Shown here: one piece after another, positions 1 through 64,000 of the stretch
How the letters are laid out: the number at the start of each line of letters is the position of its first letter
Numbering within the stretch: position 1 is the stretch's first letter
Origin: Candidatus Dormiibacterota bacterium
GTDB taxonomy: Bacteria; Eisenbacteria; RBG-16-71-46; SZUA-252
Assembly: GCA_035635575.1 (NCBI GenBank)
Contig: DASQAV010000131.1
Location: forward strand, 9,860-73,859
DNA length: 64,000 nucleotides
Reading direction: 5' to 3'
The notes under the pieces: generated by a model
Databases searched by the model: none
Told to the model about the DNA's origin: nothing
The model's input: only the letters and a program-made list of their open reading frames with translations
Position numbers and translations under genes: made by a program

Positions 1-447
1 CTTGGCGCTCCCGTGGGCTCGGCCCTGGCGGGCTCGAGTGCCTTCATCCAGAAGGCGCGCGCCGCGCGAAAGGTATTTGGCGGCGGCATGCGGCAGGCGG
101 GCATCCTGGCGGCCGCGGCGCTTCACGGAGTGCGGCATCACCGGGAACGGCTCGTGGACGATCACCGGCGCGCGAGGAGGCTGGCCGAGGCGATCGCGGA
201 GATTCCCGGAATCCGCCTCGACCCCGAGAGCGTGCGCACGAACATCGTCATCGCGGACACCGGCGAGGACGAGGCACGAAGGGACGCGCTCCTGCGTGCC
301 ACGGCGGCCGAAGGCGTCCTCTTCGGGCCTGCCGCCGGAGGCCCGGGGAGGTTTCGCGCGGTCACGCACCTCGACGTGGACGATGCGGGGATCGAGCGCG
401 CGATCGCAGTGGTGCGAAGCGCGGCCCGATCGGTTCTCGTCGCGTGA
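1..447 (+). CDS. Low-specificity L-threonine aldolase, C-terminal fragment (5' end lies outside the window)
   Basis: The frame is open from position 1. The translation (…VTHLDVDDAGIERAIAVVRSA) resembles the C-terminus of PLP-dependent threonine aldolases of the LtaE/GLY1 family. The ORF track starts at an internal Met (13), but the reading frame continues upstream to the window edge. Confidence 0.55.
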   Translation, partial: LGAPVGSALAGSSAFIQKARAARKVFGGGMRQAGILAAAALHGVRHHRERLVDDHRRARRLAEAIAEIPGIRLDPESVRTNIVIADTGEDEARRDALLRATAAEGVLFGPAAGGPGRFRAVTHLDVDDAGIERAIAVVRSAARSVLVA

Positions 448-1160
448 GCGAGCCCAGCCCGGGAACGCTCTACCTGGTCGGAACGCCGATCGGCAACGTG
501 GAGGATCTCTCCCCGCGCGCGCAGCGGATCCTGGCCGAGGTGGATCTCATCGCCGCCGAGGACACGCGGCACACGCAGGGGCTCCTCTCGCGGTTCTCGA
601 TCCACCGGCCGCTCGTCTCTTACCACGATCACAACAAGGAGCGGCGCACGCCCGAGCTGGTCGAGAAGCTGCAGGCGGGGAGCTCCGTCGCCATCGTCTC
701 CGACGCGGGCTCGCCGGGGATCTCCGATCCCGCTTTCACGCTCGTGCGCGCCGCGGTCGACGCGGGCGTACCGGTCGTGCCCGTTCCGGGAGCGTCGAGC
801 GCCCTCTGCGCGCTCGAGGTTTCCGGCCTTCCCACCGACCGGTTCGCCTTCGAGGGATTCCTTCCGCGCCGCGCCGCGCGCCGCCGCGCCCGCATCGAGG
901 AGTTGCGCCGGGACCCGCGGACCCTCATCTTCTTCGAGTCGCCGCACCGGCTTCGAGAGAGCCTGCGCGATCTCGCGGAAGCCTGGGGAGAGCGGCCGGC
1001 GTCGATCTCGCGCGAGCTGACCAAGAAATTCGAAGAGACCCGCCGGGGCACGCTGCCTTCGCTCCTCCAGTGGGTAGAGGCAACGCCGCCGCGAGGCGAG
1101 TTCGTGCTGGTGGTGGGGGGCGCTCCGCGCGCCGCGGAAGACCAAGAGGAGGGTGATTGA
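444..1160 (+). CDS. rsmI: 16S rRNA (cytidine1402-2'-O)-methyltransferase RsmI
   Basis: GTG start overlaps the upstream stop. N-terminal LYLVGTPIGNVEDLSPRAQRIL…LIAAEDTRHT and the later SDAG(S)P motif are typical of the tetrapyrrole-methylase-fold RsmI family. Length is about 238 aa. Confidence 0.85.
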   Translation: MSEPSPGTLYLVGTPIGNVEDLSPRAQRILAEVDLIAAEDTRHTQGLLSRFSIHRPLVSYHDHNKERRTPELVEKLQAGSSVAIVSDAGSPGISDPAFTLVRAAVDAGVPVVPVPGASSALCALEVSGLPTDRFAFEGFLPRRAARRRARIEELRRDPRTLIFFESPHRLRESLRDLAEAWGERPASISRELTKKFEETRRGTLPSLLQWVEATPPRGEFVLVVGGAPRAAEDQEEGD

Positions 1161-1810
1161 ACGGGAACTGGAAGGAACAGGGGCGCGAGATCTTCCGGCC
1201 CATCGGGAAATATCTCGCGGCGCGGGGCGTCATGCCGGATCACCTGACGATCCTCGGCGTGGCCCTTTCGCTCCTCGCGGCGATGTTCCTGGGCCGCGGC
1301 TCCTTCTTCGTCGCGGGCCTCGTGCTCCCGCTGGCCGGGCTCTGCGACATCCTGGACGGTGACGTGGCGCGAGAGCGCGGGATCGTGAGCCCCTTCGGCG
1401 CCTTTCTCGATTCCACGCTGGACCGGGTCAGCGAGGGCGCCCTCTACGTCGGGCTCGCCTACTACTACTTCACGCGCAGCCAGACCGCGACCGTCTGGAT
1501 GCGCGGCACGTTCGAGGGAAGCGCCGAGTGGGGAGACGCCGACGGCGCGACGCTGGGAATTCTCGCGCTCGCGATCCTCATCCTCTCCTTCCTCGTGTCC
1601 TACACGCGTGCGCGCGCCGAGGGACTGGGCATGGAGTGCAAGGTGGGGATCATGGAGCGCCCCGAGCGGCTGCTCACGCTCGGTGTGGGCGCCCTTCTGG
1701 GCCACCGATTCATGCCCGGCGTGCTGGGCGTGCTCTTCATTTTGACGCTCGTCACGGTTCTGCAGCGCGTGTATCATGTCCGGAAGCTTACTCAGACGAA
1801 CTCCGCGTAA
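1157..1810 (+). CDS. CDP-alcohol phosphatidyltransferase (phosphatidylinositol-phosphate synthase-like, PgsA1-type)
   Basis: TTG start overlaps the rsmI stop (TTGA). It is a 217-aa multi-TM protein with the CDP-OH phosphotransferase signature D-x2-DG-x2-AR…G…D-x3-D (LCDILDGDVARERG…FLDSTLDRVSEG). The size matches mycobacterial PIP synthase. It sits immediately upstream of the inositol-phosphate synthase. Confidence 0.7.
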   Translation: MNGNWKEQGREIFRPIGKYLAARGVMPDHLTILGVALSLLAAMFLGRGSFFVAGLVLPLAGLCDILDGDVARERGIVSPFGAFLDSTLDRVSEGALYVGLAYYYFTRSQTATVWMRGTFEGSAEWGDADGATLGILALAILILSFLVSYTRARAEGLGMECKVGIMERPERLLTLGVGALLGHRFMPGVLGVLFILTLVTVLQRVYHVRKLTQTNSA

Positions 1811-1889
1811 CGTTTGTCGGGGCACGCCTTAGCTTGGGTCGCGCCCGGATCCTCGAAGCCGTGCCCGTAACATCGGAGGATGGAACCTC

Positions 1890-3059
1890 ATGGGGAAGAT
1901 TCGCGTCGGCATCATCGGCGTAGGGAACTGCGCCTCATCGTTCGTTCAGGGCGTTCACTACTACCGGAATGCCAAGGACTCGGATTTCGTGCCCGGTCTC
2001 ATGCACGTGAACCTGGGCGGATATCACGTGCGCGACATCGAGTTCAGCGCCGCGATCGACATCGACAAGAACAAGGTCGGGAAGGATCTCTCCGAGGCCA
2101 TCTTCACGTGGCCGAACAACACCTACAAGTTCAGCGACGTGCCGCGCCAGGGCGTTCCCGTGGCGCGCGGCATGACGCACGACGGGCTGGGGCAGTACCT
2201 CTCCAAGATCATCCACAAGGCGCCGGGCTCCACCGCGGACATCGTGCGCCTCTTGAAAGACACGAAGACCGACGTGGTCATCAACTACCTGCCGGTGGGC
2301 AGCGAAGAGGCCACGAAGTGGTACGTGGAGCAGATCCTCGAGGCGGGCTGCGCGTTCGTGAACGCCATCCCGGTCTTCATCGCGCGCGAGAAGTACTGGC
2401 AGCGCCGGTTCGAGCAGAAGAAGCTCCCGGTGATCGGCGACGACATCAAGTCGCAGGTGGGCGCCACCATCATGCACCGCGTGCTGGCGCGCCTCTTCCT
2501 GGAGCGCGGCGTGCGGCTGGAGCGGACGAGCCAGCTCAACGTGGGCGGAAACACCGACTTCCTGAACATGCTCGAGCGGTCGCGGCTGGAGTCGAAGAAG
2601 ATCTCCAAGACGAACGCGGTCACCTCGATGCTCACCTACGACATCGGCGAGAAGAACGTCCACATCGGCCCGAGCGACTACGTCGAGTGGCTGGACGACC
2701 GCAAGTGGGCCTACATCCGCCTCGAGGGCCGCACGTTCGGGGACGTTCCGCTCAACGTCGAGCTGAAGCTCGAGGTCTGGGACTCGCCGAACTCGGCGGG
2801 CGTGATCATCGACGCGGTCCGCTGCGCGAAGCTTGCGCTGGACAACGGCCTCTCCGGGGCGCTCATCGGGCCCTCCGCCTACTTCAAGAAATCTCCTCCC
2901 GTCCAGTATCCGGACGACGTGGCCCGGCGGATGGTGGAAGAGTTCATCGAGAAGTACGGCCAGAAGAGGAAGGCGGCGCAGAAGCCCGCGCTCCTGAAGC
3001 GGCCGCGGGCCAAGGCCACGCGCGGCGGCATGAAGAAGGCCGCGCGGAAGAGCGTCTAG
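1890..3059 (+). CDS. ino1: myo-Inositol-1-phosphate synthase (inositol-3-phosphate synthase)
   Basis: 389 aa with an N-terminal Rossmann motif [18 protein letters not shown] and the central conserved block of the bacterial/archaeal MIPS family (…[11 protein letters not shown]…[12 protein letters not shown]…). A Lys-rich C-terminal tail is present. Confidence 0.85.
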
Positions 3060-3075
3060 TCCGCCTCGCCCGCCC

Positions 3076-3726
3076 GTGACGGGACTCCTGATCACCCTGG
3101 AGGGGATCGAGGGGTCCGGCAAATCGACCCAGGCCTCTCTCCTTCACAAGGCTCTCAAAACTCGGCAAATTCCGGTATGCTTGACACGCGAGCCGGGCGG
3201 CTCCCCCATCGCGGAGCGTATCCGCGAGCTGATCTTGCACTCGGGGGATGAGCCCTTGGCTCCCGGGGGGGAATTGCTCCTGTTTCTGGCCGCGCGCGCT
3301 CAAAACGTGGCGCAGACCATCCGTCCCGCCCTCGGCCGCGGCGAAGTCGTTATCTGCGACCGATTCACGGACGCTACCCTGGCGTATCAGGGGGGTGGAC
3401 GGACGATTCCAGAGACATTCCTGACCTCGCTCAACGACTGGGCCACGGGGGGGCTGAAGCCCGCCCGGACCTACCTGCTCGACATCGCGGTAGCCGAGGG
3501 GCTGGAGCGGGCGAGACACCGGCTCGGGGCAAGACCGGACCGGTTCGATCGTGAGAGCCAAGCCTTTTTCGAGGCCGTGCGCGCCCGTTACTTGGAGCTC
3601 GCGCGGCGGGAGCCGGAACGAATTGTGGTGCTACGGGGTACGGATCCAGAGACAAGTCTCGCGCATCAAATCGAGACAGACGTGCAACGGATTCTGAGCG
3701 GCTGGACACCCAAGGTACAGAGGTAA
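3076..3726 (+). CDS. tmk: Thymidylate kinase
   Basis: GTG start. P-loop LEGIEGSGKSTQ, the DRF/TDATLAYQG motif and the LID region match the Tmk family. 216 aa. Confidence 0.85.
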   Translation: MTGLLITLEGIEGSGKSTQASLLHKALKTRQIPVCLTREPGGSPIAERIRELILHSGDEPLAPGGELLLFLAARAQNVAQTIRPALGRGEVVICDRFTDATLAYQGGGRTIPETFLTSLNDWATGGLKPARTYLLDIAVAEGLERARHRLGARPDRFDRESQAFFEAVRARYLELARREPERIVVLRGTDPETSLAHQIETDVQRILSGWTPKVQR

Positions 3727-3733
3727 CCACTCC

Positions 3734-5371
3734 ATGAATCGAAGGCAGATTTTCGCGGTTTGCGTCCTCGTGGTCGCCCTGATCGCGGGTACGTGGGCGG
3801 TCGCTCGAGTGCAGGAATCGAACGACAACACGTATTCCAATATCGAACGGTTCATCCAGGTCCTGACGAAGGTCCGCGACAACTACGTCGAGCCCGTCAG
3901 CAGCGACAAGCTGATGGACGCGGCGATCCGCGGCATGCTCCGGACGCTGGACCCCTACTCGCAGTACCTCGACAAGGACGAGGCGGAGCGCCTCGAGACC
4001 ACGACGCACGGCGCCTTCGGCGGAATCGGCATCTCGATCGGGATGCGCGACCGCTGGGTCACCGTGATCGCCCCCATCGAGGGCACCCCGGCCTGGAAGG
4101 CGGGGATCCTGGGCGGCGACCGGATCATCAAGATCGACGACACCTCCACGGAAGGGCTCTCGCTGGACGACGCGATGAAGAAGATGCGCGGCGAGCGCGG
4201 CACGAAGGTCAAGCTGACCATCTACCGCGAAGGGCGTGAGAAGCCGATGGAGTTCGACATCACGCGCGACATCATCCAGATCAAGAGCGTTCCCTACGCC
4301 GGCATGCTGTCGAACGGCGTCGGGTACGTGCGCCTCTCGAATTTCTCGGAGCGCAGCCGCCAGGAGATGGACCAGGCCTTCGACAAGCTCGAGAAGATGA
4401 ATCCGCACGGAGTGATCATCGATCTCCGCTACAACCCGGGGGGTCTGCTCTCCCAGGCCGTGGAAGTGGCCGAGGAGTTCACGCCGCGCGGGAAGAAGGT
4501 CGTGTATACCCGCGGCCGCGATTCCTCGCAGAACCGCGACTTCTACTCGACCGCGGAGCACACGCACGACAGCTACCCGATCGTGATCCTCGTGAACCAG
4601 TGGACCGCTTCGGCCTCCGAGATCGTCTCGGGCGCCCTGCAAGATCTCGATCTGGGGCTGGTCGTCGGCAAGACGACGTTCGGAAAGGGGCTGGTGCAGA
4701 CGGTGATCCCGCTCACGCGCAGCGTGAAGGGCCCCAAGCTCAAGCTCACGACGGCGAAGTACTACACGCCGAGCGGCCGCTGCATCCAGAAGGACGAGCA
4801 ATTGAAAGACGGCGCCCTTGCCGAAGACGATTCCGATGATTCCGACACCAAGCCCCAGGACTCCGCCGCGGACTCGAAGAAGCCGAAGCCGGAATACCGC
4901 ACCGAGATGGGGCGGGTGGTCTACGGCGGGGGCGGCATCACGCCCGACATCGAGCTCGTGGAGGTGAAGCTTCCGCGCGTGATCGAGGACCTGGAGCAGA
5001 AGCAGGTCTTCTTCAAGTACGCGGTCAAGTACGCGTCCAAGCATCGCGATCCGCCGTCCACCTACGCCCTCACGCCCGGGATCCGGGATGAGTTCATGCA
5101 GCTCCTGCGCGACGAGAAGGTGGAGTTCAACCCCGACTCGCTGGCGGACGCCCGCAAGTGGGTGGACAGCGGTCTCCGGCGCGAGCTGGGCCGCCGCTAT
5201 GGCGGTGAGGAAGAGGCCTACCGGATCGCGCTCGAGGACGACGACCAGGTGAAGTCGGCCGCGGCGCTCTTCGACAAGGCTCCGACGCTTCCGAAGCTCC
5301 TGGCGCTCGCCTCCGAGATGAGCAAGGGCAAGCTACAGACGAATCTCCTGAACAACAAGCCGGTCCGCTAG
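3734..5371 (+). CDS. ctpA: Carboxy-terminal processing protease (S41 family, PDZ-containing)
   Basis: Signal/anchor N-terminus. PDZ segment (GGIGISIG…GTPAWKAGILGGDRIIKID) is followed by S41 catalytic motifs (IDLRYNPGG… and …NQWTASASEIVSGALQD… with the Ser/Lys dyad). 545 aa with an acidic insert. Confidence 0.85.
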   Translation: MNRRQIFAVCVLVVALIAGTWAVARVQESNDNTYSNIERFIQVLTKVRDNYVEPVSSDKLMDAAIRGMLRTLDPYSQYLDKDEAERLETTTHGAFGGIGISIGMRDRWVTVIAPIEGTPAWKAGILGGDRIIKIDDTSTEGLSLDDAMKKMRGERGTKVKLTIYREGREKPMEFDITRDIIQIKSVPYAGMLSNGVGYVRLSNFSERSRQEMDQAFDKLEKMNPHGVIIDLRYNPGGLLSQAVEVAEEFTPRGKKVVYTRGRDSSQNRDFYSTAEHTHDSYPIVILVNQWTASASEIVSGALQDLDLGLVVGKTTFGKGLVQTVIPLTRSVKGPKLKLTTAKYYTPSGRCIQKDEQLKDGALAEDDSDDSDTKPQDSAADSKKPKPEYRTEMGRVVYGGGGITPDIELVEVKLPRVIEDLEQKQVFFKYAVKYASKHRDPPSTYALTPGIRDEFMQLLRDEKVEFNPDSLADARKWVDSGLRRELGRRYGGEEEAYRIALEDDDQVKSAAALFDKAPTLPKLLALASEMSKGKLQTNLLNNKPVR

Positions 5372-5376
5372 GAGCG

Positions 5377-6432
5377 ATGCGTGCCGGGCCGGTCGAGCTT
5401 CCTGGGAATGTCCTTCTTTCGCCGCTCTGCGGCGTGACCGATTCGCCGTTCCGCCGCATCGCGCGGCGGAACGGCGCTGCCATGGTCTTCTGCGAGATGA
5501 CCTCGTCGGATGGCCTGGTGCGCAAGAACCCCAAGACCTTCGAGCTTCTGGAATACCGCCCCGAGGAGCGCCCCATCGGGGCCCAGCTCTGCGGCTCCGA
5601 TCCCGCCGTCATGGCGGAGGCGGCGCGCATATGCGAAGGGCTGGGCTTCGACACCCTCGATCTGAATTACGGCTGTCCGGTCCGCAAGGTCATCGCGCGT
5701 GAGGCCGGCGCCGCCATGCTCACCGATCTCGAGCGTCTGGAGCGCGTCACCGCCGCGGTGGTGAACGCGGTTCAGCTCCCCGTGACGGCCAAGATCCGGA
5801 TGGGCTGGGACAAGACGAACACCAACGCTCCCGAGGTCGCCAAGGTGCTCGAGCGCTCGGGCGTGAGGTGGGTCACGGTGCACGCACGCGCCCGCTCCGA
5901 GAAGTTCACCGGACAGGCGCACTGGGAAGTGATCGCCGAGGTGAAGGCCAACACGACGCTTCCCGTGATCGGAAACGGCGACGTGAAGACCCCCGAGGAT
6001 GCGCTCCGGATGATCCAGGAGACGGGCTGCGACGGCGTGATGGTGGGCCGGGGCTCGTTCGGAAATCCCTGGCTCTTCGCGCGCGCGCACCGCCTCCTGA
6101 ACGGAGACGATCCGGGCCCCGAACCCACGCCGCGAGAGCGCATCGCGACCGCGATCGGCCATCTCCACGATCTCGCGGAGAAGAAGGGGGACTATGCCGC
6201 GACGCTCATGCGGAAGCACGTTGCCTGGTACGTCCGAGGCCTCTACGACAATTCCAGCCTCTGCCGCGAGGTGAACCATGCCGCAACGCCGGCCGAGGTG
6301 GAGTCCCTTCTCCTGAACTACCTGGAACGAATCGAGAGCGCTCCCGAGCCCCAGATCCCAGAGCCCGATTCGCCGGACGCCGGGTGGAACGGCGGGGGCG
6401 TGGACGCTCATGGATCCTGCGCGGCTTCGTAA
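5377..6432 (+). CDS. dus: tRNA-dihydrouridine synthase (DusB-like)
   Basis: TIM-barrel Dus motifs are present: LSPLCGVTDSPFRRI, DLNYGCPVRKV, the conserved K and H, and C-terminal helical-domain residues. About 351 aa. Confidence 0.8.
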   Translation: MRAGPVELPGNVLLSPLCGVTDSPFRRIARRNGAAMVFCEMTSSDGLVRKNPKTFELLEYRPEERPIGAQLCGSDPAVMAEAARICEGLGFDTLDLNYGCPVRKVIAREAGAAMLTDLERLERVTAAVVNAVQLPVTAKIRMGWDKTNTNAPEVAKVLERSGVRWVTVHARARSEKFTGQAHWEVIAEVKANTTLPVIGNGDVKTPEDALRMIQETGCDGVMVGRGSFGNPWLFARAHRLLNGDDPGPEPTPRERIATAIGHLHDLAEKKGDYAATLMRKHVAWYVRGLYDNSSLCREVNHAATPAEVESLLLNYLERIESAPEPQIPEPDSPDAGWNGGGVDAHGSCAAS

Positions 6433-7201
6433 GCTTCTCACCGGAGTACGGCGCGGACGCATCACCACGAGCCAGGCGCTCGAGGCGATCGCCCATCTTC
6501 CCTTCGAATCCATCGGCGCGGGAACCGTGGACCACCATCGCGGCATTCGCCAAGCGCTCCCCGAAGTGATCCTCTGCCAGGGAAAGACCAAAGCGCAGTG
6601 TGTCTCGATCGCGCGCTCCATCGTGTCGCGGAGCGGGCGCCTGCTCGCCACCCGTGCCAGCGAGGAGCAGGCCCGCGCCCTGATGGAGGCGTTCGAGGGC
6701 GAGGCGCGATGGAACGAGGCCGCCCGGACCGTGACGGTGGAGCGCGCTCGCCGGAATGGATCCCGGTCGCGCCGTTCCCGGCGCACGGGACATGTGCTCG
6801 TCGTGAGCGCCGGGACCTCGGATCTTCCCGTGGCGGAGGAAGCCGCGGTGACCCTCGATTTCATGGGCGTGCCCGTGGACCGGGTGTACGATGCGGGCGT
6901 TGCCGGGATCCACCGCCTGCTGAAGCACGTCAAGGCGCTCCGTCAGGCCACCGCCATCGTCGTGGTGGCCGGGATGGAAGGGGCGCTCGCGAGCGTGGTC
7001 GGCGGCATCACCGACCGGCCGGTGATCGCGGTGCCCACCAGCGCGGGCTACGGCGCTTCCTTCGGCGGCCTGGCGGCGCTCCTCGCGATGCTCAATTCCT
7101 GCGCCGCGGGGGTCACCGTGGTGAACATCGACAACGGCTTCGGCGCGGGATACGCGGCGGGTGTGATCGCGCTTCGTTCCCGTTCGGGAGGCAGGTCGTG
7201 A
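6410..7201 (+). CDS. larB: Nickel-pincer cofactor biosynthesis protein LarB (PurE-like P2CMN synthase)
   Basis: An N-terminal LarB-specific domain is followed by the PurE-like fold (HVLVVSAGTSDLPVAEEA…GVAGIHRLL…VVVAGMEGALASVVGG…IAVPTSAGYG). Its start overlaps the end of dus, and its stop overlaps the larC start. Confidence 0.7.
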   Translation: MDPARLRKLLTGVRRGRITTSQALEAIAHLPFESIGAGTVDHHRGIRQALPEVILCQGKTKAQCVSIARSIVSRSGRLLATRASEEQARALMEAFEGEARWNEAARTVTVERARRNGSRSRRSRRTGHVLVVSAGTSDLPVAEEAAVTLDFMGVPVDRVYDAGVAGIHRLLKHVKALRQATAIVVVAGMEGALASVVGGITDRPVIAVPTSAGYGASFGGLAALLAMLNSCAAGVTVVNIDNGFGAGYAAGVIALRSRSGGRS

Positions 7202-8379
7202 GCATCGTCTATTTCGACTGCGTCGGCGGCGCGAGCGGCGACATGATCCTGGGCTCCCTGGTCGCGGCCGGCGCTCCGCTCCCCGAGATCGAGCGGAATC
7301 TCCGCGCCCTGCCGCTCCCGGGAATCGCCCTCTCGTCCACGGTCGTGAAGCGCCACGGCTTCGACGCCCTGCTCTTACAGGTAAGCACCGAGGAGACCAA
7401 GGCGCACCGCCACTACACGGAGATCCGCCGCATGCTGGAGGGAGGGGCGCTTCCTCCGCGCGTGCTGCGCCGCTCGCTCGCCGCCTTCGATCTCCTGGGC
7501 CGGTGCGAGGCCGAGGTGCACGGCACCTCGCTCGAGAAGGTCCACTTCCACGAGGTGGGAGCTCTGGACTCGATCGTGGACATCGTGGGCACGGCATGGG
7601 CGCTCGAGATCCTGAACGTGGAGCGCTGTCACGCTTCCGTGATCCCCCAGGGACGCGGCTTCGTGAAGGCGGCCCATGGTACGCTGCCCATCCCGGCGCC
7701 CGCGACGGTTCGAATCTTAGAGGGGGTTCCCGTGCGCATGACCGAGATCGAGGCGGAGCTGACCACGCCCACGGGCGCCGTGCTCCTGCGCACGCTGTGC
7801 GACACGATCGGCGAGCCGATCGGGATCCGGCCCCGCCGCACCGGCGTCGCGACTGGAACGATGGACTTCGCCGAGCGCCCGAACCTCATGCGCGCCATGC
7901 TGGGCGAGCCCCTGGGCGCTCAGGATCGAGGCTCGGTGGAGGTGTTCGAGACGACGATCGACGACATGAATCCCCAGCTCTACGGGCACCTCACGGAAAG
8001 CCTCTTCCTGAGCGGCGCGCGGGAGGTGTACCTGACGCCGGTCCAGATGAAGAAGGGGCGCCCGGGAGTGCTGGTGACGGCGATCTGCGACTCGGGCAAG
8101 GCCCACGCCGTGCTGGAGCGGCTCTTCAAGGAATCGACCACGATCGGCGTGCGGGTGCGTCACGAAGGACGCGTGGAGCTGGCGCGCTCGGTCGCCGAGG
8201 TGCAGACACCGCTCGGGATGATCCGAGTGAAGACCGCCATCCTGCCCACGGGCGAGGAGCGGCGCGTGCCCGAGTACGAGGACGTGAAGCGGATCGCACA
8301 ATCTCTCGGGCGCCCTTTGGTCGAAGTCATGGACGAGGTCCGCTCCTTCCTCCACGAGAGCGCGCGGACCACCGTGTAG
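7198..8379 (+). CDS. larC: Nickel insertion protein LarC (DUF111 family)
   Basis: GTG start at 7198 overlaps the larB stop. The N-terminus SIVYFDCVGGASGDMILGSL is the hallmark of the LarC/DUF111 family. The ORF track gives a longer 5'-extended ORF (6598) that overlaps larB; I prefer the 7198 start. Confidence 0.7.
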   Translation: MSIVYFDCVGGASGDMILGSLVAAGAPLPEIERNLRALPLPGIALSSTVVKRHGFDALLLQVSTEETKAHRHYTEIRRMLEGGALPPRVLRRSLAAFDLLGRCEAEVHGTSLEKVHFHEVGALDSIVDIVGTAWALEILNVERCHASVIPQGRGFVKAAHGTLPIPAPATVRILEGVPVRMTEIEAELTTPTGAVLLRTLCDTIGEPIGIRPRRTGVATGTMDFAERPNLMRAMLGEPLGAQDRGSVEVFETTIDDMNPQLYGHLTESLFLSGAREVYLTPVQMKKGRPGVLVTAICDSGKAHAVLERLFKESTTIGVRVRHEGRVELARSVAEVQTPLGMIRVKTAILPTGEERRVPEYEDVKRIAQSLGRPLVEVMDEVRSFLHESARTTV

Positions 8380-10118
8380 TGATCCGCCTCGAGGCGGTCT
8401 CGTACACGACACCGTCCTCTCCAGGGGGAGGAGCGGGCCGGACCCTCCTCGGCCCCGTCGAGTTTTCCGCGTTCCCCGGCTCGAGCCACCTTCTCCTCGG
8501 TCCCAACGGCTCCGGAAAGACCACGCTCATCCGCATCGTCGCGGGGCTCCGCGAGCCCTCCAGCGGCCGCTACCTCCTCGAGCGCGAAGAAGTGCGCGCG
8601 GGGAAGGAAGGGCGCTCTCTCTGGCCCACGGTCGCGGCACTCTTCGAGGAGCCCGACCCGCAATTTCTATCCGACACGGTGGAGGCGGAGATCGCGTTCG
8701 GGCTCGAGTCGCTGGCCATCTCCCCGCTCGAGATCCGCGCGCGAACGGAGGAAGCGCTCCGCGCGTTTTCCCTCCTGGCATTTCGGCAGAGGGCGCCCCA
8801 GAGCCTGAGCGCGGGAGAGAAGGCGCGCACCCTTCTCGCCGCCGCTCTCGCCGGGAACCCGCGCTGCATTCTCCTCGATCAGTCGCTGGCGCATCTCGAC
8901 CCCGGCTCGCGCCGCGAGCTGGAGGGCTCGGTGGTGAGGGACGCGATCGCCGGGGACCGCGCGGTCATCCGCACCCACCAGGAGGCCGATCCGCCCTTCC
9001 TCGGGGAAACCCTTCACGTGATCGAGGGAGGCTCCCTTCGCTCCCTCTCCCAGCTCACCCCGAAAGGGGTGATCGACGGAGCGCGCGTGCCGTATCCCCT
9101 GGCGCTTCGCGTTTCGGCGCTCCTCGCGTCGGGGCGGCGATGGTCCGGGCCGCTCGCCGCGGACGTGGAGCCCCTGGAGCGCGCGCTGGACCAGGCCCTG
9201 GGACCGGAGGAGGAATCGCGGGCCGCACTTCGTCCCGAAGCCCCGGCACGGGCGCCGTCCGAGGCGCGGCGCGGCCCGGTGGCGATCGCGATGAACGGCG
9301 TGGCCTGGTCGCCGTCCGGCGCGCGCGGCGCTCCGGTGCTCCACGGCGTGGACCTCGAGATCGGACCCGGCGAGATCGTCGCGGCGATCGGCAGGAGCGG
9401 CAGCGGCAAGACCACGCTCCTCAAGCTCGCGGCCGGCCTCGTGGCTCCAAGCGGAGGAACGATCCATCGCGAGCCGCCGGTCGTGGGAAGGGTGCGGCCG
9501 GTGGCGCTCGCGCTCGAGTACCCCGAGCGGCAGCTCTTCGGACGCACGGTGCTCGAGGATGTGACCGCGCTTCTCTGGATCGAGGGAATTCCGGCGGAGG
9601 AGCGCGAGCGGAGCGCGCGCCGCGCGATGACGGAAGTGGGGTTGGATCCCGACCGCTTTGCGGGGAGGTTCCCTGGGTCCTTGAGCGAAGGAGAGAAGCG
9701 GCGCGCCGCGCTGGCCGGGGTGCTCATCGAGCCGCCCCAGCTTCTCCTCCTCGACGAGCCCACGGCGGGACTGGATCCCGAGGGGAGGCGCGCTCTGGTG
9801 CGGGTTCTCGATTCGCTCCGATCGCGCGGGCGGAGCGTCCTCCTCGCGAGCCACGACCTGGCGTTCGTGGGCTCGGTGGCGGATCGCGTGTGTCTGCTCG
9901 GAAGGGAGGGGGAAGGTCCCGGCTCGATGCTCGCCCTGAGGGGAACCGCGGAAATCTTCCGGGATGACGCGCTCCTCATGCGCGCGGGCCTCCCGTCTCC
10001 CGACTTCGTGCGTCTCGAGCGCGTGCTCCGCGCTCGCGGCCTCCTCAAGCCGGTTCCGGTCAAAGACGACGCGGCGCTGCTCGACGCTCTCGTAACCGAT
10101 TCACTGGCTGCTCTTTAG
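8379..10118 (+). CDS. Fused double ABC-type ATPase (ECF/CbiO-like energy-coupling ATPase duplicate)
   Basis: GTG at 8379 overlaps the larC TAG stop. Two complete nucleotide-binding domains are present: Walker A GPNGSGKTT and GRSGSGKTT, signature motifs LSAGEKAR and LSEGEKRR, and Walker B LLDQ/LLDEPTAGLD. The long 5' part of the tracked ORF (from 7503) overlaps larC in another frame and is not coding. Confidence 0.7.
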   Translation: MIRLEAVSYTTPSSPGGGAGRTLLGPVEFSAFPGSSHLLLGPNGSGKTTLIRIVAGLREPSSGRYLLEREEVRAGKEGRSLWPTVAALFEEPDPQFLSDTVEAEIAFGLESLAISPLEIRARTEEALRAFSLLAFRQRAPQSLSAGEKARTLLAAALAGNPRCILLDQSLAHLDPGSRRELEGSVVRDAIAGDRAVIRTHQEADPPFLGETLHVIEGGSLRSLSQLTPKGVIDGARVPYPLALRVSALLASGRRWSGPLAADVEPLERALDQALGPEEESRAALRPEAPARAPSEARRGPVAIAMNGVAWSPSGARGAPVLHGVDLEIGPGEIVAAIGRSGSGKTTLLKLAAGLVAPSGGTIHREPPVVGRVRPVALALEYPERQLFGRTVLEDVTALLWIEGIPAEERERSARRAMTEVGLDPDRFAGRFPGSLSEGEKRRAALAGVLIEPPQLLLLDEPTAGLDPEGRRALVRVLDSLRSRGRSVLLASHDLAFVGSVADRVCLLGREGEGPGSMLALRGTAEIFRDDALLMRAGLPSPDFVRLERVLRARGLLKPVPVKDDAALLDALVTDSLAAL

Positions 10119-10257
10119 CGTCTCCAGGGCGGCTTGCCCTGCGACCCGTCCCCCTCGCTGCCTCATCAAGATCACCGATCCCGAGGCCGATCAATTCCGA
10201 ATGCGGGCTCGCGGCTCCGCGCGACCCCCCAAGGCCAGGCACGAGGGATCGGGAAGC

Positions 10258-10740
10258 ATGGTGAAGTCGGATCAAATCGTCGCCGATCTCGAGCGGCGCC
10301 GTCGCGAGGGCGCCGCGTTCGAGGATCTGCTCCAGGCCGCGGTGCGCGCGCTCCACGATCTGGACGAGCGGTTCCACTGGACCGGCATCTACGAGCTCTT
10401 TCCCGACAACGTCCTCCGCCTCGGTCCCTTCATCGGCGCTCCCACCGATCACGTGTTCATCGGCGTCGGGCGGGGCGTCTGCGGAACCGCGGTCGCCGAG
10501 CGTCGCAACATCAACGTGCCCGACGTCCGGCTGGTCACCAACTACCTGGCCTGCAGCACCGAGACCCGCTCGGAGCTCGTGATCCTGATCCGGAGGGGCG
10601 AGCGGATCTTCGCGCAGATCGACATCGACAGCCATCAGGTCGCCGCGTTCGACGAGAGCACCGTGGCGAGCGTGCAGGTGGTCGCGGACTGGCTCGCCGG
10701 GCTCTACGAGTCGCGCGAGCGGCCCGGGCGGGATTCCTGA
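10258..10740 (+). CDS. GAF-domain protein, free methionine-(R)-sulfoxide reductase-like (fRMsr/YebR family)
   Basis: A roughly 160-aa single GAF fold with the family-typical Cys-containing motifs (GVGRGVCGTAV…NYLACS…IDIDS). Start chosen at ATG 10258 rather than the upstream in-frame Met at 10201. Confidence 0.55.
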   Translation: MVKSDQIVADLERRRREGAAFEDLLQAAVRALHDLDERFHWTGIYELFPDNVLRLGPFIGAPTDHVFIGVGRGVCGTAVAERRNINVPDVRLVTNYLACSTETRSELVILIRRGERIFAQIDIDSHQVAAFDESTVASVQVVADWLAGLYESRERPGRDS

Positions 10741-10871
10741 CCCCGGAGCGGCACGAGAGCCTCGAGCGTCTCCTCGAGGCCATCCCTCGAATCCTGAAAT
10801 CGGATTCCCTCGACCGTTCCATCATCGAGGCCCTGGAGCTTCTCCGCCGCGGCACGGGGGCGGACGCCCTC

Positions 10872-13800
10872 GTGGTGTTCCTGGCGGACGGCGATGCGCC
10901 CCTGACGGAGCGCTGGGCGCCCGATGATCCCGCGACCAAGTCCCTCCTGCGTCCCCGACTCAAAGTTCAAGCACTGGATGCGATCCGGAGCGGCGGTACC
11001 CACCTCTTGCTCGGCGAGTGCCATGTCCAGAACGGCCGCGCCACCCGGACCGTGCTCCTCTGCCAGGCAGAGGCTCCGCTCGGAGCGGTCGCGATCGCGT
11101 GGCCCACCGAGAAAGCTCCGGACGATCCGGTCTCCGCTTCCTGGATCACGGCGGCCATCGAGCTCGTGGCCTCCACCGTGATCCGCAAGCGCGAGGTCTC
11201 GAAGCTGGAGATGCAGGCGGAGCGCGACAAGCGCTGGTTCAAGACTCTCGACGAGCACCTGCGCGTGCTCGACCGCGAGCGCCAGAAGTTCGCCGCGGTG
11301 GTGAACCAGACCGACACCTTCGTCTTCGTGACGGACGAGGAGCGGGTGATCCGATGGAACAACCGCGCCATGGCGGTGCTCCTCCCCTTTCGGGACGACG
11401 CGTCGAGCTGGGTCGGCAAGCCCTGCGGCGAGCTGTGGGCGCGCCTGGGCCAGGTCCAGGACAGCAACCATCCCTACGATTGCCCCATCAAGCGCGCTCT
11501 CGAGCAGAACGAGGTCACACATCAAGAATTGCGCATCCTGGTTCGCGGAGCGCCCGGCGTCCTCTACCTCACCGCGCTCCCCATCAAGGGGCTCGACGGG
11601 AAGCCGCGCGAGGCGATGATCCTGATCCAGGACCTGACCGGTCTCGAGACCCTGCGTCAATCCGAGGTCCGCTACAGTGTCCTCTTCGAGCGAAATCCGG
11701 AAGCGATCCTGATCGTCGACCCGCCGACCCTGGCCATTCTGCTCGCGAATCCGGCGGCGCAGCGAATGCTCGGCTACACGGCGCAGGAGATAGCCCAGGT
11801 CGGCCTTCCGGCGCTGCATCCCGGGTCGGAATGGAAACGGCTCCAGGGCTTCTACGAGCTGGCCTCGCGGCAGAACGCGCCGACCAAGACCCAATGCCGC
11901 GTGCTCGCGCACGACGGAACGGAGCGGATCGCGCTCGTCTCGTCCGCTCGCGTGACGCTGGAAGGAAAGAGCGTCGATCTCATCCAGATGGTGGACGTGA
12001 CCTCGAGCCTCCAGGCCGAGCAGGATCTCGGGGAGAGCCAGGCGCGGCAGGGCGCCATGATCGAGGCCGCGCCCGACGCTATCGTCTCCATGGATCATGC
12101 CGGGCGGATTCTCGAATTCAATCCGGCAGCGGAGCGGATCTTCGGATACCGGCGCGAGGACGTGCTGGGCCGGGACCTGGCGGGCCTCGTCATCCCTCCC
12201 GATCTGCGCGACCGGCACCGCCAGGGGCTCGAGCGCTACATGGCCTCCGGCGATTCCCGGATGCTGGGACGTCCGATGGAGATTCCCGCGCTGCGCTCGG
12301 ATGGGACCTCCTTCCCCATCGAGCTCACGATCGCGCGGATCTCCTCGACGGGGGCGCCGGTGTTCACCGGCTTCATCCGCGATCTCTCGGAGCGGAAGCG
12401 GGCCGAGGAGGCGCTCCGGAGCGCCGAGGACCGGCTCCGCACCCTGATCCACGAGTCGGACGTGGTCATCTTCGCCCTCGACAAGGACGGAATCTACAAG
12501 GTGTCGGCCGGAAAGGGGCTCCAGGCGCTCGGACGCCGCGAGGGGGAGGTGGTGGGCAAATCCATCTACGACGTGTACCGGGATCACCCGGACGTCCTCG
12601 CCAACATCGACCGCTGCCTCGCGGGCGAAGAGTTCACGGCCCATGTAGAGATCAAAGGCATTTCCTACGAGGCCCACTTCCGCCCCGAGCGGAACGAGCG
12701 CGGGGAAATCGTCGGACTGTTTGGATTCGCCACCGATGTCACGGAGCGGAAACGGCTGGAAGCCCAGCTCCGCCATGCGCAGAAGATGGAGGCGGTCGGA
12801 AGGCTCGCCGGCGGGGTTGCGCACGACTTCAACAACCTCCTCACCGTGATCCAGGGGCGGAGCGAGGTGCTGCTCTCGAAAATGTCGCCGCGCGATCCTC
12901 TTCGCGTGGGCGCCGAGGAGATTCAGAAGGCGGGGGAGCGCGGTGTCCTGCTCACCCGCCAGCTGCTCACGTTCAGCCGCAAGAACGTCGCCACGCCGGA
13001 AGACTTGGACGCGGGCGAGGTGGTGCGGAGCTTGGAGAGCCTTCTCTCCCGGCTCATCGGGCCGGACGTGCGCCTGGTGACGCGCACGGGGAAGTGGCCG
13101 CTTCACGTGCGCGCGGACCGGGGGCAGCTGGAGCAGGTGCTCGCGAACCTCGCGGCCAATGCGCGGGACGCGATGCCTCAGGGGGGGGAGCTTTGCATCG
13201 AGGTGAGCGCCACCGATGTCGGGGCAGAAGTGAAAGGCCCGGCCGTGCCCCCCGGCCCCTACGTGGTGGTCTCGGTCACCGATCAAGGGTGCGGGATGAC
13301 CCCCGATGTCCAGAGCCATCTCTTCGAGCCCTTCTTCACGACAAAGGAACAGGGCAAGGGGACCGGCCTCGGGCTGAGCGTCGTGTACGGCATCGTCCGT
13401 CAGTCCGGGGGCGACGTGCTGGTGCAGAGCGAGCCCGGGCGAGGCTCCACGTTCCGGGTCTGTCTGCCCCGCCTCGGCGCCCCGGAGCCGGCCGCTGGAG
13501 CGGCCGCCCCGCCGGCCGCGCGGACGGGCAAGGGGACCGTACTCCTGGTCGAAGACGAGGATGCGGTGCGGGCGCTCGCGCGTGAGTTTCTCACCATCTT
13601 TGGATACGAAGTGGTCGAGACCTCCTCCGGAGAAGAGGCGCTCCGCGTGTTCGAGCAGGTGAAGGAGACGATCGACGTGGTGGTGACCGATCTGATCATG
13701 CCCGGAATGGGCGGGGTCGCCCTGGCCAAGAAGCTCGTCAGGACCAAGCCGGGGCTCCGCGTGCTCCTTGTTTCAGGATATGCCCGCGACACCCTCGAGG

Positions 13801-13925
13801 ATCTGGAGTTCAAGAGCGAGGGATTTGCGTTCTTGCAGAAGCCCTACACGATGGAAGATTTCGCGCGCAGAATCGCGGACCTGCTCCGCGGCGCCTCGCT
13901 TGGAGATCGCGGCCGCAAGGTCTAG
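10872..13925 (+). CDS. Hybrid sensor histidine kinase (GAF-like N-terminus, about 4 PAS domains, HisKA, HATPase_c, C-terminal REC)
   Basis: H-box [25 protein letters not shown]1 and G2 boxes ([10 protein letters not shown]…DQGCGM…GKGTGLGLS). Receiver domain ([11 protein letters not shown]…[13 protein letters not shown]…LQKPY). Several PAS cores. Start is uncertain: first in-frame GTG after the GAF-gene stop is at 10872, but the frame is open from 10740. Confidence 0.75.
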
Positions 13926-13934
13926 ACTCGCGCC

Positions 13935-15398
13935 GTGCCAGCGGCGCGTGAGGATGCCGAACCAGAGCTCCCGGCGGCCTCGCCGGGATGGGAGCCCTTC
14001 CCACGCGGCGAGCTTCTCCTTGCCTGCGCCTTGGCGCTGATCCTCCGTCTCCTCTACCTCGCGGGTGCGGTGAAGAGCCCCCTCTTCGCGCATGCGTCCC
14101 TGGCGGCGCACGCCGTGCACGTGCCGCGTTTGATTCAGGCCCTACTCGATGTCGCATCGGTCTTTCTGCTGGGCGCGGCCGCCCACGTGATGTGGGGCCG
14201 GCGCGCCGGAATCCTTACGGCCGAGATCGCGGCGCTCTACGGACCGCTCCTCTATTTTCAGGCGGAGCCTCTGCCCGTGACGCCGGGGTTCTTCCTGATC
14301 GCGCTCTTCTTCTACCTGGCCGCGCGCGCGGACCGCTCCGGTTCGAATGCGAGGAGGGTCGCGGCTGGGGTCCTGCTCGCCCTGGCCACGTTTCTTGCGC
14401 TGCGCTGGAACGGAGCCGGTGCGGGCGTCGAGCACTCGCCGCTCCGGTTTCTCGAGAACCTGATCCTGGCCTGGAATCGCCGCGAGGTCCCCTGCGGGGT
14501 GGACCAGCGCTTCCTGGCCGCGCACAACTCGCCGATGTTTCGCCAGCCGTTGCTTCTCTCCTTCGCCTTCGTGGGTCCCATCGCGCTGGTCGTGGCATGG
14601 AAGGAGCGGCGGCGGGCGCCGCTCCTCGGGAGCTACCTCTCCTTCGTCACGCTCGCGATCGCGTCGATCGGGGTCTGCGATCGAACGCGGCTTCCGCTTC
14701 TCGCGGGCGCGCTTCCCCTCGCGGGGCGTGGGATCGACCGACTGCTCGCCGCGCTGGCGCGCGAGTCGGAAGGGATTCGCACGAGTCCCGCGGCGGCGCT
14801 TGGGGAGCTGGCCCGTGTCCACGCTCGAACGCTGGTCGCGCTCGGATGCGCCGTGCTGCTCGTCACGGCCCCGTTTCCCGGGATCCAGCGCACGAAGTCG
14901 GGAGAAGGTTGGGCGGCGCTGGGGCGCGCCTACGAGGAGTCAGGGGACGAGGTCCAGTCACTGCGCGCCTACGCGGAAGCGGAGCGACAGGGCCTCCGGT
15001 CCGCCGACACGTATGCGTCCTGGGGCACGCTCGAGCAGCGGTTGAGGCTAGGGGGCGAGGCGGAGAAGCATCTCCTGCTCGCGGTCGGACTGGATCCGGG
15101 GAACGCGGCGGCTCACCTGGCGTTGGCGGATGTGTACCTCGACCGCGGAACCCTCGCGCAGGCCGCCCAGGAATACGAGGTGTCCGCGGGCCTCGTGCCG
15201 GCGCGGGCCGCGGAGCTGTACGTGCAAGCCGGAGAGGCATACGAGGAAGCGAGAGATCTCGACCGCGCGGCCTCGATGTTCCGGCGCGCGCTCGACAAAC
15301 GTCCCGGCTACGAGCCGGCGCGGCGAGGACTGGAGCGGGTCCGGAAGGGCAGCCCGCCGGAGCCGCCGGTGAAGATGTTCCCGCCGCTCGCGCGCTAG
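13935..15398 (+). CDS. Integral membrane protein with C-terminal TPR repeats (unknown function)
   Basis: About 9 predicted hydrophobic helices in the first roughly 300 aa, followed by TPR-like repeats (…AHLALADVYLDRGTLAQAAQEYE…AGEAYEEARDLDRAASMFRRAL…). Its 3' end overlaps the convergent M28 peptidase gene by 4 nt. Confidence 0.5.
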   Translation: MPAAREDAEPELPAASPGWEPFPRGELLLACALALILRLLYLAGAVKSPLFAHASLAAHAVHVPRLIQALLDVASVFLLGAAAHVMWGRRAGILTAEIAALYGPLLYFQAEPLPVTPGFFLIALFFYLAARADRSGSNARRVAAGVLLALATFLALRWNGAGAGVEHSPLRFLENLILAWNRREVPCGVDQRFLAAHNSPMFRQPLLLSFAFVGPIALVVAWKERRRAPLLGSYLSFVTLAIASIGVCDRTRLPLLAGALPLAGRGIDRLLAALARESEGIRTSPAAALGELARVHARTLVALGCAVLLVTAPFPGIQRTKSGEGWAALGRAYEESGDEVQSLRAYAEAERQGLRSADTYASWGTLEQRLRLGGEAEKHLLLAVGLDPGNAAAHLALADVYLDRGTLAQAAQEYEVSAGLVPARAAELYVQAGEAYEEARDLDRAASMFRRALDKRPGYEPARRGLERVRKGSPPEPPVKMFPPLAR

Positions 15399-18325
15399 TC
15401 CTTCCAGCGAGCCAGGAAGAGATTCGTCTCGTGTGAAGCGGGGTCTGCGCGGTTGGAGGCCCAGACGAGCCATTTCCCGTCGGGACTCACGTGGGGAAAG
15501 CCGTCGAATCCCGGCGCGAAGGTGATCCTCTCAGGAGCGCCCCCACGCTTGTCGAGCATCCAGAGGTCGAACTCACGCTGATCGGCCGAGCCCACGTTGG
15601 AGCTCCAGAGAATCCGGTTCCCGTCCGCGTGGAAGGTAGGGCAGAAATTGGCGGCGCCGTTCTTCGTGAGCTGGCGGACGTGGGTGCCGTCCGCGTTCAT
15701 GATGTAAAGCTCGAGCGAGTGCGGGTGGATGAGCCCCTTCTTCAAGAGCGTGCGATATTCCTCGAGCTCTTTCCCTTGCGGCCGGCTGGCGCGCCAAACG
15801 ATCTCCGAGCAATCCGGGCTGAAGAAGGCGCCCCCGTCGTACCCGGGTGTGTGGGTCATCCGCGTCACCTTCCCTGAATCCTCGCGGACATAGAGCTCGA
15901 GATCCCCGTCGCGCGTGGAGGTGAACACGAACTTCCCTCCGCCAGGGCACCAGGTGCCCTCCGCGTCGTATCCGGGGGACTGAACAAGCGGATGGAGCTC
16001 CGATCCGTCCGGCATGGCCTCGTAGATGTCGTAGGAGTCATAGATGGCCCAGACGTATCCGTGCGAGCGGTCCGGGGGCGGAGGGCAGCTGTCCCCCGCC
16101 GCGTGGGTCGAGGAGAAGATGATCCGCTTTCCCTCCGGGTACTCGAAGTAGCCGCACGTGGTCCGCCCCTTGCCGGTGGAAACCATGCGAGAGTCGCCGG
16201 TCTCCAGATCCACCACGTACTCCTGATCGCATTTCGCGCCGCGCTTCGTGGCCTGGAAGATGAGGTTCTTCCCGTCGGGGCTCCAGTAGGCCTCGGCGTT
16301 CTCCCCTCCGAACGTGAGCTGACGGATGTCGGTGAGGTGGCGCTCCTCGGGGACTGGATGATCGAAGGGAAGCCCCGCGCGGGTGACCAGCTCCTTGTCT
16401 TCGAGCGCATAGGACCCGCTGCCCGTGGTTGCTGGAGCGCCCCCGCCGTGTGCCTCCGCTGGCGCGCCCGCGCCCGGGGGAGTGCCGCCCGCGCCTCGCT
16501 GGCCCAGCGTCGCGCGCAAGGTGGTGCGCTCACCGTTTCGAATCACCACCACATCGATCGTCTCGCCGGGCTTGTGATCTTGCAGTGCGTAGGTCATGTC
16601 GTAGAGGTTCTCGATCCGCGTCCCGGCCATGGACACGAGCCGGTCCTTGCCCCGGATTCCCGCCAGGTCCGCCGGTCCACCCGGGCGTACGTCCGCGAGG
16701 AGCACGCCCCCCTCGCTCGATTCCATCGCGCTGTAGTCGGGGATGGTGCCGAGATAGGAGCCGTAGCCTCGGCTGTCCCCGCCCATGGCGGGTCCGGACG
16801 AGGCGCGCACGTACTGGGGCCGCGAGCCCGCGCGAGCCAGCCCTTCGCCCAGCGAGACCGCGAAGGAGACCACCTTGGCGGCTCCCTCCGGGTTCACCGT
16901 CGCGGGCTTGTCCTCCGGGGTGTGGTATTGCTCGTGCGAGCCGGTGAAGAGGAAGAGCACGGGGACCCCAGCCGCGTAGAAGCTGGTCTGATCCGAGGGG
17001 CCGTATCCATCCCCTCTGCTCGTGACGTGGAGCGACGCGCTCTGGGCCGCGCGGTCGATGAGATCCTTCCACTCGGGTGCCGTGTCCGAGCCGAGCGCGA
17101 TCAGCTGGTCCTCCCGCAAGCGCCCGACCATGTCGAGGTTGATCATGGCCGCGACGCCCTGGATCGGAACCGGCGGGTGCTGCACGAACCAGGCGGACCC
17201 CGCCAGGCCGACCTCTTCGCCGGAGAAGAGCGCTATCAGAATGCTTCGCCGGTCCGGAACCTCCGCGAGCGAGCGCCGCAGCTCCTCGCCGATGAGCATC
17301 GCGCCCACCGTGCCCGAGGCGTTGTCGTCGGCCCCGTTGTGGATCGCGTGCTCGTTCGGCCGCATGGAGTGCTCGCCGCCGTAGCCGAGGTGATCGTAGT
17401 GTGCCCCGATCACGACGTATTCGTTCTGGAGCGAGCCCCGGCCCGGAATGACCCCGGCCAGATTCTCCGCCTCCTCGAAGGTTGCCTTCAGGGCGACCGT
17501 TCCCTCGATCTGCGTGCCCGTGGAGGCGACGGAGCGCGGCTTCAGATCGCGGTCCACGTCCTTCTGGAACCGCTCGAGATCGATGCCGGCGGAGCGGAGC
17601 CACTCCTGCGCCACCGAGGTCTTCACCTGGATCACAGGAATTCCCGCCGGGCTTTCGGGCCCATCGTTCTGGAGTAATGGGATCCGGTCTTTTCCCTCGT
17701 CCTGAATCGGTCCGGTCACGAAGACGACCGCCCTGGCGCCGCGCTCGCGCGCCTGGAGCACCTTGTACCGGAGCGCGGACCAGCGGCTGGGCTTCTTTCC
17801 GTCGAATTTCGAAGCGCTGTCCCTCTCCTGGGGCTCGTAGCGGAGCATGAGCGCGATCTTGCCCTTGAGATCGATTCCCTGGAGCTCACGGTATTGGAGC
17901 GGCGGCGCGTCGATTCCATAGCCCAGGAAGGCAACCTCTCCTGAGAAGGAGCCGGAGCTGGAGAAGCCGAGCGGCACCCACGAGGAATCGGGGACCTGCC
18001 CGTCGTGATTGCGGACCACGTCGAGGTGGTTTCCGGAGACGGGCGTGACGCCGGTCTTGATGTCGAAGGGCTGGCGGTAGCTCTTTCCGAACGCGGGCTT
18101 CATCCCCAGGGCCATGAGGCGGCGCTCGATCCAGTCGGCCGCGCGGTGGATTCCCTGGGTGCCGAGCCCGCGTCCCTCCATGCTGTCGTCGGCGAGGGCA
18201 TAGACGCCCGACCGGAATTCCTCGGCCAGGCGCGACTGGCCCGATGGAGCGGCCCCTGCTGCCGCGGGGAGGCGGGAGGCGAGAAGGCAGAAACTGAGCG
18301 CGAAGATGCGAAAACGGGGGGTCAC
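15395..18325 (-). CDS. Multidomain secreted peptidase: PA domain + M28 zinc aminopeptidase + PDZ + TolB-like beta-propeller
   Basis: Signal peptide. M28 metal ligands and catalytic residues (HYDHLGYG…NGADDNASG…SGEEVGLAGS…NLDMVG…HTPEDK). PDZ domain (GGVLLADVRPGGPADLAGI…). C-terminal WD40-like propeller repeats (YWSPDGKNLIF, FSPDCSEIVW, VSPDGKWLVW). 976 aa. Confidence 0.8.
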   Translation of the reverse strand: MTPRFRIFALSFCLLASRLPAAAGAAPSGQSRLAEEFRSGVYALADDSMEGRGLGTQGIHRAADWIERRLMALGMKPAFGKSYRQPFDIKTGVTPVSGNHLDVVRNHDGQVPDSSWVPLGFSSSGSFSGEVAFLGYGIDAPPLQYRELQGIDLKGKIALMLRYEPQERDSASKFDGKKPSRWSALRYKVLQARERGARAVVFVTGPIQDEGKDRIPLLQNDGPESPAGIPVIQVKTSVAQEWLRSAGIDLERFQKDVDRDLKPRSVASTGTQIEGTVALKATFEEAENLAGVIPGRGSLQNEYVVIGAHYDHLGYGGEHSMRPNEHAIHNGADDNASGTVGAMLIGEELRRSLAEVPDRRSILIALFSGEEVGLAGSAWFVQHPPVPIQGVAAMINLDMVGRLREDQLIALGSDTAPEWKDLIDRAAQSASLHVTSRGDGYGPSDQTSFYAAGVPVLFLFTGSHEQYHTPEDKPATVNPEGAAKVVSFAVSLGEGLARAGSRPQYVRASSGPAMGGDSRGYGSYLGTIPDYSAMESSEGGVLLADVRPGGPADLAGIRGKDRLVSMAGTRIENLYDMTYALQDHKPGETIDVVVIRNGERTTLRATLGQRGAGGTPPGAGAPAEAHGGGAPATTGSGSYALEDKELVTRAGLPFDHPVPEERHLTDIRQLTFGGENAEAYWSPDGKNLIFQATKRGAKCDQEYVVDLETGDSRMVSTGKGRTTCGYFEYPEGKRIIFSSTHAAGDSCPPPPDRSHGYVWAIYDSYDIYEAMPDGSELHPLVQSPGYDAEGTWCPGGGKFVFTSTRDGDLELYVREDSGKVTRMTHTPGYDGGAFFSPDCSEIVWRASRPQGKELEEYRTLLKKGLIHPHSLELYIMNADGTHVRQLTKNGAANFCPTFHADGNRILWSSNVGSADQREFDLWMLDKRGGAPERITFAPGFDGFPHVSPDGKWLVWASNRADPASHETNLFLARWKD

Positions 18326-18482
18326 CCCGGCATCCTAGCACCTCCCACTCGCATATGGAAAATCTCGGCCCGGATCGCTAGACTGCCGCGCGCGGGTGAA
18401 GGGCCACGGAAGCGGCACTCCATTCCAACCACGGAGACAAAAGAGGAGATCCAGGCCGTCTTCATCAAGTATCGATGAGCGG

Positions 18483-18511
18483 TTGAGCCGGCCCGCCGTC
18501 TCTGGTATGCT
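18483..18511 (+). promoter_or_regulatory. Candidate sigma70 promoter of the pyr operon (-35 TTGAGC, 17-nt spacer, extended -10 TGgTATGCT)
   Basis: Read directly: ttgagc (18483-18488), a 17-nt spacer, then tg-g-tatgct with the -10 hexamer at 18506-18511. It lies in the 295-bp divergent intergenic region upstream of pyrR. Confidence 0.3.
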
Positions 18512-20196
<1,685 letters not shown>

Positions 20197-21509
20197 GGTC
20201 CTCGATCCCGCGCGCGGCATCGACCGCGTCCAGGATCTCTGGATCGTGGACGGGAAGATCGCCGGCCTGGGGGAGGACGCCCCCGCGGACGTGCGGTCCG
20301 ACCGCGCCGCCGAGGTGCTGTCGGTGAAGGGTGCCGTGATCTGCCCCGGGCTCGTGGACATCCACGTGCACCTGCGCGAGCCGGGACAGGAGGAGAAGGA
20401 GACGATCGAATCGGGAACCCTGGCCGCGGCGCGCGGCGGGTTCACCACGGTCGCCTGCATGCCGAACACCACCCCGCCGCTCGATGACCGGCCGAGGATC
20501 GAGTACGTGATCCGGCGCGCGCGCGAGAGCGGGCACGCGCGCGTCCATCCGATCGCGGCGGTGACCCGCGGACAGATGGGCGAATCGCTGACCGAGATCG
20601 AGGAGCTGGTCGAGGCGGGAGCGGTCGCGATCTCCGACGACGGAAAGCCGGTGCGGAACGCGGAGATCATGCGCCGCGCGCTCGAGCTGACCCGCCCCCT
20701 GGGGATTCCGGTCATCCAGCACGCCGAGGATCCCGATCTCAAGGGGGACGGCGTCATGCACGAGGGTTGGACGTCCACGCGGCTCGGGATGAAGGGAATC
20801 CCGGACGCGGCGGAATCGGTGATCGTCGCGCGTGACGCGCTGCTCGCCGAGCTGACGGGCGGGCACGTGCACGTGGCGCACGTGAGCGCGGGGCGCTCCA
20901 CGGAGATCATCCGGCGCGCCAAGGCCCGCGGCATCCGCATGACCGCGGAGACAGCGCCTCATTACCTGCTCCTCACGGATGAGGCGGTCGAGGGCTTCGA
21001 TCCCCGCACCAAGATGAACCCGCCGCTCCGGAGCGCCAAGGATCGCGAGGCGCTGCTCGAGGCGGTGGTGGACGGCACCCTCGATTGCCTCGCCACCGAC
21101 CACGCTCCCCATACCGACTTCGAGAAGGACTCCGATTTCGACTCCGCCCCCTTCGGGATCGTGGGGCTGGAGACGGCTCTGGGGATCTACCTCAAGGCGC
21201 TCGTCGAGCCGAAACTCCTGTCCTTGCCGGAACTGATCATGCGGATGACGGTGAATCCGCTCCGCGTGCTCGGGCTTCCCGGCGGGACGCTGGAGGCGGG
21301 CGCGCCCGCGGACGTGACGGTGTTCGACCCCTCACGGCGATGGACGGTCCGGGCCGAGGAATTCGCGTCGAAGGGCCGGAATACTCCGTTTCAGGGGTGG
21401 GAGCTTCCGGGACAGGTGCTGGTGACGATGATGGGGGGCCGGGTCACCTATCGCGCCGAGACCCTGCTGGCTGGCGCCCGATAGCGGGCTCCGGGGTTCT
21501 AGTGGTACC

Positions 21510-23267
21510 ATGGCGCCGTTCATGCGAACCCCGCACCCCAGATCGCCGGGACCCCAGATTCTCGTCGCACTCCTCCTCGTCACCTTCACCGGTTGCGCGT
21601 ACTACAACACGTTTTATCTCGCCAAGCGGTACATGCGCGAAGGCCAGAAGGCCCAGGACCGCTTCCTCCTGGACACGCCCGCCCCGGAGGCCGTGGGGAA
21701 GTACGACGGCGTCATCCGGCAGTGCGCCAAGATCCTGGTCGACTATCCCAAGAGCAAGTGGGTGGACGACGCGGTCTATTACATGGGCGCGGCGCTCTAT
21801 GGAAAGGGCGATTATCCGGCGGCGATCAAGAAATTCGGCGAGCTTCGGGCCAGCTTCCCCAAGAGCCCTTACGTGCCCGACTCCAAGCTGATGGAGGCGC
21901 TCTCGCTCTACCGGCGGAAGGAATACGTCGAGGCGGAAACGATGTTCCGCCAGGTCGAGACCCAGCATCCCAACCTCAAGCGCAAGTGGGAGCTCTACTA
22001 CTACGGAGCCGAAGACGAGGTGGGACTCAGGAATTATCCCGCCGCCCTCGCCTGGTACAAGCGCGCCGCGGAGACCGCCCAGAGCAAGCGGCAGCGCGCG
22101 AGAGCTCTGAGGCGCATGGGGGACGCGCACATGGCGAGCAAGGACTACCAGAGCGCGCAGGCGGACTACGCACAGGCGCTCAAGAACGAGGATCTCGGAG
22201 CCCGCCGGCTGGACCTGGCGCTCCAGCGAGGCGATGCGCTGGAACAGCTCAAGCATTACGACGAGGCGCTCTCCTGGTACGACAGCTGGAGGCCCTTCGC
22301 GGTGAACGAGAAGCGCGAGGGTGAGATTCTCATCCGGCGCTACGCGCTCCAGACGGTGATGGGGCGCACTCATGAGGCGATCGAGGGATACCAGGCGCTG
22401 GTGACGCAGTACCCGCGCAGCGCCATCGCCTACGAGTCGCAATTCCGGCTGGGATATCTCTATGAGTCGCAGCTGGGGGATTTCGACGCGGCCGGCCGCG
22501 AGTACGAGAAGCTGAAGGCGGAGCCCGCTCCCTCCGAATTTCAGGTGCAGGCCTCGCGGCGCGCCGCGAACCTCGCGACGATCAAGCAGTACCGATCCAC
22601 GCTCCTCTCGGACACGACGCAGGCGCGCGCGCGGGCGGCGTTCCTGCTCGCGGAGATCTACTATTTCCAGATCGAGCGGGTGGACTCGGCCATGCTCCAG
22701 TACGAGGCCGTGGAGCGCGGATTTGGCTCAAGCCCGTACGCGGCCAAGGCCGCCTTCGCCAGGCTCTGGATCCAGACCCACGACAAGGGAGACACGCTGG
22801 CCGCCGCCGCCCTCACCGACACGATCGCGAGCCGCTACCGCAGGACGCGGTACGCCGAGTCCGCGCTCTATCTCTGGCGCCAGTGGAGCGGGCGGAGCGA
22901 CGCGAGGACGGCGCTCCTGGATTCCCTGGTCGCGAATCCGGATACGACCGTGATCCGCGAGCGCCTGGAGCAGCCCGAGCCTCAGGTGAATATTTCCCCG
23001 GCGGACAGCACACGGCCGGTGATCTTCGAGACCCCGGGGCAGATCGCGGAGCGGGCGCGCCAGGATTCGCTCGCCGCGTACACCCGCGCGCTCTACCGCG
23101 CGAGGCGCCAGGGGCTGCCGCTGCCGCCTCCGCTCCCTCGGGTCACGCACCCCGCCGACGCGGACACGTCCCAAACCAGGAGCCCCGCGGCTCCGAAGCC
23201 GCCCGAACCGACAACCGGAGCGCCGCCCGACACGACCACCGGACCCACCATCGGACCCTCGCGATGA
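21510..23267 (+). CDS. TPR-repeat lipoprotein (BamD/YbgF-like repeat architecture, extended Pro-rich C-terminus)
   Basis: Signal peptide with lipobox LVTFTG|C. Multiple TPR units. C-terminal low-complexity P/T-rich tail. Its stop overlaps the pyrK ATG (ATGA). Confidence 0.6.
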   Translation: MAPFMRTPHPRSPGPQILVALLLVTFTGCAYYNTFYLAKRYMREGQKAQDRFLLDTPAPEAVGKYDGVIRQCAKILVDYPKSKWVDDAVYYMGAALYGKGDYPAAIKKFGELRASFPKSPYVPDSKLMEALSLYRRKEYVEAETMFRQVETQHPNLKRKWELYYYGAEDEVGLRNYPAALAWYKRAAETAQSKRQRARALRRMGDAHMASKDYQSAQADYAQALKNEDLGARRLDLALQRGDALEQLKHYDEALSWYDSWRPFAVNEKREGEILIRRYALQTVMGRTHEAIEGYQALVTQYPRSAIAYESQFRLGYLYESQLGDFDAAGREYEKLKAEPAPSEFQVQASRRAANLATIKQYRSTLLSDTTQARARAAFLLAEIYYFQIERVDSAMLQYEAVERGFGSSPYAAKAAFARLWIQTHDKGDTLAAAALTDTIASRYRRTRYAESALYLWRQWSGRSDARTALLDSLVANPDTTVIRERLEQPEPQVNISPADSTRPVIFETPGQIAERARQDSLAAYTRALYRARRQGLPLPPPLPRVTHPADADTSQTRSPAAPKPPEPTTGAPPDTTTGPTIGPSR

Positions 23268-24076
23268 ATCTCGTCGGGTGTTCGGTGGTCGAGAACCGCG
23301 AGATCACGCCCGGTAATTTCCTCCTCACGCTCAAGGTTCCCCGCGGATTCGCGCGGCCCGAGCCCGGACAGTTCGTGCATCTGCGCGTCTCTCCGGAATC
23401 GGAGCCCCTGCTCCGGCGGCCCTACAGCCTGGAAGGCTTCGTCGAGCGCGGGAAGATCCGCGCCGTGCGCATCTACTACTCCGTGGTGGGCCGAGGCTCC
23501 CGGGTGCTCGCGTCGCAGCCCAAGGGTCAGGAGCTGGATCTCATCGGCCCCCTGGGCCTGGGCTTCACGCCGCGGCCGCGCCGCGCGCCCATCCTCGTCG
23601 CCGGCGGGCGCGGCGTGGCCCCCTTGCTCTTCTTTGCCCGGAGGCTCCGCGAGAAGAAGCGCCCCTTTCTCTTCCTCTTCGGCGCGCGCTCCGCACGCGA
23701 GCTCTACGGAGTCCGCGAGATCCGAGGCGGAAGGATCCACCTCGCCACCGACGACGGGTCGGTCGGCTATCACGGAAGCGTGCTCGATCTCCTGAAGCAA
23801 CAGTGGGAGGCAGGGGAGCACACGCGGCTCACGGCGGAGATCTTCACGTGCGGCCCGCACGGACTCCTCCACGAGGTCGCGGCGTTCGCCGGGGAGCTCG
23901 GGATCCGCTGCGAGGCCTCGCTGGAAGGGCCGATGGCCTGCGCCGTCGGGGCCTGCCGCGGATGTCCCGTGCCGCTCCTCTCGGGCGCCGACGGAGACGG
24001 CGGGCGCTATCCCGCGATGTGCATCGAGGGGCCGGTCATGGACGCCACGATCGTGGACTGGGAGCGGCTGCCGTGA
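23264..24076 (+). CDS. pyrK: Dihydroorotate dehydrogenase electron-transfer subunit (FAD/NAD-binding, 2Fe-2S)
   Basis: Ferredoxin-reductase-type fold with R-x-Y-S FAD motif (RRPYSL) and C-terminal Cys cluster CAVGACRGC…C for 2Fe-2S. Start taken at ATG 23264; the tracked ORF extends upstream through the TPR gene in another frame. Confidence 0.8.
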   Translation: MNLVGCSVVENREITPGNFLLTLKVPRGFARPEPGQFVHLRVSPESEPLLRRPYSLEGFVERGKIRAVRIYYSVVGRGSRVLASQPKGQELDLIGPLGLGFTPRPRRAPILVAGGRGVAPLLFFARRLREKKRPFLFLFGARSARELYGVREIRGGRIHLATDDGSVGYHGSVLDLLKQQWEAGEHTRLTAEIFTCGPHGLLHEVAAFAGELGIRCEASLEGPMACAVGACRGCPVPLLSGADGDGGRYPAMCIEGPVMDATIVDWERLP

Positions 24077-25032
24077 CGCCCTCGCCGTCGCTCACGGTCC
24101 GTGTCGGATCGCTCACGCTCCGGAATCCCGTGCTCGTGGCGTCCGGGATCATTGGGTATGGAATCGAGTACGAGCGCCTGGTGGACCTGAGCGCGATCGG
24201 CGGAATCGTGACCAAGACCGTGACGCGGCACGCCCGCGCCGGGAACCCGCCGCCGCGCGTCGTGGAAACTCCGGCGGGGATGCTGAACTCGATCGGAATC
24301 GAGAATCCGGGGCTCGAGGGATTCCTCGAGCTCAAGGTGCCCATCCTCCGGGAGCTTCCCTGCGCCGTGATCGTCTCGGTGGAGGGAGAGGACGTCCGGG
24401 AGTTCTGCGAGCTGGTCGAAGGGGTGAGCGGCTCCGGGGTGGCGCACGCGATCGAGGTGAACATCTCCTGCCCGAACGTGGGCCCGCACGGCCTCCGGTA
24501 CTCGACCGACGCCGACATGGCGCGCGAGGTCATGAGCGCGATCCGCCCACTCACCAGGCTGCCGCTCATCGCGAAGCTCACGCCCAACGTGACCCGGATC
24601 GCCGAGATCGCCGTGGCATGCGAGTCTTGTGGAGCCGACGCGGTCTCGCTCGTGAACACGTTCGTGGGGATGGCGGTCGATTCCCGGACGCGGAAGCCCA
24701 TCCTGGGCACGGTGGTGGGCGGCCTCTCGGGACCGGCCATCAAGCCTCTCGCCCTGGCCAAGGTGTGGGAGGTGGTGCAGGCGGTGGACGTCCCCGTGAT
24801 CGGAATGGGCGGGATCACGCATCCCCGGGACGCGATCGAGTTCCTCCTCGTGGGCTCGACCGCCGTCCAGGTGGGCACCGCGCTCTTCTCGAATCCGGAG
24901 CTGGCGGAGGCGTGCGTCGCGGAGATCGAGGCCTACGCGCGACGGGCCGAGGTTCCCTCCGTGGCGGACCTCATCGGAGCGCTGGACGTTCCCGCCGAGC
25001 GCGGGATGATCCGCGCCGGGAAAATCCTCTGA
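24073..25032 (+). CDS. pyrD: Dihydroorotate dehydrogenase catalytic subunit (class 1B)
   Basis: GTG overlaps the pyrK stop. Conserved LRNPVLVASG, NSIG(I)EN(P)G, catalytic Cys loop NISCPNV and GGI…D(A) FMN-binding motifs. Confidence 0.85.
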   Translation: MTPSPSLTVRVGSLTLRNPVLVASGIIGYGIEYERLVDLSAIGGIVTKTVTRHARAGNPPPRVVETPAGMLNSIGIENPGLEGFLELKVPILRELPCAVIVSVEGEDVREFCELVEGVSGSGVAHAIEVNISCPNVGPHGLRYSTDADMAREVMSAIRPLTRLPLIAKLTPNVTRIAEIAVACESCGADAVSLVNTFVGMAVDSRTRKPILGTVVGGLSGPAIKPLALAKVWEVVQAVDVPVIGMGGITHPRDAIEFLLVGSTAVQVGTALFSNPELAEACVAEIEAYARRAEVPSVADLIGALDVPAERGMIRAGKIL

Positions 25033-25757
25033 GCGGGCTCCGCGACAGGCTCATCGTCGCGCTCGACCGCCCGGATCTCGCGTCGGCCCTGGCTCAGGTG
25101 GACCGCATCGGCGACTCCGTGGCATGGTATAAGGTGGGGCTGGAGCTGTTCTATGCCGCGGGGCGGCCGGCCGTCCAGGCGCTTGCCGACCGGGGCAAGC
25201 GGGTGTTTCTGGACCTCAAGCTTCACGACATTCCCGCGACGGTGGGAAAGGCGGTCGGTGCCCTGGAAGGGCTTCCGATCTCGCTCCTGAACGTGCACGC
25301 GGCCGGGGGGCCCGCGATGCTCCGCTCCGCGGTGGAAGCCGCTCGAGGCCTCACGGCGCGGCCGCGCGTTCTCGGGGTCACGATGCTCACGAGCCTCGAC
25401 GGCTCCGAGCTTCCGGCGCTCTGGAATCCCACGACCGATCTGGTATCGAAGGTGCTGGCGCTGGCGCGGGTGTGCCGCGAGGCGGGCTGCGACGGCGTGA
25501 TCGCCTCGCCCCAGGAGCTCGTGGCCTTGCGCCGCGAGCACCAGCCCCCCTTCGTGATCCTGACCCCCGGCATCCGGGGGCCGGGGGATCCGTCGCAGGA
25601 TCAGAAGCGGACGCTCTCGCTTCCCGAGGCCATCGGGCGCGGAGCCGACTTCATCGTGGTCGGAAGGCCCATCTCGGAGGCGAGCGATCCCCGGGCCGTC
25701 GTGGCCGCGTACGAAGCATCCCTGGCGTCGAGCCCTACGGAAAGGACCCAAGCATGA
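25029..25757 (+). CDS. pyrF: Orotidine-5'-phosphate decarboxylase
   Basis: Motifs LIVALD, FLDLKLHDIP(A)TV and the catalytic D/K/D/K array. No canonical ATG/GTG near the expected N-terminus, so the start is uncertain (CTG at about 25029 or 25038, overlapping the pyrD stop). The stop overlaps the gmd ATG (ATGA). Confidence 0.7.
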   Translation: MSGLRDRLIVALDRPDLASALAQVDRIGDSVAWYKVGLELFYAAGRPAVQALADRGKRVFLDLKLHDIPATVGKAVGALEGLPISLLNVHAAGGPAMLRSAVEAARGLTARPRVLGVTMLTSLDGSELPALWNPTTDLVSKVLALARVCREAGCDGVIASPQELVALRREHQPPFVILTPGIRGPGDPSQDQKRTLSLPEAIGRGADFIVVGRPISEASDPRAVVAAYEASLASSPTERTQA

Positions 25758-26707
25758 AGGTTCTGGTCACGGGGATCACCGGCTTCGCCGGCAGCCACCT
25801 CGTGGACTACATGCTGGCGGAGAAGAAGGGCGTCGAGATCGTCGGGATCCAGCGCTGGAGAAGCCGCACCGAGAACGTGGAGCACTTCCTGGACAAGGTG
25901 CGCATGGTGGAATGCGACCTGCGCGACGCCTCCTCGGTGCGCGACGTGCTCGACGCGGAACGCCCGGAATGGATCTTCCATCTCGCCGCCCAGAGCTTCG
26001 TGCCGACCTCCTGGACCGCGCCCACCGAATCCCTGATCACCAACATCATCGGGCAGCTCAACATCTTCGAGGCCGTGAAGAAGCTCCACATCCTGCCGCG
26101 CATCCAGCTCGCCTGCTCCAGCGAGGAGTACGGCATGGTGTACGAGAACGAGCTTCCCATCCAGGAGACCAATCCGCTCCGCCCGCTTTCCCCCTACGCG
26201 GTGAGCAAGGTCGGGCAGGACATGCTGGGCTACCAGTACTTCATGAGCTTCAAGCTGCCGGTCATCCGCACGCGCGGGTTCAACCACGAAGGGCCGCGGC
26301 GCGGGCCCGTGTTCGTCTGCTCCGATTTCGCGAAGCAGATCGCGGACATCGAGAAGGGCCGGCGGCCGCCCGTGATCCGCGTGGGAAATCTGGACGCGCG
26401 CCGGGATTTTACCGACGTGCGCGACATCGTGCGCGCCTACTGGCTGGCGCTCGAGAAGGGCGAGCCGGGCGAGGTGTACAACCTCTGCTCGGGGCGCGCG
26501 TGGAAGATCCGCGAGATGCTCGACCTGCTCCTGAGCATGACGAAGGTGAAGGTGAAGGTGGAGCAGGATCCGGCCCGCATGCGTCCCTCCGACGTGCCGG
26601 TCCTGCTCGGGGACGCCGCCAAGTTCACGAAGGTGACCGGGTGGAAGCCCACGATCCCCTTCGAGACCACGCTGCGCGATCTTCTGGAGTACTGGAGGGC
26701 CCGCTAA
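25754..26707 (+). CDS. gmd: GDP-mannose 4,6-dehydratase (short-chain dehydrogenase/reductase, extended family)
   Basis: N-terminal Rossmann VLVTGITGFAGSHL. SPYAVSK Y-x3-K catalytic motif. Gmd-specific FNHEGPRRG block and GNLDARRDFTDVRD. 317 aa. Confidence 0.75.
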   Translation: MKVLVTGITGFAGSHLVDYMLAEKKGVEIVGIQRWRSRTENVEHFLDKVRMVECDLRDASSVRDVLDAERPEWIFHLAAQSFVPTSWTAPTESLITNIIGQLNIFEAVKKLHILPRIQLACSSEEYGMVYENELPIQETNPLRPLSPYAVSKVGQDMLGYQYFMSFKLPVIRTRGFNHEGPRRGPVFVCSDFAKQIADIEKGRRPPVIRVGNLDARRDFTDVRDIVRAYWLALEKGEPGEVYNLCSGRAWKIREMLDLLLSMTKVKVKVEQDPARMRPSDVPVLLGDAAKFTKVTGWKPTIPFETTLRDLLEYWRAR

Positions 26708-26711
26708 GGCC

Positions 26712-27686
26712 TTGCGCACGCTCATCACCGGCGTCGCGGGCTTCGTGGGACGCCACCTCGCGCACGAGCTGGCGAAGGATCCCGACGAGGAGCTGAACGG
26801 CACCGATCACATCGAGCTCGGCGGGTCCGAGGCGGACGAGGTGCTCCGCTGCCATCTCAAGAGTCACCGGCCGCTGGACGTCACGATTTTCGAGCAGGTC
26901 CGCGGGTGCATGCTGGAATCGAAGCCCGACCGGATCGTCCATCTCGCCGCCCAGGCCTCCGGCTCCGAGTCGCTCCGGAGACCCGCCGAGACCTACAAGG
27001 TGAACGCGATCGGCGCGCTCAACGTCCTCGAGGCGGCGCGGCTGGAATTGCCGGACGCCACGATTCTTCTCGTGGGCTCGGCGGACGTCTACGGCTCGGG
27101 CGTGCCGGGTCAGAAGCTCCGGGAAGACACTCCGTTCAAGCCGATCAACGCCTACGCGCTGAGCAAGGTGGCGCAGGACTCCCTGGGGGAGCTCTACGCC
27201 AAGAGCTACGGCCTTCGCGTCATCCGCACCCGCACCTTCAGCCACACCGGGCCGGGCCAGAACCCGCGCTTCGCGCTGGCGGGCTGGGCCGACCAGCTGG
27301 CGCGCATCCACGCCGGGCTGGTCGCGGCGGAGATCAAGGTGGGGAATCTGGAGGGGGTGCGCGACTACGGGGACGTGCGGGACGTCGTCCGCGCGTACCG
27401 GCTCCTTCTCAAGCAGGGGGAGCCGGCCCAAGCCTATAATGTCTGCACCGGTCACGGGCACATCATGCGCCATCTGCTCGACAGCCTCTGCGCGATCGCG
27501 GGATTCAAGCCCACGATCGTCCAGGATCCGGTGCGGGTGCGCTCGCGCGACTCGGATTTTCTCGTCGGCGATCCGGGGAAGATCCAGGCCACGACCGGCT
27601 GGGTTCCCGAGATTCCGATCGAGCGCACGCTGGAGGATCTCTATCGGGACGCGCGCGAGCGGGTGCGGCGCGAGACCGGGAGCTGA
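26712..27686 (+). CDS. rmd: GDP-4-dehydro-6-deoxy-D-mannose reductase-like SDR (Rmd-like)
   Basis: TTG start. LITGVAGFVGRHL, NAYALSK, FSHTGPGQ and C-terminal YNVCTG…IVQDP…TGW are the features that distinguish Rmd from Gmd. 324 aa. Confidence 0.65.
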   Translation: MRTLITGVAGFVGRHLAHELAKDPDEELNGTDHIELGGSEADEVLRCHLKSHRPLDVTIFEQVRGCMLESKPDRIVHLAAQASGSESLRRPAETYKVNAIGALNVLEAARLELPDATILLVGSADVYGSGVPGQKLREDTPFKPINAYALSKVAQDSLGELYAKSYGLRVIRTRTFSHTGPGQNPRFALAGWADQLARIHAGLVAAEIKVGNLEGVRDYGDVRDVVRAYRLLLKQGEPAQAYNVCTGHGHIMRHLLDSLCAIAGFKPTIVQDPVRVRSRDSDFLVGDPGKIQATTGWVPEIPIERTLEDLYRDARERVRRETGS

Positions 27687-27694
27687 GGGGCGGG

Positions 27695-28996
27695 TTGCGC
27701 ATCGTCGTCGTGGGAACCGGATACGTGGGGCTGGTCAGCGGGGCCGGGCTGGCCGATTTCGGGAACGAGGTGCTCTGCGTGGACGTCGACCGGAGCAAGA
27801 TCGACCTCCTCGAGCGCGGCGAGATTCCCTTCTACGAGCCCGGACTGAAAGACCTGGTCGCGCGGAACGTGCGCGAGCGGCGTCTCCGCTTCAGCACGTC
27901 GCTGGAGCAGGCGACGCGCTGGGGCGAGGTCATCTTCATCTGCGTTGGGACGCCCCCGCGGCGGAACGGAACCGCCGACATGCGGGCGGTCTACGACGTG
28001 GCGAAGAACGTGGCGCAGGCCATGCCCGGCTACCGGCTCATCGTGCAGAAGAGCACCGTGCCCGTGGGAACCGGGGACAAAGTGCGCGCCCTCTTGAAGA
28101 AGCACCGGAGACGCGGCGTGCCCTTCGACGTGGCCAGCAATCCCGAGTTTCTCCGCGAGGGCTCGGCGGTTGAAAATTTCATGCGCCCGGACCGGATCGT
28201 CATCGGCGCGAACACGGAGAAGGCGCGGAAGCTCCTGAAGAGCATCTACGCGCCCCTGTACCTGCTCGAGACCCCGACCCTGCTCACGGGCGTGCGCACG
28301 GCGGAGCTCTTGAAATACGCGGCCAACGCGTTTCTCGCGACGAAGATCTCCTTCGTGAACGAGATGGCCAATCTGGCCGAGGCGGTCGGAGCGGACATCC
28401 AGGACGTCGCGAAGGGGATGGGGCTGGACCGGCGCATCGGGCCCAAGTTCCTGCATCCGGGTCCGGGATTCGGCGGCTCCTGCCTGCCCAAGGACGCGGT
28501 GGCCCTGCGCGCGTTCGCCAAGGCGGCGGGCGTTCCGCTGCGGATCGTGGCCGCGGCCACCGAGGCGAACAAGGCGCAGCGCGGCGTGGCGATCCAGAAG
28601 ACGATGCAGGCACTCCGGGGACGCGGAACGCGCACGGCCGCGGTCCTGGGCCTGAGCTACAAGCCGGACACGGACGATCTTCGCGAGGCGCCCTCGCTCG
28701 AGATCATCCGGGCCCTGCTCAAGAAAGGCATCCGGGTGCGCGCATACGATCCCGCCGTGAGGCGCGGCAACCCCGAGGTTCCGGCAGGGGTGGTTTTCGG
28801 CGCCAATGCCTACGACGCCGCGAAGGGAGCCGACGTGCTGGTGCTGGTGACGGAATGGAACGAGTTCCGGAAGCTGGACCTCGTGAAGATTCGCCGGGCG
28901 ATGCGCCGGCGCGCGATCGTCGATCTTCGAAACGTCTACGATCCCGAGACGGTGCGAAAGCTCGGGTTCACGTACACCTCGGTGGGGAGGTCGTGA
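27695..28996 (+). CDS. ugd: UDP-glucose 6-dehydrogenase
   Basis: TTG start. N-terminal VVVGTGYVGLV, catalytic Cys motif GFGGSCLPKD, and the UDP-binding domain LGLSYKPDTDDLREAP. 433 aa. Confidence 0.85.
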   Translation: MRIVVVGTGYVGLVSGAGLADFGNEVLCVDVDRSKIDLLERGEIPFYEPGLKDLVARNVRERRLRFSTSLEQATRWGEVIFICVGTPPRRNGTADMRAVYDVAKNVAQAMPGYRLIVQKSTVPVGTGDKVRALLKKHRRRGVPFDVASNPEFLREGSAVENFMRPDRIVIGANTEKARKLLKSIYAPLYLLETPTLLTGVRTAELLKYAANAFLATKISFVNEMANLAEAVGADIQDVAKGMGLDRRIGPKFLHPGPGFGGSCLPKDAVALRAFAKAAGVPLRIVAAATEANKAQRGVAIQKTMQALRGRGTRTAAVLGLSYKPDTDDLREAPSLEIIRALLKKGIRVRAYDPAVRRGNPEVPAGVVFGANAYDAAKGADVLVLVTEWNEFRKLDLVKIRRAMRRRAIVDLRNVYDPETVRKLGFTYTSVGRS

Positions 28997-29457
28997 TGAA
29001 GTTGATCCAGGGCGTCCATGTCAAACCTCTAAAAGTCATAGCGGACGAGCGCGGCTACCTCATGGAGATGATGCGAAACGACGATCCCTTCTTCCAGCGC
29101 TTCGGCCAGTCCTACGTCTCGGTGGCCTATCCGGGCGTGGTGAAGGGGTGGCACTACCACAAGGTGCAGACCGATCACTTCGTGATCGTGAAGGGAATGA
29201 TGAAGGTGGTGCTCTACGATTCGCGGGAAGGCTCCCCCACGAAGGGGCTCATCAACGAGTTCTTCATGGGAGAGCGGAATCCCATCCTCGTCACCATCCC
29301 GCCGGGCGTGGTGCACGGCATGAAGGGCATCGGGACCGAGCCCGCCATGCTCGTGAACGTGCCGACCGAGACCTACAAGTACGACCAGCCCGACGAGTTC
29401 CGCATCGAGCCGCACTCGAAGGACATTCCGTACGACTGGGAGCGGAAGGATGGCTGA
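28996..29457 (+). CDS. Cupin-fold sugar-nucleotide epimerase/isomerase (dTDP-4-dehydrorhamnose 3,5-epimerase RmlC-like)
   Basis: ATG overlaps the ugd stop (GTGATGA). A 153-aa small cupin with conserved K-G-W-H-Y-H and His pair, typical of RmlC / WbcA-like 3,5-epimerases or 3,4-ketoisomerases. Confidence 0.55.
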   Translation: MKLIQGVHVKPLKVIADERGYLMEMMRNDDPFFQRFGQSYVSVAYPGVVKGWHYHKVQTDHFVIVKGMMKVVLYDSREGSPTKGLINEFFMGERNPILVTIPPGVVHGMKGIGTEPAMLVNVPTETYKYDQPDEFRIEPHSKDIPYDWERKDG

Positions 29458-30481
29458 GGCTCCGGACCTGACCCGCGCCCGATTCCTCGTCACGGGAGGA
29501 GCCGGGTTCATCGGGTCCAATTTCGTGCGGATGGTGCGGAAGCGCTTTCCCGATTCCCGCGTCACCGTGCTGGACAAGCTGACCTACGCGGGGAATCTGG
29601 CGAATCTGGAATCGATCGCGGGCGATGCGGGCTACCGGTTCGTGAAGGGAGACATCTGCGACCCGAAGTCGGTCGCGGAGGCGATGGAAGGGTGCGATCT
29701 CGTCGTGAATTTCGCCGCCGAGACCCACGTGGACCGCTCCATCGAGCGGGCGCACGAGTTCGTGCTCACCGATACGGTCGGGGTGTACGTGCTCCTCGAG
29801 GAAGCCCGCCGCGCCGGAGTGCGCCGGTTCGTGCAGGTCTCGACGGACGAGGTGTACGGGGAGATCCTGGGAGACGCGGCCACGGAGGAATCCCCGCTCC
29901 TCGCGCGAAATCCCTACGCCGCGTCGAAGATCGGAGGGGACCGGCTGGCGTACTCCTACTACGCGACCTTTGGCCTCCCGACCATCGTCACGCGATGCAG
30001 CAACAACTACGGGCCCTACCAGCACCCCGAGAAGCTGATCCCGCTCTTCGTGACGAACGCATTACAAGATATTCCCGTGCCCGTCTACGGAAGCGGGAAG
30101 AACACCCGGGACTGGATCCACGTGGATGATCACTGCGCCGCGATGCTCGCCCTCTTGCAGACGAAGGACGTGGAGGGAGAGACCTTCAACATCGGCGCGG
30201 GGAACGAGAAGTCGGTCCTCGAGATCACGTCCCTGATCCTGGATCGGTTGAAGAAGCCGAAGGGTTTGGTCAAGCACGTCACCGACCGGCCCGGGCACGA
30301 CCGGCGCTATGCCCTGGACGTGAGCAAGCTCCAGAAGCGGACGGGATTCACGCCGGGGATGAATTTCGAGCGCGGCATGAGCGCCACGATCGACTGGTAC
30401 GCCCAGAACCGCGCCTGGTGGGAATCGGTCCGTTCCGGAGAGTACCGCCAGTACTACGAGCGCATGTACGGAGCCCGCTAG
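29450..30481 (+). CDS. rmlB: dTDP-glucose 4,6-dehydratase
   Basis: VTGGAGFIGSNFV Rossmann motif. Catalytic TDEVYG and Y-x3-K (YAASK). RmlB-typical C-terminal region (…HDRRYALD…). 343 aa. Confidence 0.85.
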   Translation: MAEAPDLTRARFLVTGGAGFIGSNFVRMVRKRFPDSRVTVLDKLTYAGNLANLESIAGDAGYRFVKGDICDPKSVAEAMEGCDLVVNFAAETHVDRSIERAHEFVLTDTVGVYVLLEEARRAGVRRFVQVSTDEVYGEILGDAATEESPLLARNPYAASKIGGDRLAYSYYATFGLPTIVTRCSNNYGPYQHPEKLIPLFVTNALQDIPVPVYGSGKNTRDWIHVDDHCAAMLALLQTKDVEGETFNIGAGNEKSVLEITSLILDRLKKPKGLVKHVTDRPGHDRRYALDVSKLQKRTGFTPGMNFERGMSATIDWYAQNRAWWESVRSGEYRQYYERMYGAR

Positions 30482-30490
30482 GGAATTCCG

Positions 30491-31960
30491 GTGCGCCGGC
30501 TGATCCGCTCGACCGCTCTGCTCGGGATTGGGTCCGCCGCGACCGTCGTCGCGGCCATCCTTCGCTCCAAGGTCCTCGCCACGCTGCTGGGACCGCAGGG
30601 GACCGGGCTCCTGGCGCAGCTTTCCACGCTCACCGCGGTGCTGGTCCCGCTCGCCACGCTGGGGCTGGGGAACGGCGTCACCGCGATGATCGCCGCGGCG
30701 CGCGCCCGGGGCGATGCGTTCCTCGTGAAGCGGGTCCGCTCCACGGCGCTGACCCTTTCCTGGCTCGTCGGCCTGGGCCTGGCACTGCTCGCGGCGCTCG
30801 CGTCCCCGTGGCTCGCGGACGCGCTCTTCCACGACCGCACCAAGGCCTGGGTGGTGCTCGCCGGCGCCCTGACGGTGCCGCTCTCCGCGATCGCCTCGCT
30901 TCGCGTCTCGGTCCTGCAAGGATACGAGGCGGTGAAATCGATGGCGAAGCTGAATGCCATCATCGCCGCGGCGACGATCGTCACCATCCTGCCGTTGGCC
31001 TGGTTCTTCGGCCTGCGGGGAGCGGTGGCGGCGCTGGTGGTCGTCGCGGCGATCTATCTCGTGGTCAGTGGGAGAATGGTCGCAAGGCAGTCGCTCCCAC
31101 AGCCTCCTCCCCCTCATCCGCGCATCGACCGTACCCTTCTTCGACCCTTGCTCCGCTACGGCACGAGCGCATTGCTCGTCGGACTTTCCTCGACGCTCAC
31201 CCTGCTGATCCTTCGCTCTGCCCTCGTGGCGAAGCTGGGCCTGGGGCCCAACGGCATCTACCAGGTCTGCGTCGGGATCTCGGGCCTCTATATGCCGCTC
31301 ATCCTGAACTCCATCACCGCGATCGTCTGGCCGCAGATCGCGGGACACGCCACGGACGAGGAAACGAACGTCACGATGCGCGAGGCGCTCCGGCTCGCGG
31401 TGCTCCTACAGACGCTGGCCGCGGGAGCGATGCTGGCCCTGGCACCTCTCTGGATCCCGATCTTCTACTCCGGGAAATTCCTCCCCGCGCTCGCTCTCCT
31501 CCCGATCCAGTTCCTCGGGGACTACTTCCGATCCGTGGCGTGGATCTGTGGGATCTGGCTCGTGCCGAAGAATCGCCTGAGGCCCTGGGTGCTCTTCGAT
31601 CTTGTCTACGGCGTCGCGATGCTGATCACGTTCTGGCTTCTCGTGGATCGCGTGGGACTCCGGAGCATCGTGATCGCGTACGTCGTCGCGCACGTGAGCC
31701 ACGCGTTGCTCCATTACGCCCTCGCGAGAAGGACGCTCCGGTTCCGTCTCGGGCCGGACAACCGGCGTCTCCTTCTCGCCTCGCTCCTCCTCTTCTCCGG
31801 ATTCACCGCATTCACGCCGCACGACCTCCCGGGAGCCGGGTTGGGGGTCCTGGCGCTCGCCGCGTGGGCGGCCCTCGTCGTCCGGCCCAGCGAATGGCGG
31901 ACGGTGTGGCGGAAGGCCCGGGCCATGATCCTGCCGCCCCCCTCGCCCGATGCGAATTGA
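30491..31960 (+). CDS. wzx: Polysaccharide flippase (Wzx / MOP-superfamily polysaccharide biosynthesis protein)
   Basis: GTG start. 489 aa with about 12-14 hydrophobic helices, an architecture typical of PST-family O-unit flippases. Confidence 0.65.
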   Translation: MRRLIRSTALLGIGSAATVVAAILRSKVLATLLGPQGTGLLAQLSTLTAVLVPLATLGLGNGVTAMIAAARARGDAFLVKRVRSTALTLSWLVGLGLALLAALASPWLADALFHDRTKAWVVLAGALTVPLSAIASLRVSVLQGYEAVKSMAKLNAIIAAATIVTILPLAWFFGLRGAVAALVVVAAIYLVVSGRMVARQSLPQPPPPHPRIDRTLLRPLLRYGTSALLVGLSSTLTLLILRSALVAKLGLGPNGIYQVCVGISGLYMPLILNSITAIVWPQIAGHATDEETNVTMREALRLAVLLQTLAAGAMLALAPLWIPIFYSGKFLPALALLPIQFLGDYFRSVAWICGIWLVPKNRLRPWVLFDLVYGVAMLITFWLLVDRVGLRSIVIAYVVAHVSHALLHYALARRTLRFRLGPDNRRLLLASLLLFSGFTAFTPHDLPGAGLGVLALAAWAALVVRPSEWRTVWRKARAMILPPPSPDAN

Positions 31961-32106
31961 CAGGCTCCCCGGGGAAACCTATCCTTGATTCGCATCGCCG
32001 CGCCTGCCGGGGTCCGCGGGACGATCGCGCACCCACGCTGGATCAGGCCGATCGGGGAACGCCTCCCATTCCCGGGCTTCGGATCCAGCCCTTTACAGGA
32101 CAACAT

Positions 32107-33708
32107 TTGAGATTCTCGAAACTCGGTCTTCTTCTCTTCGCCTCGGTTTTTCTTTGCCTTTCGTTCTCTGGGCAAGCCTCCGCCCAGTGGCAGGATCGTG
32201 ACCCGCGCGATTTCCCCGAATCGATCCGCGAGACCAATTCCACGGCCCGCGCGCAGATGCCGCTTCCGCCGCTGGAGGGTGCGGTCGATCCGGAACGGTA
32301 CCTGTTGGGGCCGGGCGATGAGCTGGAGCTGGCGCTCTTCGGAAGGGTCACCGCACGCGTTCCCGTCCTCGTCAACGCCGAAGGCTCGATCTACGTCCCG
32401 AACCTGGGGCACGTCAAGATCGGCGGCCTGAGCATCGTGGCGGCGCGCGCCCACCTCGCCGATGAATTCCGGAAACGCTATCGGGGCGTTCAGGCCGACA
32501 TCACCCTGCTTCGGCCCCGGCGAATCCTGATTCACGTCGCGGGGGAGGTGGTGCGGCCGGGGCTGGTGGAGCTTCAGGGCCCCGCGCGCGTCTCGGAGGC
32601 CGTGAGGGCCGCGGCGGGACTCACGGGCAGAGCTTCGAGACGCAACCTGGTCATTCATAGAGCGGGCGGCTCCGTGGACCACGCGGATCTGGACCGCTAC
32701 TCGATTCTGGGATCGCTCGCGGACAATCCCTACCTCGATGACGGAGACGTGGTGCAAGTTCCCGCGTTCGTCCACACCCTCGAACTGCGCGGCGAGGTGA
32801 CACGCCCCGGCACCTTCGAGCTGCGCAGGGGCGATCACCTGAGCGAGATCATCGCCCTTGCGGGGGGCACGCGCGCCGGAGCCGACACGGACAGCGTGGA
32901 GCTATGGCGATTCGTCTCTTCGACGGAGAGCCGCCGCATGTTCCTTCCACTTCGGGCGGCCTTGGCCGACCCTCCCGGAGCGCCCGACGACCTGGTCCTC
33001 CAGCCCGACGATCGGATCTACGTGCGCCAGGAGCCCGGATGGCATCGAAGCGCGATGGTCCAGGTCGCGGGCGAGGTGGTCCACCCCGGCACCTACTCGA
33101 TTCCTCCGCAGGGGCAAAGAGCCTCGGAGCTCATCGCGCGCTTCGGGGGTGTTACGCAGTATGCCGATCTCAACAGCGCGACGGTCTTCCGCCCCGACCT
33201 CATTCCGACGCAGGACAGCGCCTACGTGCGCAGCCTCCGCCCGGAATCGGGACGCGAGGAAGCCGAATTCCTGAAGGCGCGTTCCCAGGCGAGCGGCACC
33301 CTTTCCGTGCGATTTCGCAAGCTCGTGGCCGAGCGGGATCCCGGCTCCGATTTCGATCTCCGTGACGGAGATCTGGTGCGGGTCCCGACCCGCACGGGCT
33401 CGGTCGGCATCTACGGCGCGGTGCGGCGTCCGGGTGCTGTGGCCTACCGTCCCGGGGCCCGTCTGGAGGAATACGTCCGCGACGTCGGTGGATTCGGAGA
33501 GCGGGCCGATCGCGGGAAAGTCCGCGTGACGAAGAGATCGACGGGCCAGCCCATGCTGCTCGCCGACACTCCCTCCATCGACGACGGCGATCTGGTCTGG
33601 GTGCCCGAACGCGAGCGTGTGAGCTTCATCAAGACGGTCGGCAACGTGACCGGGTACCTGGCGCAGGTGGCCACGGTCTATCTGGTCATCCATCAGGCCA
33701 CGAAATGA
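32107..33708 (+). CDS. Polysaccharide export protein (Wza/KpsD-like; Poly_export + multiple SLBB domains)
   Basis: TTG start gives signal peptide MRFSKLGLLLFASVFLCLSFSGQASA. Poly_export motif YLLGPGDELELALFG and at least three repeated SLBB-like units (…GEV.RPG…). The 5' two-thirds of the tracked 30418-33708 ORF is a non-coding frame overlapping wzx. Confidence 0.75.
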   Translation: MRFSKLGLLLFASVFLCLSFSGQASAQWQDRDPRDFPESIRETNSTARAQMPLPPLEGAVDPERYLLGPGDELELALFGRVTARVPVLVNAEGSIYVPNLGHVKIGGLSIVAARAHLADEFRKRYRGVQADITLLRPRRILIHVAGEVVRPGLVELQGPARVSEAVRAAAGLTGRASRRNLVIHRAGGSVDHADLDRYSILGSLADNPYLDDGDVVQVPAFVHTLELRGEVTRPGTFELRRGDHLSEIIALAGGTRAGADTDSVELWRFVSSTESRRMFLPLRAALADPPGAPDDLVLQPDDRIYVRQEPGWHRSAMVQVAGEVVHPGTYSIPPQGQRASELIARFGGVTQYADLNSATVFRPDLIPTQDSAYVRSLRPESGREEAEFLKARSQASGTLSVRFRKLVAERDPGSDFDLRDGDLVRVPTRTGSVGIYGAVRRPGAVAYRPGARLEEYVRDVGGFGERADRGKVRVTKRSTGQPMLLADTPSIDDGDLVWVPERERVSFIKTVGNVTGYLAQVATVYLVIHQATK

Positions 33709-34784
33709 CCCCGCCCGGATCCCTCGACCTCTCCACGGCGATCCAGGTCCTGAGCCGGCGGCGCCGGTTCGTGATCCAGGTGCTCGCGGTCTTCCTGGTC
33801 GCCGGCGTGGCCCTGGCGTTCCTCCTGCCGCCCGTCTACGAAGGCGTGGCCGTGATCCTGGCCCCGCAAGATACCGACCTCTTCGCCTCCATCTCGAGCG
33901 CGCGCCGGGCGCTGAGCTCTTTCTCCGCGCTCAGCCTGCTCTCCCAGGGCACCACGGCGTCCGACGAGTACGTGACGATTCTCAAGAGCGACAATGTGAA
34001 CCGCGCGGTCGCGAAGCGCTTCGATCTGGCAACCGTCTACCACGTCCGGACCCTGGACAAAGCGGTCCGGGCCCTGAAGGGGAACACGCGGATCAGCCTG
34101 GAATCGGACGGAAGCATCTCGGTCGTGGTGCGTGACCGCGTGCGCGACCGCGCCGCCGATCTGGCGAACGGCCTCGTCGCCGAGCTGGAGCGCTTCAACC
34201 AGGAGCGCCGCGTGAACCGGGCCGGTGCGCTGGTCGGGTTTCTCCAGACGGAGATCGAGTCCACCGGAGTCCAGCTTCGCGCGAGCGAGGAGCAGGTGCA
34301 GGAGTACGGCGAGAGGCGCCACGCGCCGATGCTCTCGGCCGAGGACAAGGCGGCCGCGGAAGGCGCAGGCTCTCTGCTCGCGCGCCGGGCGGCGCTTCAA
34401 GTCCAGCGTCAGGTTCTGAGCAGCTACCTCGAGCCGAACAGCGACGAGCTGGCGCAGACGGACATCGAGATCGGGTCGGTGAACCGGGAAATCGCGAAGA
34501 TGCCCTCGATCCTCATGGGAGGCGCCCGTCTCGTCCGGGACCTCCGGGTGCAGGAGGAGCTCTTCGCGCTGCTCAAGGCACAGCTGGAGCAGGCCCGCGT
34601 GCGCCGGGTCTTCGATATCGCGACCGTGGAAGTCCTCGATCACGCGCATCCTCCGGAGTCGCGCTCGAGCCCGAATCGAAAGTTGGTGGTTCTGGGCATG
34701 CTGGTGCTCGGGTTCCTGACGGCGCTCGGCGGGGCCCTGCTCGCGGAATCGCGGGCGCGCGGAAGCGGAAGCGGCGTGAAGTGA
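33705..34784 (+). CDS. Polysaccharide co-polymerase / chain-length determinant (Wzz-like PCP, no kinase domain)
   Basis: N-terminal and C-terminal TM helices flank a coiled-coil-rich periplasmic domain. Position is directly after the exporter. 359 aa. Confidence 0.6.
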   Translation: MTPPGSLDLSTAIQVLSRRRRFVIQVLAVFLVAGVALAFLLPPVYEGVAVILAPQDTDLFASISSARRALSSFSALSLLSQGTTASDEYVTILKSDNVNRAVAKRFDLATVYHVRTLDKAVRALKGNTRISLESDGSISVVVRDRVRDRAADLANGLVAELERFNQERRVNRAGALVGFLQTEIESTGVQLRASEEQVQEYGERRHAPMLSAEDKAAAEGAGSLLARRAALQVQRQVLSSYLEPNSDELAQTDIEIGSVNREIAKMPSILMGGARLVRDLRVQEELFALLKAQLEQARVRRVFDIATVEVLDHAHPPESRSSPNRKLVVLGMLVLGFLTALGGALLAESRARGSGSGVK

Positions 34785-36118
34785 GCCCCTCCGGGTCGGC
34801 GGCCGAGAGGAGGCTGGGATGGGCCTATCTGACCGTGGCCCTGGTGATGGGAGCGGCGGTCGTCGCGGGGACGAGCGGCACCCTGCTCGGCCCCACGGTA
34901 TCGGGCGTGATCGCGGTCGTCCTCCTCCTGGCCTGCGGGGCCCTGACGCTTGGAGCCGCGCGATGGATCCCGGGGCTCCTCTTCACCCTCACTCCCGCGG
35001 TCTGTGTCTTCAACACCCGGCATGGATTCTTCCCCTTCGATTACGTGGTCTTCGCGCTTGCCTTCTATCTGATCCTCGACGCGCTCTGGCGTGGAGACCT
35101 GAGCCTCCCCGGTCCGCGCTCGCTTCATCTCGCGTTCCTGGCCGTCATCGCCTCGGGGCTCTTGACCCTCTTTCTCGCTCGTGAGCTCAGTTCCTTCGCG
35201 GGCCATCTGAAGCGGGTGATCGTGGGATACCTGGCGATGGTGATCGTCTTTCGCTTCGCCGATCGCGAGCGATGGCCCTGGTTCGCGCTCTCGATTCCGG
35301 TGTCGGGGCTGGCGATCGCGTTCCTCGTGATCGGCGTGTATCTCAGGCGGGGATTCCTGGTGCACAAGGCCTACGAGCTCCGGACGTTCTACTCGAACGT
35401 GGGCTGGGGGTCGAGCAACTACGTGGCGGCGGTGCTCTCGCTGGCCCTTCTGGGCTCGGTCATCCTGATCGTTCTCACGACCCGGCCCTGGCTCCGGATC
35501 GTGAGCGCGCTCTCCCTCCTCCCGATGGGGCTCGCCATGGCGCTCCTCGTGTCGCGAGGGACGCTCGTGGCGGTCGCGCTGGGACTGCTCGGTCTCGTTG
35601 TCGCGGTCGGCGGCAAGAGGCGCTGGGGGTTTCTGGCGCTGGGCGCGCTGGGCGCGGTGCTCCTGACCCAGCTTCCCGTCTTCAAGGTGATCCTCTTGCG
35701 GTTCACGCTGGAGTCCCAGAACTTCTCCTACTACGCGCGTCTCGTTGGGTGGAAGCTGGCGTTCCAGCGTTTCGTGGAGCATCCGCTCCTGGGCGTGGGC
35801 CTGGGGCAGGGCAAGTTCCAGACCGACGCTCTTTCCAATCTCGACCCGCACAATTACCTCCTGTCCGTGGCGTCGGAAACGGGGATCCTGGGACTTGTGG
35901 CCTGGATCGCGCTGCTCTGGATTGTTTTCCAGACTGCCCGGGACGCCGCGCGCGGCGACCCTGCACGCAAGACCTGGGCGATCTCGCTCGGCGTCCTGCT
36001 CGCGGTCGCGGTCCTCCATTCCTGCTACGAGCCGACCTTCGCGGGCGCGAACTACTTCTTCCTGCTCTTCTGGATCGCGGCCATCCTCCATCGGGCCGCG
36101 GATCCCGTGCCGTCATGA
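34781..36118 (+). CDS. O-antigen polymerase/ligase-family membrane protein (Wzy/WaaL-like)
   Basis: 445 aa with about 10-12 TM segments and a large periplasmic loop near the C-terminal third (Wzy_C-like). Start overlaps the PCP stop. Confidence 0.6.
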   Translation: MSPSGSAAERRLGWAYLTVALVMGAAVVAGTSGTLLGPTVSGVIAVVLLLACGALTLGAARWIPGLLFTLTPAVCVFNTRHGFFPFDYVVFALAFYLILDALWRGDLSLPGPRSLHLAFLAVIASGLLTLFLARELSSFAGHLKRVIVGYLAMVIVFRFADRERWPWFALSIPVSGLAIAFLVIGVYLRRGFLVHKAYELRTFYSNVGWGSSNYVAAVLSLALLGSVILIVLTTRPWLRIVSALSLLPMGLAMALLVSRGTLVAVALGLLGLVVAVGGKRRWGFLALGALGAVLLTQLPVFKVILLRFTLESQNFSYYARLVGWKLAFQRFVEHPLLGVGLGQGKFQTDALSNLDPHNYLLSVASETGILGLVAWIALLWIVFQTARDAARGDPARKTWAISLGVLLAVAVLHSCYEPTFAGANYFFLLFWIAAILHRAADPVPS

Positions 36119-37209
36119 GAGTCCTCTTCGACGGCCGCGTCTGCTGCGATCGCTTCACCGGCGTCGGCCGCTACGCCTTCGGGCTCATCCGGCATCTGGG
36201 TCCGGCGTTCCCCGAGATCGAATTCACCGTTGCCTGGAATGAGCACCTCCCCAATCGGCGTTTCGACTGGGGTGCGGTCCGGGGTCCGGGCAACGTCACG
36301 CTCGCGCCCTGCGCGGGCTCGGGCCTTGGGCTTCTCGATTCCCTCCCTCTCCATTCCATCGCGCGCCGGATCCGGCCCGACTTCCTTCAGGCCCCTTATT
36401 TCACGAGCGCGGTACTGAGCCCGGTGCGCACCGTCGTGACGATCCATGACCTCACGCCGTTCACGGCGGGGCATGACCGATGGCGTCATGGAGTGGCCCG
36501 GTGGGGAATCCGGAAAGCCGCGCGGTCCGCGTCCTTCGTCATCACGCCGACCGAAGCGGTCCGGGGGCAGGTCATCGATCGGCTCGGTGTGAATCCGGCC
36601 CGCATCGTCTCCATCCCCGAAGGGGTCGAGCCGCTGCCGGACGGCCCGCTTCACGATCCGGAGATCGCCGCGTCTCCCTACGTTCTCTTCGTGGGAGTCC
36701 ACAAGCCCCACAAGAACCTGGCAGGGCTCCTCGACGCCATGGCGCTGGCCTTTCCCCAGGGCGAGGTGCGCCTGGTGCTCGCGGGGATCCCCTCCGCCTT
36801 CACGGCGGAGCTGCGGCGCCGGGCCGCGTCCCTGGGGATCCTCCAGCGCGTCGTCTTCACGGGGCCCCTGGACGACTCCCAGCTCGGGGCGCTTTACCGA
36901 GGAGCTTCGGCGCTGGCGCTCGTCTCCTTCGAGGAGGGCTTCGGGCTGCCCCTGGCGGAAGCCATGAGCATGCGCGTCCCGGTGGTGGCCTCCGATCTCC
37001 CCGTCTTGCGCGAGGTCTGCGGCGAGGCCGCGCTCTACGCGGATCCCCGGTCGCCGTCCTCGATCGCCGCGGCGCTGACCGAGGCGCTCGCGCGCCGGAA
37101 CGGCGCCGCCGCGCGTCTGGATCACGGCGTACGGCGCGCGGCGGCGCTCTCCTGGCCCTCGCTGGCCCCCCGCTACGCCGTCTGCTACGGAAACGCGGAG
37201 AACGCATGA
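36115..37209 (+). CDS. Glycosyltransferase family 4 (GT-B, retaining)
   Basis: ATG at 36115 overlaps the previous stop (ATGA). C-terminal GT4 motif EGFGLPLAEAMSMRVPVVASD with E-x7-E. The tracked ORF from 35272 is an upstream out-of-gene extension. Confidence 0.75.
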   Translation: MRVLFDGRVCCDRFTGVGRYAFGLIRHLGPAFPEIEFTVAWNEHLPNRRFDWGAVRGPGNVTLAPCAGSGLGLLDSLPLHSIARRIRPDFLQAPYFTSAVLSPVRTVVTIHDLTPFTAGHDRWRHGVARWGIRKAARSASFVITPTEAVRGQVIDRLGVNPARIVSIPEGVEPLPDGPLHDPEIAASPYVLFVGVHKPHKNLAGLLDAMALAFPQGEVRLVLAGIPSAFTAELRRRAASLGILQRVVFTGPLDDSQLGALYRGASALALVSFEEGFGLPLAEAMSMRVPVVASDLPVLREVCGEAALYADPRSPSSIAAALTEALARRNGAAARLDHGVRRAAALSWPSLAPRYAVCYGNAENA

Positions 37210-38366
37210 AGGTCGTGCACGTCTACAAGGACTACGAGCCGCCGGTCTTCGGCGGCATCGAGCACACCGTTCGGCTGCTCAGTGAGGGGATCGCGGCGAG
37301 GTCCGGAGCGGACGTGACGGTCGTGTGCTCCTCCCTGAGCTCGAGGACGAGCGTCGACCAGGTCGGCGCGGTGCGCGTGGTGCGCGCGGCCACCTTCGGC
37401 CGCATCGCGCGCGCTCCGGTGAGCCCGACGCTCATGTTCTGGCTGCGCCGTCTCCAGCCCGACATCCTGCATTTCCACCACCCCAATCCCACCGGGGAGC
37501 TGGCGTGCCTCCTGGCCCGCCCGCGTTGCCCCGTGGTCCTGACCTATCACTGCGACATCGTGCGGCAGAAACGCCTGCTGAAGCTCTACCGGCATCCCCT
37601 GCGGCGGTTCCTCGCCAGAGCCGACCACATCCTGGTCACGTCACCCGCCGCCCTCGAGGGGAATCCTTTCCTGGATCCCCATCGCGCCCGCTGCGAGGTG
37701 CTGCCGCTGGGCATCCGCGCATCCGATCTGGAGGAGACGGAGCGCACGCGCGAGGTCGCCGCCGCGCTGCGCCGGGCGCGTCCGGGACCGAACATCCTCT
37801 TCGTCGGCCGCATGCGTCCGTACAAAGGAATTCCGGTCCTGATCGATGCGATCGCGCACACGCCGGGAACCCTCGTGCTGGTGGGGCAGGGAGAATCGGA
37901 GGAGGAGATACGGCACAAGGTGCGGCGGGAGGGTCTCTCGGATCGCGTGGTGTTCACGGGCGACGTGCTGCAGTCCGATCTTCGCGGCTACTACCAGGCC
38001 GCGGACCTGTTCGTTCTGCCCTCCCTCGACCGCAGCGAAGCCTTCGGCCTGGCGATGGTCGAGGCGATGCACACCGGGCTCCCGGTGATCTCGACACGTG
38101 TCGGGACGGGTACGTCCCACGTCAACCTGGACGGGATCACCGGTCTCGAGGTGCCGCCAGGCGATGCCGCGAGCCTGGCTTCCGCCATCCGCTGGATTCT
38201 CGAGCATCCGGACGAGGCGAAGCGGATGGGCGAGGCGGGACGCGAGCGGTCGCTTCTGTTCACGCACGCGGCCATGGTGGACCGCACCGCAACCCTCTAC
38301 CAGGAGCTCCTTCGCCAGAACGGTGCCCCGGCGCACGCGCGGCGCGCTGCCACGCGGACTCGATGA
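37206..38366 (+). CDS. Glycosyltransferase family 4
   Basis: ATG at 37206 overlaps the upstream stop (ATGA). Motifs FVGRMRPYKGI…, PSLDRSEAFGLAMVEAMHTGLPVIST. Confidence 0.75.
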   Translation: MKVVHVYKDYEPPVFGGIEHTVRLLSEGIAARSGADVTVVCSSLSSRTSVDQVGAVRVVRAATFGRIARAPVSPTLMFWLRRLQPDILHFHHPNPTGELACLLARPRCPVVLTYHCDIVRQKRLLKLYRHPLRRFLARADHILVTSPAALEGNPFLDPHRARCEVLPLGIRASDLEETERTREVAAALRRARPGPNILFVGRMRPYKGIPVLIDAIAHTPGTLVLVGQGESEEEIRHKVRREGLSDRVVFTGDVLQSDLRGYYQAADLFVLPSLDRSEAFGLAMVEAMHTGLPVISTRVGTGTSHVNLDGITGLEVPPGDAASLASAIRWILEHPDEAKRMGEAGRERSLLFTHAAMVDRTATLYQELLRQNGAPAHARRAATRTR

Positions 38367-38499
38367 TGGCAAGAGACCGCTGGGTGTGCCATGATCCTGG
38401 CCAGCGGCGTCCCCCCCCAACGTCGGCATCGTCGCATTTCCAGAGACAATCCAGCGCGCGGTCCAACCTCTTCGGTCGTAGGCACGGAGGTCAGCGGGA

Positions 38500-39627
38500 G
38501 TGACCCATCGCAACGTTGGGAACGGGAGCAGGAACGGACACGGACACGTAAACGGGAACGGGCACGGAGCTCCGGACGCATTCGTGAACGACGCCAAGGC
38601 GCCTCTTCCCGAGCCGCTGCGCGTCCTCATCACCGGGGGAGCCGGCTTCATCGGGAGCCACCTCGCCGAGAGCCTCATCGCCCGCGGCGCGGCGGTCACG
38701 GCGATCGACGACCTCTCCACCGGCCGCTACAGCAACATCGCCCACCTCGAGGAGCATCCGGGATTCCGGTTCGTGTACGAGTCGGTCACCAACGAGAGCG
38801 TCATGGACCGGCTGGTCAGCGAATGCAACCTGATCTTCCACCTCGCCGCCGCCGTCGGCGTGGAGCTGATCATCAAGAGTCCCGTGCAGACGATCGAGAC
38901 GAACGTCCTCGGAACGGAGGCGGTTCTTCGCCACGCCCGGCGCTATCAGAAGAAGATCCTCTTCGCGTCGACTTCGGAAATCTACGGCAAGAGCGACAAC
39001 CATCCCTACGAAGAGAATGACGACCGCGTCCTGGGTCCGACGACGCGCGGCCGATGGGCGTACGCCGAGTCCAAGGCCCTCGATGAGTTCCTGGCGCTGG
39101 CGTACCACCGCGAGCACCGGGTTCCCGTGGTCATCTGCCGTCTCTTCAACACGGTGGGCCCGAGACAGACGGACGCGTACGGCATGGTCATCCCGCGCCT
39201 GGTGAAGCAGGCGGTCTCGGGGCAGCCTCTGACCATCTACGACAACGGGCTCCAGTCCCGATGCTTCTGCCATGTGCAGGACGTCGTGCGCGCCCTGATC
39301 GATCTCGCGCTCAGCGCCCGCGCCGACGGGGAGATCTTCAACGTCGGCAGCGACCACGAGATCACCATTCTCGATCTGGCGCATCGAATCTTGAAGCTTT
39401 CCGGAAGCCGGTCGCCCCTCGAATTCGTCCCCTACGCAAAGGCGTACGCGTCCGATTTCGAGGACATGCGGCGGCGCGTTCCCAATACGGGGAAGATCCG
39501 GAACCTGCTCGGCTGGACTCCCAGGATCCCGCTGGATCAGACGCTTCTGGAGGTCATCGCCGAGTTTCGCTCGCGCCTCGAGCCTTCCCTGAGCCGCGAA
39601 GCCGTGCCCTTCGGCCAGCCGCGCTGA
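38500..39627 (+). CDS. NAD-dependent epimerase/dehydratase (UDP-glucuronate decarboxylase / UDP-sugar 4-epimerase-like SDR)
   Basis: Rossmann VLITGGAGFIGSHL, catalytic YAESK, 375 aa from ATG 38500. An alternative GTG start at 38584 would remove the His/Gly/Asn-rich low-complexity N-terminus and give a conventional roughly 347-aa protein. Confidence 0.7.
   Translation: MTHRNVGNGSRNGHGHVNGNGHGAPDAFVNDAKAPLPEPLRVLITGGAGFIGSHLAESLIARGAAVTAIDDLSTGRYSNIAHLEEHPGFRFVYESVTNESVMDRLVSECNLIFHLAAAVGVELIIKSPVQTIETNVLGTEAVLRHARRYQKKILFASTSEIYGKSDNHPYEENDDRVLGPTTRGRWAYAESKALDEFLALAYHREHRVPVVICRLFNTVGPRQTDAYGMVIPRLVKQAVSGQPLTIYDNGLQSRCFCHVQDVVRALIDLALSARADGEIFNVGSDHEITILDLAHRILKLSGSRSPLEFVPYAKAYASDFEDMRRRVPNTGKIRNLLGWTPRIPLDQTLLEVIAEFRSRLEPSLSREAVPFGQPR
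38520..38575 (+). repeat. Imperfect hexanucleotide tandem repeat (AACGGR / CACGGA units)
   Basis: Read directly: aacggg-agcagg-aacgga-cacgga-cacgta-aacggg-aacggg-cacgga. This would encode an N/G/H-rich stretch (NGSRNGHGHVNGNGHG) if the 38500 ATG is used; otherwise it is 5'-UTR. Confidence 0.4.
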
Positions 39628-39664
39628 GGCTCGGCTAGGATCGACCGATTCCGGGAGGGTACCG

Positions 39665-40771
39665 TTGAGAATCGGAGTGGACGCGCGGAAGCTGCGCGAC
39701 GGCGGCATCGGAACCTACATCCGAAATCTGCTCACCGTTTTCCTGATGCGGCCGGACGGCCATGAGTACGTGGTCTTCCTCCTCGGCGACGACCTGGGCA
39801 CCTTCTCCCATCCCGGCTCCACGGCGGAAGAGATCCGCGTCCAGGCGGGGAAATATTCGGTCGCCGAGCACTGGCACCTGGCCCGCGCGGCCCGCCGCGC
39901 CCAGGTGGACCTCTACCACTCGCCCCACTACACGCTTCCGCTCCCCCTGCAATGCCCGGCGGTCGTCACCGTCCATGACCTGATCCACGTCCGCTTCTCG
40001 CGATTCTTCCCGGCGGGAGCCGGAATCTACGCGCGCACCATCGCGGGCGCCGCGGTGCGCAAGGCGCGCATGGTGCTCGTCGACTCGAGCCACGTACGGG
40101 ACGACGTGCAGGAGATCCTGGGAGTGTCGCCGGATCGCGTGCGCGTGGTCCCGCTCGGAGTCGCCAAGGAGTTTTCGCGGCGGTCCGCCGCCGATGCGGA
40201 GCGCTTCCTACGAGATCGATCGCTCCCGTCCGCGTACATCCTCTACGTCGGCGCGCGGAAGAAGCACAAGAATCTGGCGCTCCTGATCGACGCGCTGGAG
40301 CGGCTTCCCAGGCCGGAGCGGCTGCCGCTCGTGCTCTCGGGTCCGCCCTGGCGACTGGGGCATCCGCTCGCGCAGCGCGCGCAGCGCGCGGGCGTCCTCA
40401 GCTGCATTCAGTTCGCGGGCCCCCTTCGCGACGAGGACGAGCTGGCGCTCCTCTACTCGGGCGCGGCACTCTACGTCCAGCCTTCGCTGGACGAGGGCTT
40501 CGGGCTTCCTCCGCTCGAGGCGATGGCGTGCGGCACACCGGTGCTGGCTTCCACGGCGGGCGCTCTCAAGGAAACTCTCGGAGACGCGGCGGTGCTCCTG
40601 CCGCCCAGCGAGCCCGAGGTCTGGGCCGCGACCATCGTCGATCTCCTGAGAGACAGCCTGCGCCGCGAAGGGCTGATCCGGCGAGGTATCGCGAGGTCGC
40701 GCGCGTACACCTGGGAGCGCACGGCCGAGCTGACGATGGCGGCCTACCGTGAAGCCCTTCACGTTGCCTGA
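39665..40771 (+). CDS. Glycosyltransferase family 4
   Basis: TTG/ATG-proximal start. C-terminal EGFGLPPLEAMACGTPVLAS GT4 signature. 368 aa. Confidence 0.75.
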   Translation: MRIGVDARKLRDGGIGTYIRNLLTVFLMRPDGHEYVVFLLGDDLGTFSHPGSTAEEIRVQAGKYSVAEHWHLARAARRAQVDLYHSPHYTLPLPLQCPAVVTVHDLIHVRFSRFFPAGAGIYARTIAGAAVRKARMVLVDSSHVRDDVQEILGVSPDRVRVVPLGVAKEFSRRSAADAERFLRDRSLPSAYILYVGARKKHKNLALLIDALERLPRPERLPLVLSGPPWRLGHPLAQRAQRAGVLSCIQFAGPLRDEDELALLYSGAALYVQPSLDEGFGLPPLEAMACGTPVLASTAGALKETLGDAAVLLPPSEPEVWAATIVDLLRDSLRREGLIRRGIARSRAYTWERTAELTMAAYREALHVA

Positions 40772-42041
40772 CGCCCTGGCGCGCGCCTCCGCGATTTCCT
40801 TCCTGCTGCTCGCCGCGGCATTGCCCTGGTCCGTGGCCCCGATGTCGATCGCGCTCGTGGCGTGCGCGGCGCTCACGTTCCTCGTGTGGGGCGTGCGCCG
40901 AGAGGGGTGGATGCGCACGCCCGTCGACGTTCCCGCGCTGGTCTGGCTATTGGCGTTGGTTCTCGCCTCCACGTTCTCGCTCGATCCGGGCCAAAGCTTT
41001 CCGCGTGTGGCGAAGGGCCTCCTCTTCCTCCTGGTTCCCGTCGCGGCGTATCACGGGCGCGACGAGCGGCTCGCGCGGCGCGCGGTCACGGTGCTTCTCG
41101 TCTCGGCCGTGGCGGCCGCCCTCTTCGCGCTGGGCCGCTTCGTTCTGGCCGGCCCGCATTTCCCGAACCGCGTCAAAGGCGCGGTGGGGCATCCGCTGAC
41201 CTACGGGGGACAGGGGATGCTCTTCGCCTCGCTCGCGACCGCGATCGCGATCCGGTGCCGGGGACGCTGGCGCGCGGGTGCCCTGGCCGCGCTCGTGGTC
41301 CTTCTTCCCGCACTCGCGGGAACCTACACGCGAAGCGCCTGGATCGGATACGTGGCGGCCCTCGCCGTAATCGTGGCGTTCACGCGCGCGAGGTGGCTGT
41401 GCGGGGTCGCGGGCGGCGTGGCCGCACTGGCGCTCGTGCTCCCCGGCGTCTATCGCGCGCGCGCGTTCAGCATCCTCGACCCTCAGAGCCCCTGGAACCG
41501 GGAGCGGGTCCACATGTGGGATGCCGGGCTCCGCATGTTCCGCGACCATCCGTGGACCGGAGTGGGGTTACAGGATCTCCACTCGATCTACGAGGTGTAC
41601 AAGCCGCCCGGCGCGGTAGAGCCCGCGGGGCATCTCCACAGCGTGTACGTCCAGGTGGCGGCGACCATGGGCATCGTCGGGTTGGCGGCCCTCGCCTTCC
41701 TGGTGGTGGGGCTCATGCGCGCCGCTTCACGGGCGTTCCTCGAATGGCGGAGGACGGCGGCCAGGGATCGATCTCCCTCCGGTGACTTCGCGGCCGCGAT
41801 CTCCCTGGGCGTCTCGGCGGCGTTCGTCGGGTTTCTGGTCTCGGGTCTCATGGAGTGGAACCTGGGGGACGAGGAGCTCCTGGATCTCCTCTGCGTGCTC
41901 GTGGGAATCGCGTTCGGCGCGGTCGGGTGGGCGCGCCATCGCGCGGCCAGAGGAGGCGAGGAGCTCGCTCGAATCGAGCGCGCGCCCGATCAGCGGGACG
42001 AGGCTGTTGAAGCGGGCGGCGTGACGAGCAGATTGAGGTAG
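40749..42041 (+). CDS. Second O-antigen polymerase/ligase-family membrane protein
   Basis: 430 aa, multi-TM with a Wzy_C-like periplasmic loop (…YTRSAWIGYVAALAV…). Start overlaps the end of the preceding GT4. Confidence 0.55.
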   Translation: MKPFTLPDALARASAISFLLLAAALPWSVAPMSIALVACAALTFLVWGVRREGWMRTPVDVPALVWLLALVLASTFSLDPGQSFPRVAKGLLFLLVPVAAYHGRDERLARRAVTVLLVSAVAAALFALGRFVLAGPHFPNRVKGAVGHPLTYGGQGMLFASLATAIAIRCRGRWRAGALAALVVLLPALAGTYTRSAWIGYVAALAVIVAFTRARWLCGVAGGVAALALVLPGVYRARAFSILDPQSPWNRERVHMWDAGLRMFRDHPWTGVGLQDLHSIYEVYKPPGAVEPAGHLHSVYVQVAATMGIVGLAALAFLVVGLMRAASRAFLEWRRTAARDRSPSGDFAAAISLGVSAAFVGFLVSGLMEWNLGDEELLDLLCVLVGIAFGAVGWARHRAARGGEELARIERAPDQRDEAVEAGGVTSRLR

Positions 42042-42895
42042 GGATACCAGGCTTGCCGCGGCGCCCGGCCGCGTGACAGGAGCTGAGCCCCTACGCGAAT
42101 CATCGCGAAGGCCGCGCGCTTCCAGGGCGGCTTGCCTTCCATGGGGAACAGCGGTTTCGCCACGTCGAGCGGCGGATACACCAGCTCGTCCGGAACGAAT
42201 CTCACCCCGAGCCCATGCCGCTCGAGACGCCGGCGGATCGAGGCGTACGTTCGATAGTGCACGTCCCACGTCTCGTCTCGTGAGATCGCGTACCGGTGAC
42301 TCGAGCCGCGCAGGCGCACGTACCACTCCGCCATGCGCCGCGGCATCCAGGGCACGAGCCGGAGCGCGGTGTGGTCGTCCTTGGTCTGGAACCGGTTGGG
42401 CACCTGCACGAAGATCCCGCCCGAGCAGACCCGCGCGAGCTCCGGCAACACCCGCTCCAGCACTTCGTCGCTCAGGTGCTCCAGCACGACGAAGAGGGTC
42501 ACCAGGTCGAAGGACTTGTCCGGGAACGGCAGCCTCCCGACGTCGTTCAGGACGAAGCGGGTTTCTGGAATTTCGTTTTCCCGGGCGAGAAGCCGTGCGA
42601 GCGCGAGATGCTCCTCGTGCAGGTCGATCCCCACGGTCTCGTAGCCGAGGGTGTTCATGAGAACGGTCAGCTCCCCCAGTCCGCACCCGAAGTCGAGAAT
42701 TCGAGGCGTGCCGCGCACGCCACACTCCGAGGCGAGGTAGGGCAGGAGCCGTCCGAGCCATCGCGCGTACCCCGCGTCGGTCTGCTCGGTCTTGGACAAT
42801 ATGTCGCGTGTGATCGGCTCGTGGACGCGCGTTCCCCGGAGGGGCTCCAGACGTGTCCGGACCGCCTCCAGAAAGCGCTCCGCCTTGAGCGGCAT
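41990..42895 (-). CDS. Class I SAM-dependent methyltransferase
   Basis: Motif I ILDFGCGLGELT and downstream D…FDLV… blocks. Start taken at the internal Met (MPLKAERF…) because the 35-aa extension in the ORF track overlaps the upstream GT4 gene. Confidence 0.6.
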   Translation of the reverse strand: MPLKAERFLEAVRTRLEPLRGTRVHEPITRDILSKTEQTDAGYARWLGRLLPYLASECGVRGTPRILDFGCGLGELTVLMNTLGYETVGIDLHEEHLALARLLARENEIPETRFVLNDVGRLPFPDKSFDLVTLFVVLEHLSDEVLERVLPELARVCSGGIFVQVPNRFQTKDDHTALRLVPWMPRRMAEWYVRLRGSSHRYAISRDETWDVHYRTYASIRRRLERHGLGVRFVPDELVYPPLDVAKPLFPMEGKPPWKRAAFAMIRVGAQLLSRGRAPRQAWYPYLNLLVTPPASTASSR

Positions 42896-42896
42896 C

Positions 42897-43979
42897 TCAG
42901 CCTCGCCCGCGCCGCTCGACGGCACGCCGGAGCGCCTGCTCGAACTGCCGGGCCGCGACCGACACGTCGAACCCGCGCGCCCGGGCACGGCCCGCTTCAC
43001 CCATCCGCGCGCGAAGGTCCGCGTGGCCCAGCAGCCGGAGCATCGCGGCGGCCATTCCTTCCACGTCCCGGGGAGGCACGAGAATCCCGTTCAGGCCGTC
43101 CTCGATGATCTCGGGCACGGCCCCGACCCGGGTCGAGACGGCGGGGCATCCCCCGGCCATCGCCTCGAGCGGGGGAAGGCCGTAGCCCTCGTAGCGGCTG
43201 GGAAAGAGGAGCACCGCCGCCTCGGCGTAGAGCGTTCGCAGGGCCGCGTCGTCCGGATTCTCCACGTAGTCCACGAAGTCTGGAATCTCCCCGGCGCGCC
43301 TCCGGCCGAAGCAGCGCAGACGCGCCGCCGGAATCTCGCGGCGGACGCGCTCGAACGCGGCGAATCCGTCCACCGCTCCCTTGCGCTCCCCGGGGGCGTG
43401 CGGCATGAGCACCCCGGATCGGGCGGGCCGAGGCACGGGACACTCGGACCAGAAGGACACGTCGATGCCGTTCCGGACCACGGCGTCCGCCTCGACCCCC
43501 ACCTCGTCGCGAAGAAGGCGCGCGGTGTATTCCGATCCCGCGATCCGGAATAGAGGCAGCCGGTAGGTGGCGTCCACATCTCTCGGGAGGCCGCTGTCGA
43601 TCTCCCGGTGCTGGACGATGTAGCACTTCGCGCCCTTCCCGGGAGACAGCCGCGAGATCGAGCGCGCCGTCGGCCAGGCGGTCGCGACGATGGCGTCCGC
43701 GTCGGGTACGAACCGGTTGTTGATGCTCGGCACCATCCGGCTTTCTCTCAGGGCCGGTTGCCGGGGCGGCTTGGTGCCGTGCAGCACGTTGTTCCTGAGT
43801 CCGCCCAGCCAGGAGCGCACGCCCGCGAACCGGCGCGCCGAATCTCGAAAGCGGTAGGGGATCATGGGGAAGAGGACCGTGGTGTCGTGCCCCGCGGCCC
43901 GGAGAAGGTCGGCGTAATCGAAGGCGACGCGGGCGCCGCCGGTGAAGGACGGGGCGGGAAGAATGAACGTGACCTTCAT
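42897..43979 (-). CDS. Glycosyltransferase family 4
   Basis: RYEGYGLPPLEAMAGGCPAVSTRVGAVPE motif. 360 aa. Confidence 0.75.
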   Translation of the reverse strand: MKVTFILPAPSFTGGARVAFDYADLLRAAGHDTTVLFPMIPYRFRDSARRFAGVRSWLGGLRNNVLHGTKPPRQPALRESRMVPSINNRFVPDADAIVATAWPTARSISRLSPGKGAKCYIVQHREIDSGLPRDVDATYRLPLFRIAGSEYTARLLRDEVGVEADAVVRNGIDVSFWSECPVPRPARSGVLMPHAPGERKGAVDGFAAFERVRREIPAARLRCFGRRRAGEIPDFVDYVENPDDAALRTLYAEAAVLLFPSRYEGYGLPPLEAMAGGCPAVSTRVGAVPEIIEDGLNGILVPPRDVEGMAAAMLRLLGHADLRARMGEAGRARARGFDVSVAARQFEQALRRAVERRGRG

Positions 43980-45541
43980 CCGGCCGCGCGCCTCCGGGGA
44001 TACGGCAGAAGGACCCGCACTTCTTCAAGCTTTACGTAGCGCGCCGCGGTCAGGACGCCCAGGACGACGAGGGCCGACACGCCGCCCAGGGCACCCGCCG
44101 CGATCCAGGCCACGAGCCCGGCCGAGGCGGGCATCACGCGATCGAGAGCCAGGGCACAGAGCCATCCCGCCGCCACCGCGAGCGTGGGGACGAGGTGCGG
44201 CGTGAGGAACACCTCGCGCCTCGTCCAGCCGAAGAGGGAACGGAAGCGCGCGAGAAAATAGACCGAGCCCGCCGCGTTGGAGACGATCCAGGCCACGAGC
44301 GCGCCCCGGAGCCCCCAGCGCGGGATCAACACGAGGCTGAGCAAGAGATGCGAGCCCGCCACCACGCCCGCGAACCGAGCCTCGACGTCGGGCCGCCCGA
44401 TTCCGCGCACGAGGGTCGTTCCCATTCCGGTGGTCAGGGCGGCCGCGAATCCGATCGCGAGCGCCCGGAGCACCATAGCGGAATCCTCGTGCCCCGGCCC
44501 GAGCCACGCGATGAAGACGCGGCTGCCCGCGCCGAGCACCACCGCGAGCACGATCGCTCCCGCGCTCAGCACGAAGCGCGCGCCCCTGCGATAGAGCTCG
44601 CGCAGGCGCTCCCGATCCTGGGTGGCGTGGAACGCGGCCGCCGTGGGGAGCACGGCGAGGAGGAGAAACTGGGGAAAGACGCTCGCGGAGATGGCGACCC
44701 TGGCCCCCAGCTCGTAGGGGGTGATCGCGGCCAGGGCGATGAACGCCCCGAGCAGGAACTTGTCGATCTGCTGATGAAGCGCCGAGAAGATCCCCGCGAG
44801 CTGCATCGGGCCGCCGAAGGCGAGCGCCTCCCGAACGTGGGGCCGCGCGCGCGGCCACGAGCCAAAGCGGAACTCGCGCACCTTCATGCGCAGAAGAAGC
44901 GCCGCGCAGAGCATCCCCAGAAGCCAGGACCCCATCATGCCCAGCACCAGGCCCCGGAGCCCCAGCCCGAAGCGAAGCGCCAGCAAGATTCCGAGCCCCT
45001 GGAAGATCGTGATCGCCACCGCGACCGAATTCGCGAGGTCGAACCGGCCGTACGCCTGGAGCACGGACATGACGACGTTCACGACTCCCGCCAGGGCGAA
45101 CGCGGCGCCCCCGGCGATCAGCGCGAATCGGGCGACGCCGGCCTGGGCGGGCGGAACGTGCAGGAGGCGGAGCGCGAAATCGCCCAGGAGAAACAGGACC
45201 GCGATCCACACCAGGCCGAGCGCGAAGAAGCCCAGGATCCCGAGCGTCGCGAAGGCGCCGGCCTCCTCGTGCGCGTCCCGGGCGCGCGCCCCCGCGACGT
45301 GGCGAAGGGTTCCCTGCACCAGTCCCAGATCGAAGGCGGAGAGGTATCCCGTGAGCGCGAAGAAGAGCGACCAGATGGCGTACCCCTCCGTCCCCACGGC
45401 ACGGAGGATGCGCGGCGTGAAGACGAGCCAGAGGAGGACGCTGAGCACCCGCCCCGACGCGGCGTGGAGCGTGTTCGTCGCCAGACGCCGGCCGGTGCCG
45501 CCGCGGCTTCCGATCTCGATCCCGGGCTCTACCGGCTCCAC
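43976..45541 (-). CDS. Second polysaccharide flippase (Wzx/MOP superfamily)
   Basis: About 12-14 TM helices. Start placed at in-frame GTG (45541) just after the upstream GT4 stop, rather than the tracked ATG at 45607, which would overlap that gene by 62 nt. Confidence 0.6.
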   Translation of the reverse strand: MEPVEPGIEIGSRGGTGRRLATNTLHAASGRVLSVLLWLVFTPRILRAVGTEGYAIWSLFFALTGYLSAFDLGLVQGTLRHVAGARARDAHEEAGAFATLGILGFFALGLVWIAVLFLLGDFALRLLHVPPAQAGVARFALIAGGAAFALAGVVNVVMSVLQAYGRFDLANSVAVAITIFQGLGILLALRFGLGLRGLVLGMMGSWLLGMLCAALLLRMKVREFRFGSWPRARPHVREALAFGGPMQLAGIFSALHQQIDKFLLGAFIALAAITPYELGARVAISASVFPQFLLLAVLPTAAAFHATQDRERLRELYRRGARFVLSAGAIVLAVVLGAGSRVFIAWLGPGHEDSAMVLRALAIGFAAALTTGMGTTLVRGIGRPDVEARFAGVVAGSHLLLSLVLIPRWGLRGALVAWIVSNAAGSVYFLARFRSLFGWTRREVFLTPHLVPTLAVAAGWLCALALDRVMPASAGLVAWIAAGALGGVSALVVLGVLTAARYVKLEEVRVLLPYPRRRAAG

Positions 45542-45545
45542 CGGC

Positions 45546-46697
45546 TCAACGCGTTCCAAGGGAGATCGCCTCCTGATAGACGGCAAGGGTAGCGCGTGCC
45601 GTCTCATGCCAGGTGAACCGTGCTGCCTGAACCGGCCCCGCCGCGCGGAGCCGGCGCGCCACCGCTTCGTCCGTGACCGCGCGGCGCATCGCCTCGGCCA
45701 GCGCCCGCACGTCGTCCGGCGCCACCGTCAGCGCCGCGTCCCCGGCCACTTCGGGAAGGCTCGACGTGTTCGAGGTGACGACCGGGGTGCCGCACGCCAT
45801 CGCTTCGAGCACCGGCAGCCCGAATCCTTCGAAGAGGGAGGGATACACCACGGCCGCCGCCTTCCGATAGAGCGCCGGCAGATCGCGGTCGAGGACGCGG
45901 CCGACGCGAAGGACGTGACCCTCCAGGCCCTCGGAGGCGAGGCGGTCGAGTACCGGCCGATAGCCCCATCCCAATCCCCCCGCGAGCACGAGCCGGTGCG
46001 GAATCCCCCGTCCGCGGAGCAGGGCGAACGCGTCGAGGAGGCGCAGGAGATTCTTCCGCGGCTCGAGCGTCCCGAGGAACAACAAGAAAGGCGGGCGGAT
46101 TCCGTACCGTTCCAGCGCCGCCGCGTCGTCGGGACCCTCTCGTGGAGTGAAACGCTCCTCGTCGTAGCCGTCGGGCACGACGCGCATCCGGGCTGGATGG
46201 ATCCCGGTCCGGAGGGCCAGCTCCTCCGCCGTGGCGCGCGAGGGAACGATCACCAGCTTCGCCCGCTTGCAAGCGCGGGGCACCATCTGCCGCAGATGGA
46301 AGCGGCTGAGTTTCGAATGGACCTCGGGATGGCTCATGAAGGTGATGTCCTGCACGGTGACCACGCTGGGCAGGCCTCCCACGTGCGGCACGATCGAGTT
46401 CGACGCATGGATCAGGTCCGCCTCCGGCAGCATGCCGCGGAGCGAGATGCCGGTAACCTGAGAGGAGAGCGAGAGCGCGCGCCAGGCGCGGTCCCGCCAC
46501 GGGAGATTCTTCCGCCGGAGCCCCAGAAGCCAGGGCGGCGTCTCGATCTCGATCGGGCCCATCGTCGCATACGGAAGGAGCACGGGCGGCTGGGGCAGCT
46601 CGAGGAGCCCGTGGCAGAGCTCCCGCACGTAGCGCGCGTTTCCCGCTCCCTCGTGAAGTCCCGCCGAGACGTCGATCGCGACGCGCGGGGCGCTCAC
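45546..46697 (-). CDS. Glycosyltransferase family 4
   Basis: GTG start overlaps the upstream GT2 stop (GTGA). C-terminal EGFGLPVLEAMACGTPVVTS signature. The longer tracked ORF (to 47171) runs through the GT2 gene in another frame. Confidence 0.7.
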   Translation of the reverse strand: MSAPRVAIDVSAGLHEGAGNARYVRELCHGLLELPQPPVLLPYATMGPIEIETPPWLLGLRRKNLPWRDRAWRALSLSSQVTGISLRGMLPEADLIHASNSIVPHVGGLPSVVTVQDITFMSHPEVHSKLSRFHLRQMVPRACKRAKLVIVPSRATAEELALRTGIHPARMRVVPDGYDEERFTPREGPDDAAALERYGIRPPFLLFLGTLEPRKNLLRLLDAFALLRGRGIPHRLVLAGGLGWGYRPVLDRLASEGLEGHVLRVGRVLDRDLPALYRKAAAVVYPSLFEGFGLPVLEAMACGTPVVTSNTSSLPEVAGDAALTVAPDDVRALAEAMRRAVTDEAVARRLRAAGPVQAARFTWHETARATLAVYQEAISLGTR

Positions 46698-47614
46698 CGT
46701 GCGAGAAGCCAGGTGAGCTCGTCCCGGTGGAGCCGCAGCGAAGCCATCGCGGCGCGGCTCCCGCCGCGGATCCAGGCAGGGATGGCGCGCCGGACCGCCT
46801 TGAGCAGCGTGAGCAAGAGGGAGAGTCCCGTCACCGCGGCAGCCGCGAATCCGGGGCGGTGCTTTCTCATGAGCAGGACGTAGGCGCGCTGGATCATCAG
46901 GCTCGTGCGCTCGCGCGTCTTCCTCCAGCTCCCGCCCCATCCGTGCTCGATGACCGCCTCGGGGAGATACACCACCCGCCAGCCCGCGTCGTGCAGGCGC
47001 CAGCAGAGGTCCACGTCCTCGCCGAAGAAGAAGAAATCCTCGTCGAGGAGTCCCACCTGGGCCAGCGCTTCCGCGCGGAGGATCAGCGCCGCCCCGCAGA
47101 GCTCGTCCACGTCGCAGGTCAGGCCGTAATCGCGCCGCTCGAATCGATCCGCCGTCGCGCGGCGCACCCATCCCGGAACCGGCGTGATGGCGACCATGGA
47201 CGCAAGGAGCGTGGGGAAGGCGCGGCCCGTGGGCTGGAGCGTTCCGTCGAAGTGGCGAAGCTGCGGCCCGCAGGCGCCCACGCGCGGATGCGCGTCCAGG
47301 TAGGCGACGAGACGCCGCAGGGCGCCCTCCGGAACGCGCGTGTCGGAGTTGAGGAGCATGCGGTAGCGCCCGTGGGCGAAGGTCAGCCCCTGGTTCGAAG
47401 CGCGGGCAAATCCGAGGTTCTCCTGGTTCTGGATGAGGCGCACTCCGGGAAACTCGGCCGCGACCATCGAGGCGCTCCCGTCCTGGGAGTCGTTATCGAC
47501 CACGAACACCTCGGTGGAGACGCCCGCCTCGCCTCGCAGGGATTGGAGGCAATCCGAGAGGAGGTCGCGCGTGTTCCAGCTGACGATGACGATGCTGACG
47601 TCGGGAAGGCTCAT
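46694..47614 (-). CDS. Glycosyltransferase family 2
   Basis: N-terminal GT-A signature VSIVIVSWNTRDLL…FVVDNDSQDGS with DxD-like region …FGEDVDLCWRL. Start taken at MSLPDVS (47614) rather than the tracked 47713. Confidence 0.7.
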   Translation of the reverse strand: MSLPDVSIVIVSWNTRDLLSDCLQSLRGEAGVSTEVFVVDNDSQDGSASMVAAEFPGVRLIQNQENLGFARASNQGLTFAHGRYRMLLNSDTRVPEGALRRLVAYLDAHPRVGACGPQLRHFDGTLQPTGRAFPTLLASMVAITPVPGWVRRATADRFERRDYGLTCDVDELCGAALILRAEALAQVGLLDEDFFFFGEDVDLCWRLHDAGWRVVYLPEAVIEHGWGGSWRKTRERTSLMIQRAYVLLMRKHRPGFAAAAVTGLSLLLTLLKAVRRAIPAWIRGGSRAAMASLRLHRDELTWLLAR

Positions 47615-47711
47615 GGGTTCGGAAGGCGGTCTCGCGCCGGGCGGGATTGTATCAATAACCGGTGATCTGGGGTAAGCTCCAGCCGCTCGCGCGCTTCGCG
47701 CGGCGAACCCC

Positions 47712-49112
47712 ATGATCGGAAAGAATCGTCAACTCTTCGCCACCGGCGCGTTTCTCCTCGACGGTGTCCTGATCGCGGCATCCTGGCTCGCCGCCTACGG
47801 GCTGCGATTCCACGGGCTGGGTATCGCCACTCCCCTCGGCGTGCCGCCCCTTTCCCTCTATCTCTGGTTCGGGGCCGTGCTCACGCCGGTCGCGCTCCTC
47901 ATCCTGAGATCGCTCCACATCTATCGCTCCACGCGCACCGCGCGGCTCTCCCAGGAGATGTTCGCGCTCGTCCAGGGAGTCGTCGCGATCACGGCCCTCG
48001 CGGGCCTCGGCTCCTACTTCTCACGCGGAGAGCTGAGCCGCTCCGTGCTGCTCCTCTTTGCCGTGATCGCATCCCTGGCGCTCTGCGTCACGCACGCTCT
48101 GGGAAGGTTCACGCTGCGCGCGATGCGCCGGAACCGCCGCAATCTCCGGCACGTCCTCATCGTGGGCACGGGGGAGCTGGCCGCCGAGCTCGAGCGAAAG
48201 ATGACCTCGGAGGGGGATTTTGGATTCGCGGTGGAAGGCATGGTCGCGGCCCGCGCGGAGGAGACCGGCGGGACGATCGGGTCCACGAAGGTCCTGGGCT
48301 CGGTTGCCGACCTGCCGGAGCTGGTGGAGCGGAGCGGGGCGGAGCTGGTCTACCTCGCGCTGAACCGGAACGAGCACGAGGCGGAGCTGGAGGCGCTGGA
48401 GCGTCTGAACGACTCGACCGCCGCGGTCCGGCTGGTTCCGGATCTCGCACGCACCTTCACGCTGAACGCGAGCGTCGAGGATTTCGCCGGGACGCCGGTG
48501 ATCCTCGTGACCGAGAGCCCGGGCCAGGGATGGAACGCGGTGCTCAAGCGGGTCTTCGATCTCACCTTCGCGGCGATCGGGCTCATCCTCCTTTCGCCGG
48601 TGCTTCTCTTGATCGCGATCGCGGTTCGCCTGGACTCGCCCGGTCCCGCGCTCTACGGGCAGGAGCGCGTGGGGCTCAGCGGCCAGCGCTTCAAGATGTA
48701 CAAGTTCCGAACCATGCGCCAGGACGCGGAGCCGGAGGGGAACGCGGTGTGGGCCCGGCCGGGGGATCCGCGCAGGACGCGGCTGGGGTCGCTCCTACGG
48801 CGCACCTCGCTCGATGAGCTGCCTCAGCTCTGGAACGTGCTCGTGGGGCACATGAGCCTCGTGGGTCCGCGCCCCGAGCGTCCCCACTTCGTGAAGCAGT
48901 TTCGCGCCCAGATCCCGCGCTACATGCTCCGCCACCACGTGAAGGCCGGCATCACCGGATGGGCGCAGGTGAACGGGCTTCGCGGCGACACCCCGCTCGA
49001 TCGGCGGATCGAGTACGATCTCTACTACATCCAGAACTGGTCGATGGGATTCGACGTGAAGATCCTTCTTCTCACCGTGCTCCGCGTGTTTCGCGACCAG
49101 AGCGCCCATTAG
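47712..49112 (+). CDS. Undecaprenyl-phosphate hexose-1-phosphate transferase (WcaJ/WbaP-type bacterial sugar transferase)
   Basis: Four to five N-terminal TM helices and a central linker. C-terminal Bac_transf domain with KRVFDL…, PGPALY, KFRTM, DELPQL and GxMSLVGPRP motifs. Confidence 0.85.
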   Translation: MIGKNRQLFATGAFLLDGVLIAASWLAAYGLRFHGLGIATPLGVPPLSLYLWFGAVLTPVALLILRSLHIYRSTRTARLSQEMFALVQGVVAITALAGLGSYFSRGELSRSVLLLFAVIASLALCVTHALGRFTLRAMRRNRRNLRHVLIVGTGELAAELERKMTSEGDFGFAVEGMVAARAEETGGTIGSTKVLGSVADLPELVERSGAELVYLALNRNEHEAELEALERLNDSTAAVRLVPDLARTFTLNASVEDFAGTPVILVTESPGQGWNAVLKRVFDLTFAAIGLILLSPVLLLIAIAVRLDSPGPALYGQERVGLSGQRFKMYKFRTMRQDAEPEGNAVWARPGDPRRTRLGSLLRRTSLDELPQLWNVLVGHMSLVGPRPERPHFVKQFRAQIPRYMLRHHVKAGITGWAQVNGLRGDTPLDRRIEYDLYYIQNWSMGFDVKILLLTVLRVFRDQSAH

Positions 49113-49113
49113 C

Positions 49114-50121
49114 GTGCTCGAAGTCGCTCCCCTCGCCTTCTTCTCGGCCCTGGCGTTGACGCCCCTCGCGCGGCGCCTCGCGCGCGCGACCGGCTACGTG
49201 GATGATCCCGCCGCGCGCAAGGCGCACGCGCAATCCACGCCCCTCCTCGGGGGAGCCGCCGTCGCGGCGGCGCTCGTGATCGCGCCGCTCCTCGCGCGAG
49301 CGATGGGCGCCTCCCCGATCGCGGCGCCCACCACGGGGGTCGTGGTGGGGGCGCTCATCGCGCTCGCGCTGGGATTGATCGACGACCGCCGGCCACTGGG
49401 TCCCAAGTCAAAGCTCCTGGGGCAGCTCTTGGCGGGGGCCTGCCTCGTCTACTGGGGGACCTCGGTGCCGGAGCTCCGCCTGAACCCCATCCTGGGAATC
49501 CTCGCGGTGGTCGCGGTCGCGGCGTTGCTCAACGCGATGAACTTCCTGGACAACATGGACGGCATCCTTGGCGCGCTCGTCCCGGTGACCGCGTGCGGCT
49601 TCGCGGCGCTCGCCCTGATCCACGGCACGCCCGTGGACCTTGGCCTCGCGTTCGGGCTGATCGGCGCGTGCGCCGGATTCCTTGTCTATAACGCGCCCCC
49701 CGCGCGGATCTTTCTTGGCGACGCGGGCAGCCATCTCCTCGGCTTCAGCCTCGCGGCGCTCGCGCTGCAGTCGCTCCAGGGATCCTTCACGCTGCCGCAT
49801 CTCGCCGCGGTCCTTCTCATCCTTGCGTATCCGATTTTTGACGCCACGTTCGTGGTGTGGGACCGCGTTGTAGGACGCCGTCCATTCTACGTAGGCGGTA
49901 CGGACCACACGACACATCGGCTCGGGAAGCGCTTCGGGAAGTGGGGAACCATCGCAATCGTGTCACTTGCGTCCTCTCTGAACGCATGGCTCGGCGTATG
50001 GACCTGGGGGCGTTCCGACGCCTTGTCAATCGTCTGCGTTTTATGCGTTTCTGCCCTTGGATACGCCCTTTTTGGCACCGTGCTGAGACACATCAGTCCC
50101 ACCACCCAGTTCGTCACTTGA
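49114..50121 (+). CDS. Polyprenyl-phosphate N-acetylhexosamine-1-phosphate transferase (WecA/MraY-family)
   Basis: GTG start 2 nt after the previous stop. Multi-TM protein with the family's NFLDNMDG and FLGDAGS motifs. Confidence 0.8.
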   Translation: MLEVAPLAFFSALALTPLARRLARATGYVDDPAARKAHAQSTPLLGGAAVAAALVIAPLLARAMGASPIAAPTTGVVVGALIALALGLIDDRRPLGPKSKLLGQLLAGACLVYWGTSVPELRLNPILGILAVVAVAALLNAMNFLDNMDGILGALVPVTACGFAALALIHGTPVDLGLAFGLIGACAGFLVYNAPPARIFLGDAGSHLLGFSLAALALQSLQGSFTLPHLAAVLLILAYPIFDATFVVWDRVVGRRPFYVGGTDHTTHRLGKRFGKWGTIAIVSLASSLNAWLGVWTWGRSDALSIVCVLCVSALGYALFGTVLRHISPTTQFVT

Positions 50122-50146
50122 CAAACTCGTTTTACACTTGTATTCT
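50118..50146 (+). promoter_or_regulatory. Candidate sigma70 promoter (-35 TTGACA, 17 nt, -10 TATTCT) upstream of the sigma54 activator gene
   Basis: Read directly: ttgaca (50118-50123), spacer aactcgttttacacttg (17 nt), tattct (50141-50146). It lies in an 87-bp intergenic segment that is unusually AT-rich for this genome. Confidence 0.4.
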
Positions 50147-50208
50147 GCCTTGACGCAGGGAGTAGGGCGCAGCCTTGCAGGCCGGAACAAAACAAGGGGT
50201 GGGGAACA

Positions 50209-51890
50209 TGACGCAGCGTCCAGATCCGTCTCAACCCAGAGACCCCAGCGCGTCCGAAATGCCCGAGATCGACCCTCTTGAGCGGCTCAGCAGGGGCTTG
50301 ACGCAGTGGGAGCGGGAACTGTTGCAGGAGCCACGGTCGCCCTCGCGGCCGCGTACCGTAACCGACCTCGATCGCATCACGCACGTCCTCCAGGCAGCGC
50401 GATCCGTCACCGGCACCCTCGATATCAATGAGCTCCTGATCCGCGTCGTCGACGCCGTGATCCAGGTGGCCGAAGCCGACCGCGGATTCCTCATGCTCAT
50501 GCACGAGGACGGAAAGCTCCGCTTCGAGGTCGCGCGCAACAAGGACGAGACCACCCTTCCTTCCGACGAATTCCAGATTTCCTGGGGCATCGCCGAGGAA
50601 GCGGCGCACCGCCGGGAAACGGTCTGGGTCGCCGACGCGATGGGCTCCTCGCTCTTCGCGGAGCGGAAGAGCGTTCGCGAGCTCTCCCTCCGCACCGTGG
50701 TCGCGCTCCCGATCCTGAGCAGCGGGCGCGTGCTCGGCGTGCTCTACATCGATTCCCATTCCGTCACGCACGAATTCACTCCGGACACCATCACGCTGCT
50801 CGAGGCATTCGGGGCGCTCTGCGCCGTGGCGCTCGAGAACGCGCGCATGCACGAGGCGCTGCGGGATTCCAAGAGCCGCCTGGAGATCGAGAACCAGAAT
50901 CTGCGGCGCGCCCTCAAAGAGGATTTCCGCTACGGGCTCCTGGTGGGGCGCAGCCCGAAGATGCTCCGGGTGATCGAATTGCTGGAGAAGGTGATCCCGA
51001 CCCAGGTCTCGGTGCTCGTCCAGGGAGAGACCGGCACGGGGAAGGAGCTGATCGCTCGGGCGATCCACATGAACGGTCCGCGCCGCGAAAAGAGCTTCGT
51101 CGCGGTGAACTGCGGCGCCCTTCCCGAGAACCTCCTCGAGAGCGAGCTCTTCGGCTACAAGAAGGGCGCCTTCACGGGCGCCACGGAGGACCGGCCCGGG
51201 CTCTTCGAGGCCGCCGATGCCGGCACGATCTTCCTCGATGAGGTGGGGGAGATGCCCGCGTCTCTGCAAGTGAAGCTCCTCCGCGTCCTGCAAGACGGCC
51301 ACATCCGCCGCGTGGGCGACACGGTCTCGCGCAAGGTGGACGTGCGCCTGGTCGCCGCGACCAACCGCGACCTCAAGGCCGAGGTCGAGGGCGGCCGGTT
51401 CCGGCAGGATCTCTTCTTTCGTATCAACGTCGTGCCGCTCGAGCTGCCGGCGCTCCGCGAACGAGGGGAGGACGTGCTCCTCCTGGCGCAGCACTTCCTC
51501 GATCAATTCGCCAAGCAGCAGCAGCGGAAGCTCCGCGGCCTGACCCCGGAGTCGCGCGAGCTCCTGCTCCGGCATCCCTGGCCGGGGAACGTGCGCGAGC
51601 TGGAAAACGCCATGGCACGCGCCGTGGCGCTGGCCGACGAGGGCGCCTCGCTGGAGCCTTCGCTCTTCGGGCTCGGGGCGCCCGTCACGCGCCGCTGGGA
51701 CGGGCAGCACACGCTGCGGGAGACCCTCGACGCGGTCGAGGCGGATACGATCCGCGAGGCGCTACGGCAGTGCGACCAGAATGTTTCACGCGCGGCACGC
51801 GCGCTGGGCGTGAGCCGGCAGCACCTTCACAATCGGATGAACTCGCACGGCATTCGCCGCTCGCGGGTCATGAACGAGCCGGCCGCATAG
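50209..51890 (+). CDS. Sigma54-dependent transcriptional activator (GAF sensor domain, AAA+ sigma54-interaction domain, Fis-type HTH)
   Basis: Walker [15 protein letters not shown] loop ([10 protein letters not shown]), Walker B/ESELFG, arginine finger region, C-terminal HTH ([19 protein letters not shown]). N-terminal GAF-like domain. Start at ATG 50209 with SD-like aaggggtgggg. Confidence 0.85.
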
Positions 51891-51907
51891 CGGCGAAAGA
51901 AACCCGA

Positions 51908-52930
51908 GTGGCGCCTCACGTCGAGCGCCGGCTCGCTTCGCTCCGCGCGATTCTCATGCAGAGCGACGCCGAGATCCGCGCACAGTACCCCGAATATTTC
52001 CTCACGTACTATACGTATCTCCGCATCCTCCGGAATCCCGCCCGCATCGAGCACGTCTTCCAGAAAGCCCACGACATGTACCGGTACCTGGAAGCGGAGG
52101 GGAAGGACGTCCTGGACCTGGGCGCGGGGTTCGGCATCGAGGCGCTCCTGGTCGCGATCTATGGAGCGCGCCGGGTGGTCGCCACGGAGATCGATCATGA
52201 CATGGTGGAGGTCGGGCGGTACCTCGCCGAGCGGATGGATCCGCCCATGGCCAATTTCGAATCGAAGTACGGGGACGGGATCTCGATGCAGCTCCCCTCC
52301 GGTAGCTTCGACGGGATCATGACCAACTGCGTGATCTCCCACGTGCGCGACCTCGAGGGGTTCCTGGCCGAGACGACCCGGCTCCTCCGGCCGGGGGGAA
52401 TCTTCTTCCTGAGCGACGAGAACAATTCCCTCTACCTGCCCGCGCGTCCGCGGCGGCGCCGGGGATGGCGCAGTATGGAGGCCGAGCCGGATGGCCCCTG
52501 GTTCCAAGTGCGCATGGCGTACATCGGGGAGCACGTTCCCCAGCTCAGCGGAAACGAATTGCTGGAAGCGACGCGGATCACGCGGGGGCTCGTGGGCAAG
52601 GACATCATGGACGCCGTCCGCGACTATCGGGAATCGCGCCGTCTCCCGACCCGGCCCGCCTTCCTCTACCGGCATCCGATCGACGGCCAGTACCCCGAGC
52701 GGGAGCTCAACCCCTACTGGCTCATGCGCAAGTTCCGGGACCAAGGCCTCACTCCGGAGCTTCTTCCCGCGTTCTTTTCCCGGGGGATCGAGAACCATCC
52801 CCGGCAATGGGTGAAGGACGTTCTTCGCCTTCTCTGCACCGCGTGCCCCGCGCTTTCGGTCTACGTCTGGCCCATCATGAGGCTGCGGGGAAGAAAACCC
52901 GTGTTGACACCTTCCGCCGGCGTCTCCTAG
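51908..52930 (+). CDS. Class I SAM-dependent methyltransferase
   Basis: Motif I VLDLGAGFGIEAL. Post-I acidic residue (VATEID). Motif II-like (FDGIMTNCVISHV) and motif III (LRPGGIFFLSDE). GTG start at 51908 chosen because the tracked upstream Met lies inside the activator gene. Confidence 0.6.
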   Translation: MAPHVERRLASLRAILMQSDAEIRAQYPEYFLTYYTYLRILRNPARIEHVFQKAHDMYRYLEAEGKDVLDLGAGFGIEALLVAIYGARRVVATEIDHDMVEVGRYLAERMDPPMANFESKYGDGISMQLPSGSFDGIMTNCVISHVRDLEGFLAETTRLLRPGGIFFLSDENNSLYLPARPRRRRGWRSMEAEPDGPWFQVRMAYIGEHVPQLSGNELLEATRITRGLVGKDIMDAVRDYRESRRLPTRPAFLYRHPIDGQYPERELNPYWLMRKFRDQGLTPELLPAFFSRGIENHPRQWVKDVLRLLCTACPALSVYVWPIMRLRGRKPVLTPSAGVS

Positions 52931-52940
52931 TCTCGCGCCG

Positions 52941-54149
52941 ATGCGAACCGGCCTCCTGAGCCGCGCCCGCGAGCGCCGACCGCAATTCGCAGCGCCGCTC
53001 CTCGCGTCGCTTCTCGTTCTCCTTTCCTCTCCCGCGTTCGCCGCATCCCCCGAGACCTCGCCGCCTCCTGCCGCGGATCTTCCCGCCCCCACGGGCTTCT
53101 CCGCGAAGGATCGCCCCGGGGATTCTGGGAACGCGACCTTGCTGACGTGGAAGGATCCGTCCGGGGTGCCCGAAGGCGCGATGATCCAGATCCGCCGCGC
53201 GGTTCCGCCCGCGTACGACTGGACCGACATCGCGACGGTGAAGCTGGGTGTGGAGCGTTACGAGGACACGACGGCGAAAGACGGCGTTGTCTACCGCTAC
53301 GAGATCGCGGTAACCGTTCCCGCCGCTGGAGTTTCGGGCCCGCCGGTCGTGAGCGACCCCGTTGCCTCGCACGACAACTGGTTCAGCAAGGACCGCACGA
53401 ATTCCTTCATCGCCTCGGTCCTCTTCATCTTCATCCTCCTGATCTCCATCACGATGGCGAAATCGGGGAAGAACATCTTCATCCGGCGCATTGCGGGGTT
53501 GAACGCCATCGACGAGGCGATCGGGCGCGCCACCGAGGTCGGGAAGAAGGTGCTCTACATTCCCGGGATCCAGAGCATGGACGAGATCCAGACCATCGCC
53601 TCGATCTCGATCCTGGGCCACGTGGCGCGCGCGACCGCGCGCTACGGTGCGGACCTGGACGTCGCGAATCGCGACCCGCTCACGTTTGCCTCGGCACGCG
53701 AGGTGGTGCGCTCGGCCTACCTCGAGGAGGGACGACCCGACCTCTTTCGCGAGGAGATGGTGAACTACGTCACGTACGACCAGTTCGCGTTCACCGCCGC
53801 GGTATCCGCGCGGATGATCCGGGAGAAACCGGCGGCGATCTTCCTCATCGGGTACTTCTTCGCCGAATCGCTCATCCTCGCTGAAACGGGGCAATCCACC
53901 GGGGCCATCCAGATCGCCGGCCAGGCGGACCCGACCCAGCTCCCGTTCTTCGTCGCGACCTGCGACTACACGCTCATCGGCGAGGAGCTCTACGCGGCGA
54001 GCGCCTACCTCACGCGCGAGCCGATCCTCCTGGGCTCGATGCGCGCCCAGGATATCGCCAAGGGCATCGTCATCGTGCTCGGGATCGGGGGCATCATCGT
54101 GACGAGCCTGGGCCTGACCTGGTTCCCGGACCTCTTCAAGACCAAATGA
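52941..54149 (+). CDS. Uncharacterised protein: signal peptide, FN3-like domain, TM helix, about 230-aa internal domain, C-terminal TM helix
   Basis: Signal peptide (LLASLLVLLSSPAFAASP). FN3-like segment (PAPTGFS…LLTWKDP…YRYEI). Hydrophobic helices FIASVLFIFILLISITMA and IVIVLGIGGIIVTSLGLTWF. No recognisable catalytic motif. Confidence 0.5.
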   Translation: MRTGLLSRARERRPQFAAPLLASLLVLLSSPAFAASPETSPPPAADLPAPTGFSAKDRPGDSGNATLLTWKDPSGVPEGAMIQIRRAVPPAYDWTDIATVKLGVERYEDTTAKDGVVYRYEIAVTVPAAGVSGPPVVSDPVASHDNWFSKDRTNSFIASVLFIFILLISITMAKSGKNIFIRRIAGLNAIDEAIGRATEVGKKVLYIPGIQSMDEIQTIASISILGHVARATARYGADLDVANRDPLTFASAREVVRSAYLEEGRPDLFREEMVNYVTYDQFAFTAAVSARMIREKPAAIFLIGYFFAESLILAETGQSTGAIQIAGQADPTQLPFFVATCDYTLIGEELYAASAYLTREPILLGSMRAQDIAKGIVIVLGIGGIIVTSLGLTWFPDLFKTK

Positions 54150-54946
54150 ACTTCGAATTCGGACGCGTCGCTCTCGTCGTGCTCTTCGCCCTCCTGCCGA
54201 TCGTGGGGATCGCGCTCGGCTTCTTCGTTCCGGCCCTCCGCGCGCGGGGGCCGCTCTTCGTGGCCTTCTTCGCCGGTATCATCCCGATTCTTTCGCTCTA
54301 CATTCCGAGGCAATTCCTCTCGGGCGAGACGGGGATGAGACCGAGGCTCGACCAGTGGCTCATCATCGTCTACGGGTTCGCGCTCCTGCTCGGGATCGTG
54401 AACGTAATCCAGAATGGATCGCGCAAGATCGCCCGCCGCGAGAAGGGATGGCCCTACTCCGCCGTGCTGATGACAGGCCTGTTCCTCACGGGAGGGCTGG
54501 GCATCTGGGGGGCGGTCTCGGGGCAGGGGATCACGACGCTCCCGGACGGATCGGGAACGCCCTTCAAGTGGATCGCGGATCATTTCTTCCTGCCGCTCCA
54601 GGCCACCATCTTCGCGCTCCTCGCGTTCTTCATGGCCTCGGCCGCATTCCGCGCGTTCCGCGCCAGAAACACCGAGGCCACCATCCTCCTCGCCGCCGGC
54701 ATCGTCGTCATGGCGGGCCGCGTTCCCTTGCTCGAGTTCCTGTCGTCTCCGTTCCCCCCGCTTCAGCCCACCGCGGCGGTCGCGAGTCAGGGGTTGGGGA
54801 AGCTGACCGAGTGGATCATGAGCACCCCCAACGGCGCGGCCCAGTCGGGCATCATCATCGGCGCGGCGCTCGGCGCCGCCTCGATGGCAATCCGAGTCAT
54901 CCTCGGGATCGAGCGTGGGTACCTGGGTCTCGGAGGAGGGGAGTAG
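54146..54946 (+). CDS. Uncharacterised polytopic membrane protein (about 7 TM)
   Basis: ATG overlaps the previous stop (ATGA). 266 aa, almost entirely hydrophobic helices. No recognised motif. Confidence 0.5.
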   Translation: MNFEFGRVALVVLFALLPIVGIALGFFVPALRARGPLFVAFFAGIIPILSLYIPRQFLSGETGMRPRLDQWLIIVYGFALLLGIVNVIQNGSRKIARREKGWPYSAVLMTGLFLTGGLGIWGAVSGQGITTLPDGSGTPFKWIADHFFLPLQATIFALLAFFMASAAFRAFRARNTEATILLAAGIVVMAGRVPLLEFLSSPFPPLQPTAAVASQGLGKLTEWIMSTPNGAAQSGIIIGAALGAASMAIRVILGIERGYLGLGGGE

Positions 54947-54947
54947 C

Positions 54948-55832
54948 GTGGCGCGATTCTTCGACAAGTTGCTGAATCTGGACCGGCGCTGGCTCTTCCT
55001 TCTCGTGTTCCTAGGCGTTGCTGTTCCCATCATCCTGCCGATCGGCCTGCCCGTGACCACGACCGGCCCAACCCGCTCCGCCTTCGAATATATCGAGGCC
55101 TTGAAGCCCGGCGACTACGTCATCATCTCTTTCGATTACGGTCCCTCCTCCGCTCCTGAGAACGACCCGATGGCCGAGGGGATCATGCGGCAGTGCTTCC
55201 TCAAGAAAATCCGCGTGGTGGTCATCGTGCTCTACCAGCTTGGGGGACTCCAGCTCGCGAGCAATTCCGTCGCCAAGGTCTCGGCGGAATTCCCCAATCT
55301 CAAATATGGCGTGGACTATGTGAACCTGGGCTACAAGGACGGGGCCGCGGCGGTCATGAAGCGGATGGGGGACGACATCGCGGGCGCCTTTCCGACCGAC
55401 GTGCGCGGCACACCGCTCTCCCAGATTCCCATCATGAAGGGGCTGAGAAGCCTCCGTCAGGTAAGCGTGGTCGTCACCGTCGCCACCGGGCTCATCGGCG
55501 AGTACTGGATCACGCAGGCCCACCAGCAGAGCGGCGTGCCGGTAATCGTCGGTCCGACCGCCGTGGGCGCGCCGAAGTACTACGCCTACCTGAACGCGGG
55601 GCAGCTGGTGGGGATGCTCGGTGGGATGAAGGGGGCCGCGGAATACGAGAAGCTTCTCGCCGCGCGCTACCCGGAGCTGGGGCGCTTCTACAAGACGACC
55701 CGCGCGTTCACCGCCACGAAGGGGATGGACGCCCAGACCGTCATCCACTTCGTCATCATCCTGTTCATCCTGATCGGGAACATCGCATTCATGAGCCGCC
55801 GCGCAGCGCAGAAGAAGGCGGCTGCGCGATGA
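54948..55832 (+). CDS. Uncharacterised bitopic protein (N-terminal TM, about 210-aa extracytoplasmic domain, C-terminal TM + basic tail)
   Basis: GTG at 54948 immediately after the previous stop. TM helix WLFLLVFLGVAVPIILPIGL and C-terminal VIHFVIILFILIGNIAFM. The tracked Met (54915) would overlap the upstream gene. Confidence 0.45.
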   Translation: MARFFDKLLNLDRRWLFLLVFLGVAVPIILPIGLPVTTTGPTRSAFEYIEALKPGDYVIISFDYGPSSAPENDPMAEGIMRQCFLKKIRVVVIVLYQLGGLQLASNSVAKVSAEFPNLKYGVDYVNLGYKDGAAAVMKRMGDDIAGAFPTDVRGTPLSQIPIMKGLRSLRQVSVVVTVATGLIGEYWITQAHQQSGVPVIVGPTAVGAPKYYAYLNAGQLVGMLGGMKGAAEYEKLLAARYPELGRFYKTTRAFTATKGMDAQTVIHFVIILFILIGNIAFMSRRAAQKKAAAR

Positions 55833-56470
55833 CGCCCATGCCCGATATCGGGACCTGGGTCGCGGCGCTCCTCACGCTCTTTGCGTTCTCGTTCCTCTAC
55901 AAGGACAACCCTCTATTCCGATTCACCGAGAGCCTGTTCGCCGGGGTCTCGCTGGGGTACTACGTGGGGACGACGCTGAACCAGACGCTGGTTCCGAACC
56001 TCATCAAGCCCCTGACCCACGACTTCAACCAGAACTGGGATCTCCTGGTGCCGGGACTTCTGGGCCTGCTGCTCTACATGCGTTACGTGCCCAAGACCGG
56101 ATGGGTTGCCCGCTACGCGCTCGGGATCTACGTCGCCTACTACATCGGTCTCGATTTCACGAGGCGCATCCACGGCGAGGTGCTGCCGCAGCTGGGGCGG
56201 GCCATCGTTCCGCTCTCGCACCTGGACGGGCACACGATCTTCTATTCCCTGATCTTCGCGATCGGCGTATTCAGCGTGCTGATCTATTTCTTCTTCTCCA
56301 AGGAGCAGGACCAGGTCACGCGGCGCATCGCGCGCGTGGGCATCTGGTTCCTCATGGTCTCCTTTGGAGCGGCCTTCGGATTCACGGTCATGGGGCGCGT
56401 CGCGCTCCTCATCGGCCGCCTCAATTTCCTGATCCTGGATTGGATTTACCCCCTGATCGGAATCCGGTAA
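55829..56470 (+). CDS. Uncharacterised polytopic membrane protein (about 5-6 TM)
   Basis: ATG overlaps the previous stop (ATGA). 213 aa. The tracked ORF from 55193 is an out-of-gene 5' extension. Confidence 0.5.
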   Translation: MTPMPDIGTWVAALLTLFAFSFLYKDNPLFRFTESLFAGVSLGYYVGTTLNQTLVPNLIKPLTHDFNQNWDLLVPGLLGLLLYMRYVPKTGWVARYALGIYVAYYIGLDFTRRIHGEVLPQLGRAIVPLSHLDGHTIFYSLIFAIGVFSVLIYFFFSKEQDQVTRRIARVGIWFLMVSFGAAFGFTVMGRVALLIGRLNFLILDWIYPLIGIR

Positions 56471-56494
56471 CATCCGGGTAACCGGTCCGCGCGT

Positions 56495-57193
56495 TCAGGG
56501 TTTCTTTCCCGCCGCGGCCGATGCCTCGAAGTTGACCATCGGTACCGTGTTCTTGTTCCCGGCGGGATATTCCACGGTCACGATGTCGCGCAGCGCGGCG
56601 ATGCGCTGCGTCAGCCCGGCGACCGTCTCGGTCGCGGCGCGGATCCGGGCCACCTTGTCGCGCGCGTCCGCCGGAAGCCCCGGATGGACGTGGAGCAGCT
56701 GGGCATTTCCCTGGATCACTTGCAGCGGATTGTTGATCTCGTGGTTCAGCGCCACCGCCATCGCCGACACCGCCTTCATCCGCTCGATCCGAAGACGCTC
56801 CTCGCTGGCCTGGTGCAGCGCGATCGCGTTCCGCACCTTCAACGGAATCTGAAAGCGAATGTCACACTCCGACAGGGGCTTCGTGAAGTAGTCGATCGCT
56901 CCCAGCTCCAGACTCCGCTGGATGTCGTCCTGCGCCGTGGACGCGCTGGCCACGATGAAGGGGATTCTCGCGAGCGTCTCGCTCTTGCGCATCGTGAGGA
57001 TGACGTCGAAGCCGTTCGGGTGGGGCATCATCAGATCCAGAAGCAGGAGATCGACCCGCTGGGTCTCCATGATCTGGAGCGCCTGCTCGCCGCTCTCCGC
57101 CTCCAGGAAGTTGTAATCCCCCTGGCGCAGCACCATGCGCAGGAGCTTCCGGCTATGGGCCTCGTCGTCAACGACCAGTAGGTGGAACGGCAT
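56495..57193 (-). CDS. Response-regulator receiver domain fused to a HisKA (DHp) domain, lacking an ATPase domain
   Basis: REC motifs (LLVVDDE…DLLLLDLMMP…, K in FTKPL). C-terminal H-box HEINNPLQVIQGNAQLL, with no N/G1/G2 boxes following. 232 aa. Confidence 0.7.
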   Translation of the reverse strand: MPFHLLVVDDEAHSRKLLRMVLRQGDYNFLEAESGEQALQIMETQRVDLLLLDLMMPHPNGFDVILTMRKSETLARIPFIVASASTAQDDIQRSLELGAIDYFTKPLSECDIRFQIPLKVRNAIALHQASEERLRIERMKAVSAMAVALNHEINNPLQVIQGNAQLLHVHPGLPADARDKVARIRAATETVAGLTQRIAALRDIVTVEYPAGNKNTVPMVNFEASAAAGKKP

Positions 57194-57596
57194 GGCTCCT
57201 CTTCGAGATCAGCGTTTCGATCCGTGCGAGCAGATCGTCCGCACTCACGATGGGTTTCGAGACGTAGTCGTCCGCGCCACTCTCTTTCAGGAACTTCTCC
57301 CGGGACCCCTTCATCGCGTGCGCGGTCGCGAGCAGCACCGGCACGTGGCGGGTGGCGGGATCGCTCTTCAGCCTTCGCGTGATCTGGAGCCCGTCGACCG
57401 GCTTGCCGTCCAGGTGGCTGTTCGAGAGCGACACGTCCATGATGACCAGATCCACGCTCCCGGCCTTGATCTCCTGGATGACCCGCAGGGGGTCCTCCGT
57501 GATCTCGATCACGTAATTGCCCTTCCGCGTCAGGATCAGCTGGAAGAGCTTGGCGTTCATCGGGTCGTCTTCGACGATCATGATTCGTTGAGGCAT
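57168..57596 (-). CDS. Single-domain response regulator (CheY-like)
   Basis: IMIVEDDPMN, phospho-acceptor region DLVIMDVSL, T/S and K (SKPI) positions. 142 aa. Overlaps the start of the downstream REC-HisKA gene. Confidence 0.8.
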   Translation of the reverse strand: MPQRIMIVEDDPMNAKLFQLILTRKGNYVIEITEDPLRVIQEIKAGSVDLVIMDVSLSNSHLDGKPVDGLQITRRLKSDPATRHVPVLLATAHAMKGSREKFLKESGADDYVSKPIVSADDLLARIETLISKRSHAVPPTGR

Positions 57597-59896
57597 TCGT
57601 CCCTCGCTGTGCCCGACTCCGCCCGGGGTGGTGCCGCCGGGAACGTCAGGCTGACCCGCGTTCCCTTGCCCGCTCCCTCGCTGACCATCGCGATCTTTCC
57701 GCCCATCCGCTGGACCAGAGACTTCGTGATCACCAGGCCGAGCCCGGCACCCTGGTGGCGCCGCTTGTAGGATCCATCGACCTGCGAGAACTTCACGAAG
57801 AGGCGCGCCTGATCCTCCCTGGCGACCCCGATGCCGGTGTCTTCGATGACAATCCGGATCTCGTCGGGGAACTCGTGCCTGGACGCTCGCACCCTCACCC
57901 CTCCCTTATCGGTGAACTTGACCGCGTTCCCAAGCAGGTTCAGGAGCACCTGGCGGAGGCGTGCCGGATCAAGCTGCATCTCCAGGGGGTACGAGGGCGT
58001 ATCGGCGGTGAGCCCGATCCCCTTGCGGGCCGCCGCGGGGCGCAGCGTGTCCACCGCCGCCAGGAGGGTCGGCGCCGCATCTCCCGCTTCCAGGGCCATT
58101 TCCAGCTTGCCCGCCTCCACTTTCGCGAGATCCAGGATGTCGTTGATCACCACGAGGAGGTGCTCGGCGCTTTCCCGGATGGAACGGGCGAAGGTCCGGC
58201 CCTCCTTCTCCGATTGGGCGACGCCCTGCTCGAGAAGGGTGGCAAAGCCGATCACGGCGTTGAGGGGAGTGCGGAGCTCGTGGCTCGTGTTGGCCAGGAA
58301 CTCGTTCTTCATGCGACTCCCTTCGGCCAGCTTCTCGTTCGCCGTCTGCAGCTGCTCATTGATCAGCTCCAGCTGCTCGGTTCGGTTCTGGATCACCTCT
58401 TCGCGCTCGCGCCGATCGCTGATGTCGCGGCCGACGATCACCCAGGCGTCCTCGCTCCCCTCGCGGTTCATCGCCTTGGAGACGGTGGCCTCGGCGGGGA
58501 ATTGCCCGCCGCCCACCATGCAGCACGCCAGCTCGCCCTGGAATCCGCCTTGGTCGCCGAGAACCCGGAGCAGGGAGGCGCGGTCGGCGCGATCCAGGGG
58601 AACGAACATGCTCTCGATCTCGCGGCCGCGGAGCTCTTCGTCGGGAGTGTTCCCCAGCGCGCGGCGCGCGGCGGGGTTGGCGTACGTGACCTTGCCCTCG
58701 AGATCGAACCCGACCAGCATCTCGTCGGTGCCGCGCATGTAGGAGGCGAGGAGCTGATCGCGCGATTCGAGCTGGATCCGCTTCAGTCCCTGCGTGAGCT
58801 GGCCCGCGAGCCAGCGGATCAAGGTCACGTCATTGGGAGCGAACTCCCGGGACTCTCCGGCGAAGCACTGCAGCACTCCCGTCGGATTTCCCCGCTCGAG
58901 CAAGGGCACGGAGCACACGCTGGGGCTCGACTGCTCGGGGTCCATCTCCCGGGGCTCGAGCGCGGAGATGCCGCGCATCGCGACGATCGCCAGCGGCCCC
59001 TTCTCGCCGGCGCGGCGGTAGAGCGCCCACTCCTGAAACCCGGTCGCCTCCGCCATCGTGTCCAGCGCGGTCCGGATCAGGTCCCCTTCGCTTCCCGCCC
59101 GCATCATGACCTCGGCCAGCCGGTGGATGCTGAGACGGGCGTGAATGTTCCGGTTCCGTTCCTGCTCGAGATGGCGCTTTCGGTAGCGGTCGTATCCGGT
59201 GAACCCGATTCCGCCCAGCAGGACCACGCACACCGCGATGGCCTCGGCGCGGAAGCGGCGCTCGGATCGAAGGGCGGCCTCCGCCCCCACGTCGACCACC
59301 AGGACCGCGACCGCCTTGCCCTCCTTGTCCCGGATGGGTGCGTAGCCTCCGAGCCAGCTTCCGTGCCGATCCTCGAAGGGCGCGGGGTCCGCGGTGGGAC
59401 CGGACATGCCGTGCTGGACTTGCGGGCGCGCTACGGCGTTGAAGAGGTCCCCACGATGGATCTGCTCCTTGGGATCCGCCACGGCGTCGAGCGCGAACCG
59501 CCAGTTCCTGGAACGCGGCCCCGGCGTGAGCACGAAGATCCTTCTCACGTCGGGGTTGGCCTGCCGCGCGGCGATCAGCCGGGCGCAGAGCTCGCCATAT
59601 TGCGGGGTGGTCTCGTCCGTCCGCGAGCCGAGCGCCTGAAGCTCATCGGCCGGAATGCCTCCCGCGATCGTCGCCGCGAGGGCGGCCACCCGGACGCGCC
59701 CCTCCTGGTGGAGCCGCTCGCTGAGATACGCGGTCAGCGCGCAGACGAGCGCGACCGTGAGGGTCGCGGTGAGCGCCGTGAGCCACGCGTAATGCGCGCG
59801 AATCTTCCCGATGTTCTGCGGGCTTCCCGGCGTGGACGCGGCAGACTGGGACTCCGGCCGCCCCGGCTTGCTCGAGGCAATATGGCTCTCTGGCAA
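57578..59896 (-). CDS. Membrane sensor histidine kinase (periplasmic sensor domain, GAF, PAS, HisKA, HATPase_c)
   Basis: N-terminal TM. Extracytoplasmic roughly 170-aa domain. Second TM. H-box NTSHELRTPLNAVIGF. N box LLNLLGNAVKFT. G1 EDTGIG. G2 GAGLGLVI. 772 aa. Confidence 0.8.
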   Translation of the reverse strand: MPESHIASSKPGRPESQSAASTPGSPQNIGKIRAHYAWLTALTATLTVALVCALTAYLSERLHQEGRVRVAALAATIAGGIPADELQALGSRTDETTPQYGELCARLIAARQANPDVRRIFVLTPGPRSRNWRFALDAVADPKEQIHRGDLFNAVARPQVQHGMSGPTADPAPFEDRHGSWLGGYAPIRDKEGKAVAVLVVDVGAEAALRSERRFRAEAIAVCVVLLGGIGFTGYDRYRKRHLEQERNRNIHARLSIHRLAEVMMRAGSEGDLIRTALDTMAEATGFQEWALYRRAGEKGPLAIVAMRGISALEPREMDPEQSSPSVCSVPLLERGNPTGVLQCFAGESREFAPNDVTLIRWLAGQLTQGLKRIQLESRDQLLASYMRGTDEMLVGFDLEGKVTYANPAARRALGNTPDEELRGREIESMFVPLDRADRASLLRVLGDQGGFQGELACCMVGGGQFPAEATVSKAMNREGSEDAWVIVGRDISDRREREEVIQNRTEQLELINEQLQTANEKLAEGSRMKNEFLANTSHELRTPLNAVIGFATLLEQGVAQSEKEGRTFARSIRESAEHLLVVINDILDLAKVEAGKLEMALEAGDAAPTLLAAVDTLRPAAARKGIGLTADTPSYPLEMQLDPARLRQVLLNLLGNAVKFTDKGGVRVRASRHEFPDEIRIVIEDTGIGVAREDQARLFVKFSQVDGSYKRRHQGAGLGLVITKSLVQRMGGKIAMVSEGAGKGTRVSLTFPAAPPRAESGTARDECLNES

Positions 59897-59968
59897 CGTA
59901 CCTCCCTTTCCGCGTACCTATCGGACGGTGGTGCAAGGAACTACAGCGAAAAGGAAGGGTTTTAGGCA

Positions 59969-59983
59969 TGGCACCTCTTTGCT
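59969..59983 (+). promoter_or_regulatory. Sigma54-like promoter element (TGGCAC-n-TTGCT) upstream of the lipoprotein gene
   Basis: Read directly: catgGCAC ctct TTGCt. -24 TGGCAC and -12 TTGC are both present, but the GG…GC spacing is 9 nt rather than the canonical 10. It is located 37 nt upstream of the 60020 start. Confidence 0.25.
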
Positions 59984-60019
59984 AGCGTCCATCGCCACAA
60001 GGGATTATCATTCCGGCCC

Positions 60020-61213
60020 GTGCGTCTGAACCCGATCCTAGGTCTCTTGCTGGTGTGCCTGGTCGCAGCACCCCTCCCGGGGTGCTCGCGCAAGGCGGAA
60101 AAGCTGGTGGGAGCCGGCCGCGTGATCCGCGGCCCCGGGGGCCTTGGAACGACGACGCGCGTCCAGCCCACGCCCGACCGCGATACGTACGTGGAGCCCG
60201 GGACGGCGGACTTCGGCGACCTCCTCATCGTCGGGAGCGACACCCTCTTCACCGCGCGCATCTTGATGGCGGTCGCTTCCTGGAGCGTTCCCAGCGACAC
60301 GCTCCCCGGTTTCTCCCTCGGGCAGGTCTGGCTCGAGGTGCCGCCGGACACCACGTTCTTCGAGGGCGGCAACGTGAATCTCCACCTGACGGGGTCCTCG
60401 TGGGACACGACGTCCGTCGCGTGGCCGGGGCCTGCGCTTTCGACCCTGCTCGGATCCGCCGTCGACGATCGCCTCACGCCGGGTGCGTTCGTCCTTCCCC
60501 TGAATCCCGCCGTGTACGACTCGATGAAGCGCTGGGCGCAGGCTCCGGGCACGGTGCCCGGATTCGCGCTGGAGCGGCCGGGACAGGGATTGCTGGCCTA
60601 CAAGAGCAAGGGATCCCGGTTTCGCGTGGAATACACGCACACCGTCTCGGGGAGCCCAAAGACGGACACGCTCAGCACGACCGTCACGCAGAACTTCTAC
60701 CTGCACTCTCCGATCGCGCCCCCGCCGGCGGGAACCGAATCGGCGCTCATCCTCGGCGGGATCTACAAGGCGGGGCTCGCCCTCCACTTCCCGCTCGATT
60801 CGGTGCCCGCGAAGGTATCGATCGACGAAGCCCTGCTCGTGTTGAAGCAGGTCGTGGGACCGCCCTTCAATCTGGCGAGCTCGGACACGCTCGCAGTCGT
60901 CCAGGTCCGGCGGATCGAGTTGCCCTGGGGCGAGAGCGTCACCGAGAAAGCGCTGCTGGGCGTGGACAACGCCACGACCGCGTCGCGACTCTTGCGCTTG
61001 GCCTATACCGCCGCGGACAGCACGATCCGGATCACCATTCCCGGGCCGCTCATCCGCGAATGGGCCTCGACGTCCTCTTCGAACCAGGGGTTCTTCCTCT
61101 CGCTCGTCCACCGCACGGATCCCAGGCGCAAGTTCCTGATCGGCTCCCGCGAGTCCACGGCTCCTGCCCAGCTTCACGTGACCTACACCGATCTCCCGCC
61201 GGGGAGGTTCTGA
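60020..61213 (+). CDS. Uncharacterised lipoprotein
   Basis: Signal peptide with lipobox LPG|C (MRLNPILGLLLVCLVAAPLPGCS). 397 aa, predicted beta-rich, no recognised motif. Confidence 0.55.
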   Translation: MRLNPILGLLLVCLVAAPLPGCSRKAEKLVGAGRVIRGPGGLGTTTRVQPTPDRDTYVEPGTADFGDLLIVGSDTLFTARILMAVASWSVPSDTLPGFSLGQVWLEVPPDTTFFEGGNVNLHLTGSSWDTTSVAWPGPALSTLLGSAVDDRLTPGAFVLPLNPAVYDSMKRWAQAPGTVPGFALERPGQGLLAYKSKGSRFRVEYTHTVSGSPKTDTLSTTVTQNFYLHSPIAPPPAGTESALILGGIYKAGLALHFPLDSVPAKVSIDEALLVLKQVVGPPFNLASSDTLAVVQVRRIELPWGESVTEKALLGVDNATTASRLLRLAYTAADSTIRITIPGPLIREWASTSSSNQGFFLSLVHRTDPRRKFLIGSRESTAPAQLHVTYTDLPPGRF

Positions 61214-62466
61214 TGCGCCGCCCCGCGTCGGCATTCGCATGGAGGTCCGCGCTCGCCGGCCTCTTCGCGCTCGCCGCACTCGCGGCGCCGGCCGGCGCCA
61301 ATTCGATTCTTTCGGTCGGAGGATTTGGCGAGCCCCAGCTCGAGGAGGCCGCCCGGCTCCGCGCGCTCGGAGGAGCCGGCGCCGCGGAGCACGGACCACG
61401 CGACATCTCGCTCGTCAACCCGGCCTCGCTCTCCGACGTGGATCGGATTCTCCTCCAGATCACCGCACTTCCGGCCGCCCGCCGAATCAGCGCGAGCTCC
61501 GGTATCTCCGAGACCGCGTACGAGACCACATTCCCATCCGCTCGCGGCGTGATCGCCCTGCCGGGAGGAATCGTGATCGCCGGGAGCTACGTCGCGGGTA
61601 CCGACGCCGAGTTCCGCGTGGTCCGCTCGGAGAACCAGGGCGTGCCCTCGACGGTCGAGATCAACGGAACGGGCGGCATGAACTTCCTGCGCGCGAGCGT
61701 GGCGCGGCGCATGGCGCCGCCGCTCAGGATCGGCGTGGACTGGGAGGTGATCTCCGGGAGCTACCGCGAGCTCTGGTTCCGCACCTTCTCCGATCCGGGA
61801 CTCACGCCCGCGCGGGACACGCTGGAGACGAGGTATCCCAAGAAGGCTCGCTGGAGATTCGGAGCGCAATTCGTACACGAAGGCTGGACCCTGGGCGGCG
61901 TCTTCGAGACCTCGCAGAATCTCCCGGTCGAGCAGCGGCAGTCCACCGGCGGGGCCTCCGAGACCGCCGTGGTGGGGCGCCTCAAGTATCCGAGCGGGCT
62001 CGCCCTCGGAATCTCCGCGCCGCTCCGGACGCGTCTGCGCGCCGTGGCCCAGTACCGGCGGCAGAACTGGGCCCGCTCCTCCTTTCCGAGCACGCTCGTG
62101 GATTTCCGGGCGCAGCAGCGCTTCTCGTTAGGCATCGAGCGGACGCGCCCGCCGGAGGGAGCGGGCTCGGGGTCGATCTGGAGCCGGATCCCGCTTCGCG
62201 TCGGAGGGTATTTCCTCCAGTGGCCGGATCTCCTGCCCCGGGCGGGAGCGTCCGACATCTCGGGCGGCACCGTGGCGGTCGATGAGCGCGCGCTCACGTT
62301 CGGCGCCGGAATCGTCACGAAGGATCAGGGAGGCGGGCTGGATCTCTCCCTGGAGCTGGGAACGCGGGGGGACAAGGACGCGCTGGGCGTGACCGAGAAG
62401 TTCGCGCGCCTGGGGATTTCATTCCTCGTGAGCGATGAGACGTGGAGGGGGTCGTTCCACCGCTGA
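61213..62466 (+). CDS. Putative outer-membrane beta-barrel protein
   Basis: ATG overlaps the lipoprotein stop (TGATG). Cleavable signal peptide (…ALAALAAPAGA). Alternating hydrophobic/polar pattern with many G/S/T/R-rich turns, consistent with a porin-like barrel. About 417 aa. Confidence 0.45.
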   Translation: MRRPASAFAWRSALAGLFALAALAAPAGANSILSVGGFGEPQLEEAARLRALGGAGAAEHGPRDISLVNPASLSDVDRILLQITALPAARRISASSGISETAYETTFPSARGVIALPGGIVIAGSYVAGTDAEFRVVRSENQGVPSTVEINGTGGMNFLRASVARRMAPPLRIGVDWEVISGSYRELWFRTFSDPGLTPARDTLETRYPKKARWRFGAQFVHEGWTLGGVFETSQNLPVEQRQSTGGASETAVVGRLKYPSGLALGISAPLRTRLRAVAQYRRQNWARSSFPSTLVDFRAQQRFSLGIERTRPPEGAGSGSIWSRIPLRVGGYFLQWPDLLPRAGASDISGGTVAVDERALTFGAGIVTKDQGGGLDLSLELGTRGDKDALGVTEKFARLGISFLVSDETWRGSFHR

Positions 62467-63941
62467 TCGTGCCGTACGCTCGTCTGCTTCAAGATGTCCT
62501 TCTGGCCATCTATCTCGCCGTGTGGGTGGTCTTCGCCGTCTACGGCATCCATCGCATCCATCTCATCCGGCTCTTCCGCCGCAGGGGCCGCGATCTCTCC
62601 CCTCTTCCTGCGTCGAGATCGGGCGGCTGCCCGCGCGTCACGGTCCAGCTGCCCGTCTACAACGAGCGCTACGTCGTGAACCGCCTGCTGGAGGCGGCCG
62701 CGGCGCTGGACTACCCGCCGGACCGCCTCGAGATCCAGCTCCTGGACGATTCCGTGGACGAGACCCGCGAGATCGCGGCGGCCAAGGTGCGGGAGCTTCG
62801 CGGGCGCGGAATCGACGTGGTCCACATCACGCGCCATCGGCGCGAGGGCTTCAAGGCGGGCGCGCTTCAGCACGGGCTCGAGCGCGCCAAGGGGGAGCTC
62901 CTCGCCGTCTTCGACGCCGACTTCGTGCCGCCCCCCTCGATCCTTCGCCAGATGGTGCCCTACTTCCAGGACCCGCGCGTAGGCGTGGTGCAATCGCGGT
63001 GGCAGTATCTGAATCAGGATTACTCGATTCTCGCGCAGGCGCAGGCGATCTCCCTGGACAGCCACTTCGTCATCGAGCACGCCGCGCGAATGGCGGGGGG
63101 ACGGTTCCTCAACTTCAACGGCACTGCGGGCATCCTACGTAGAGCATGCATCCTGGACGCGGGCGGCTGGCAATCGGACACGCTCACCGAGGACCTGGAC
63201 CTGAGCTATCGCGCGCAGCTCCGTGGATGGCGCTTCGTCTTCGCGCCCCACGTGCTCTGTCCCTCGGAGCTTCCCGTCGAAATGAACGCCTTCAAGGCGC
63301 AGCAGCACCGCTGGGTGAAAGGATCGATCCAGGTGGCGCGGAAGCTCCTGCCTCTCCTCTGGAAGTCGCGCGCGCCATTTCCCGTCAAGCTGGAGTCCAC
63401 GTTCCACCTCACCTACAACGCGGCCTACGTGTTCCTCCTTCTGCTCTCGCTCATCCTCTACCCGGTCGTGCTCGCGCGCTACCGGAGCCACAGCACCCCG
63501 TACATGATCGCGGACACGATCCTGTTCGTGATCGCGACCAGCTCCGTCCTCTTCTACTTCGGATACGCGCAGCGGGAGACGAGGCGCGACTGGCTGAAGC
63601 AGCTCCGCTTCCTGCCGTTCACCATGTCGCTGGGGATGGGGCTCTCGGTCACGAATACGCGCGCCGTTCTGGAGGCTCTGGCCGGCCACCGGAGCCCGTT
63701 CCACCGGACGCCCAAGTTCCGGATCGAGCGGCGGGGAGACCGCTGGCGGGAGAAGCGCTACCGCGCCCCGCTGAACGGGTGGGCGGTGCTCGAGATCGCG
63801 CTGGGGATCTATTTCGCGTGGGCGATGATCGCGCTCGCCCATCGCGGAATGTACGCGCCGCTACCGTTTTTCGTTCTGTATCTCTTCGGCTTTCTCTACG
63901 TGGGGATCCTCTCCCTGGTCCACGCGCGCGTCCGCTCCTGA
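62442..63941 (+). CDS. Processive-type family-2 glycosyltransferase (cellulose-synthase-like polysaccharide synthase with QxxRW)
   Basis: N-terminal TM. GT-A core (VQLPVYNE…LLDDSVDET…DADF…TED). Q-x-x-R-W motif (QQHRWVKG). Four to five C-terminal TM helices. 499 aa. Confidence 0.75.
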   Translation: MEGVVPPLIVPYARLLQDVLLAIYLAVWVVFAVYGIHRIHLIRLFRRRGRDLSPLPASRSGGCPRVTVQLPVYNERYVVNRLLEAAAALDYPPDRLEIQLLDDSVDETREIAAAKVRELRGRGIDVVHITRHRREGFKAGALQHGLERAKGELLAVFDADFVPPPSILRQMVPYFQDPRVGVVQSRWQYLNQDYSILAQAQAISLDSHFVIEHAARMAGGRFLNFNGTAGILRRACILDAGGWQSDTLTEDLDLSYRAQLRGWRFVFAPHVLCPSELPVEMNAFKAQQHRWVKGSIQVARKLLPLLWKSRAPFPVKLESTFHLTYNAAYVFLLLLSLILYPVVLARYRSHSTPYMIADTILFVIATSSVLFYFGYAQRETRRDWLKQLRFLPFTMSLGMGLSVTNTRAVLEALAGHRSPFHRTPKFRIERRGDRWREKRYRAPLNGWAVLEIALGIYFAWAMIALAHRGMYAPLPFFVLYLFGFLYVGILSLVHARVRS

Positions 63942-64000
63942 CGGGGCGCGCCGCGCGAGCACCCGCCGTCCCAGCCGGGCCACGAGAACCGTGATCCACA

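Follow-up and report, generated by a model that had tools for sequence, protein, structure and literature searches.

Inositol phospholipid synthesis in described systems

Bacterial inositol lipids were long held to be largely limited to the Actinobacteria and a few spirochaetes, with the Bacteroidetes added recently (PMC9246714). The mycobacterial and actinobacterial phosphatidylinositol (PI) pathway, represented by the structures 6H53, 5D91 and 6WM5, combines the myo-inositol-1-phosphate synthase (MIPS) Ino1 with the phosphatidylinositol phosphate (PIP) synthase PgsA1 (Rv2612c), which forms PIP from CDP-diacylglycerol (CDP-DAG) and inositol-1-phosphate. The mycobacterial PIP phosphatase has been described as unidentified (PMC4634129), while a 2026 preprint names EphE for this role, as a candidate only (10.64898/2026.07.15.738315). 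MIPS and PIP synthase are also clustered in a Gram-negative-type bacterium, Bacteroides thetaiotaomicron (BT_1522-BT_1526; PMC9246714), where PI is reached through a PIP intermediate. Inositol-1-phosphate is also the acceptor of the archaeal archaetidylinositol-phosphate synthase (AIPS; NF040950). Di-myo-inositol phosphate (DIP), a compatible solute, is known from hyperthermophiles. The IPCT/DIPP synthase system (AF0263, 4MND; AF2299, 4O6M) includes a class I CDP-alcohol phosphotransferase with six transmembrane helices, which accepts inositol-1-phosphate, uses a soluble donor and is frequently linked to MIPS.

Organisation of the transferase-MIPS locus

The window, as the whole analysed stretch of 64,000 nucleotides is called here, encodes on its + strand a CDP-alcohol phosphatidyltransferase and a MIPS, which probably constitute a two-gene module for the de novo synthesis of inositol phospholipids. 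Both are embedded in a co-directional array, the first gene of which is probably a threonine-aldolase-like gene (Beta_elim_lyase, ltaE; PF01212, E=8e-19). Only its 3' part (positions 13-447) is present, as it is cut by the window edge, and the full 330-aa gene is found on the public contig L023, after a divergently oriented gene. It is followed by rsmI, encoding a 16S rRNA (cytidine1402-2'-O)-methyltransferase (444-1160; TIGR00096, 237.9 bits against a cut-off of 167.9, and a PF00590 match), the 217-aa PIP-synthase-like transferase with a TTG start (1157-1810; PF01066, E=4e-16), the 389-aa MIPS or inositol-3-phosphate synthase (1890-3059; PF01658, 130.3 bits against a cut-off of 27, E=4e-38) and the dTMP kinase gene tmk (3076-3726; TIGR00041, 172 bits against a cut-off of 83). 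The array continues on the same strand with an S41 C-terminal processing peptidase gene (ctp; 3734-5371) and dusB (5377-6432), both assigned on the basis of domain and profile matches and synteny. The positions of the two open reading frames agree with those of the initial annotation, as do the reported overlap of the transferase with the rsmI stop codon and, to within one nucleotide, the distance to MIPS (given as 80 nt; spacer of 79 nt).

Direct reading of the rsmI/transferase junction (1146-1160, + strand) revealed a purine-rich, Shine-Dalgarno-like run GAGGAGGG at 1146-1153, the TTG start at 1157-1159 and the rsmI TGA stop at 1158-1160, such that stop and start overlap by four nucleotides in the tetranucleotide TTGA. 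An NTGA overlap with a TTG, GTG or ATG start occurs in 12/13 related loci, the exception being L016 (ATGA, arranged differently), and an independent gene caller gave the identical 217-aa product and identical 4-nt overlap on the public contigs. The transferase appears to be translationally coupled to rsmI. This coupling and the location of the pair within a co-directional housekeeping array suggest constitutive rather than stress-induced expression. The pair differs in this setting from the mycobacterial genes, being adjacent within an rsmI-tmk housekeeping array and not part of a pgsA1-patA-pimA operon, with no PimA/PatA partner nearby.

The transferase-MIPS spacer (1811-1889, + strand) includes a GGAGG ribosome-binding site (1875-1879), which alone is kept among related loci, where spacer length ranges from 1 to 89 nt and no other element is conserved. 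No Rfam match was obtained across the whole window, the predicted fold of the 79-nt spacer is no more stable than those of shuffled sequences (z=-0.21), and the one promoter-like and five terminator-like sites equal the numbers expected from shuffles. A regulatory RNA or terminator in the spacer was rejected on these grounds. Two antisense ORFs (629-1825 and 1935-3122) were likewise dismissed as by-products of the 69 % GC content, given that the third-position GC signal (0.89 in the transferase and 0.93 in MIPS) and all homology lie on the + strand. A pseudogene or mis-called transferase start was also discounted, considering that the N-terminus is conserved, TTG, GTG and ATG are interchangeable at one position and dN/dS is low.

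Conservation among related loci

The array ltaE-rsmI-transferase-MIPS-tmk-ctp-dusB is recurrent in Candidatus Eisenbacteria loci, with MIPS present in 18 of these. The transferase and MIPS are adjacent in 18 of the 19 Eisenbacteria-type loci, with transferases sharing 61-95 % identity, and the nineteenth locus is cut before MIPS; the threonine-aldolase-like gene is kept upstream of rsmI in 18 loci. The closest loci derive from soil and groundwater metagenome-assembled genomes (MAGs). Pairwise dN/dS values of 0.08-0.30 in five comparisons (0.09-0.30 for the transferase and 0.08-0.16 for MIPS) show that both genes are under purifying selection. In the distant Eisenbacteria locus L022, a transferase homologue adjoins tmk without MIPS, while in L020 a transferase relative lies behind a GT4 glycosyltransferase gene and two lipid-A-type acyltransferase genes, as in the mycobacterial pgsA1/patA/pimA arrangement.

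The MIPS protein

MIPS shares 64 % identity over 351 aa with Mycobacterium tuberculosis Ino1 (1GR0; 502 bits, E=8e-150), as compared to 187 bits against the five-membered-cyclitol-phosphate synthase 6K96, the nearest non-MIPS paralogue. The earlier identification of a bona fide MIPS is thereby upheld, and the protein does not group with a non-MIPS NAD-binding family. Its score against TIGR03450, the actinobacterial mycothiol-type equivalog, is 552.5 bits and does not reach the cut-off of 638, placing it close to, yet outside, this equivalog, as expected for a member of another phylum. Unlike Ino1, MIPS carries an additional polybasic C-terminal tail (aa 354-389; positions 2949-3056, + strand) beyond the end of the M. 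tuberculosis protein, with the 1GR0 alignment stopping at aa 353. The tail has a conserved ending, G[LM]K[KR]AAR[KR]S[VA], in 14 related loci.

Family placement of the transferase

The transferase was placed by its profile scores, by the ranking of structural matches and by diagnostic residues rather than by a tree. Among the NCBIfam models, the highest scores were obtained for AIPS (NF040950; 158.9 bits, aligned in two stretches, cut-off 180) and PIP synthase (NF045883; 155.1 bits, cut-off 170), followed by the BT_1523-type model (99.2 bits, cut-off 350), DIPP synthase (NF041135; 41.8 bits, cut-off 580), two pgsA models (TIGR00560, 34.8 bits, cut-off 109.1; NF008090, 20.2 bits, cut-off 304) and pssA (30.3 bits, cut-off 107). 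A Streptomyces PIP synthase used as control scored 270.8 bits on NF045883. The transferase therefore reaches none of the curated cut-offs set for the three characterized equivalogs (AIPS, PIP synthase and BT_1523 type), nor do ten of its nearest 50 %-cluster relatives (10/10 sampled representatives), and would represent a biochemically uncharacterized sublineage. It belongs to the clade of inositol-phosphate-accepting PIP/AIP synthases, and the narrower PIP synthase label is well supported, although short of a formal family assignment.

A sequence search against the PDB ranked RsPIPS first (1e-24), followed by M. tuberculosis PgsA1 (7e-22), M. kansasii PIP synthase (7e-18), AF2299 (2e-9) and PgsA (2e-3). 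The AlphaFold2 model (pLDDT 81.8) comprises one juxtamembrane and six transmembrane helices (aa 4-22, 27-47, 50-74, 79-110, 131-156, 168-181 and 186-214), and Foldseek comparison of this model gave PIP synthases only at ranks 1-14 (TM-score 0.66-0.80; 29-36 % identity), with AF2299/DIPP synthase (20 % identity) and PgsA (18 % identity; TM-score 0.51-0.55) further down. The proposal in the initial annotation that the enzyme is a PIP synthase rather than a PgsA is in agreement with these rankings, and in the profile-HMM placement it does not cluster with phosphatidylglycerophosphate synthases.

The AIPS and PIP synthase scores are equal, and the lipid donor is thus not decided by sequence alone. 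An AIPS-like enzyme, using an ether or isoprenoid donor (CDP-archaeol or CDP-alkylglycerol) instead of CDP-DAG and giving rise to an ether inositol lipid, would fit the slightly higher AIPS score, and a better score on the AIPS than on the actinobacterial PIP synthase model is also seen for the relatives in L020 and L022 and for ten additional representatives. However, the gap between the two scores is within noise, the AIPS cut-off is not reached, and this model is unspecific, given that a bona fide Streptomyces PIP synthase scores 143 on it. Furthermore, the host is a bacterium, no prenyltransferase or ether-lipid genes were seen in the window, and a proline whose MtPIPS counterpart stacks on an acyl chain of CDP-DAG is conserved (P169; see below). 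An ether donor is thus considered very unlikely, and CDP-DAG is the presumed donor, as opposed to the CDP-archaeol of the archaeal enzyme.

The nearest relatives outside the Eisenbacteria are uncharacterized PIP-synthase-like transferases of Desulfobacterota-type MAGs (~42-50 % identity to the window protein). They share the intermediate sublineage below all curated cut-offs and the invariant acceptor residues, but differ in that a NUDIX hydrolase is fused to them or encoded after them, often followed by a YhdP/AsmA-like protein, while MIPS is not the next gene and the Eisenbacteria loop (see below) is absent. Similarity to the transferase at E<=1e-10 extends to 2590 cluster representatives. 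Most such proteins are labelled as PgsA or as generic family members by public pipelines.

Catalytic signature, acceptor pocket and lineage-specific loop

The complete CDP-alcohol phosphotransferase signature DxxDGxxAR-x8-GxxxDxxxD is present on TM2-TM3 of the transferase (D64-x2-D67-G68-x2-A71-R72-x8-G81-x3-D85-x3-D89; positions 1346-1423, + strand), where a six-frame pattern scan gave its sole match in the window, and its residues are invariant across 32 homologues. Acceptor-pocket and lipid-groove residues (S148, R151, R168-P169-E170-R171 and R204; positions 1598-1768, + strand) were identified by PDB sequence alignment to the M. tuberculosis enzyme (MtPIPS), in which S132, K135, P153, R155 and R195 are required either to bind inositol phosphate or for the lipid groove to function (PMC4634129). 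These correspond to S148, R151 (a K to R substitution), P169, R171 and R204, respectively. The arginines R155/R195 of MtPIPS, like R153/R191 of RsPIPS, bind the phosphate of inositol phosphate, while P153 stacks on an acyl chain of CDP-DAG (PMC4634129). S148, R151, P169 (the lipid-donor groove residue in TM5), R171 and R204 are invariant across 32 close homologues, and the equivalents of S148, R151, R168, R171 and R204 are also invariant in 30 relatives with 32-46 % mutual identity. Fold, catalytic signature and acceptor-pocket residues are thus held in common with the mycobacterial PIP synthase.

These residues also bear on the reading of the transferase as an ordinary PgsA or phosphatidylserine synthase which lies beside MIPS incidentally, with MIPS serving a non-lipid use of inositol. 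Many database homologues, including many JGI annotations, are named CDP-diacylglycerol--glycerol-3-phosphate 3-phosphatidyltransferase, and the pair is surrounded by unrelated housekeeping genes. The name nevertheless looks generic and applied at the family level, since members of the same cluster are also named PIP synthase. The pgsA and pssA scores fall far short of their cut-offs, PgsA structures come after every inositol-phosphate enzyme in the ranking, the two arginines specific to an inositol-phosphate pocket do not vary, and MIPS adjacency is retained in 18 loci despite diverging spacers and flanks. Incidental adjacency to a PgsA or phosphatidylserine synthase is thus extremely improbable.

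A lineage-specific loop of ~20 aa (aa 110-130; positions 1484-1546, + strand), recognised in the alignment to homologues, lies between TM3 and TM4 and presumably faces the periplasm. Its residues W125, D127 and G130 are invariant, while aa 110-125 have a pLDDT below 50 in the AlphaFold2 model. The loop interrupts the alignments to PDB sequences and to HMMs, leaving two stretches in each. It is not found in the Streptomyces PIP synthase, and L020 and L022 have a shorter or a different version of it. It sets the transferase apart from the actinobacterial PIP synthases, as do the low identity and the score below the NF045883 cut-off. The transferase had also been described as having the same size as mycobacterial PgsA1; the 6h53 chain does comprise 217 aa, but the match is coincidental, as the loop insertion is missing from PgsA1.

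Remaining steps of the proposed pathway and possible fates of PIP

Pfam searches of ~56 ORFs, including low-scoring gap ORFs, were combined with six-frame motif scans, which gave no PAP2, IMPase or NTP-transferase in the window. No PIP phosphatase candidate (PgpA-like, PAP2, HAD, NUDIX or alpha/beta-hydrolase) was found beside the pair or detected in the 64 kb, and neither a CDP-DAG synthase nor a PI-modifying enzyme is encoded next to the pair. Homologues of the PgpA-like PIP phosphatase BT_1525 and the inositol-phosphoceramide synthase BT_1522 are absent from the window, which in this respect differs from the B. thetaiotaomicron cluster. A second CDP-alcohol transferase was not found in the 64-kb window by Pfam and motif scans, and no cytidylyltransferase/NTP-transferase domain is present in the single-domain 217-aa protein, its neighbours or the 64-kb window.

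The latter result bears on the synthesis of DIP, which the initial annotation had offered as an alternative product. The transferase would then be a DIPP synthase using soluble CDP-inositol, and not the proposed lipid donor. DIP loci likewise have MIPS beside a CDP-alcohol transferase, and the conserved arginines present no obstacle, considering that DIPP synthase also accepts inositol-1-phosphate (inferred from PMC4634129). The 41.8 bits on a model with a cut-off of 580, the ranking of AF2299 and AfDIPPS below all PIP synthases at just 20 % identity, the lack of a cytidylyltransferase domain in the protein and window, and the origin of the closest loci from soil and groundwater MAGs rather than hyperthermophiles all argue against this alternative, which was set aside as highly implausible.

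In the favoured pathway, a cytoplasmic MIPS would cyclize glucose-6-phosphate with NAD+ to L-myo-inositol-1-phosphate. The six-helix membrane transferase would bind CDP-DAG in a membrane-open groove, with R171 and R204 lining a separate pocket for inositol-1-phosphate. Its transfer of the phosphatidyl group would yield PIP and CMP, with D64, D67 and D85 predicted to hold the metal and D89 to act as the base. PIP would then be converted to PI by a phosphatase encoded elsewhere, and PI may serve as a membrane lipid itself or as an anchor for further decoration. Both mycobacteria and B. thetaiotaomicron have an established pathway with the same two-step chemistry (PMC9246714), and a PIP phosphatase is identifiable neither in mycobacteria nor in the 64 kb. 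The end product, be it PI, PIP or a derivative, is accordingly a prediction.

PIP might be made as proposed but be kept as such, or be channelled into glycosylated anchors or inositol phosphoceramide, on the pattern of the mycobacterial PIMs and Bacteroides PI-DHC, rather than simply into bulk PI. This refines the favoured pathway and does not contradict it. The lack of a phosphatase in or near the pair is consistent with such a fate, as are the use of PI as a precursor of further lipids in the characterized systems and the L020 relative with its mycobacterial gene pattern. However, the pair has no GT4, acyltransferase or AUR1-like gene as a neighbour in the window, and the GT4 genes at 35-47 kb form part of a typical Wzx/Wzy polysaccharide locus. 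Retention or diversion of PIP is accordingly regarded as unlikely, though not negligible.

Implications for the Eisenbacteria

A literature search for Eisenbacteria and inositol returned nothing relevant and no lipid data for the phylum. The pair would represent a known pathway, with no new chemistry, in a phylum without prior study of it. On a speculative and unlikely extension, the uncultured Eisenbacteria would, throughout the phylum, constitutively make an inositol phospholipid as a core lipid of their membranes, by means of a third, biochemically uncharacterized synthase lineage equidistant from actinobacterial PIP synthase and archaeal AIPS. The conserved periplasmic WGDxDG loop and polybasic MIPS tail would then adapt the pair as a membrane-bound unit, the tail tethering the soluble MIPS to the anionic membrane and feeding inositol-1-phosphate directly to the transferase.

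The pair forms a compact two-gene cassette representing an unassayed PIP synthase sublineage, and leads to the hypothesis of a lipid biomarker for soil Eisenbacteria. With a conserved MIPS and PIP synthase pair in one of its housekeeping operons, this never-cultured soil phylum would be a further lineage among the bacteria with inositol lipids. Taken with the uncharacterized relatives of the transferase, which number in the thousands, the pair suggests that the capacity for inositol lipid synthesis is under-annotated in environmental bacteria.

Genomic context of the transferase and myo-inositol-1-phosphate synthase genes

A six-frame ORF list annotated against Pfam and NCBIfam placed the following genes on the forward strand: rsmI (444–1160), the 217-aa CDP-alcohol phosphatidyltransferase with a TTG start (1157–1810), the 389-aa myo-inositol-1-phosphate synthase (MIPS; 1890–3059), tmk (3076–3726), an S41 peptidase gene (3734–5371) and dusB (5377–6432). 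The junction sequence, GAGGAGGGTGATTGA, read directly, gives a 4-nt overlap between rsmI and the transferase (TTG at 1157–1159, rsmI TGA at 1158–1160), and a Shine-Dalgarno-like run lies upstream of the TTG. The spacer preceding MIPS measures 79 nt, close to the 80 nt or so proposed in the initial annotation, with a GGAGG 10 nt ahead of the ATG. Long spurious ORFs abound in the window (64–71 % GC), but third-position GC values of 0.89 (transferase) and 0.93 (MIPS) show the expected codon-position signal despite this high-GC background. An independent gene caller also called the 217-aa product in public contigs, and the proposed arrangement of a transferase overlapping the rsmI stop and followed by MIPS is borne out. 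RsmI itself is short (238 aa), matching positions 2–227 of the 275-position TIGR00096 profile and lacking the C-terminal part of the E. coli-type enzyme.

The transferase is probably of the phosphatidylinositol phosphate synthase type

Profile scores clearly distinguish the candidate families. The transferase scored 158.9 bits against the NCBIfam archaetidylinositol-phosphate synthase (AIPS) model (cut-off 180) and 155.1 bits against the phosphatidylinositol phosphate (PIP) synthase (PIPS) model (cut-off 170), followed by Bacteroides BT_1523-type PIPS (99.2; cut-off 350), DIPP synthase of the di-myo-inositol-phosphate pathway (41.8; cut-off 580), pgsA (34.8; cut-off 109) and pssA (30.3; cut-off 107). 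Sequence comparison against PDB chains returned the PIP synthases of Renibacterium, M. tuberculosis and M. kansasii as top matches (E=1e-24 to 7e-18), with AF2299 (2e-9) and PgsA (2e-3) next. An AlphaFold2 model (pLDDT 81.8, pTM 0.77) comprises one juxtamembrane and six transmembrane helices, and Foldseek comparison against the PDB placed only PIP synthases at ranks 1–14, above AF2299/DIPPS (20 % identity), PgsA (18 %) and PssA. The eight-residue CDP-alcohol signature is complete, and a six-frame scan of the window revealed no second such motif.

Work on the M. tuberculosis enzyme identified R155 and R195 as the residues that bind the inositol-phosphate phosphate, assisted by S132 and K135, and placed P153 along the groove for the acyl chain (Clarke et al., PMC4634129). 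These residues (R155, R195, S132, K135 and P153) align to R171, R204, S148, R151 and P169 of the transferase, all invariant in 32 close homologues, while the equivalents of S148, R151, R168, R171 and R204 are invariant in 30 relatives sharing only 32–46 % identity. The initial assignment to the PIP synthase type is supported by both profiles and structures, and in neither comparison does the transferase side with PgsA; PgsA or PssA function is rejected, given the low scores on their profiles and the invariant pocket for inositol phosphate.

Every curated equivalog cut-off exceeds the score of the transferase. Compared to a Streptomyces control (270.8 on PIPS, 143 on AIPS), the window protein and its Eisenbacteria counterparts, along with ten of the nearest 50 %-cluster representatives, all score intermediately. 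The transferase therefore falls within an extensive, apparently unassayed branch of the PIPS/AIPS clade, with 64 cluster representatives at E<=1e-30 and 2590 at E<=1e-10. The 4-bit difference between the two leading models is the sole positive support for use of an AIPS-like ether-lipid donor, which appears improbable.

An Eisenbacteria-specific loop insertion of ~20 aa lies between TM3 and TM4 (window 1484–1546), with W125, D127 and G130 invariant (WGDxDG). AlphaFold2 confidence is low across this loop; by analogy with the RsPIPS topology, it would lie on the periplasmic side of the membrane, remote from the active site.

The synthase is a bona fide MIPS

End-to-end alignment with M. tuberculosis Ino1 (1GR0; 64 % identity, 502 bits) confirms the synthase as a genuine MIPS; among PDB entries with another function, the closest paralogue, a five-membered-cyclitol-phosphate synthase, reaches only 187 bits. 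With a TIGR03450 score of 552.5 (cut-off 638), the synthase narrowly misses the actinobacterial equivalog. Eisenbacteria MIPS proteins carry a polybasic C-terminal tail of ~36 aa (window 2949–3056), absent from M. tuberculosis Ino1, with the ending G[LM]K[KR]AAR[KR]S[VA] kept in 14 loci; this tail could bind membranes or nucleic acids.

Conservation within the host phylum

Scanning a single genome for each species yielded 22 loci, the closest (95 % identity) in a Candidatus Eisenbacteria MAG, a label shared by most others; the NCBI name for this group is candidate phylum Eiseniibacteriota. A few loci go under the names Binatia, Latescibacterota, Omnitrophota, Hyphomicrobiales or Bacteroidota; since they have the same synteny, errors of binning or labelling probably account for these names. 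A literature search found no paper tying the phylum to inositol. When the 22 loci were searched by tblastn with the proteins encoded in the window, the order ltaE-rsmI-transferase-MIPS-tmk-ctp-dusB was unchanged wherever the contig extends, with MIPS directly 3' of the transferase in 18. In more distant loci transferase identity drops to 61–69 % (MIPS 85–98 %), and pairwise dN/dS ranges from 0.09 to 0.30 for the transferase and 0.08 to 0.16 for MIPS. The start-stop overlap with rsmI is retained as TTGA, GTGA or ATGA, while the spacer before MIPS varies from 1 to 89 nt among relatives, with only the ribosome-binding site kept; this spacer neither folds significantly nor matches any Rfam family. 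In a distant Eisenbacteria locus (L022; 41 % identity) the order is HU-transferase-tmk-larB-larC and MIPS is absent, so that either the transferase-tmk link predates MIPS adjacency or MIPS was lost in this locus.

Other genes in the window

The tmk-larB-larC order of L022 also occurs in the window. Here, at 6410–10118, a LarB-like AIR-carboxylase-fold protein (6410–7201) and LarC (nickel insertion; 7210–8379) precede a protein that carries two ABC ATPase domains (8388–10118); neither LarA nor LarE was seen nearby. Pyrimidine-related genes are scattered over 18620–25032, including a phosphoribosyltransferase (18620–19195), a dihydroorotase-like amidohydrolase (20165–21484) and a dihydroorotate dehydrogenase (within 23317–25032), with a TPR/YfiO-like protein (21510–23267) among them. 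A large polysaccharide biosynthesis locus (25472–50121) encodes four NAD-dependent sugar epimerases/dehydratases, one UDP-glucose dehydrogenase, two Wzx-type flippases, two Wzy-type polymerases, a Wzz/GNVR chain-length protein, at least five GT4 and one GT2 glycosyltransferases, one methyltransferase, an initiating sugar transferase (Bac_transf) and a WecA-like GT4-family transferase. It is followed by a GAF-domain sigma-54 activator (50175–51890). The stretch 52941–55832 encodes a DUF6754 protein (402 aa; E=9e-112) and, after it, two ORFs of 266 and 305 aa whose coding signal is good but which match nothing in Pfam.

Relatives in other bacteria

The nearest non-Eisenbacteria relatives occur in Desulfatiglandaceae, 'Deltaproteobacteria' and Thermodesulfobacteriota MAGs. 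In these (L027, 8001–9115; L028, 8001–9172; L029, 8001–9131; L031/L032, 8001–12479) a NUDIX hydrolase gene always lies directly 3', overlapping the transferase stop, followed in three loci by a YhdP/AsmA-like lipid-transport gene (~1125 aa); in the relatives P0382, P0318 and P0351 a NUDIX domain is fused to the transferase C-terminus. The mycobacterial pgsA/patA/pimA operon also ends in a NUDIX domain (preprint 10.64898/2026.07.15.738315), and this recurrent link may point to a missing step of bacterial phosphatidylinositol (PI) synthesis. In a 'Proteobacteria' MAG (L020, 30–3658), ORFs for two lipid-A-type acyltransferases and for a GT4 glycosyltransferase immediately precede a 42 %-identical transferase homologue. 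This arrangement resembles the mycobacterial pgsA1/patA/pimA set and hints at PIM-like glycolipids outside the Actinobacteria.

Proposed pathway

The best-supported reading is that the pair runs the established prokaryotic PI route (PMC4634129, PMC9246714), in which MIPS would convert glucose-6-phosphate to inositol-1-phosphate, the transferase would join this to CDP-diacylglycerol to form PIP, and a phosphatase would yield PI. Strong homology, together with the diagnostic residues and the conserved linkage of the genes, predicts the first two steps, while the third has no supporting gene in the window: Pfam comparison of ~56 ORFs and six-frame motif scans revealed no PgpA, PAP2, HAD, NUDIX, IMPase or cytidylyltransferase there. 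This gap is not unusual, since the mycobacterial PIP phosphatase is itself still only a candidate (EphE; July 2026 preprint, 10.64898/2026.07.15.738315). The initial annotation had allowed for either an unusual lipid or a compatible solute; synthesis of di-myo-inositol phosphate is rejected because the DIPP synthase profile scores low, PIP synthases head the structural matches and no cytidylyltransferase occurs in the window.

Neither the chemistry nor the two enzyme families or their clustering is new. What the locus adds is another host phylum, membership of an uncharacterized sublineage, a housekeeping-operon setting and two lineage-specific features, the transferase loop and the MIPS tail. 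Placement in a housekeeping array, together with apparent translational coupling, suggests constitutive expression, and the PIP or PI formed may go on to a glycolipid anchor or phosphoceramide.

What the first reader, a model, noticed from the sequence alone, without database searches (positions are those of the whole stretch)
6410..10118. larB-larC translationally fused to a double-headed ABC ATPase; larE/larA absent locally
LarB (PurE-like) and LarC (DUF111, signature FDCVGGASGDM) have overlapping stop/start codons (GTGA). LarC's TAG in turn overlaps the GTG of a roughly 579-aa protein made of two complete ABC nucleotide-binding domains of the ECF/CbiO type. No transmembrane partner, LarE (sulfur insertase) or LarA (racemase or other NPN-dependent enzyme) is present in the window. 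The ATPase may energise Ni or precursor uptake for the nickel-pincer cofactor, or it may represent an unrecognised cofactor-maturation role.
Basis: partly seen in the sequence, partly recalled or inferred. Interest (0 to 1): 0.5.

Follow-up and report, generated by a model that had tools for sequence, protein, structure and literature searches.

The report
Nickel-pincer genes with orphan ABC ATPase
Two genuine nickel-pincer cofactor genes (larB, larC) are read together with a fused, half-degenerate ECF-type ABC ATPase in a gene string conserved across the candidate phylum Eiseniibacteriota, but the ATPase stays intact in a lineage that deleted larB-larC, so this is a modest variant of a known theme, not a new system.

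Summary
LarB is at 6410-7201, LarC at 7198-8379, and a 579-aa protein with two ABC domains is at 8379-10118. The genes overlap by 4 nt and 1 nt. The window holds no LarE, LarA, CbiM or CbiQ/EcfT.

LarB and LarC pass NCBI's equivalog models and keep the published catalytic residues. The ATPase belongs to a discrete family found almost only in Eiseniibacteriota MAGs. Its halves resemble EcfA1 and EcfA2, but both score far below the curated cut-offs. In every family member aligned, the first domain has Gln in place of the catalytic Glu, and both Q-loop Gln residues are Glu.

- In 52 of 54 informative family loci, larC lies directly upstream of the ATPase, at the end of a tight string tmk-ctp-dusB-larB-larC-abc.
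- None of 60 family loci has an EcfT, CbiM or LarE within 10 kb. Most of the ~110 more distant, mostly fused, ECF-type ATPase loci have an adjacent CbiQ.
- One lineage precisely deleted larB-larC and kept the ATPase intact, now coupled to dusB.

Most likely the ATPase is the motor of an ECF-type importer whose membrane parts are encoded elsewhere. Nickel is a plausible substrate but unproven. A soluble maturation role is not excluded. Interest is moderate to low.

The parts
5377..6432 (+). dusB (tRNA dihydrouridine synthase). It is the upstream cistron and overlaps larB by 23 nt. It is context, not part of the Lar pathway.
   Evidence: TIGR00737 DusB 363 bits against a cut-off of 293; Pfam Dus. 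Present upstream of larB in 30 of 30 related loci with enough DNA.
6410..7201 (+). larB: pyridinium-3,5-biscarboxylic acid mononucleotide synthase, the first step of nickel-pincer nucleotide synthesis.
   Evidence: NF033503 LarB equivalog 278 bits against 175. 206 bits to L. plantarum LarB, PDB 7mj0. The Cys aligned to Cys221 of that enzyme is kept (C232).
7198..7201 (+). GTGA overlap of the larB stop and the larC start.
   Evidence: Sequence. The same 4-nt overlap is found in 38 of 41 related loci.
7198..8379 (+). larC: CTP-dependent nickel insertase (cyclometallase), with the LarC1 and LarC2 domains in one chain.
   Evidence: TIGR00299 189 bits against 90 and NF052512 131 bits against 50. 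Pfam Ni_insertion 427 bits. 315 bits to M. thermoacetica LarC, PDB 12bi. E104 and the His patch H53/H70/H72/H108/H116/H118/H160 named in PMC13510736 are conserved.
8379..8379 (+). Single base shared by the larC TAG and the GTG start of the ABC gene.
   Evidence: Sequence. The larC/abc overlap is kept in 39 of 53 family loci (-4 in 31, -1 in 8); the other loci have gaps of at most 57 nt, apart from one aberrant locus (-53).
8379..10118 (+). Fused two-domain ABC ATPase of ECF descent (EcfA1-like half followed by EcfA2-like half), 579 aa, with no transmembrane segment.
   Evidence: Two ABC_tran domains. First half best hit ECF_ATPase_1, 124 bits; second half best hit ECF_ATPase_2, 167 bits. No hydrophobic segment. 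AlphaFold2 model pLDDT 85.6, pTM 0.85. Discrete family: 658-853 bits for members, at most 385 bits for the next proteins.
8499..8522 (+). Walker A of domain 1 (GPNGSGKT, aa 41-48), intact.
8877..8882 (+). Walker B end of domain 1: Asp167-Gln168. Gln replaces the catalytic Glu, which makes this a degenerate ATP site.
   Evidence: D167 and Q168 are invariant in 17 family members. The 20 outgroup fused ECF ATPases all have Glu here.
8643..8666 (+). Q-loop and Q-helix of domain 1 (FEEPDPQF). The Q-loop Gln is replaced by Glu; the PDxQF coupling motif is invariant.
   Evidence: E90-Q95 are invariant. The outgroup has Gln at the Q-loop position in 95% of sequences.
9204..9272 (+). Disordered, poorly conserved linker between the two halves (aa 276-298).
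   Evidence: pLDDT below 50. Variable in length and sequence in alignment A1.
9390..9413 (+). Walker A of domain 2 (GRSGSGKT, aa 338-345).
9753..9758 (+). Walker B end of domain 2: Asp459-Glu460. This is the canonical catalytic site, followed by the D-loop TAGLD and the H-loop SHD (aa 491-493).
   Evidence: D459, E460, S491, H492 and D493 are invariant.

Best explanation
The segment is the 3' end of a long, tightly packed gene string, tmk-ctp-dusB-larB-larC-abc, inherited vertically throughout the candidate phylum Eiseniibacteriota.

LarB and LarC are the genuine first and last enzymes of nickel-pincer nucleotide (NPN) synthesis. LarB carboxylates and hydrolyses NaAD. LarC inserts Ni using CTP. 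The sulfur insertase LarE and the NPN-using enzymes must be encoded elsewhere in the genome.

The third gene encodes a fused EcfA1-EcfA2-type ABC ATPase with one catalytic ATP site (Walker motifs of domain 2) and one degenerate, probably ATP-binding-only site (domain 1). Most likely it is the cytoplasmic motor of an ECF-type importer whose T subunit (EcfT/CbiQ) and S subunit are unlinked. Nickel supply is a plausible substrate but not an established one.

Its coupling to larC ensures co-expression, but the ATPase is not dedicated to LarB and LarC.

Shown here:
- identity of LarB and LarC
- domain make-up and motif states of the ATPase
- conservation and tightness of the string
- absence of partners nearby
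- survival of the ATPase after deletion of larB-larC

Inferred:
- that the ATPase docks on a membrane T subunit
- the substrate
- co-transcription
For: LarB and LarC:
- Both pass the equivalog models.
- Both match the solved structures with key residues kept.

ECF descent of the ATPase:
- The best family hits for the two halves are ECF_ATPase_1 and ECF_ATPase_2.
- The best single-domain PDB matches are EcfA2, EcfA1 and CbiO, at 30-32% identity and TM 0.73-0.83. The matches run through the ECF-type C-terminal domain.
- The Q-helix motifs PDPQF and PERQLF, which in ECF ATPases contact the T subunit (my knowledge, Karpowich and Wang 2013), are among the few invariant stretches of a fast-evolving protein.

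Outgroup context:
- More distant (29-38% identical), mostly fused ECF-type ATPases sit next to a CbiQ/EcfT gene in most of ~110 loci, often with an S component or CbiM.

Synteny:
- 52 of 54 informative family loci have larC directly upstream. LarB is present in 40 of 40, Dus in 30 of 30, and Ctp plus tmk in 22 of 22. The block is the same in six loci with full annotation.

Independence from Lar:
- L002/L003 equal L168 minus about 2.07 kb that removes larB and larC but keeps the GTGA junction.
- The ATPase there is intact, with dN/dS 0.25 and no longer a branch than its sisters: 0.286 against 0.275 and 0.276.
- No LarC at 97% identity or above lies on that lineage's 2.14-Mb or 630-kb contigs.

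Analogy for nickel:
- L161 is LarE-LarB-LarC-CbiM-CbiQ-CbiO. L070 is CbiM-CbiQ-CbiO-LarE-LarC-LarB.
- LarMNOQ is cited as a Co/Ni transporter in PMC13548328.

LarA in the phylum:
- A LarA homologue from Candidatus Eisenbacteria (HSR24722.1) is listed in PMC12611868.
Against: - No T or S component could be shown for any Eiseniibacteriota genome. None lies within 10 kb in 60 loci, and the genome-wide search could not be run.
- Neither the whole protein nor either half reaches the curated ECF ATPase cut-offs: 261 against 330 and 248 against 315 for the whole protein; 124 and 167 for the halves.
- Both Q-loop Gln residues are Glu. This is not seen in the 20 T-linked outgroup proteins and could mean a different partner or mechanism.
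- The stop-start overlap with larC is conserved in 39 of 53 loci. That is also what a dedicated Lar accessory gene would show.
- The evidence that the deletion lineage lacks lar genes altogether is incomplete, because only the large contigs and close homologues were tested.
Confidence: 0.5

Rival explanations
1. Dedicated nickel (or cobalt) energiser. The ATPase is the LarO/NikO/CbiO equivalent of a Ni-specific ECF transporter that exists to feed LarC. Its CbiM/N/Q-type membrane parts have moved elsewhere in the genome.
For: - lar genes are adjacent to CbiM-CbiQ-CbiO in unrelated lineages (L161, L070).
- Fused double ATPases do occur in CbiM-CbiQ contexts (L021, L022, L080).
- The position directly after larC and the stop-start overlap are conserved.
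- LarMNOQ is described as a Co/Ni transporter (PMC13548328).
Against: - No CbiM, CbiN or CbiQ lies in any of 60 family loci.
- In the NJ tree the family does not group with the CbiM-linked fused ATPases.
- The halves score slightly better as EcfA1 and EcfA2 than as cbiO. The apparent pass of TIGR01166 is only the sum of two sub-threshold halves, 116 and 126 against 211.8.
- The ATPase is retained intact after deletion of larB-larC.
- No NiCo or other riboswitch is present.
Confidence: 0.2
2. Soluble, non-transport ABC ATPase that acts in NPN cofactor or enzyme maturation. It might remodel or recycle LarC, or load NPN into its client enzymes. This would be analogous to MCR component A2 or SufC.
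For: - No membrane partner lies nearby in any locus.
- One ATP site is degenerate, and both Q-loops are altered (Gln to Glu), unlike T-linked relatives.
- Coupling to larC is tight and conserved.
- The top whole-chain fold match is MCR component A2 (8s7v_K, TMq 0.64). A2 is a soluble two-domain ABC ATPase that drives activation of a nickel enzyme (PMC12176620; bioRxiv 10.64898/2026.03.18.712670).
Against: - The A2 match is generic. Identity is 22%, DppD, OppD and ABC-F proteins score alike, and single ECF ATPases are closer in sequence.
- The N-terminal zinc-binding motif that defines A2 is absent; the first 50 residues contain no Cys.
- The ATPase persists under purifying selection where larB-larC are deleted.
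- It evolves 2-4 times faster than LarC, which is unlike a tightly co-adapted partner.
- The T-docking Q-helix motifs are invariant.
Confidence: 0.12
3. Pure positional coincidence. The ATPase serves an unrelated process, such as a vitamin ECF module or another ABC function, and sits after larC only because this phylum keeps a long, frozen supra-operon.
For: - The same string joins functionally unrelated genes: tmk, an S41 protease and dusB, with gaps of 5-7 nt and a 23-nt dusB/larB overlap.
- The whole 20-kb neighbourhood is syntenic across the phylum.
- The deletion lineage recouples the ATPase to dusB.
- The nearest outside group (L135, L153) is also orphan and has no lar genes nearby.
Against: - ECF-type ATPases recur next to lar genes in other phyla, so a link to nickel is not far-fetched.
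- This reading overlaps with the best explanation and differs from it only on the substrate.
Confidence: 0.18

Closest known systems
L. plantarum lar cluster with its Lar(MN)QO Ni/Co ECF transporter, and the LarE-LarB-LarC-CbiM-CbiQ-CbiO clusters seen here in L161 and L070
   Same: - larB and larC are co-located with an ECF-family ABC ATPase.
- LarB and LarC are orthologous: equivalog models pass and PDB matches are strong.
   Different: - Here there is no CbiM/N or CbiQ and no LarE or LarA in the cluster.
- The ATPase is a fused two-domain protein with one degenerate site, not a single-domain CbiO homodimer.
- The genes are embedded in a housekeeping string rather than a dedicated lar operon.
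Group II ECF energising module EcfA1-EcfA2(-EcfT), for example T. maritima TM0222 (PDB 2yz2, 4hlu, 4zir) and L. delbrueckii ECF (5d3m, 5jsz)
   Same: - The order is an EcfA1-like half followed by an EcfA2-like half.
- Both halves have the ECF-type C-terminal domain and Q-helix motifs.
- From my own knowledge, the T. maritima module genes are also unlinked in the genome.
   Different: - The two halves are fused into one chain.
- Scores are far below the equivalog cut-offs.
- Domain 1 has Walker-B Glu replaced by Gln, and both Q-loops have Gln replaced by Glu.
- No EcfT is demonstrated.
Fused (duplicated) ECF ATPases encoded next to a T component, of the YkoD type, as in Firmicutes, Chloroflexota and Desulfobacterota loci L006-L084
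   Same: - Same architecture, about 560-600 aa with two ECF-type domains.
- 29-38% identity.
   Different: - Those genes are adjacent to CbiQ/EcfT in most loci, and often to an S component. The Eiseniibacteriota family never is.
- Those proteins keep canonical catalytic Glu and Q-loop Gln in both halves.
Methyl-coenzyme M reductase activation component A2 (AtwA; PDB 8s7v chain K)
   Same: - A soluble protein with two ABC domains and no membrane domain, working with a nickel-cofactor enzyme.
- It is the top whole-chain Foldseek match.
- Its two domains contribute asymmetrically.
   Different: - Identity is only 22%.
- It is archaeal and linked to MCR.
- It is defined by an N-terminal zinc-binding motif that is absent here.
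- The fold match is no better than to DppD, OppD or ABC-F proteins.

Membership tests
LarB (NPN biosynthesis, PurE-like) | Scores above the curated equivalog model and well above PurE. | tested here: met
   NF033503 278 bits against a cut-off of 175. purE TIGR01162 only 39 bits against 150.
LarB (NPN biosynthesis, PurE-like) | Full-length similarity to the characterised L. plantarum enzyme, with the active-site Cys (Cys221) kept. The role of this Cys is from my own knowledge. | tested here: met
   206 bits to 7mj0 over residues 8-253. The motif MLNSCA(A/S)G is aligned, and C232 corresponds to C221.
LarC (CTP-dependent Ni insertase) | Both the LarC1 and LarC2 domains are present and above the curated cut-offs. 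| tested here: met
   TIGR00299 189 bits against 90. NF052512 131 bits against 50. Pfam Ni_insertion 427 bits over the whole model.
LarC (CTP-dependent Ni insertase) | Proposed catalytic Glu104 and the surface His patch of the LarC1 domain (PMC13510736). | tested here: met
   In the ungapped N-terminal alignment to 12bi, E104, H53, H70, H72, H108, H116, H118 and H160 are conserved. H226 aligns to Arg.
Complete NPN pathway (LarB + LarE + LarC + client enzyme) | LarE and a LarA-type or other NPN-dependent enzyme are encoded in the same genome. | not testable with these tools
   Both are absent from the window, and LarE is absent from 60 related loci. Whole genomes could not be scanned. A LarA homologue from the phylum is listed in PMC12611868.
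ECF transporter ATPase (EcfA1/EcfA2) | Scores above the curated equivalog cut-offs. | tested here: not met
   Whole protein: TIGR04521 261 against 330; TIGR04520 248 against 315. Halves: 124 and 167 bits. These are still the best-scoring families.
ECF transporter ATPase (EcfA1/EcfA2) | ECF-type Q-helix motif (P-D/E-x-Q-hydrophobic) and the C-terminal helical domain in each half. The definition of these features is from my own knowledge. | tested here: met
   PDPQF and PERQLF are invariant. PDB matches to EcfA1, EcfA2 and CbiO extend to residues 558-571, with TM 0.73-0.83.
ECF transporter ATPase (EcfA1/EcfA2) | Works with an EcfT/CbiQ transmembrane subunit, usually encoded alongside. | tested here: not met
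   No CbiQ lies within +-10 kb in 60 family loci. Most outgroup loci have one (Pfam check). Genome-wide presence could not be tested.
ECF transporter ATPase (EcfA1/EcfA2) | Two hydrolysis-competent ATP sites (Walker-B Glu, Q-loop Gln, H-loop His in both domains). | tested here: not met
   Domain 1 has Gln168 in place of Glu, invariant in the family. Its H-loop His is not conserved. The Q-loop residue is Glu in both domains. Domain 2 is otherwise canonical.
CbiO/NikO/LarO (group I metal ECF ATPase) | Encoded with CbiM/NikM(N) and CbiQ. | tested here: not met
   No CbiM or CbiQ hit in the window at E<=10 or in family loci.
CbiO/NikO/LarO (group I metal ECF ATPase) | Passes the cbiO subfamily model TIGR01166. 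| tested here: inconclusive
   The whole protein scores 238 against 211.8, but each half alone scores 116 and 126. The pass is the sum of two sub-threshold domains.
MCR component A2 (AtwA) | N-terminal zinc-binding motif that separates A2 from related ABC ATPases (bioRxiv 10.64898/2026.03.18.712670). | tested here: not met
   The N-terminus is MIRLEAVSYTTPSSPGGGAGRTLL..., with no Cys in the first 50 residues. Identity to 8s7v_K is 22%.
ABC-F translation factors | Passes ABC-F models and has a long helical inter-domain linker. | tested here: not met
   NF000355 scores 96 against 380, for the second half only. The linker at 276-298 is short and predicted disordered.

The most novel reading that the evidence does not exclude
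The Eiseniibacteriota ATPase has left transport. On this reading it is a soluble ABC machine with one active site that acts on the nickel-pincer pathway, for instance by resetting LarC or by loading NPN into client enzymes. It would be a bacterial counterpart of the way component A2 serves the nickel enzyme MCR.

The evidence does not exclude this:
- no membrane partner is seen in 60 loci
- both Q-loops are altered
- coupling to larC is old and tight

The deletion lineage and the invariant T-docking motifs speak against it.
Probability: 0.1. Interest if true: 0.75.

Novelty: new variant of a known kind. Interest (0 to 1): 0.33.

Why it matters
LarB, LarC and ECF ATPases are all known, and lar genes are already known to sit beside Ni/Co ECF transporters. 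Three things are new, on a modest scale.

- **A discrete ATPase family.** It is a phylum-specific family of fused ECF-type ATPases with one degenerate site and altered Q-loops, and it is never encoded with a T subunit.
- **Old, tight coupling to larB-larC.** The coupling is as old as the phylum and sits inside a housekeeping gene string.
- **A natural deletion.** One lineage lost larB-larC and kept the ATPase, which separates the two.

If the ATPase proves to be a nickel-uptake motor, it adds a variant architecture to Ni-ECF systems. If it proves to be soluble, it would be a new accessory factor for nickel-pincer cofactor biology.

The result also shows that stop-start overlap in this phylum is not a reliable sign of shared function.

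Tried and rejected
1. **Genome-collection scan with the full ATPase alignment.** It was swamped by generic ABC motifs (DEPTAGLDP) and returned only one family locus. It still gave a useful outgroup. A second scan of metagenomes with a family-specific 63-aa segment worked.
2. **Search for a relocated larC in the deletion lineage.** I matched the 'longest contig' values in the protein searches and made one context look-up. No copy lies on the 2.14-Mb or 630-kb contigs. The rest of that genome, and any divergent copies, remain untested.
3. **Genome-wide search for EcfT/CbiQ, CbiM, LarE and LarA in Eiseniibacteriota.** This was not possible.
4. **NJ tree to find the sister group, CbiM-linked or vitamin-type.** The family branches deep on its own, so the tree is uninformative.
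5. **Relaxed selection after the deletion.** dN/dS is 0.25, against 0.15-0.22 in comparable intact pairs. The ABC/Ctp dN ratio is 9.8 against 3.3-7.1. This is at most a slight rise, and the relative-rate test shows no clear acceleration.
6. **An H-loop change in domain 1.** MAFFT first suggested His replaced by Gln. On inspection, 'RTHQ' fits the canonical S/T-His pattern. I therefore claim only that the His is not conserved in the family.
7. **Identification as MCR component A2, raised by the top fold hit.** Rejected: identity is low, the zinc motif is absent, and other two-domain ABC proteins score equally well.
8. **Regulatory signals.** Riboswitch or other RNA families, tRNAs and promoter or terminator patterns gave nothing above chance.
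9. **The 7-TM ORF at 54146-54946 as a hidden EcfT.** It has no CbiQ similarity.
10. **The afdb50 fold library.** It was unavailable.

Full report
**1. What is in the sequence**

The window has about 68% G+C. Third-position GC analysis picks one coding frame along 1157-10118 on the + strand. The cistrons are packed as follows:

- CDP-alcohol phosphatidyltransferase, 1157-1810
- inositol-1-phosphate synthase, 1890-3059
- tmk, 3076-3726
- an S41 C-terminal processing protease, 3734-5371
- dusB, 5377-6432
- larB, 6410-7201
- larC, 7198-8379
- a 579-aa ABC gene, 8379-10118

The junctions from tmk onwards are +7 and +5 nt, then overlaps of 23, 4 (GTGA) and 1 (TAGTG) nt. An 82-nt gap follows before a small GAF gene and a PAS histidine kinase. 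No terminator-like or promoter-like signal above chance lies inside the string.

**2. LarB and LarC are genuine**

LarB scores 278 bits on NCBI's LarB equivalog model (cut-off 175) and only 39 bits on PurE. It matches L. plantarum LarB (PDB 7mj0) at 206 bits over its whole length, with the Cys221 position kept.

LarC passes both the LarC1 and LarC2 models. It matches the full-length M. thermoacetica LarC structure at 315 bits. Glu104 and seven of the eight histidines of the putative nickel patch described in PMC13510736 are conserved. The 'other paralogue' refutation therefore fails.

**3. The ATPase**

The protein has two ABC_tran domains and no hydrophobic segment. Scanned separately, the first half hits ECF_ATPase_1 best (124 bits) and the second half hits ECF_ATPase_2 best (167 bits). 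Both are far below the curated cut-offs of 315 and 330. The apparent pass of the cbiO subfamily model is the sum of two sub-threshold halves.

The best single-domain PDB relatives are T. maritima EcfA2, other EcfA1 and EcfA2 chains, and CbiO. Identity is 30-32% and TM is 0.73-0.83, and the matches run through the ECF-type C-terminal domain. An AlphaFold2 model built from 17 family members is confident (pLDDT 85.6, pTM 0.85) apart from the inter-domain linker at 276-298.

Whole-chain fold matches are to other two-domain ABC proteins: MCR component A2 first, then DppD and OppD, then ABC-F factors, all at about 20-22% identity. These matches reflect the shared architecture, not a specific relationship.

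**4. A discrete, phylum-restricted family with an unusual motif set**

A word-indexed protein search found about 120 close relatives, 48-100% identical and all about 560-600 aa. Where they carry a name, it is mostly Candidatus Eisenbacteria (Eiseniibacteriota) MAGs.

A profile search of 1.84 billion cluster representatives shows a sharp break. Family clusters score 658-853 bits. The next proteins score at most 385 bits and merge into 22,599 generic hits.

I compared the family with 20 outgroup fused ECF ATPases. Family members differ as follows:
- Gln replaces the Walker-B catalytic Glu of domain 1. This is invariant in the family; Glu is at 100% in the outgroup.
- The D-loop of domain 1 reads SLAHLD.
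- The H-loop His of domain 1 is not conserved.
- Glu replaces the Q-loop Gln in both domains.

Domain 2 is otherwise canonical. The Q-helix motifs (PDPQF, PERQLF) are invariant. In ECF ATPases these motifs form the groove that holds the T subunit's coupling helices (my own knowledge). The protein therefore has one catalytic and one degenerate ATP site.

**5. Genomic context in relatives**

I collected 60 family loci.

- Of 54 loci with enough upstream DNA, 52 have larC immediately upstream of the ATPase.
- LarB is present in 40 of 40 loci, Dus in 30 of 30, and Ctp plus tmk in 22 of 22.
- The larC/abc overlap is kept in 39 of 53 loci, and the larB/larC overlap in 38 of 41.
- The wider neighbourhood is also syntenic, from a Zn-peptidase gene to the pyr operon. 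The genes just downstream of the ATPase vary: a PAS kinase, an O-methyltransferase or a TPR protein.
- None of the 60 loci contains a CbiQ/EcfT, CbiM or LarE gene within 10 kb, according to HMMs I built from Pfam- or NCBIfam-verified seeds.
- By contrast, most of the ~110 outgroup loci have a CbiQ gene next to the ATPase, often with an S component or CbiM.

The family is therefore unusual among ECF-type ATPases in being an orphan. Unlinked ECF module genes are known elsewhere, for example in T. maritima (my own knowledge), so orphan status alone does not prove a non-transport role.

**6. The natural deletion**

In one lineage (protein P0103; contigs of 630 kb and 2.14 Mb from two samples), dusB is followed directly by the ATPase gene. 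Its closest relatives, at 85% and 83% ATPase identity, have the usual dusB-larB-larC-abc order and otherwise identical flanks.

DNA alignment shows that the deleted version equals the intact one minus about 2.07 kb. The deletion runs from the end of dusB to the last few bases of larC and preserves the GTGA junction.

Selection on the ATPase after the deletion:
- The gene is intact and keeps all family motifs.
- Its dN/dS against the intact relative is 0.25. Ctp is 0.05 and Dus is 0.06. Comparable intact pairs give 0.15-0.22.
- Its distance to an outgroup is 0.286, against 0.275 and 0.276 for its sisters.

A search with the closest LarC found near-identical LarCs (97% or above) only on other contigs. 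The one I examined is a standard dusB-larB-larC-abc locus from another sample. At least on 2.14 Mb of that genome there is no vertical larC copy, yet the ATPase is maintained. This argues that the ATPase is not solely an accessory of LarB and LarC.

The ATPase is also the fastest-evolving gene of the string, with dN 2-4 times that of LarC.

**7. Support for a nickel link by analogy**

Two unrelated loci picked up by the scans carry full lar clusters with a metal ECF transporter.
- L161: LarE-LarB-LarC-CbiM(PDGLE)-CbiQ-CbiO.
- L070, a Spirochaetaceae MAG: CbiM-CbiQ-CbiO-LarE-LarC-LarB.

LarE was confirmed in both by the TIGR00268 equivalog. LarMNOQ is referred to as a cobalt/nickel transporter in PMC13548328. 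Fused double ATPases occur in CbiM-CbiQ contexts in Desulfobacterota (L021, L022, L080). So an ECF ATPase after larC fits a recurrent theme. The NJ tree, however, does not place the family with the CbiM-linked ATPases.

**8. Where the rest of the pathway is**

LarE and LarA are absent from the window and from all related loci. Whole genomes could not be scanned with the tools and caps available. A LarA homologue from Candidatus Eisenbacteria is listed in PMC12611868. Non-LarA NPN enzymes are now also known (PMC13524815). A complete pathway with dispersed genes is the expected situation, but I have not shown it.

**9. Verdict**

The most likely reading (about 0.5) is as follows. These are genuine larB and larC genes, co-expressed as the tail of a frozen housekeeping string. 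With them sits a divergent, fused, one-active-site ECF-type ATPase that drives an importer whose membrane subunits are unlinked. Nickel is a plausible substrate but unproven, and the ATPase is not dedicated to Lar.

The rivals are:
- a dedicated Ni energiser, about 0.2
- a purely positional neighbour with an unrelated substrate, about 0.18
- a soluble maturation or remodelling ATPase, about 0.12

The finding is a new variant of a known kind and of moderate-to-low interest. The decisive test is a simple whole-genome HMM scan for EcfT/CbiQ, CbiM, LarE and LarA in Eiseniibacteriota genomes, including the deletion lineage.

Noticed in passing
L070:533-6983 (Spirochaetaceae MAG QKAI01000505.1): An aldo-keto reductase gene (533-1498) lies upstream of a CbiM-CbiQ-CbiO-LarE-LarC-LarB cluster. 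This matches the recently described AKR-type nickel-pincer enzymes (NphT) that co-occur with larBCE (PMC13524815).
   Followed up: partly
L161:1335-8576 (metagenome contig OGIE01006686.1): A compact lar cluster: a LysR regulator, then, after a 1-kb stretch with a 135-aa minus-strand ORF I did not characterise, LarE-LarB-LarC-CbiM(PDGLE)-CbiQ-CbiO, all on one strand with tiny gaps. It is a clean example of lar genes with a metal ECF transporter. Its LarB is 49% identical to the window's.
   Followed up: partly
window 1-64000 and loci L005, L085-L134: NCBI labels for contigs that carry this same syntenic block disagree: Dormibacteraeota (the window's own contig), Binatia, Bacteroidota, Planctomycetota, Limnocylindrales, Acidobacteriota and Hyphomicrobiales. 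Most are labelled Eisenbacteria. The shared gene order suggests that many of these MAG labels or bins are wrong.
   Followed up: no
window 1880-3079 and 1890-3059 (+): Two long overlapping ORFs lie in different frames. Only 1890-3059 is coding (inositol-1-phosphate synthase, Pfam 130 bits). It follows a CDP-alcohol phosphatidyltransferase, which suggests synthesis of an inositol lipid or di-myo-inositol phosphate. The pair is conserved across the phylum.
   Followed up: partly
L135:9689-11479 and L153:9767-11506: A second group of orphan fused ECF-type ATPases, 33% identical to the window protein and the nearest outside group. It has 'ITQ' in place of the domain-1 H-loop His. No CbiQ or lar gene lies within 10 kb. 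The genes sit between an alpha/beta hydrolase, GT2 and PMT_2 block and a pyrC-like gene.
   Followed up: partly
L167:7993-8826; L169:2976-5983; L004:5360-6993: In some related contigs, larB (L167), the S41 protease (L004, L169) or the inositol-phosphate synthase and tmk (L169) are called as split or fused ORFs. These may be frameshifts or assembly errors, or in the case of larB an early pseudogene.
   Followed up: no
window 52941-56470 (+): A DUF6754 protein (373 bits) is followed by a 266-aa protein with seven hydrophobic segments and further membrane ORFs that match no Pfam family. This is an uncharacterised membrane gene cluster. It has no similarity to CbiQ.
   Followed up: partly
window 25472-50121: A large polysaccharide and O-antigen type cluster: nucleotide-sugar dehydratases and epimerases, Wzx-, Wzy-, Wzz- and Wza-like genes, many GT4 and GT2 transferases, and an initiating sugar transferase. 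It lies downstream of a pyrimidine biosynthesis operon at 18620-25757.
   Followed up: no
window 8379-10118 compared with 3734-8379: The ATPase evolves much faster than its neighbours, with dN 2-4 times that of LarC, LarB, Dus or Ctp in the same genome pairs. Yet it keeps a handful of invariant motif blocks. LarC is unusually conserved across the phylum: every listed relative, including those whose ATPase is only about 50% identical, is at least 72% identical.
   Followed up: partly

What the first reader, a model, noticed from the sequence alone, without database searches (positions are those of the whole stretch)
25754..50121. Composite Wzx/Wzy-type polysaccharide locus with duplicated core machinery, suggesting two glycan pathways
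The locus supplies GDP-D-rhamnose (gmd+rmd), UDP-GlcA (ugd) and dTDP-6-deoxyhexose steps (rmlB plus an RmlC-like cupin, but no rmlA/rmlD here). It also carries a further SDR (UDP-GlcA decarboxylase-like), six GT4, one GT2 and a methyltransferase. Uniquely, it has two Wzx flippases (30491, 43976), two Wzy/ligase-like proteins (34781, 40749) and two different priming transferases (WcaJ-type 47712, WecA-type 49114), with a single Wza-like exporter and Wzz-like PCP. This looks like two repeat-unit assembly lines sharing one export apparatus, or an O-antigen plus capsule/EPS hybrid. GC content appears native (uniformly high), arguing against recent acquisition.
Basis: partly seen in the sequence, partly recalled or inferred. 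Interest (0 to 1): 0.55.

Follow-up and report, generated by a model that had tools for sequence, protein, structure and literature searches.

The report
Two-line surface-glycan locus of Eisenbacteria
This is the main surface-sugar gene cluster of an uncultured soil bacterium (Candidatus Eisenbacteria): its paired flippases, Wzy-like enzymes and priming enzymes are real and intact, but they are different, specialised family members set in a conserved frame with two swappable cassettes, so it is an informative but not fundamentally new kind of polysaccharide locus.

Summary
The gene inventory holds. 21 intact genes tile 25754-50121: two MOP/Wzx flippases, two Wzy_C proteins, a WcaJ-type and a WecA-type priming transferase, one OPX and one kinase-less PCP. 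Corrections: five GT4, not six; no canonical Gmd (two Rmd-like SDRs); the pairs are not duplicates (no or only motif-level similarity); the layout is not unique.

The same architecture recurs in more than 15 Candidatus Eisenbacteria MAG contigs. Comparison splits the locus in two. A conserved framework (g1-g5 sugar genes, Wzx1, UXS-like SDR, GT4 g13, Wzy_C#2 g14, both priming transferases, σ54 activator) is 76-94% identical at orthologue level. Two cassettes exist as deeply diverged allele families: VR1 (OPX-PCP-Wzy_C#1-GT4-GT4) and VR2 (MT-GT4-Wzx2-GT4-GT2). They assort independently (A/A, A/B, B/A, B/B, C/A all seen).

Wzy_C#1 is hypervariable (15 homologues in 5.8 billion proteins) and is probably the polymerase. 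Wzy_C#2 is conserved (>340 homologues), matches the solved WaaL ligase in sequence and fold, and is probably a ligase-type transferase.

Best reading: two undecaprenyl-linked assembly lines, one polymerised and exported, one flipped and transferred en bloc. The wiring of flippases and priming enzymes is inferred, not shown. All genes have dN/dS of 0.05-0.33. Interest is moderate.

The parts
25754..26707 (+). g1, Rmd/Gmd-like GDP-sugar SDR (framework). Its start overlaps the pyrF stop by 4 nt.
   Evidence: PF16363 272 bits. Gmd equivalog not met, 164 < 415. Best PDB hit is Rmd 2PK3, 291 bits. Carries an SSEEYG motif. 94% identical in L019 and L021.
26712..27686 (+). g2, second Rmd-like SDR (framework).
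   Evidence: PF16363 191 bits. Best PDB hit is Rmd 2PK3, 202 bits. 82% identical in L019 and L021.
27695..28996 (+). g3, UDP-glucose 6-dehydrogenase (framework).
   Evidence: Three UDPG_MGDP_dh domains. TIGR03026 458 > 190. 90% identical in L019.
28996..29457 (+). g4, RmlC/CapF-C-like cupin, probable NDP-4-keto-6-deoxyhexose epimerase or isomerase (framework).
   Evidence: PF00908 and PF14667. RmlC equivalog not met, 44 < 156. Best PDB hit is 3EJK 'dTDP sugar isomerase'.
29450..30481 (+). g5, dTDP-glucose 4,6-dehydratase RmlB (framework).
   Evidence: TIGR01181 413 > 365. STDEVYG and YxxxK motifs.
30491..31960 (+). g6, Wzx1: conserved WzxE-like MOP flippase (framework).
   Evidence: PF13440 and PF01943 pass. 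12 TM segments. Hits WzxE structure 9G95 at E 3e-14 over residues 16-404. More than 200 homologues at 59-94% identity. Identity follows genome relatedness, not VR1 family.
31957..31985 (+). σ70-like promoter match (TTGACA-17-TATCCT) in the 146-nt gap before the OPX gene.
   Evidence: 10 of 12 positions match; 2 sites found in 20 kb against 0.8 expected. A consensus match only.
32107..33708 (+). g7, OPX (Poly_export + 4 SLBB), part of cassette VR1.
   Evidence: TTG start with a signal peptide ending ASA|QW, and a hydrophobic C-terminal helix. 86% identical in same-type relatives but 35-39% in other-type relatives.
33705..34784 (+). g8, kinase-less PCP (Wzz + GNVR, 2 TM), part of VR1.
   Evidence: Its periplasmic part matches Wzc structures (E 2.5e-9) better than FepE/Wzz. 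Allele families A, B and C.
34781..36118 (+). g9, Wzy_C#1: hypervariable, probable Wzy polymerase, part of VR1.
   Evidence: PF04932 52 bits. 13 TM segments. Only 15 homologues in 5.8e9 proteins. No PDB sequence hit. WaaL-like fold, TM-score 0.56-0.61. Always co-inherited with OPX and PCP of the same family.
36115..37209 (+). g10, GT4, part of VR1.
   Evidence: Present only with VR1 family A.
37206..38366 (+). g11, GT4, part of VR1.
   Evidence: Present only with VR1 family A.
38500..39627 (+). g12, UDP-glucuronate decarboxylase (UXS/ArnA-C)-like SDR (framework).
   Evidence: Best PDB hit is human UXS1, 206 bits. NF008872 147 < 294. 75-94% identical in relatives.
39665..40771 (+). g13, conserved GT4 overlapping g14 (framework).
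   Evidence: 80-92% identical in 15 loci and always directly upstream of g14.
40749..42041 (+). g14, Wzy_C#2: conserved WaaL-like enzyme, probable ligase-type transferase (framework).
   Evidence: PF04932 87 bits. More than 340 homologues at 55-89% identity. Hits WaaL 7TPG at E 2.8e-8 with Arg253 and His297 aligned. AF2 pLDDT 85.7; best fold match 7TPG, TM-score 0.65-0.69. Identity is independent of VR2 family.
41990..42925 (-). g15, SAM methyltransferase, part of cassette VR2 (the longest ORF extends to 43000).
   Evidence: 69-91% identical in L002, L006 and L014 only.
42897..43979 (-). g16, GT4, part of VR2.
43976..45559 (-). g17, Wzx2: variable MOP flippase, part of VR2 (the longest ORF extends to 45607).
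   Evidence: PF01943 37.7 > 28.2. 12 TM segments. hhalign against the Wzx1 family is colinear over 430 columns, E 1.4e-4. 65-89% identical in L002, L006 and L014, absent elsewhere. dN/dS 0.17-0.33.
45546..46697 (-). g18, GT4, part of VR2.
46694..47614 (-). g19, GT2, part of VR2 (the longest ORF extends to 47713). It diverges from WcaJ across about 98 nt.
   Evidence: Orthologues are 306 aa.
47712..49112 (+). g20, WcaJ-type polyprenyl-phosphate hexose-1-P transferase (framework).
   Evidence: TIGR03023 480 > 411. 82-94% identical in relatives, 61-69% in distant ones.
49114..50121 (+). g21, WecA/WbpL-type polyprenyl-phosphate HexNAc-1-P transferase (framework).
   Evidence: PF00953 107 bits. WecA model 111 < 326. 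Hits MraY structures. 73-86% identical in relatives.
50175..51890 (+). GAF-σ54 enhancer-binding protein, the conserved right-hand neighbour of the locus (probable start 50259; σ70-like promoter at 50118-50146).
   Evidence: 89-95% identical and adjacent to the WecA-type gene in L001, L002, L006 and L011.

Best explanation
The region is the lineage-typical surface-glycan super-locus of a Candidatus Eisenbacteria bacterium.

Framework and cassettes:
- The conserved framework supplies nucleotide sugars (g1-g5, g12), two priming transferases of different classes (WcaJ-type, WecA-type), one conserved WzxE-like flippase (Wzx1), a GT4 (g13) and a conserved WaaL-like Wzy_C enzyme (g14).
- Two exchangeable cassettes plug into this framework.

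Preferred wiring:
- Line 1: an undecaprenyl-PP-linked repeat unit is extended by the VR1 glycosyltransferases (g10, g11) and flipped, probably by the adjacent Wzx1. It is polymerised by the cassette's own hypervariable Wzy (g9) and moved out through the cassette's kinase-less PCP (g8) and OPX (g7). This is a capsule/EPS-type polymer.
- Line 2: a second undecaprenyl-PP-linked oligosaccharide is built by the VR2 enzymes (GT2 g19, GT4 g18 and g16, methyltransferase g15) and flipped by the cassette's own Wzx2 (g17). VR2 has no polymerase, so the glycan is handed to conserved g14, which transfers it en bloc to a conserved acceptor (lipid A-core, or proteins). This resembles single-unit O-antigen or outer-core pathways.

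Shown:
- Family memberships and intactness of all genes.
- The split into framework and cassettes.
- Independent assortment of VR1 and VR2.
- The contrast in conservation between the two Wzy_C proteins and between the two flippases.

Inferred:
- Polymerase versus ligase roles.
- Which flippase and which priming enzyme serve which line.
- The acceptor of g14.
- The sugars.
For: 1. Inventory and intactness. dN/dS is 0.05-0.33 for every gene against its orthologues.
2. Framework versus cassettes. In the genome of L001/L019, pyrD, pyrF and the EBP are 80-90% identical. There g1-g5 are 82-94%, Wzx1 78, g12 76, g13 82, g14 78, WcaJ 86 and WecA-type 77. In contrast OPX is 39, PCP 37, g9 has no hit, g10/g11 are 30-33 and g15-g19 have no hit or only 29-42% paralogue-level matches.
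3. VR1 (OPX+PCP+Wzy_C#1+GTs) is inherited as a block in families A, B and C. VR2 GTs travel with their own flippase. The combinations A/A (window, L006), A/B (L011, L023), B/A (L014), B/B (L001, L007, L012, L013, L024-L026) and C/A (L002) all occur. So the polymerase and the variable flippase are not co-inherited.
4. g9 has 15 homologues in 5.8e9 proteins, against >340 for g14 and >200 for Wzx1. Hypervariability is the hallmark of Wzy (review PMC12004945).
5. g14 hits the only solved WaaL (7TPG) by sequence, E 2.8e-8, with the catalytic-region Arg and His aligned. g9 does not. The g14 model's best fold match is 7TPG.
6. g14 identity does not track VR2 family and Wzx1 identity does not track VR1 family. 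This is expected for enzymes with generic interfaces.
7. In a distant clade, a g14-like gene heads a co-directional string: GT4-MT-GT2-flippase (not a Wzx1 orthologue)-MT-GT4-g13-like.
8. The OPX has a signal peptide, and a BamD-like gene lies nearby, so the cell is diderm.
Against: 1. A conserved flippase serving strain-variable repeat units is atypical. Wzx proteins usually prefer their cognate unit (PMC6436433).
2. Pairing by evolutionary rate gives the opposite wiring: conserved Wzx1 with conserved g14, and variable Wzx2 with variable Wzy.
3. In L020 there is no glycosyltransferase between Wzy_C#1 and g14, so VR1 is not always self-contained.
4. Fold comparison does not separate ligase from polymerase. 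g9 also matches WaaL best, and both carry the H[NSQ]x9Gxx[GTY]-type motif.
5. No lipid A, core or Lpt genes, and no BY-kinase, lie in the window. The GT9 genes seen in relatives belong to a variable cassette and are absent here.
6. Adjacency hints on which priming enzyme serves which line conflict.
7. The sample is about 15 MAG contigs, some of them fragmentary.
Confidence: 0.45

Rival explanations
1. Common-antigen model. The conserved parts form a complete, conserved Wzx/Wzy line: one priming enzyme, GT4 g13, WzxE-like Wzx1, and g14 acting as a polymerase. This would make an ECA-like 'common' polymer. All variable parts (VR1 and VR2 GTs, Wzx2, Wzy g9, PCP, OPX) together make one strain-specific capsule or O-antigen-like polymer. 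It is the reader's 'two repeat-unit assembly lines', with or without a shared exporter.
For: - Evolutionary rates pair naturally: conserved flippase with conserved Wzy_C and conserved GT, and variable flippase with variable Wzy_C, PCP and OPX.
- Wzx1's best NCBIfam and PDB matches are the ECA flippase WzxE.
- Polymerases of conserved polymers, such as WzyE, are themselves conserved (PMC10030265).
- L020 lacks GTs in VR1.
- Five GTs plus a priming enzyme is a normal size for one repeat unit.
Against: - VR1 (with Wzy) and VR2 (with Wzx2) assort independently, with all four A/B combinations seen. That is unexpected if both act on the same repeat unit.
- g14 is the Wzy_C that resembles solved WaaL in sequence; g9 is not.
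- Only one conserved GT (g13) would be available for the conserved polymer, although at least three kinds of conserved sugar-nucleotide genes are present.
Confidence: 0.25
2. Classical O-antigen/capsule model. One variable polymer is made by Wzx2, Wzy g9 and the PCP. It is then both exported through the OPX and ligated to lipid A-core by conserved WaaL g14, as in E. coli group 1/4 capsules with K-LPS. Wzx1 and one of the priming enzymes serve another conserved glycan whose last step is encoded elsewhere.
For: - Variable wzx and wzy plus a conserved waaL is the textbook pattern.
- g14 is WaaL-like.
- The PCP is Wzc-like without a kinase, and an OPX is present.
Against: - It has the same independent-assortment problem as the common-antigen model.
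- It leaves a conserved flippase, embedded between the conserved sugar genes and the OPX gene, without a terminal enzyme in a locus that otherwise looks complete.
- No LPS core genes are visible in the window.
Confidence: 0.2
3. Redundancy or decay. One member of each pair is a pseudogene, an unrelated transporter, or a functionally redundant spare, so only one glycan is made.
For: - Wzx2 has only weak family scores (PF01943 37.7 bits) and no PDB sequence hit.
- The closest relative, L006, has a frameshifted WecA-type gene.
Against: - All copies are full length, with the expected 12 or so TM segments in the flippases and 10 to 13 in the Wzy_C proteins, and pass the Pfam gathering scores.
- Orthologues are kept in several genomes with dN/dS 0.15-0.33.
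- The pairs are too divergent to be redundant copies.
- Both priming enzymes and both Wzy_C proteins are conserved across the clade.
Confidence: 0.03

Closest known systems
E. coli K-12 chromosomal cps(wca)-rfb super-region (colanic acid locus next to the O-antigen locus, with wzz nearby); from established knowledge
   Same: Two Wzx/Wzy-dependent lines are encoded side by side. The region holds two flippases, two polymerase-family proteins, a WcaJ priming enzyme, one OPX, shared nucleotide-sugar genes (ugd, rml, gmd-type) and a variable O-antigen part.
   Different: In E. coli the colanic-acid machinery (Wza/Wzc/WzxC/WcaD) is conserved and has a BY-kinase, while WecA and WaaL lie elsewhere. 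Here the OPX/PCP/Wzy block is the hypervariable part, one flippase is conserved, both priming enzymes and the WaaL-like gene are inside the locus, and the two lines are interleaved rather than adjacent.
Single-unit, Wzy-less Und-PP pathways ligated by WaaL (Yersinia enterocolitica O:3 outer-core cluster; Bordetella band-A trisaccharide wlb locus); from memory, not checked here
   Same: A cassette of glycosyltransferases plus a Wzx flippase without a polymerase. Its product is transferred en bloc by a conserved WaaL-family enzyme. This is the proposed role of VR2 plus g14.
   Different: The acceptor here is unknown, no core genes are visible, and the cassette is strain-variable and methylates its glycan.
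Acinetobacter baumannii K locus plus PglL/TfpO O-oligosaccharyltransferases (PMC3628348, PMC3369928)
   Same: A variable Wzy and a conserved, relaxed-specificity Wzy_C-family transferase coexist. A Wza/Wzc-type export block and variable central GT/wzx/wzy genes lie between conserved flanks.
   Different: Acinetobacter uses one priming enzyme and one flippase for both fates, and its wza-wzb-wzc genes are conserved. Here there are two of each and OPX/PCP are variable.
Myxococcus xanthus EPS/BPS/MASC Wzx/Wzy pathways (PMC7310880, PMC9603273, PMC12004946)
   Same: Several Wzx/Wzy lines exist in one non-enteric diderm, with kinase-less PCPs, OPX proteins with variable numbers of SLBB domains, Wzy_C-type polymerases, and a σ54 activator associated with an EPS locus.
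   Different: Each Myxococcus pathway has its own OPX, PCP and β-barrel partner in separate loci. Here a single OPX/PCP pair is present and no β-barrel partner is seen.
Enterobacterial common antigen (wec cluster: WecA, WzxE, WzyE, WzzE; PMC11706664, PMC10030265)
   Same: A conserved flippase (Wzx1 is most similar to WzxE) and a WecA-type priming enzyme are retained across a whole clade alongside a variable glycan.
   Different: Wzx1 scores 99 bits against a WzxE cutoff of 325. There is no WzyE-family protein, and no evidence for an ECA-like trisaccharide.

Membership tests
Wzx/Wzy-dependent polysaccharide pathway | Polyprenyl-phosphate sugar-1-P priming transferase | tested here: met
   g20 passes TIGR03023 (480 > 411 bits) and g21 passes PF00953 (107 > 27).
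Wzx/Wzy-dependent polysaccharide pathway | MOP-superfamily Wzx flippase | tested here: met
   g6 scores PF01943 48.9 and PF13440 49.9 and hits the WzxE structure at E 3e-14. g17 scores PF01943 37.7 > 28.2. Both have 12 TM segments.
Wzx/Wzy-dependent polysaccharide pathway | Wzy polymerase (polytopic, hypervariable, encoded with its cognate GTs) | tested here: inconclusive
   g9 is a Wzy_C protein with 13 TM segments, hypervariable (15 homologues) and co-inherited with PCP, OPX and GTs. Polymerase activity cannot be read from sequence, and the fold equals that of WaaL.
Wzx/Wzy-dependent polysaccharide pathway | PCP and OPX for chain-length control and outer-membrane export | tested here: met
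   g8 has Wzz + GNVR and g7 has Poly_export + 4 SLBB.
PCP-2a (Wzc) / BY-kinase-coupled export | C-terminal or separately encoded BY-kinase | tested here: not met
   g8 ends after TM2 (359 aa). No kinase-type protein is found among the 53 window genes.
WaaL O-antigen ligase (for g14) | Wzy_C domain with a periplasmic-loop Arg and the H[NSQ]x9Gxx[GTY]-type His motif | tested here: met
   PF04932 87 bits. R253 and H297 align with the WaaL 7TPG catalytic region, and both are invariant in 36 homologues. The feature is not exclusive, because g9 has the motif too.
WaaL O-antigen ligase (for g14) | Sequence and fold similarity to solved WaaL | tested here: met
   phmmer E 2.8e-8 against 7TPG. Foldseek E 3.4e-9, TM-score 0.65-0.69. 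This does not discriminate against Wzy.
WaaL O-antigen ligase (for g14) | Lipid A-core acceptor present, and ligation activity | not testable with these tools
   No lpx, waa or lpt genes lie in the window, and whole genomes could not be retrieved. Biochemistry or genetics is needed.
GDP-D-rhamnose pathway (Gmd + Rmd) | Canonical GDP-mannose 4,6-dehydratase | tested here: not met
   TIGR01472 scores 164 bits (g1) and 89 bits (g2) against a cutoff of 415.
GDP-D-rhamnose pathway (Gmd + Rmd) | Rmd-type GDP-4-keto-6-deoxyhexose reductase | tested here: inconclusive
   g1 and g2 both best-match Rmd 2PK3 (291 and 202 bits). g1 also matches GDP-heptose 4,6-dehydratase 7US5 (217 bits). Substrate was not determined, and no manC lies in the window.
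dTDP-L-rhamnose pathway (RmlABCD) | All four enzymes present | tested here: not met
   RmlB is met (413 > 365). The RmlC-like cupin is below cutoff (44 < 156). No RmlA or RmlD is in the window.
WecA (UDP-GlcNAc:Und-P GlcNAc-1-P transferase) for g21 | Equivalog-level match | tested here: not met
   TIGR02380 scores 111 bits against a cutoff of 326. Superfamily membership (PF00953, MraY structures) is met. The sugar specificity is unknown.
Class 1 OPX (Wza-like) for g7 | C-terminal outer-membrane-spanning Wza_C helix (definition in PMC9603273) | tested here: inconclusive
   There is no Pfam Wza_C hit, but the last 25 or so residues (FIKTVGNVTGYLAQVATVYLVIHQ) form a hydrophobic segment. No structure model was made.
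Enterobacterial common antigen system | WzxE equivalog, a WzyE-family polymerase and WzzE | tested here: not met
   WzxE model NF011679 scores 99.5 bits against a cutoff of 325. No WzyE family hit was found.

The most novel reading that the evidence does not exclude
The locus is a 'two-socket' glycan platform kept across Candidatus Eisenbacteria.

- Socket 1: a conserved WzxE-like flippase and a priming enzyme accept interchangeable OPX-PCP-Wzy-GT cassettes. These exist as ancient allele families only 35-39% identical, maintained side by side in closely related genomes, presumably by phage or predator pressure.
- Socket 2: a conserved WaaL-like transferase and a second priming enzyme accept interchangeable, polymerase-less flippase+GT cassettes.

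This would reverse the usual rule of a conserved exporter with a variable flippase. It would also mean that the exporter itself is a diversifying, serotype-determining component.
Probability: 0.3. Interest if true: 0.55.

Novelty: new variant of a known kind. Interest (0 to 1): 0.38.

Why it matters
Nothing is published on the cell surface of Candidatus Eisenbacteria, an uncultured soil phylum; literature searches found no description of its glycan loci. This locus gives a first, testable picture of that surface. It predicts a diderm cell carrying an exported, strain-variable polymer and a second variable glycan attached by a conserved WaaL-like enzyme.

The comparative pattern is a natural experiment on substrate specificity. 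It combines a conserved flippase and ligase, hypervariable OPX/PCP/Wzy alleles, and two cassettes that reassort independently. Which components tolerate glycan change, and which must be swapped together?

The locus also offers practical markers for MAG surveys: conserved g13-g14, WcaJ and Wzx1 as anchors, and the VR1 and VR2 allele families as 'serotype' markers.

It does not reveal a new biochemical mechanism, because every protein belongs to a known family.

Tried and rejected
- Exact-protein look-up of WcaJ in public assemblies: not on record. The source was later traced through 100%-identical Wzx1 and g14 cluster members on JGI contigs.
- σ54 promoters: a TGGCAC-N5-TTGC search with up to 2 mismatches gave 37 hits against 41 expected, none in the intergenic gaps. 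There is no evidence that the adjacent σ54 activator drives the locus.
- Structure prediction to separate ligase from polymerase: both Wzy_C models match WaaL 7TPG best, then the SEDS proteins. This is not discriminating.
- The H[NSQ]x9Gxx[GTY] motif as a WaaL marker: it is present in both proteins and so is not discriminating.
- GT9 (heptosyltransferase family) next to g14 in L004 and L020 as evidence for an LPS-core context: GT9 turned out to belong to the variable family-B/D cassettes and is absent from the window. The evidence is weak.
- WecA-type/g14 adjacency in the distant clade as evidence for wiring: the genes between them are KH-domain, rimM and trmD housekeeping genes, so the adjacency is not an operon link.
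- An early reading that the sugar genes g1-g5 are variable: this was an artefact of the ±10 kb locus range. They are conserved directly after pyrF.
- Rfam and tRNA scans for island signatures: nothing found.
- Unannotated 12-TM proteins in relatives (L002 512 aa, L017 427 aa, L018 419 aa) gave no Pfam hit. The flippase or polymerase counts in those genomes remain uncertain.

Full report
**Gene map.** The DNA is 63-72% G+C throughout, so ORF lists are dominated by shadows. Genes were called from third-position GC and checked with a log-odds caller.

- 21 genes tile 25754-50121 with almost no spacers.
- 14 are on the + strand (g1-g14, 25754-42041), 5 on the - strand (g15-g19, 41990-47614) and 2 on the + strand (g20-g21, 47712-50121).
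- Upstream lies a pyrR-pyrB-pyrC-(BamD-like TPR)-pyrK-pyrD-pyrF operon. The pyrF stop overlaps the g1 start.
- Downstream lies a GAF-σ54 enhancer-binding protein.

- Two MOP/Wzx flippases: 30491 and 43976(-).
- Two Wzy_C proteins: 34781 and 40749.
- A WcaJ-type priming transferase that passes its equivalog cutoff: 47712.
- A WecA/MraY-superfamily priming transferase: 49114.
- One OPX (Poly_export + 4 SLBB, signal peptide, start at TTG 32107).
- One PCP without a kinase.
- Ugd, RmlB, an RmlC-like cupin, a UXS-like SDR, one GT2 and one methyltransferase.

- There are five GT4, not six.
- Neither g1 nor g2 reaches the Gmd equivalog (164 and 89 bits against 415). Both are closest to the solved Rmd 2PK3, so a GDP-6-deoxyhexose branch is plausible but the dehydratase step is unassigned.
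- No rmlA, rmlD, manC, BY-kinase or GT9 gene occurs anywhere in the 64-kb window.

**The pairs are not duplicates, and none is decayed.**

- Wzx1 and Wzx2 share no BLASTP similarity. Profile-profile comparison gives only a weak colinear match (E 1.4e-4, probability 53%).
- The two Wzy_C proteins share only the C-terminal catalytic half.
- All are full length, with 10 to 13 predicted TM segments (12 in each flippase).
- Every locus gene shows dN/dS of 0.05-0.33 against orthologues in up to five relatives.

**Organism and relatives.** Homologues of g14 and Wzx1 come from MAGs named Candidatus Eisenbacteria. Identical copies lie on JGI metagenome contigs of up to 71.7 kb. I fetched 26 loci around g14, Wzx1 or g9 homologues.

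The same order recurs: pyrF | g1-g5 | Wzx1 | ... OPX-PCP-Wzy_C#1 ... | GT4(g13)-Wzy_C#2(g14) | variable genes | WcaJ | (variable genes) | WecA-type | σ54 activator. The arrangement is therefore lineage-typical, not unique.

**Framework and cassettes.** tblastn of all window proteins against all loci separates two classes. In the genome of L001/L019, pyrD, pyrF and the activator are 80-90% identical to the window.

- Framework genes are at the same level: g1-g5 82-94%, Wzx1 78, g12 76, g13 82, g14 78, WcaJ 86, WecA-type 77.
- OPX and PCP drop to 39 and 37%. g9 finds nothing. g10 and g11 are 30-33%. g15-g19 have no orthologue there: g15 and g17 find nothing, and the GT genes give only 29-42% paralogue-level matches.

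Across the loci, these variable genes fall into allele families:

- VR1 (OPX+PCP+Wzy_C#1 with their GTs), family A: window, L006, L021, L011, L022, L023.
- VR1 family B: L001/L019, L007, L012-L014, L024-L026, with the L004/L020 block a distant relative of family B at 50-66% identity.
- VR1 family C: L002.
- VR2 (GTs plus a flippase), family A, with Wzx2: window, L006, L002, L014.
- VR2 family B, with another flippase placed between WcaJ and the WecA-type gene: L001, L010-L012 and L024-L026. L007, L009, L013 and L023 carry the family-B GTs, but their contigs end before the flippase position.

Within a family, identities are at framework level. Between families they are 35-39% or undetectable. 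All combinations occur: A/A, A/B (L011, L023), B/A (L014), B/B and C/A. So the cassette with the polymerase and the cassette with the variable flippase are exchanged independently. Uniform GC and the absence of tRNA and Rfam features fit exchange within the lineage rather than foreign acquisition.

**The two Wzy_C proteins differ sharply in behaviour.**

- g9 has 15 homologues in 5.8 billion proteins, no hit in the PDB, and is always inherited with its PCP, OPX and GTs. This is the behaviour of a Wzy polymerase, whose extreme diversity is well known (PMC12004945).
- g14 has more than 340 homologues at 55-89% identity. It hits the only solved WaaL (7TPG) at E 2.8e-8 with Arg253 and His297 in the aligned catalytic region; these residues are invariant in 36 homologues.
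- g14 gives a confident model (pLDDT 85.7) whose best PDB match is WaaL (TM-score 0.65-0.69). Its identity does not follow the VR2 family.

The caveat is that the g9 model (pLDDT 73.5) also matches WaaL best (TM-score 0.56-0.61) and both carry the His motif. Fold and motif therefore do not separate ligase from polymerase. The assignment rests on conservation pattern, sequence proximity to WaaL and context.

**Other components.**

- Wzx1 is conserved (59-94% identity in more than 200 homologues) and is closest to the ECA flippase WzxE.
- Wzx2 is cassette-bound.
- The periplasmic part of the PCP resembles Wzc more than Wzz/FepE, but it has no kinase. This is as in Myxococcus pathways (PMC12004946).
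- The OPX has no Pfam Wza_C hit but does have a hydrophobic C-terminal helix, so class 1 versus class 3 (PMC9603273) is open.
- σ70-like promoter matches fall exactly in two of the few intergenic gaps, before the OPX gene and before the activator gene.
- No σ54 -24/-12 signal was found.

**Model.** The most economical reading of the cassette structure is two undecaprenyl-linked lines.

- VR1 lacks only a priming enzyme and a flippase. The framework supplies both, and Wzx1 is immediately upstream. Its product would be polymerised by g9 and exported by the PCP and OPX.
- VR2 lacks only a priming enzyme and a terminal enzyme. The framework supplies both, and g14 is immediately adjacent. Having no polymerase, its oligosaccharide would be transferred en bloc by g14 to lipid A-core or to proteins.
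- In a distant clade, a g14-like gene heads a co-directional string of GTs, methyltransferases and a non-Wzx1 flippase. This supports the g14-variable-flippase link.

Weak points of the model:

- A conserved flippase for variable units is unusual (PMC6436433).
- Rate-based pairing suggests the alternative wiring: Wzx1 with g14 as a conserved common-antigen line, and Wzx2 with g9 as one variable polymer.
- L020 has no GT in VR1.
- The assignment of the two priming enzymes is unresolved.

I give the preferred model 0.45, the common-antigen wiring 0.25, a classical O-antigen/capsule wiring with an orphan Wzx1 line 0.20, and redundancy or decay 0.03.

**Comparison with known systems.** The closest analogues are:

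- the adjacent colanic-acid and O-antigen loci of E. coli;
- Wzy-less single-unit pathways ligated by WaaL (Yersinia O:3 outer core, Bordetella band A; from memory);
- the Acinetobacter K locus plus PglL (PMC3628348, PMC3369928);
- the multiple Wzx/Wzy pathways of Myxococcus (PMC7310880).

All proteins belong to known families. The differences here are:

- the two lines are interleaved in one frame;
- the locus is fused to the pyr operon;
- the hypervariable block includes the exporter and co-polymerase while one flippase is conserved;
- the two cassettes assort independently.

Literature searches found nothing on Eisenbacteria glycan loci.

**Verdict.** This is a new variant of a known kind, of moderate interest.

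Noticed in passing
window 25754-25757 (pyrF stop / g1 start); L019, L020, L021, L022: The first glycan gene overlaps the pyrF stop codon by 4 nt (ATGA). The same pyrF|g1 overlap is kept in four relatives, so the nucleotide-sugar genes appear to be co-transcribed with, and translationally coupled to, the pyrR-controlled pyrimidine operon.
   Followed up: partly
window 21510-23267: A 585-aa TPR protein with a YfiO/BamD-like domain sits inside the pyr operon between pyrC and pyrK. The same gene is there in L019 and L021, and in L020 it appears fused to pyrK. It indicates a diderm envelope.
   Followed up: partly
window 32107-34784 versus L001, L019, L024-L026: The OPX and PCP exist as allele families only 35-39% identical between genomes whose housekeeping genes are 80-90% identical. 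The exporter itself seems to be a diversifying, cassette-borne component.
   Followed up: yes
window 52941-56470: A DUF6754 protein and three ORFs without any Pfam or NCBIfam hit follow the σ54 activator and a methyltransferase. A DUF6754 gene also follows the activator directly in L011. Function unknown.
   Followed up: no
window 62442-63941: A 499-aa processive-type GT2 (Glyco_tranf_2_3 / Glyco_transf_21) lies at the window edge, preceded by two ORFs with no family hit (60020-62466). It may be a separate synthase-dependent polysaccharide system.
   Followed up: no
window 1157-3059: A CDP-alcohol phosphatidyltransferase lies next to a myo-inositol-1-phosphate synthase, suggesting inositol-phospholipid (or related) synthesis.
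   Followed up: no
window 6527-8379: An AIR-carboxylase-like (LarB-type) gene lies next to a nickel-insertion protein (LarC family), suggesting synthesis of the nickel-pincer cofactor.
   Followed up: no
L006:18266-19305: The closest relative (VBOR01000028, same cassette types) has a frameshift in its WecA-type gene. This is either an assembly error or a genuine loss of one priming enzyme.
   Followed up: partly
L020:6206-9983: On the 3.1-Mb contig the g2-g5 orthologues are split into fragments. This looks like long-read indel errors, so gene content there should be read with caution.
   Followed up: no
L002:1746-3284; L017:6132-7415; L018:1372-2631: Polytopic (11-12 TM) proteins of 419-512 aa without any Pfam hit sit inside relatives' glycan loci. 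They may be unrecognised flippases or polymerases.
   Followed up: partly
window 10872-13925 and 56495-59896: Hybrid PAS histidine kinase/response-regulator genes flank the region on both sides. No link to the glycan locus was tested.
   Followed up: no
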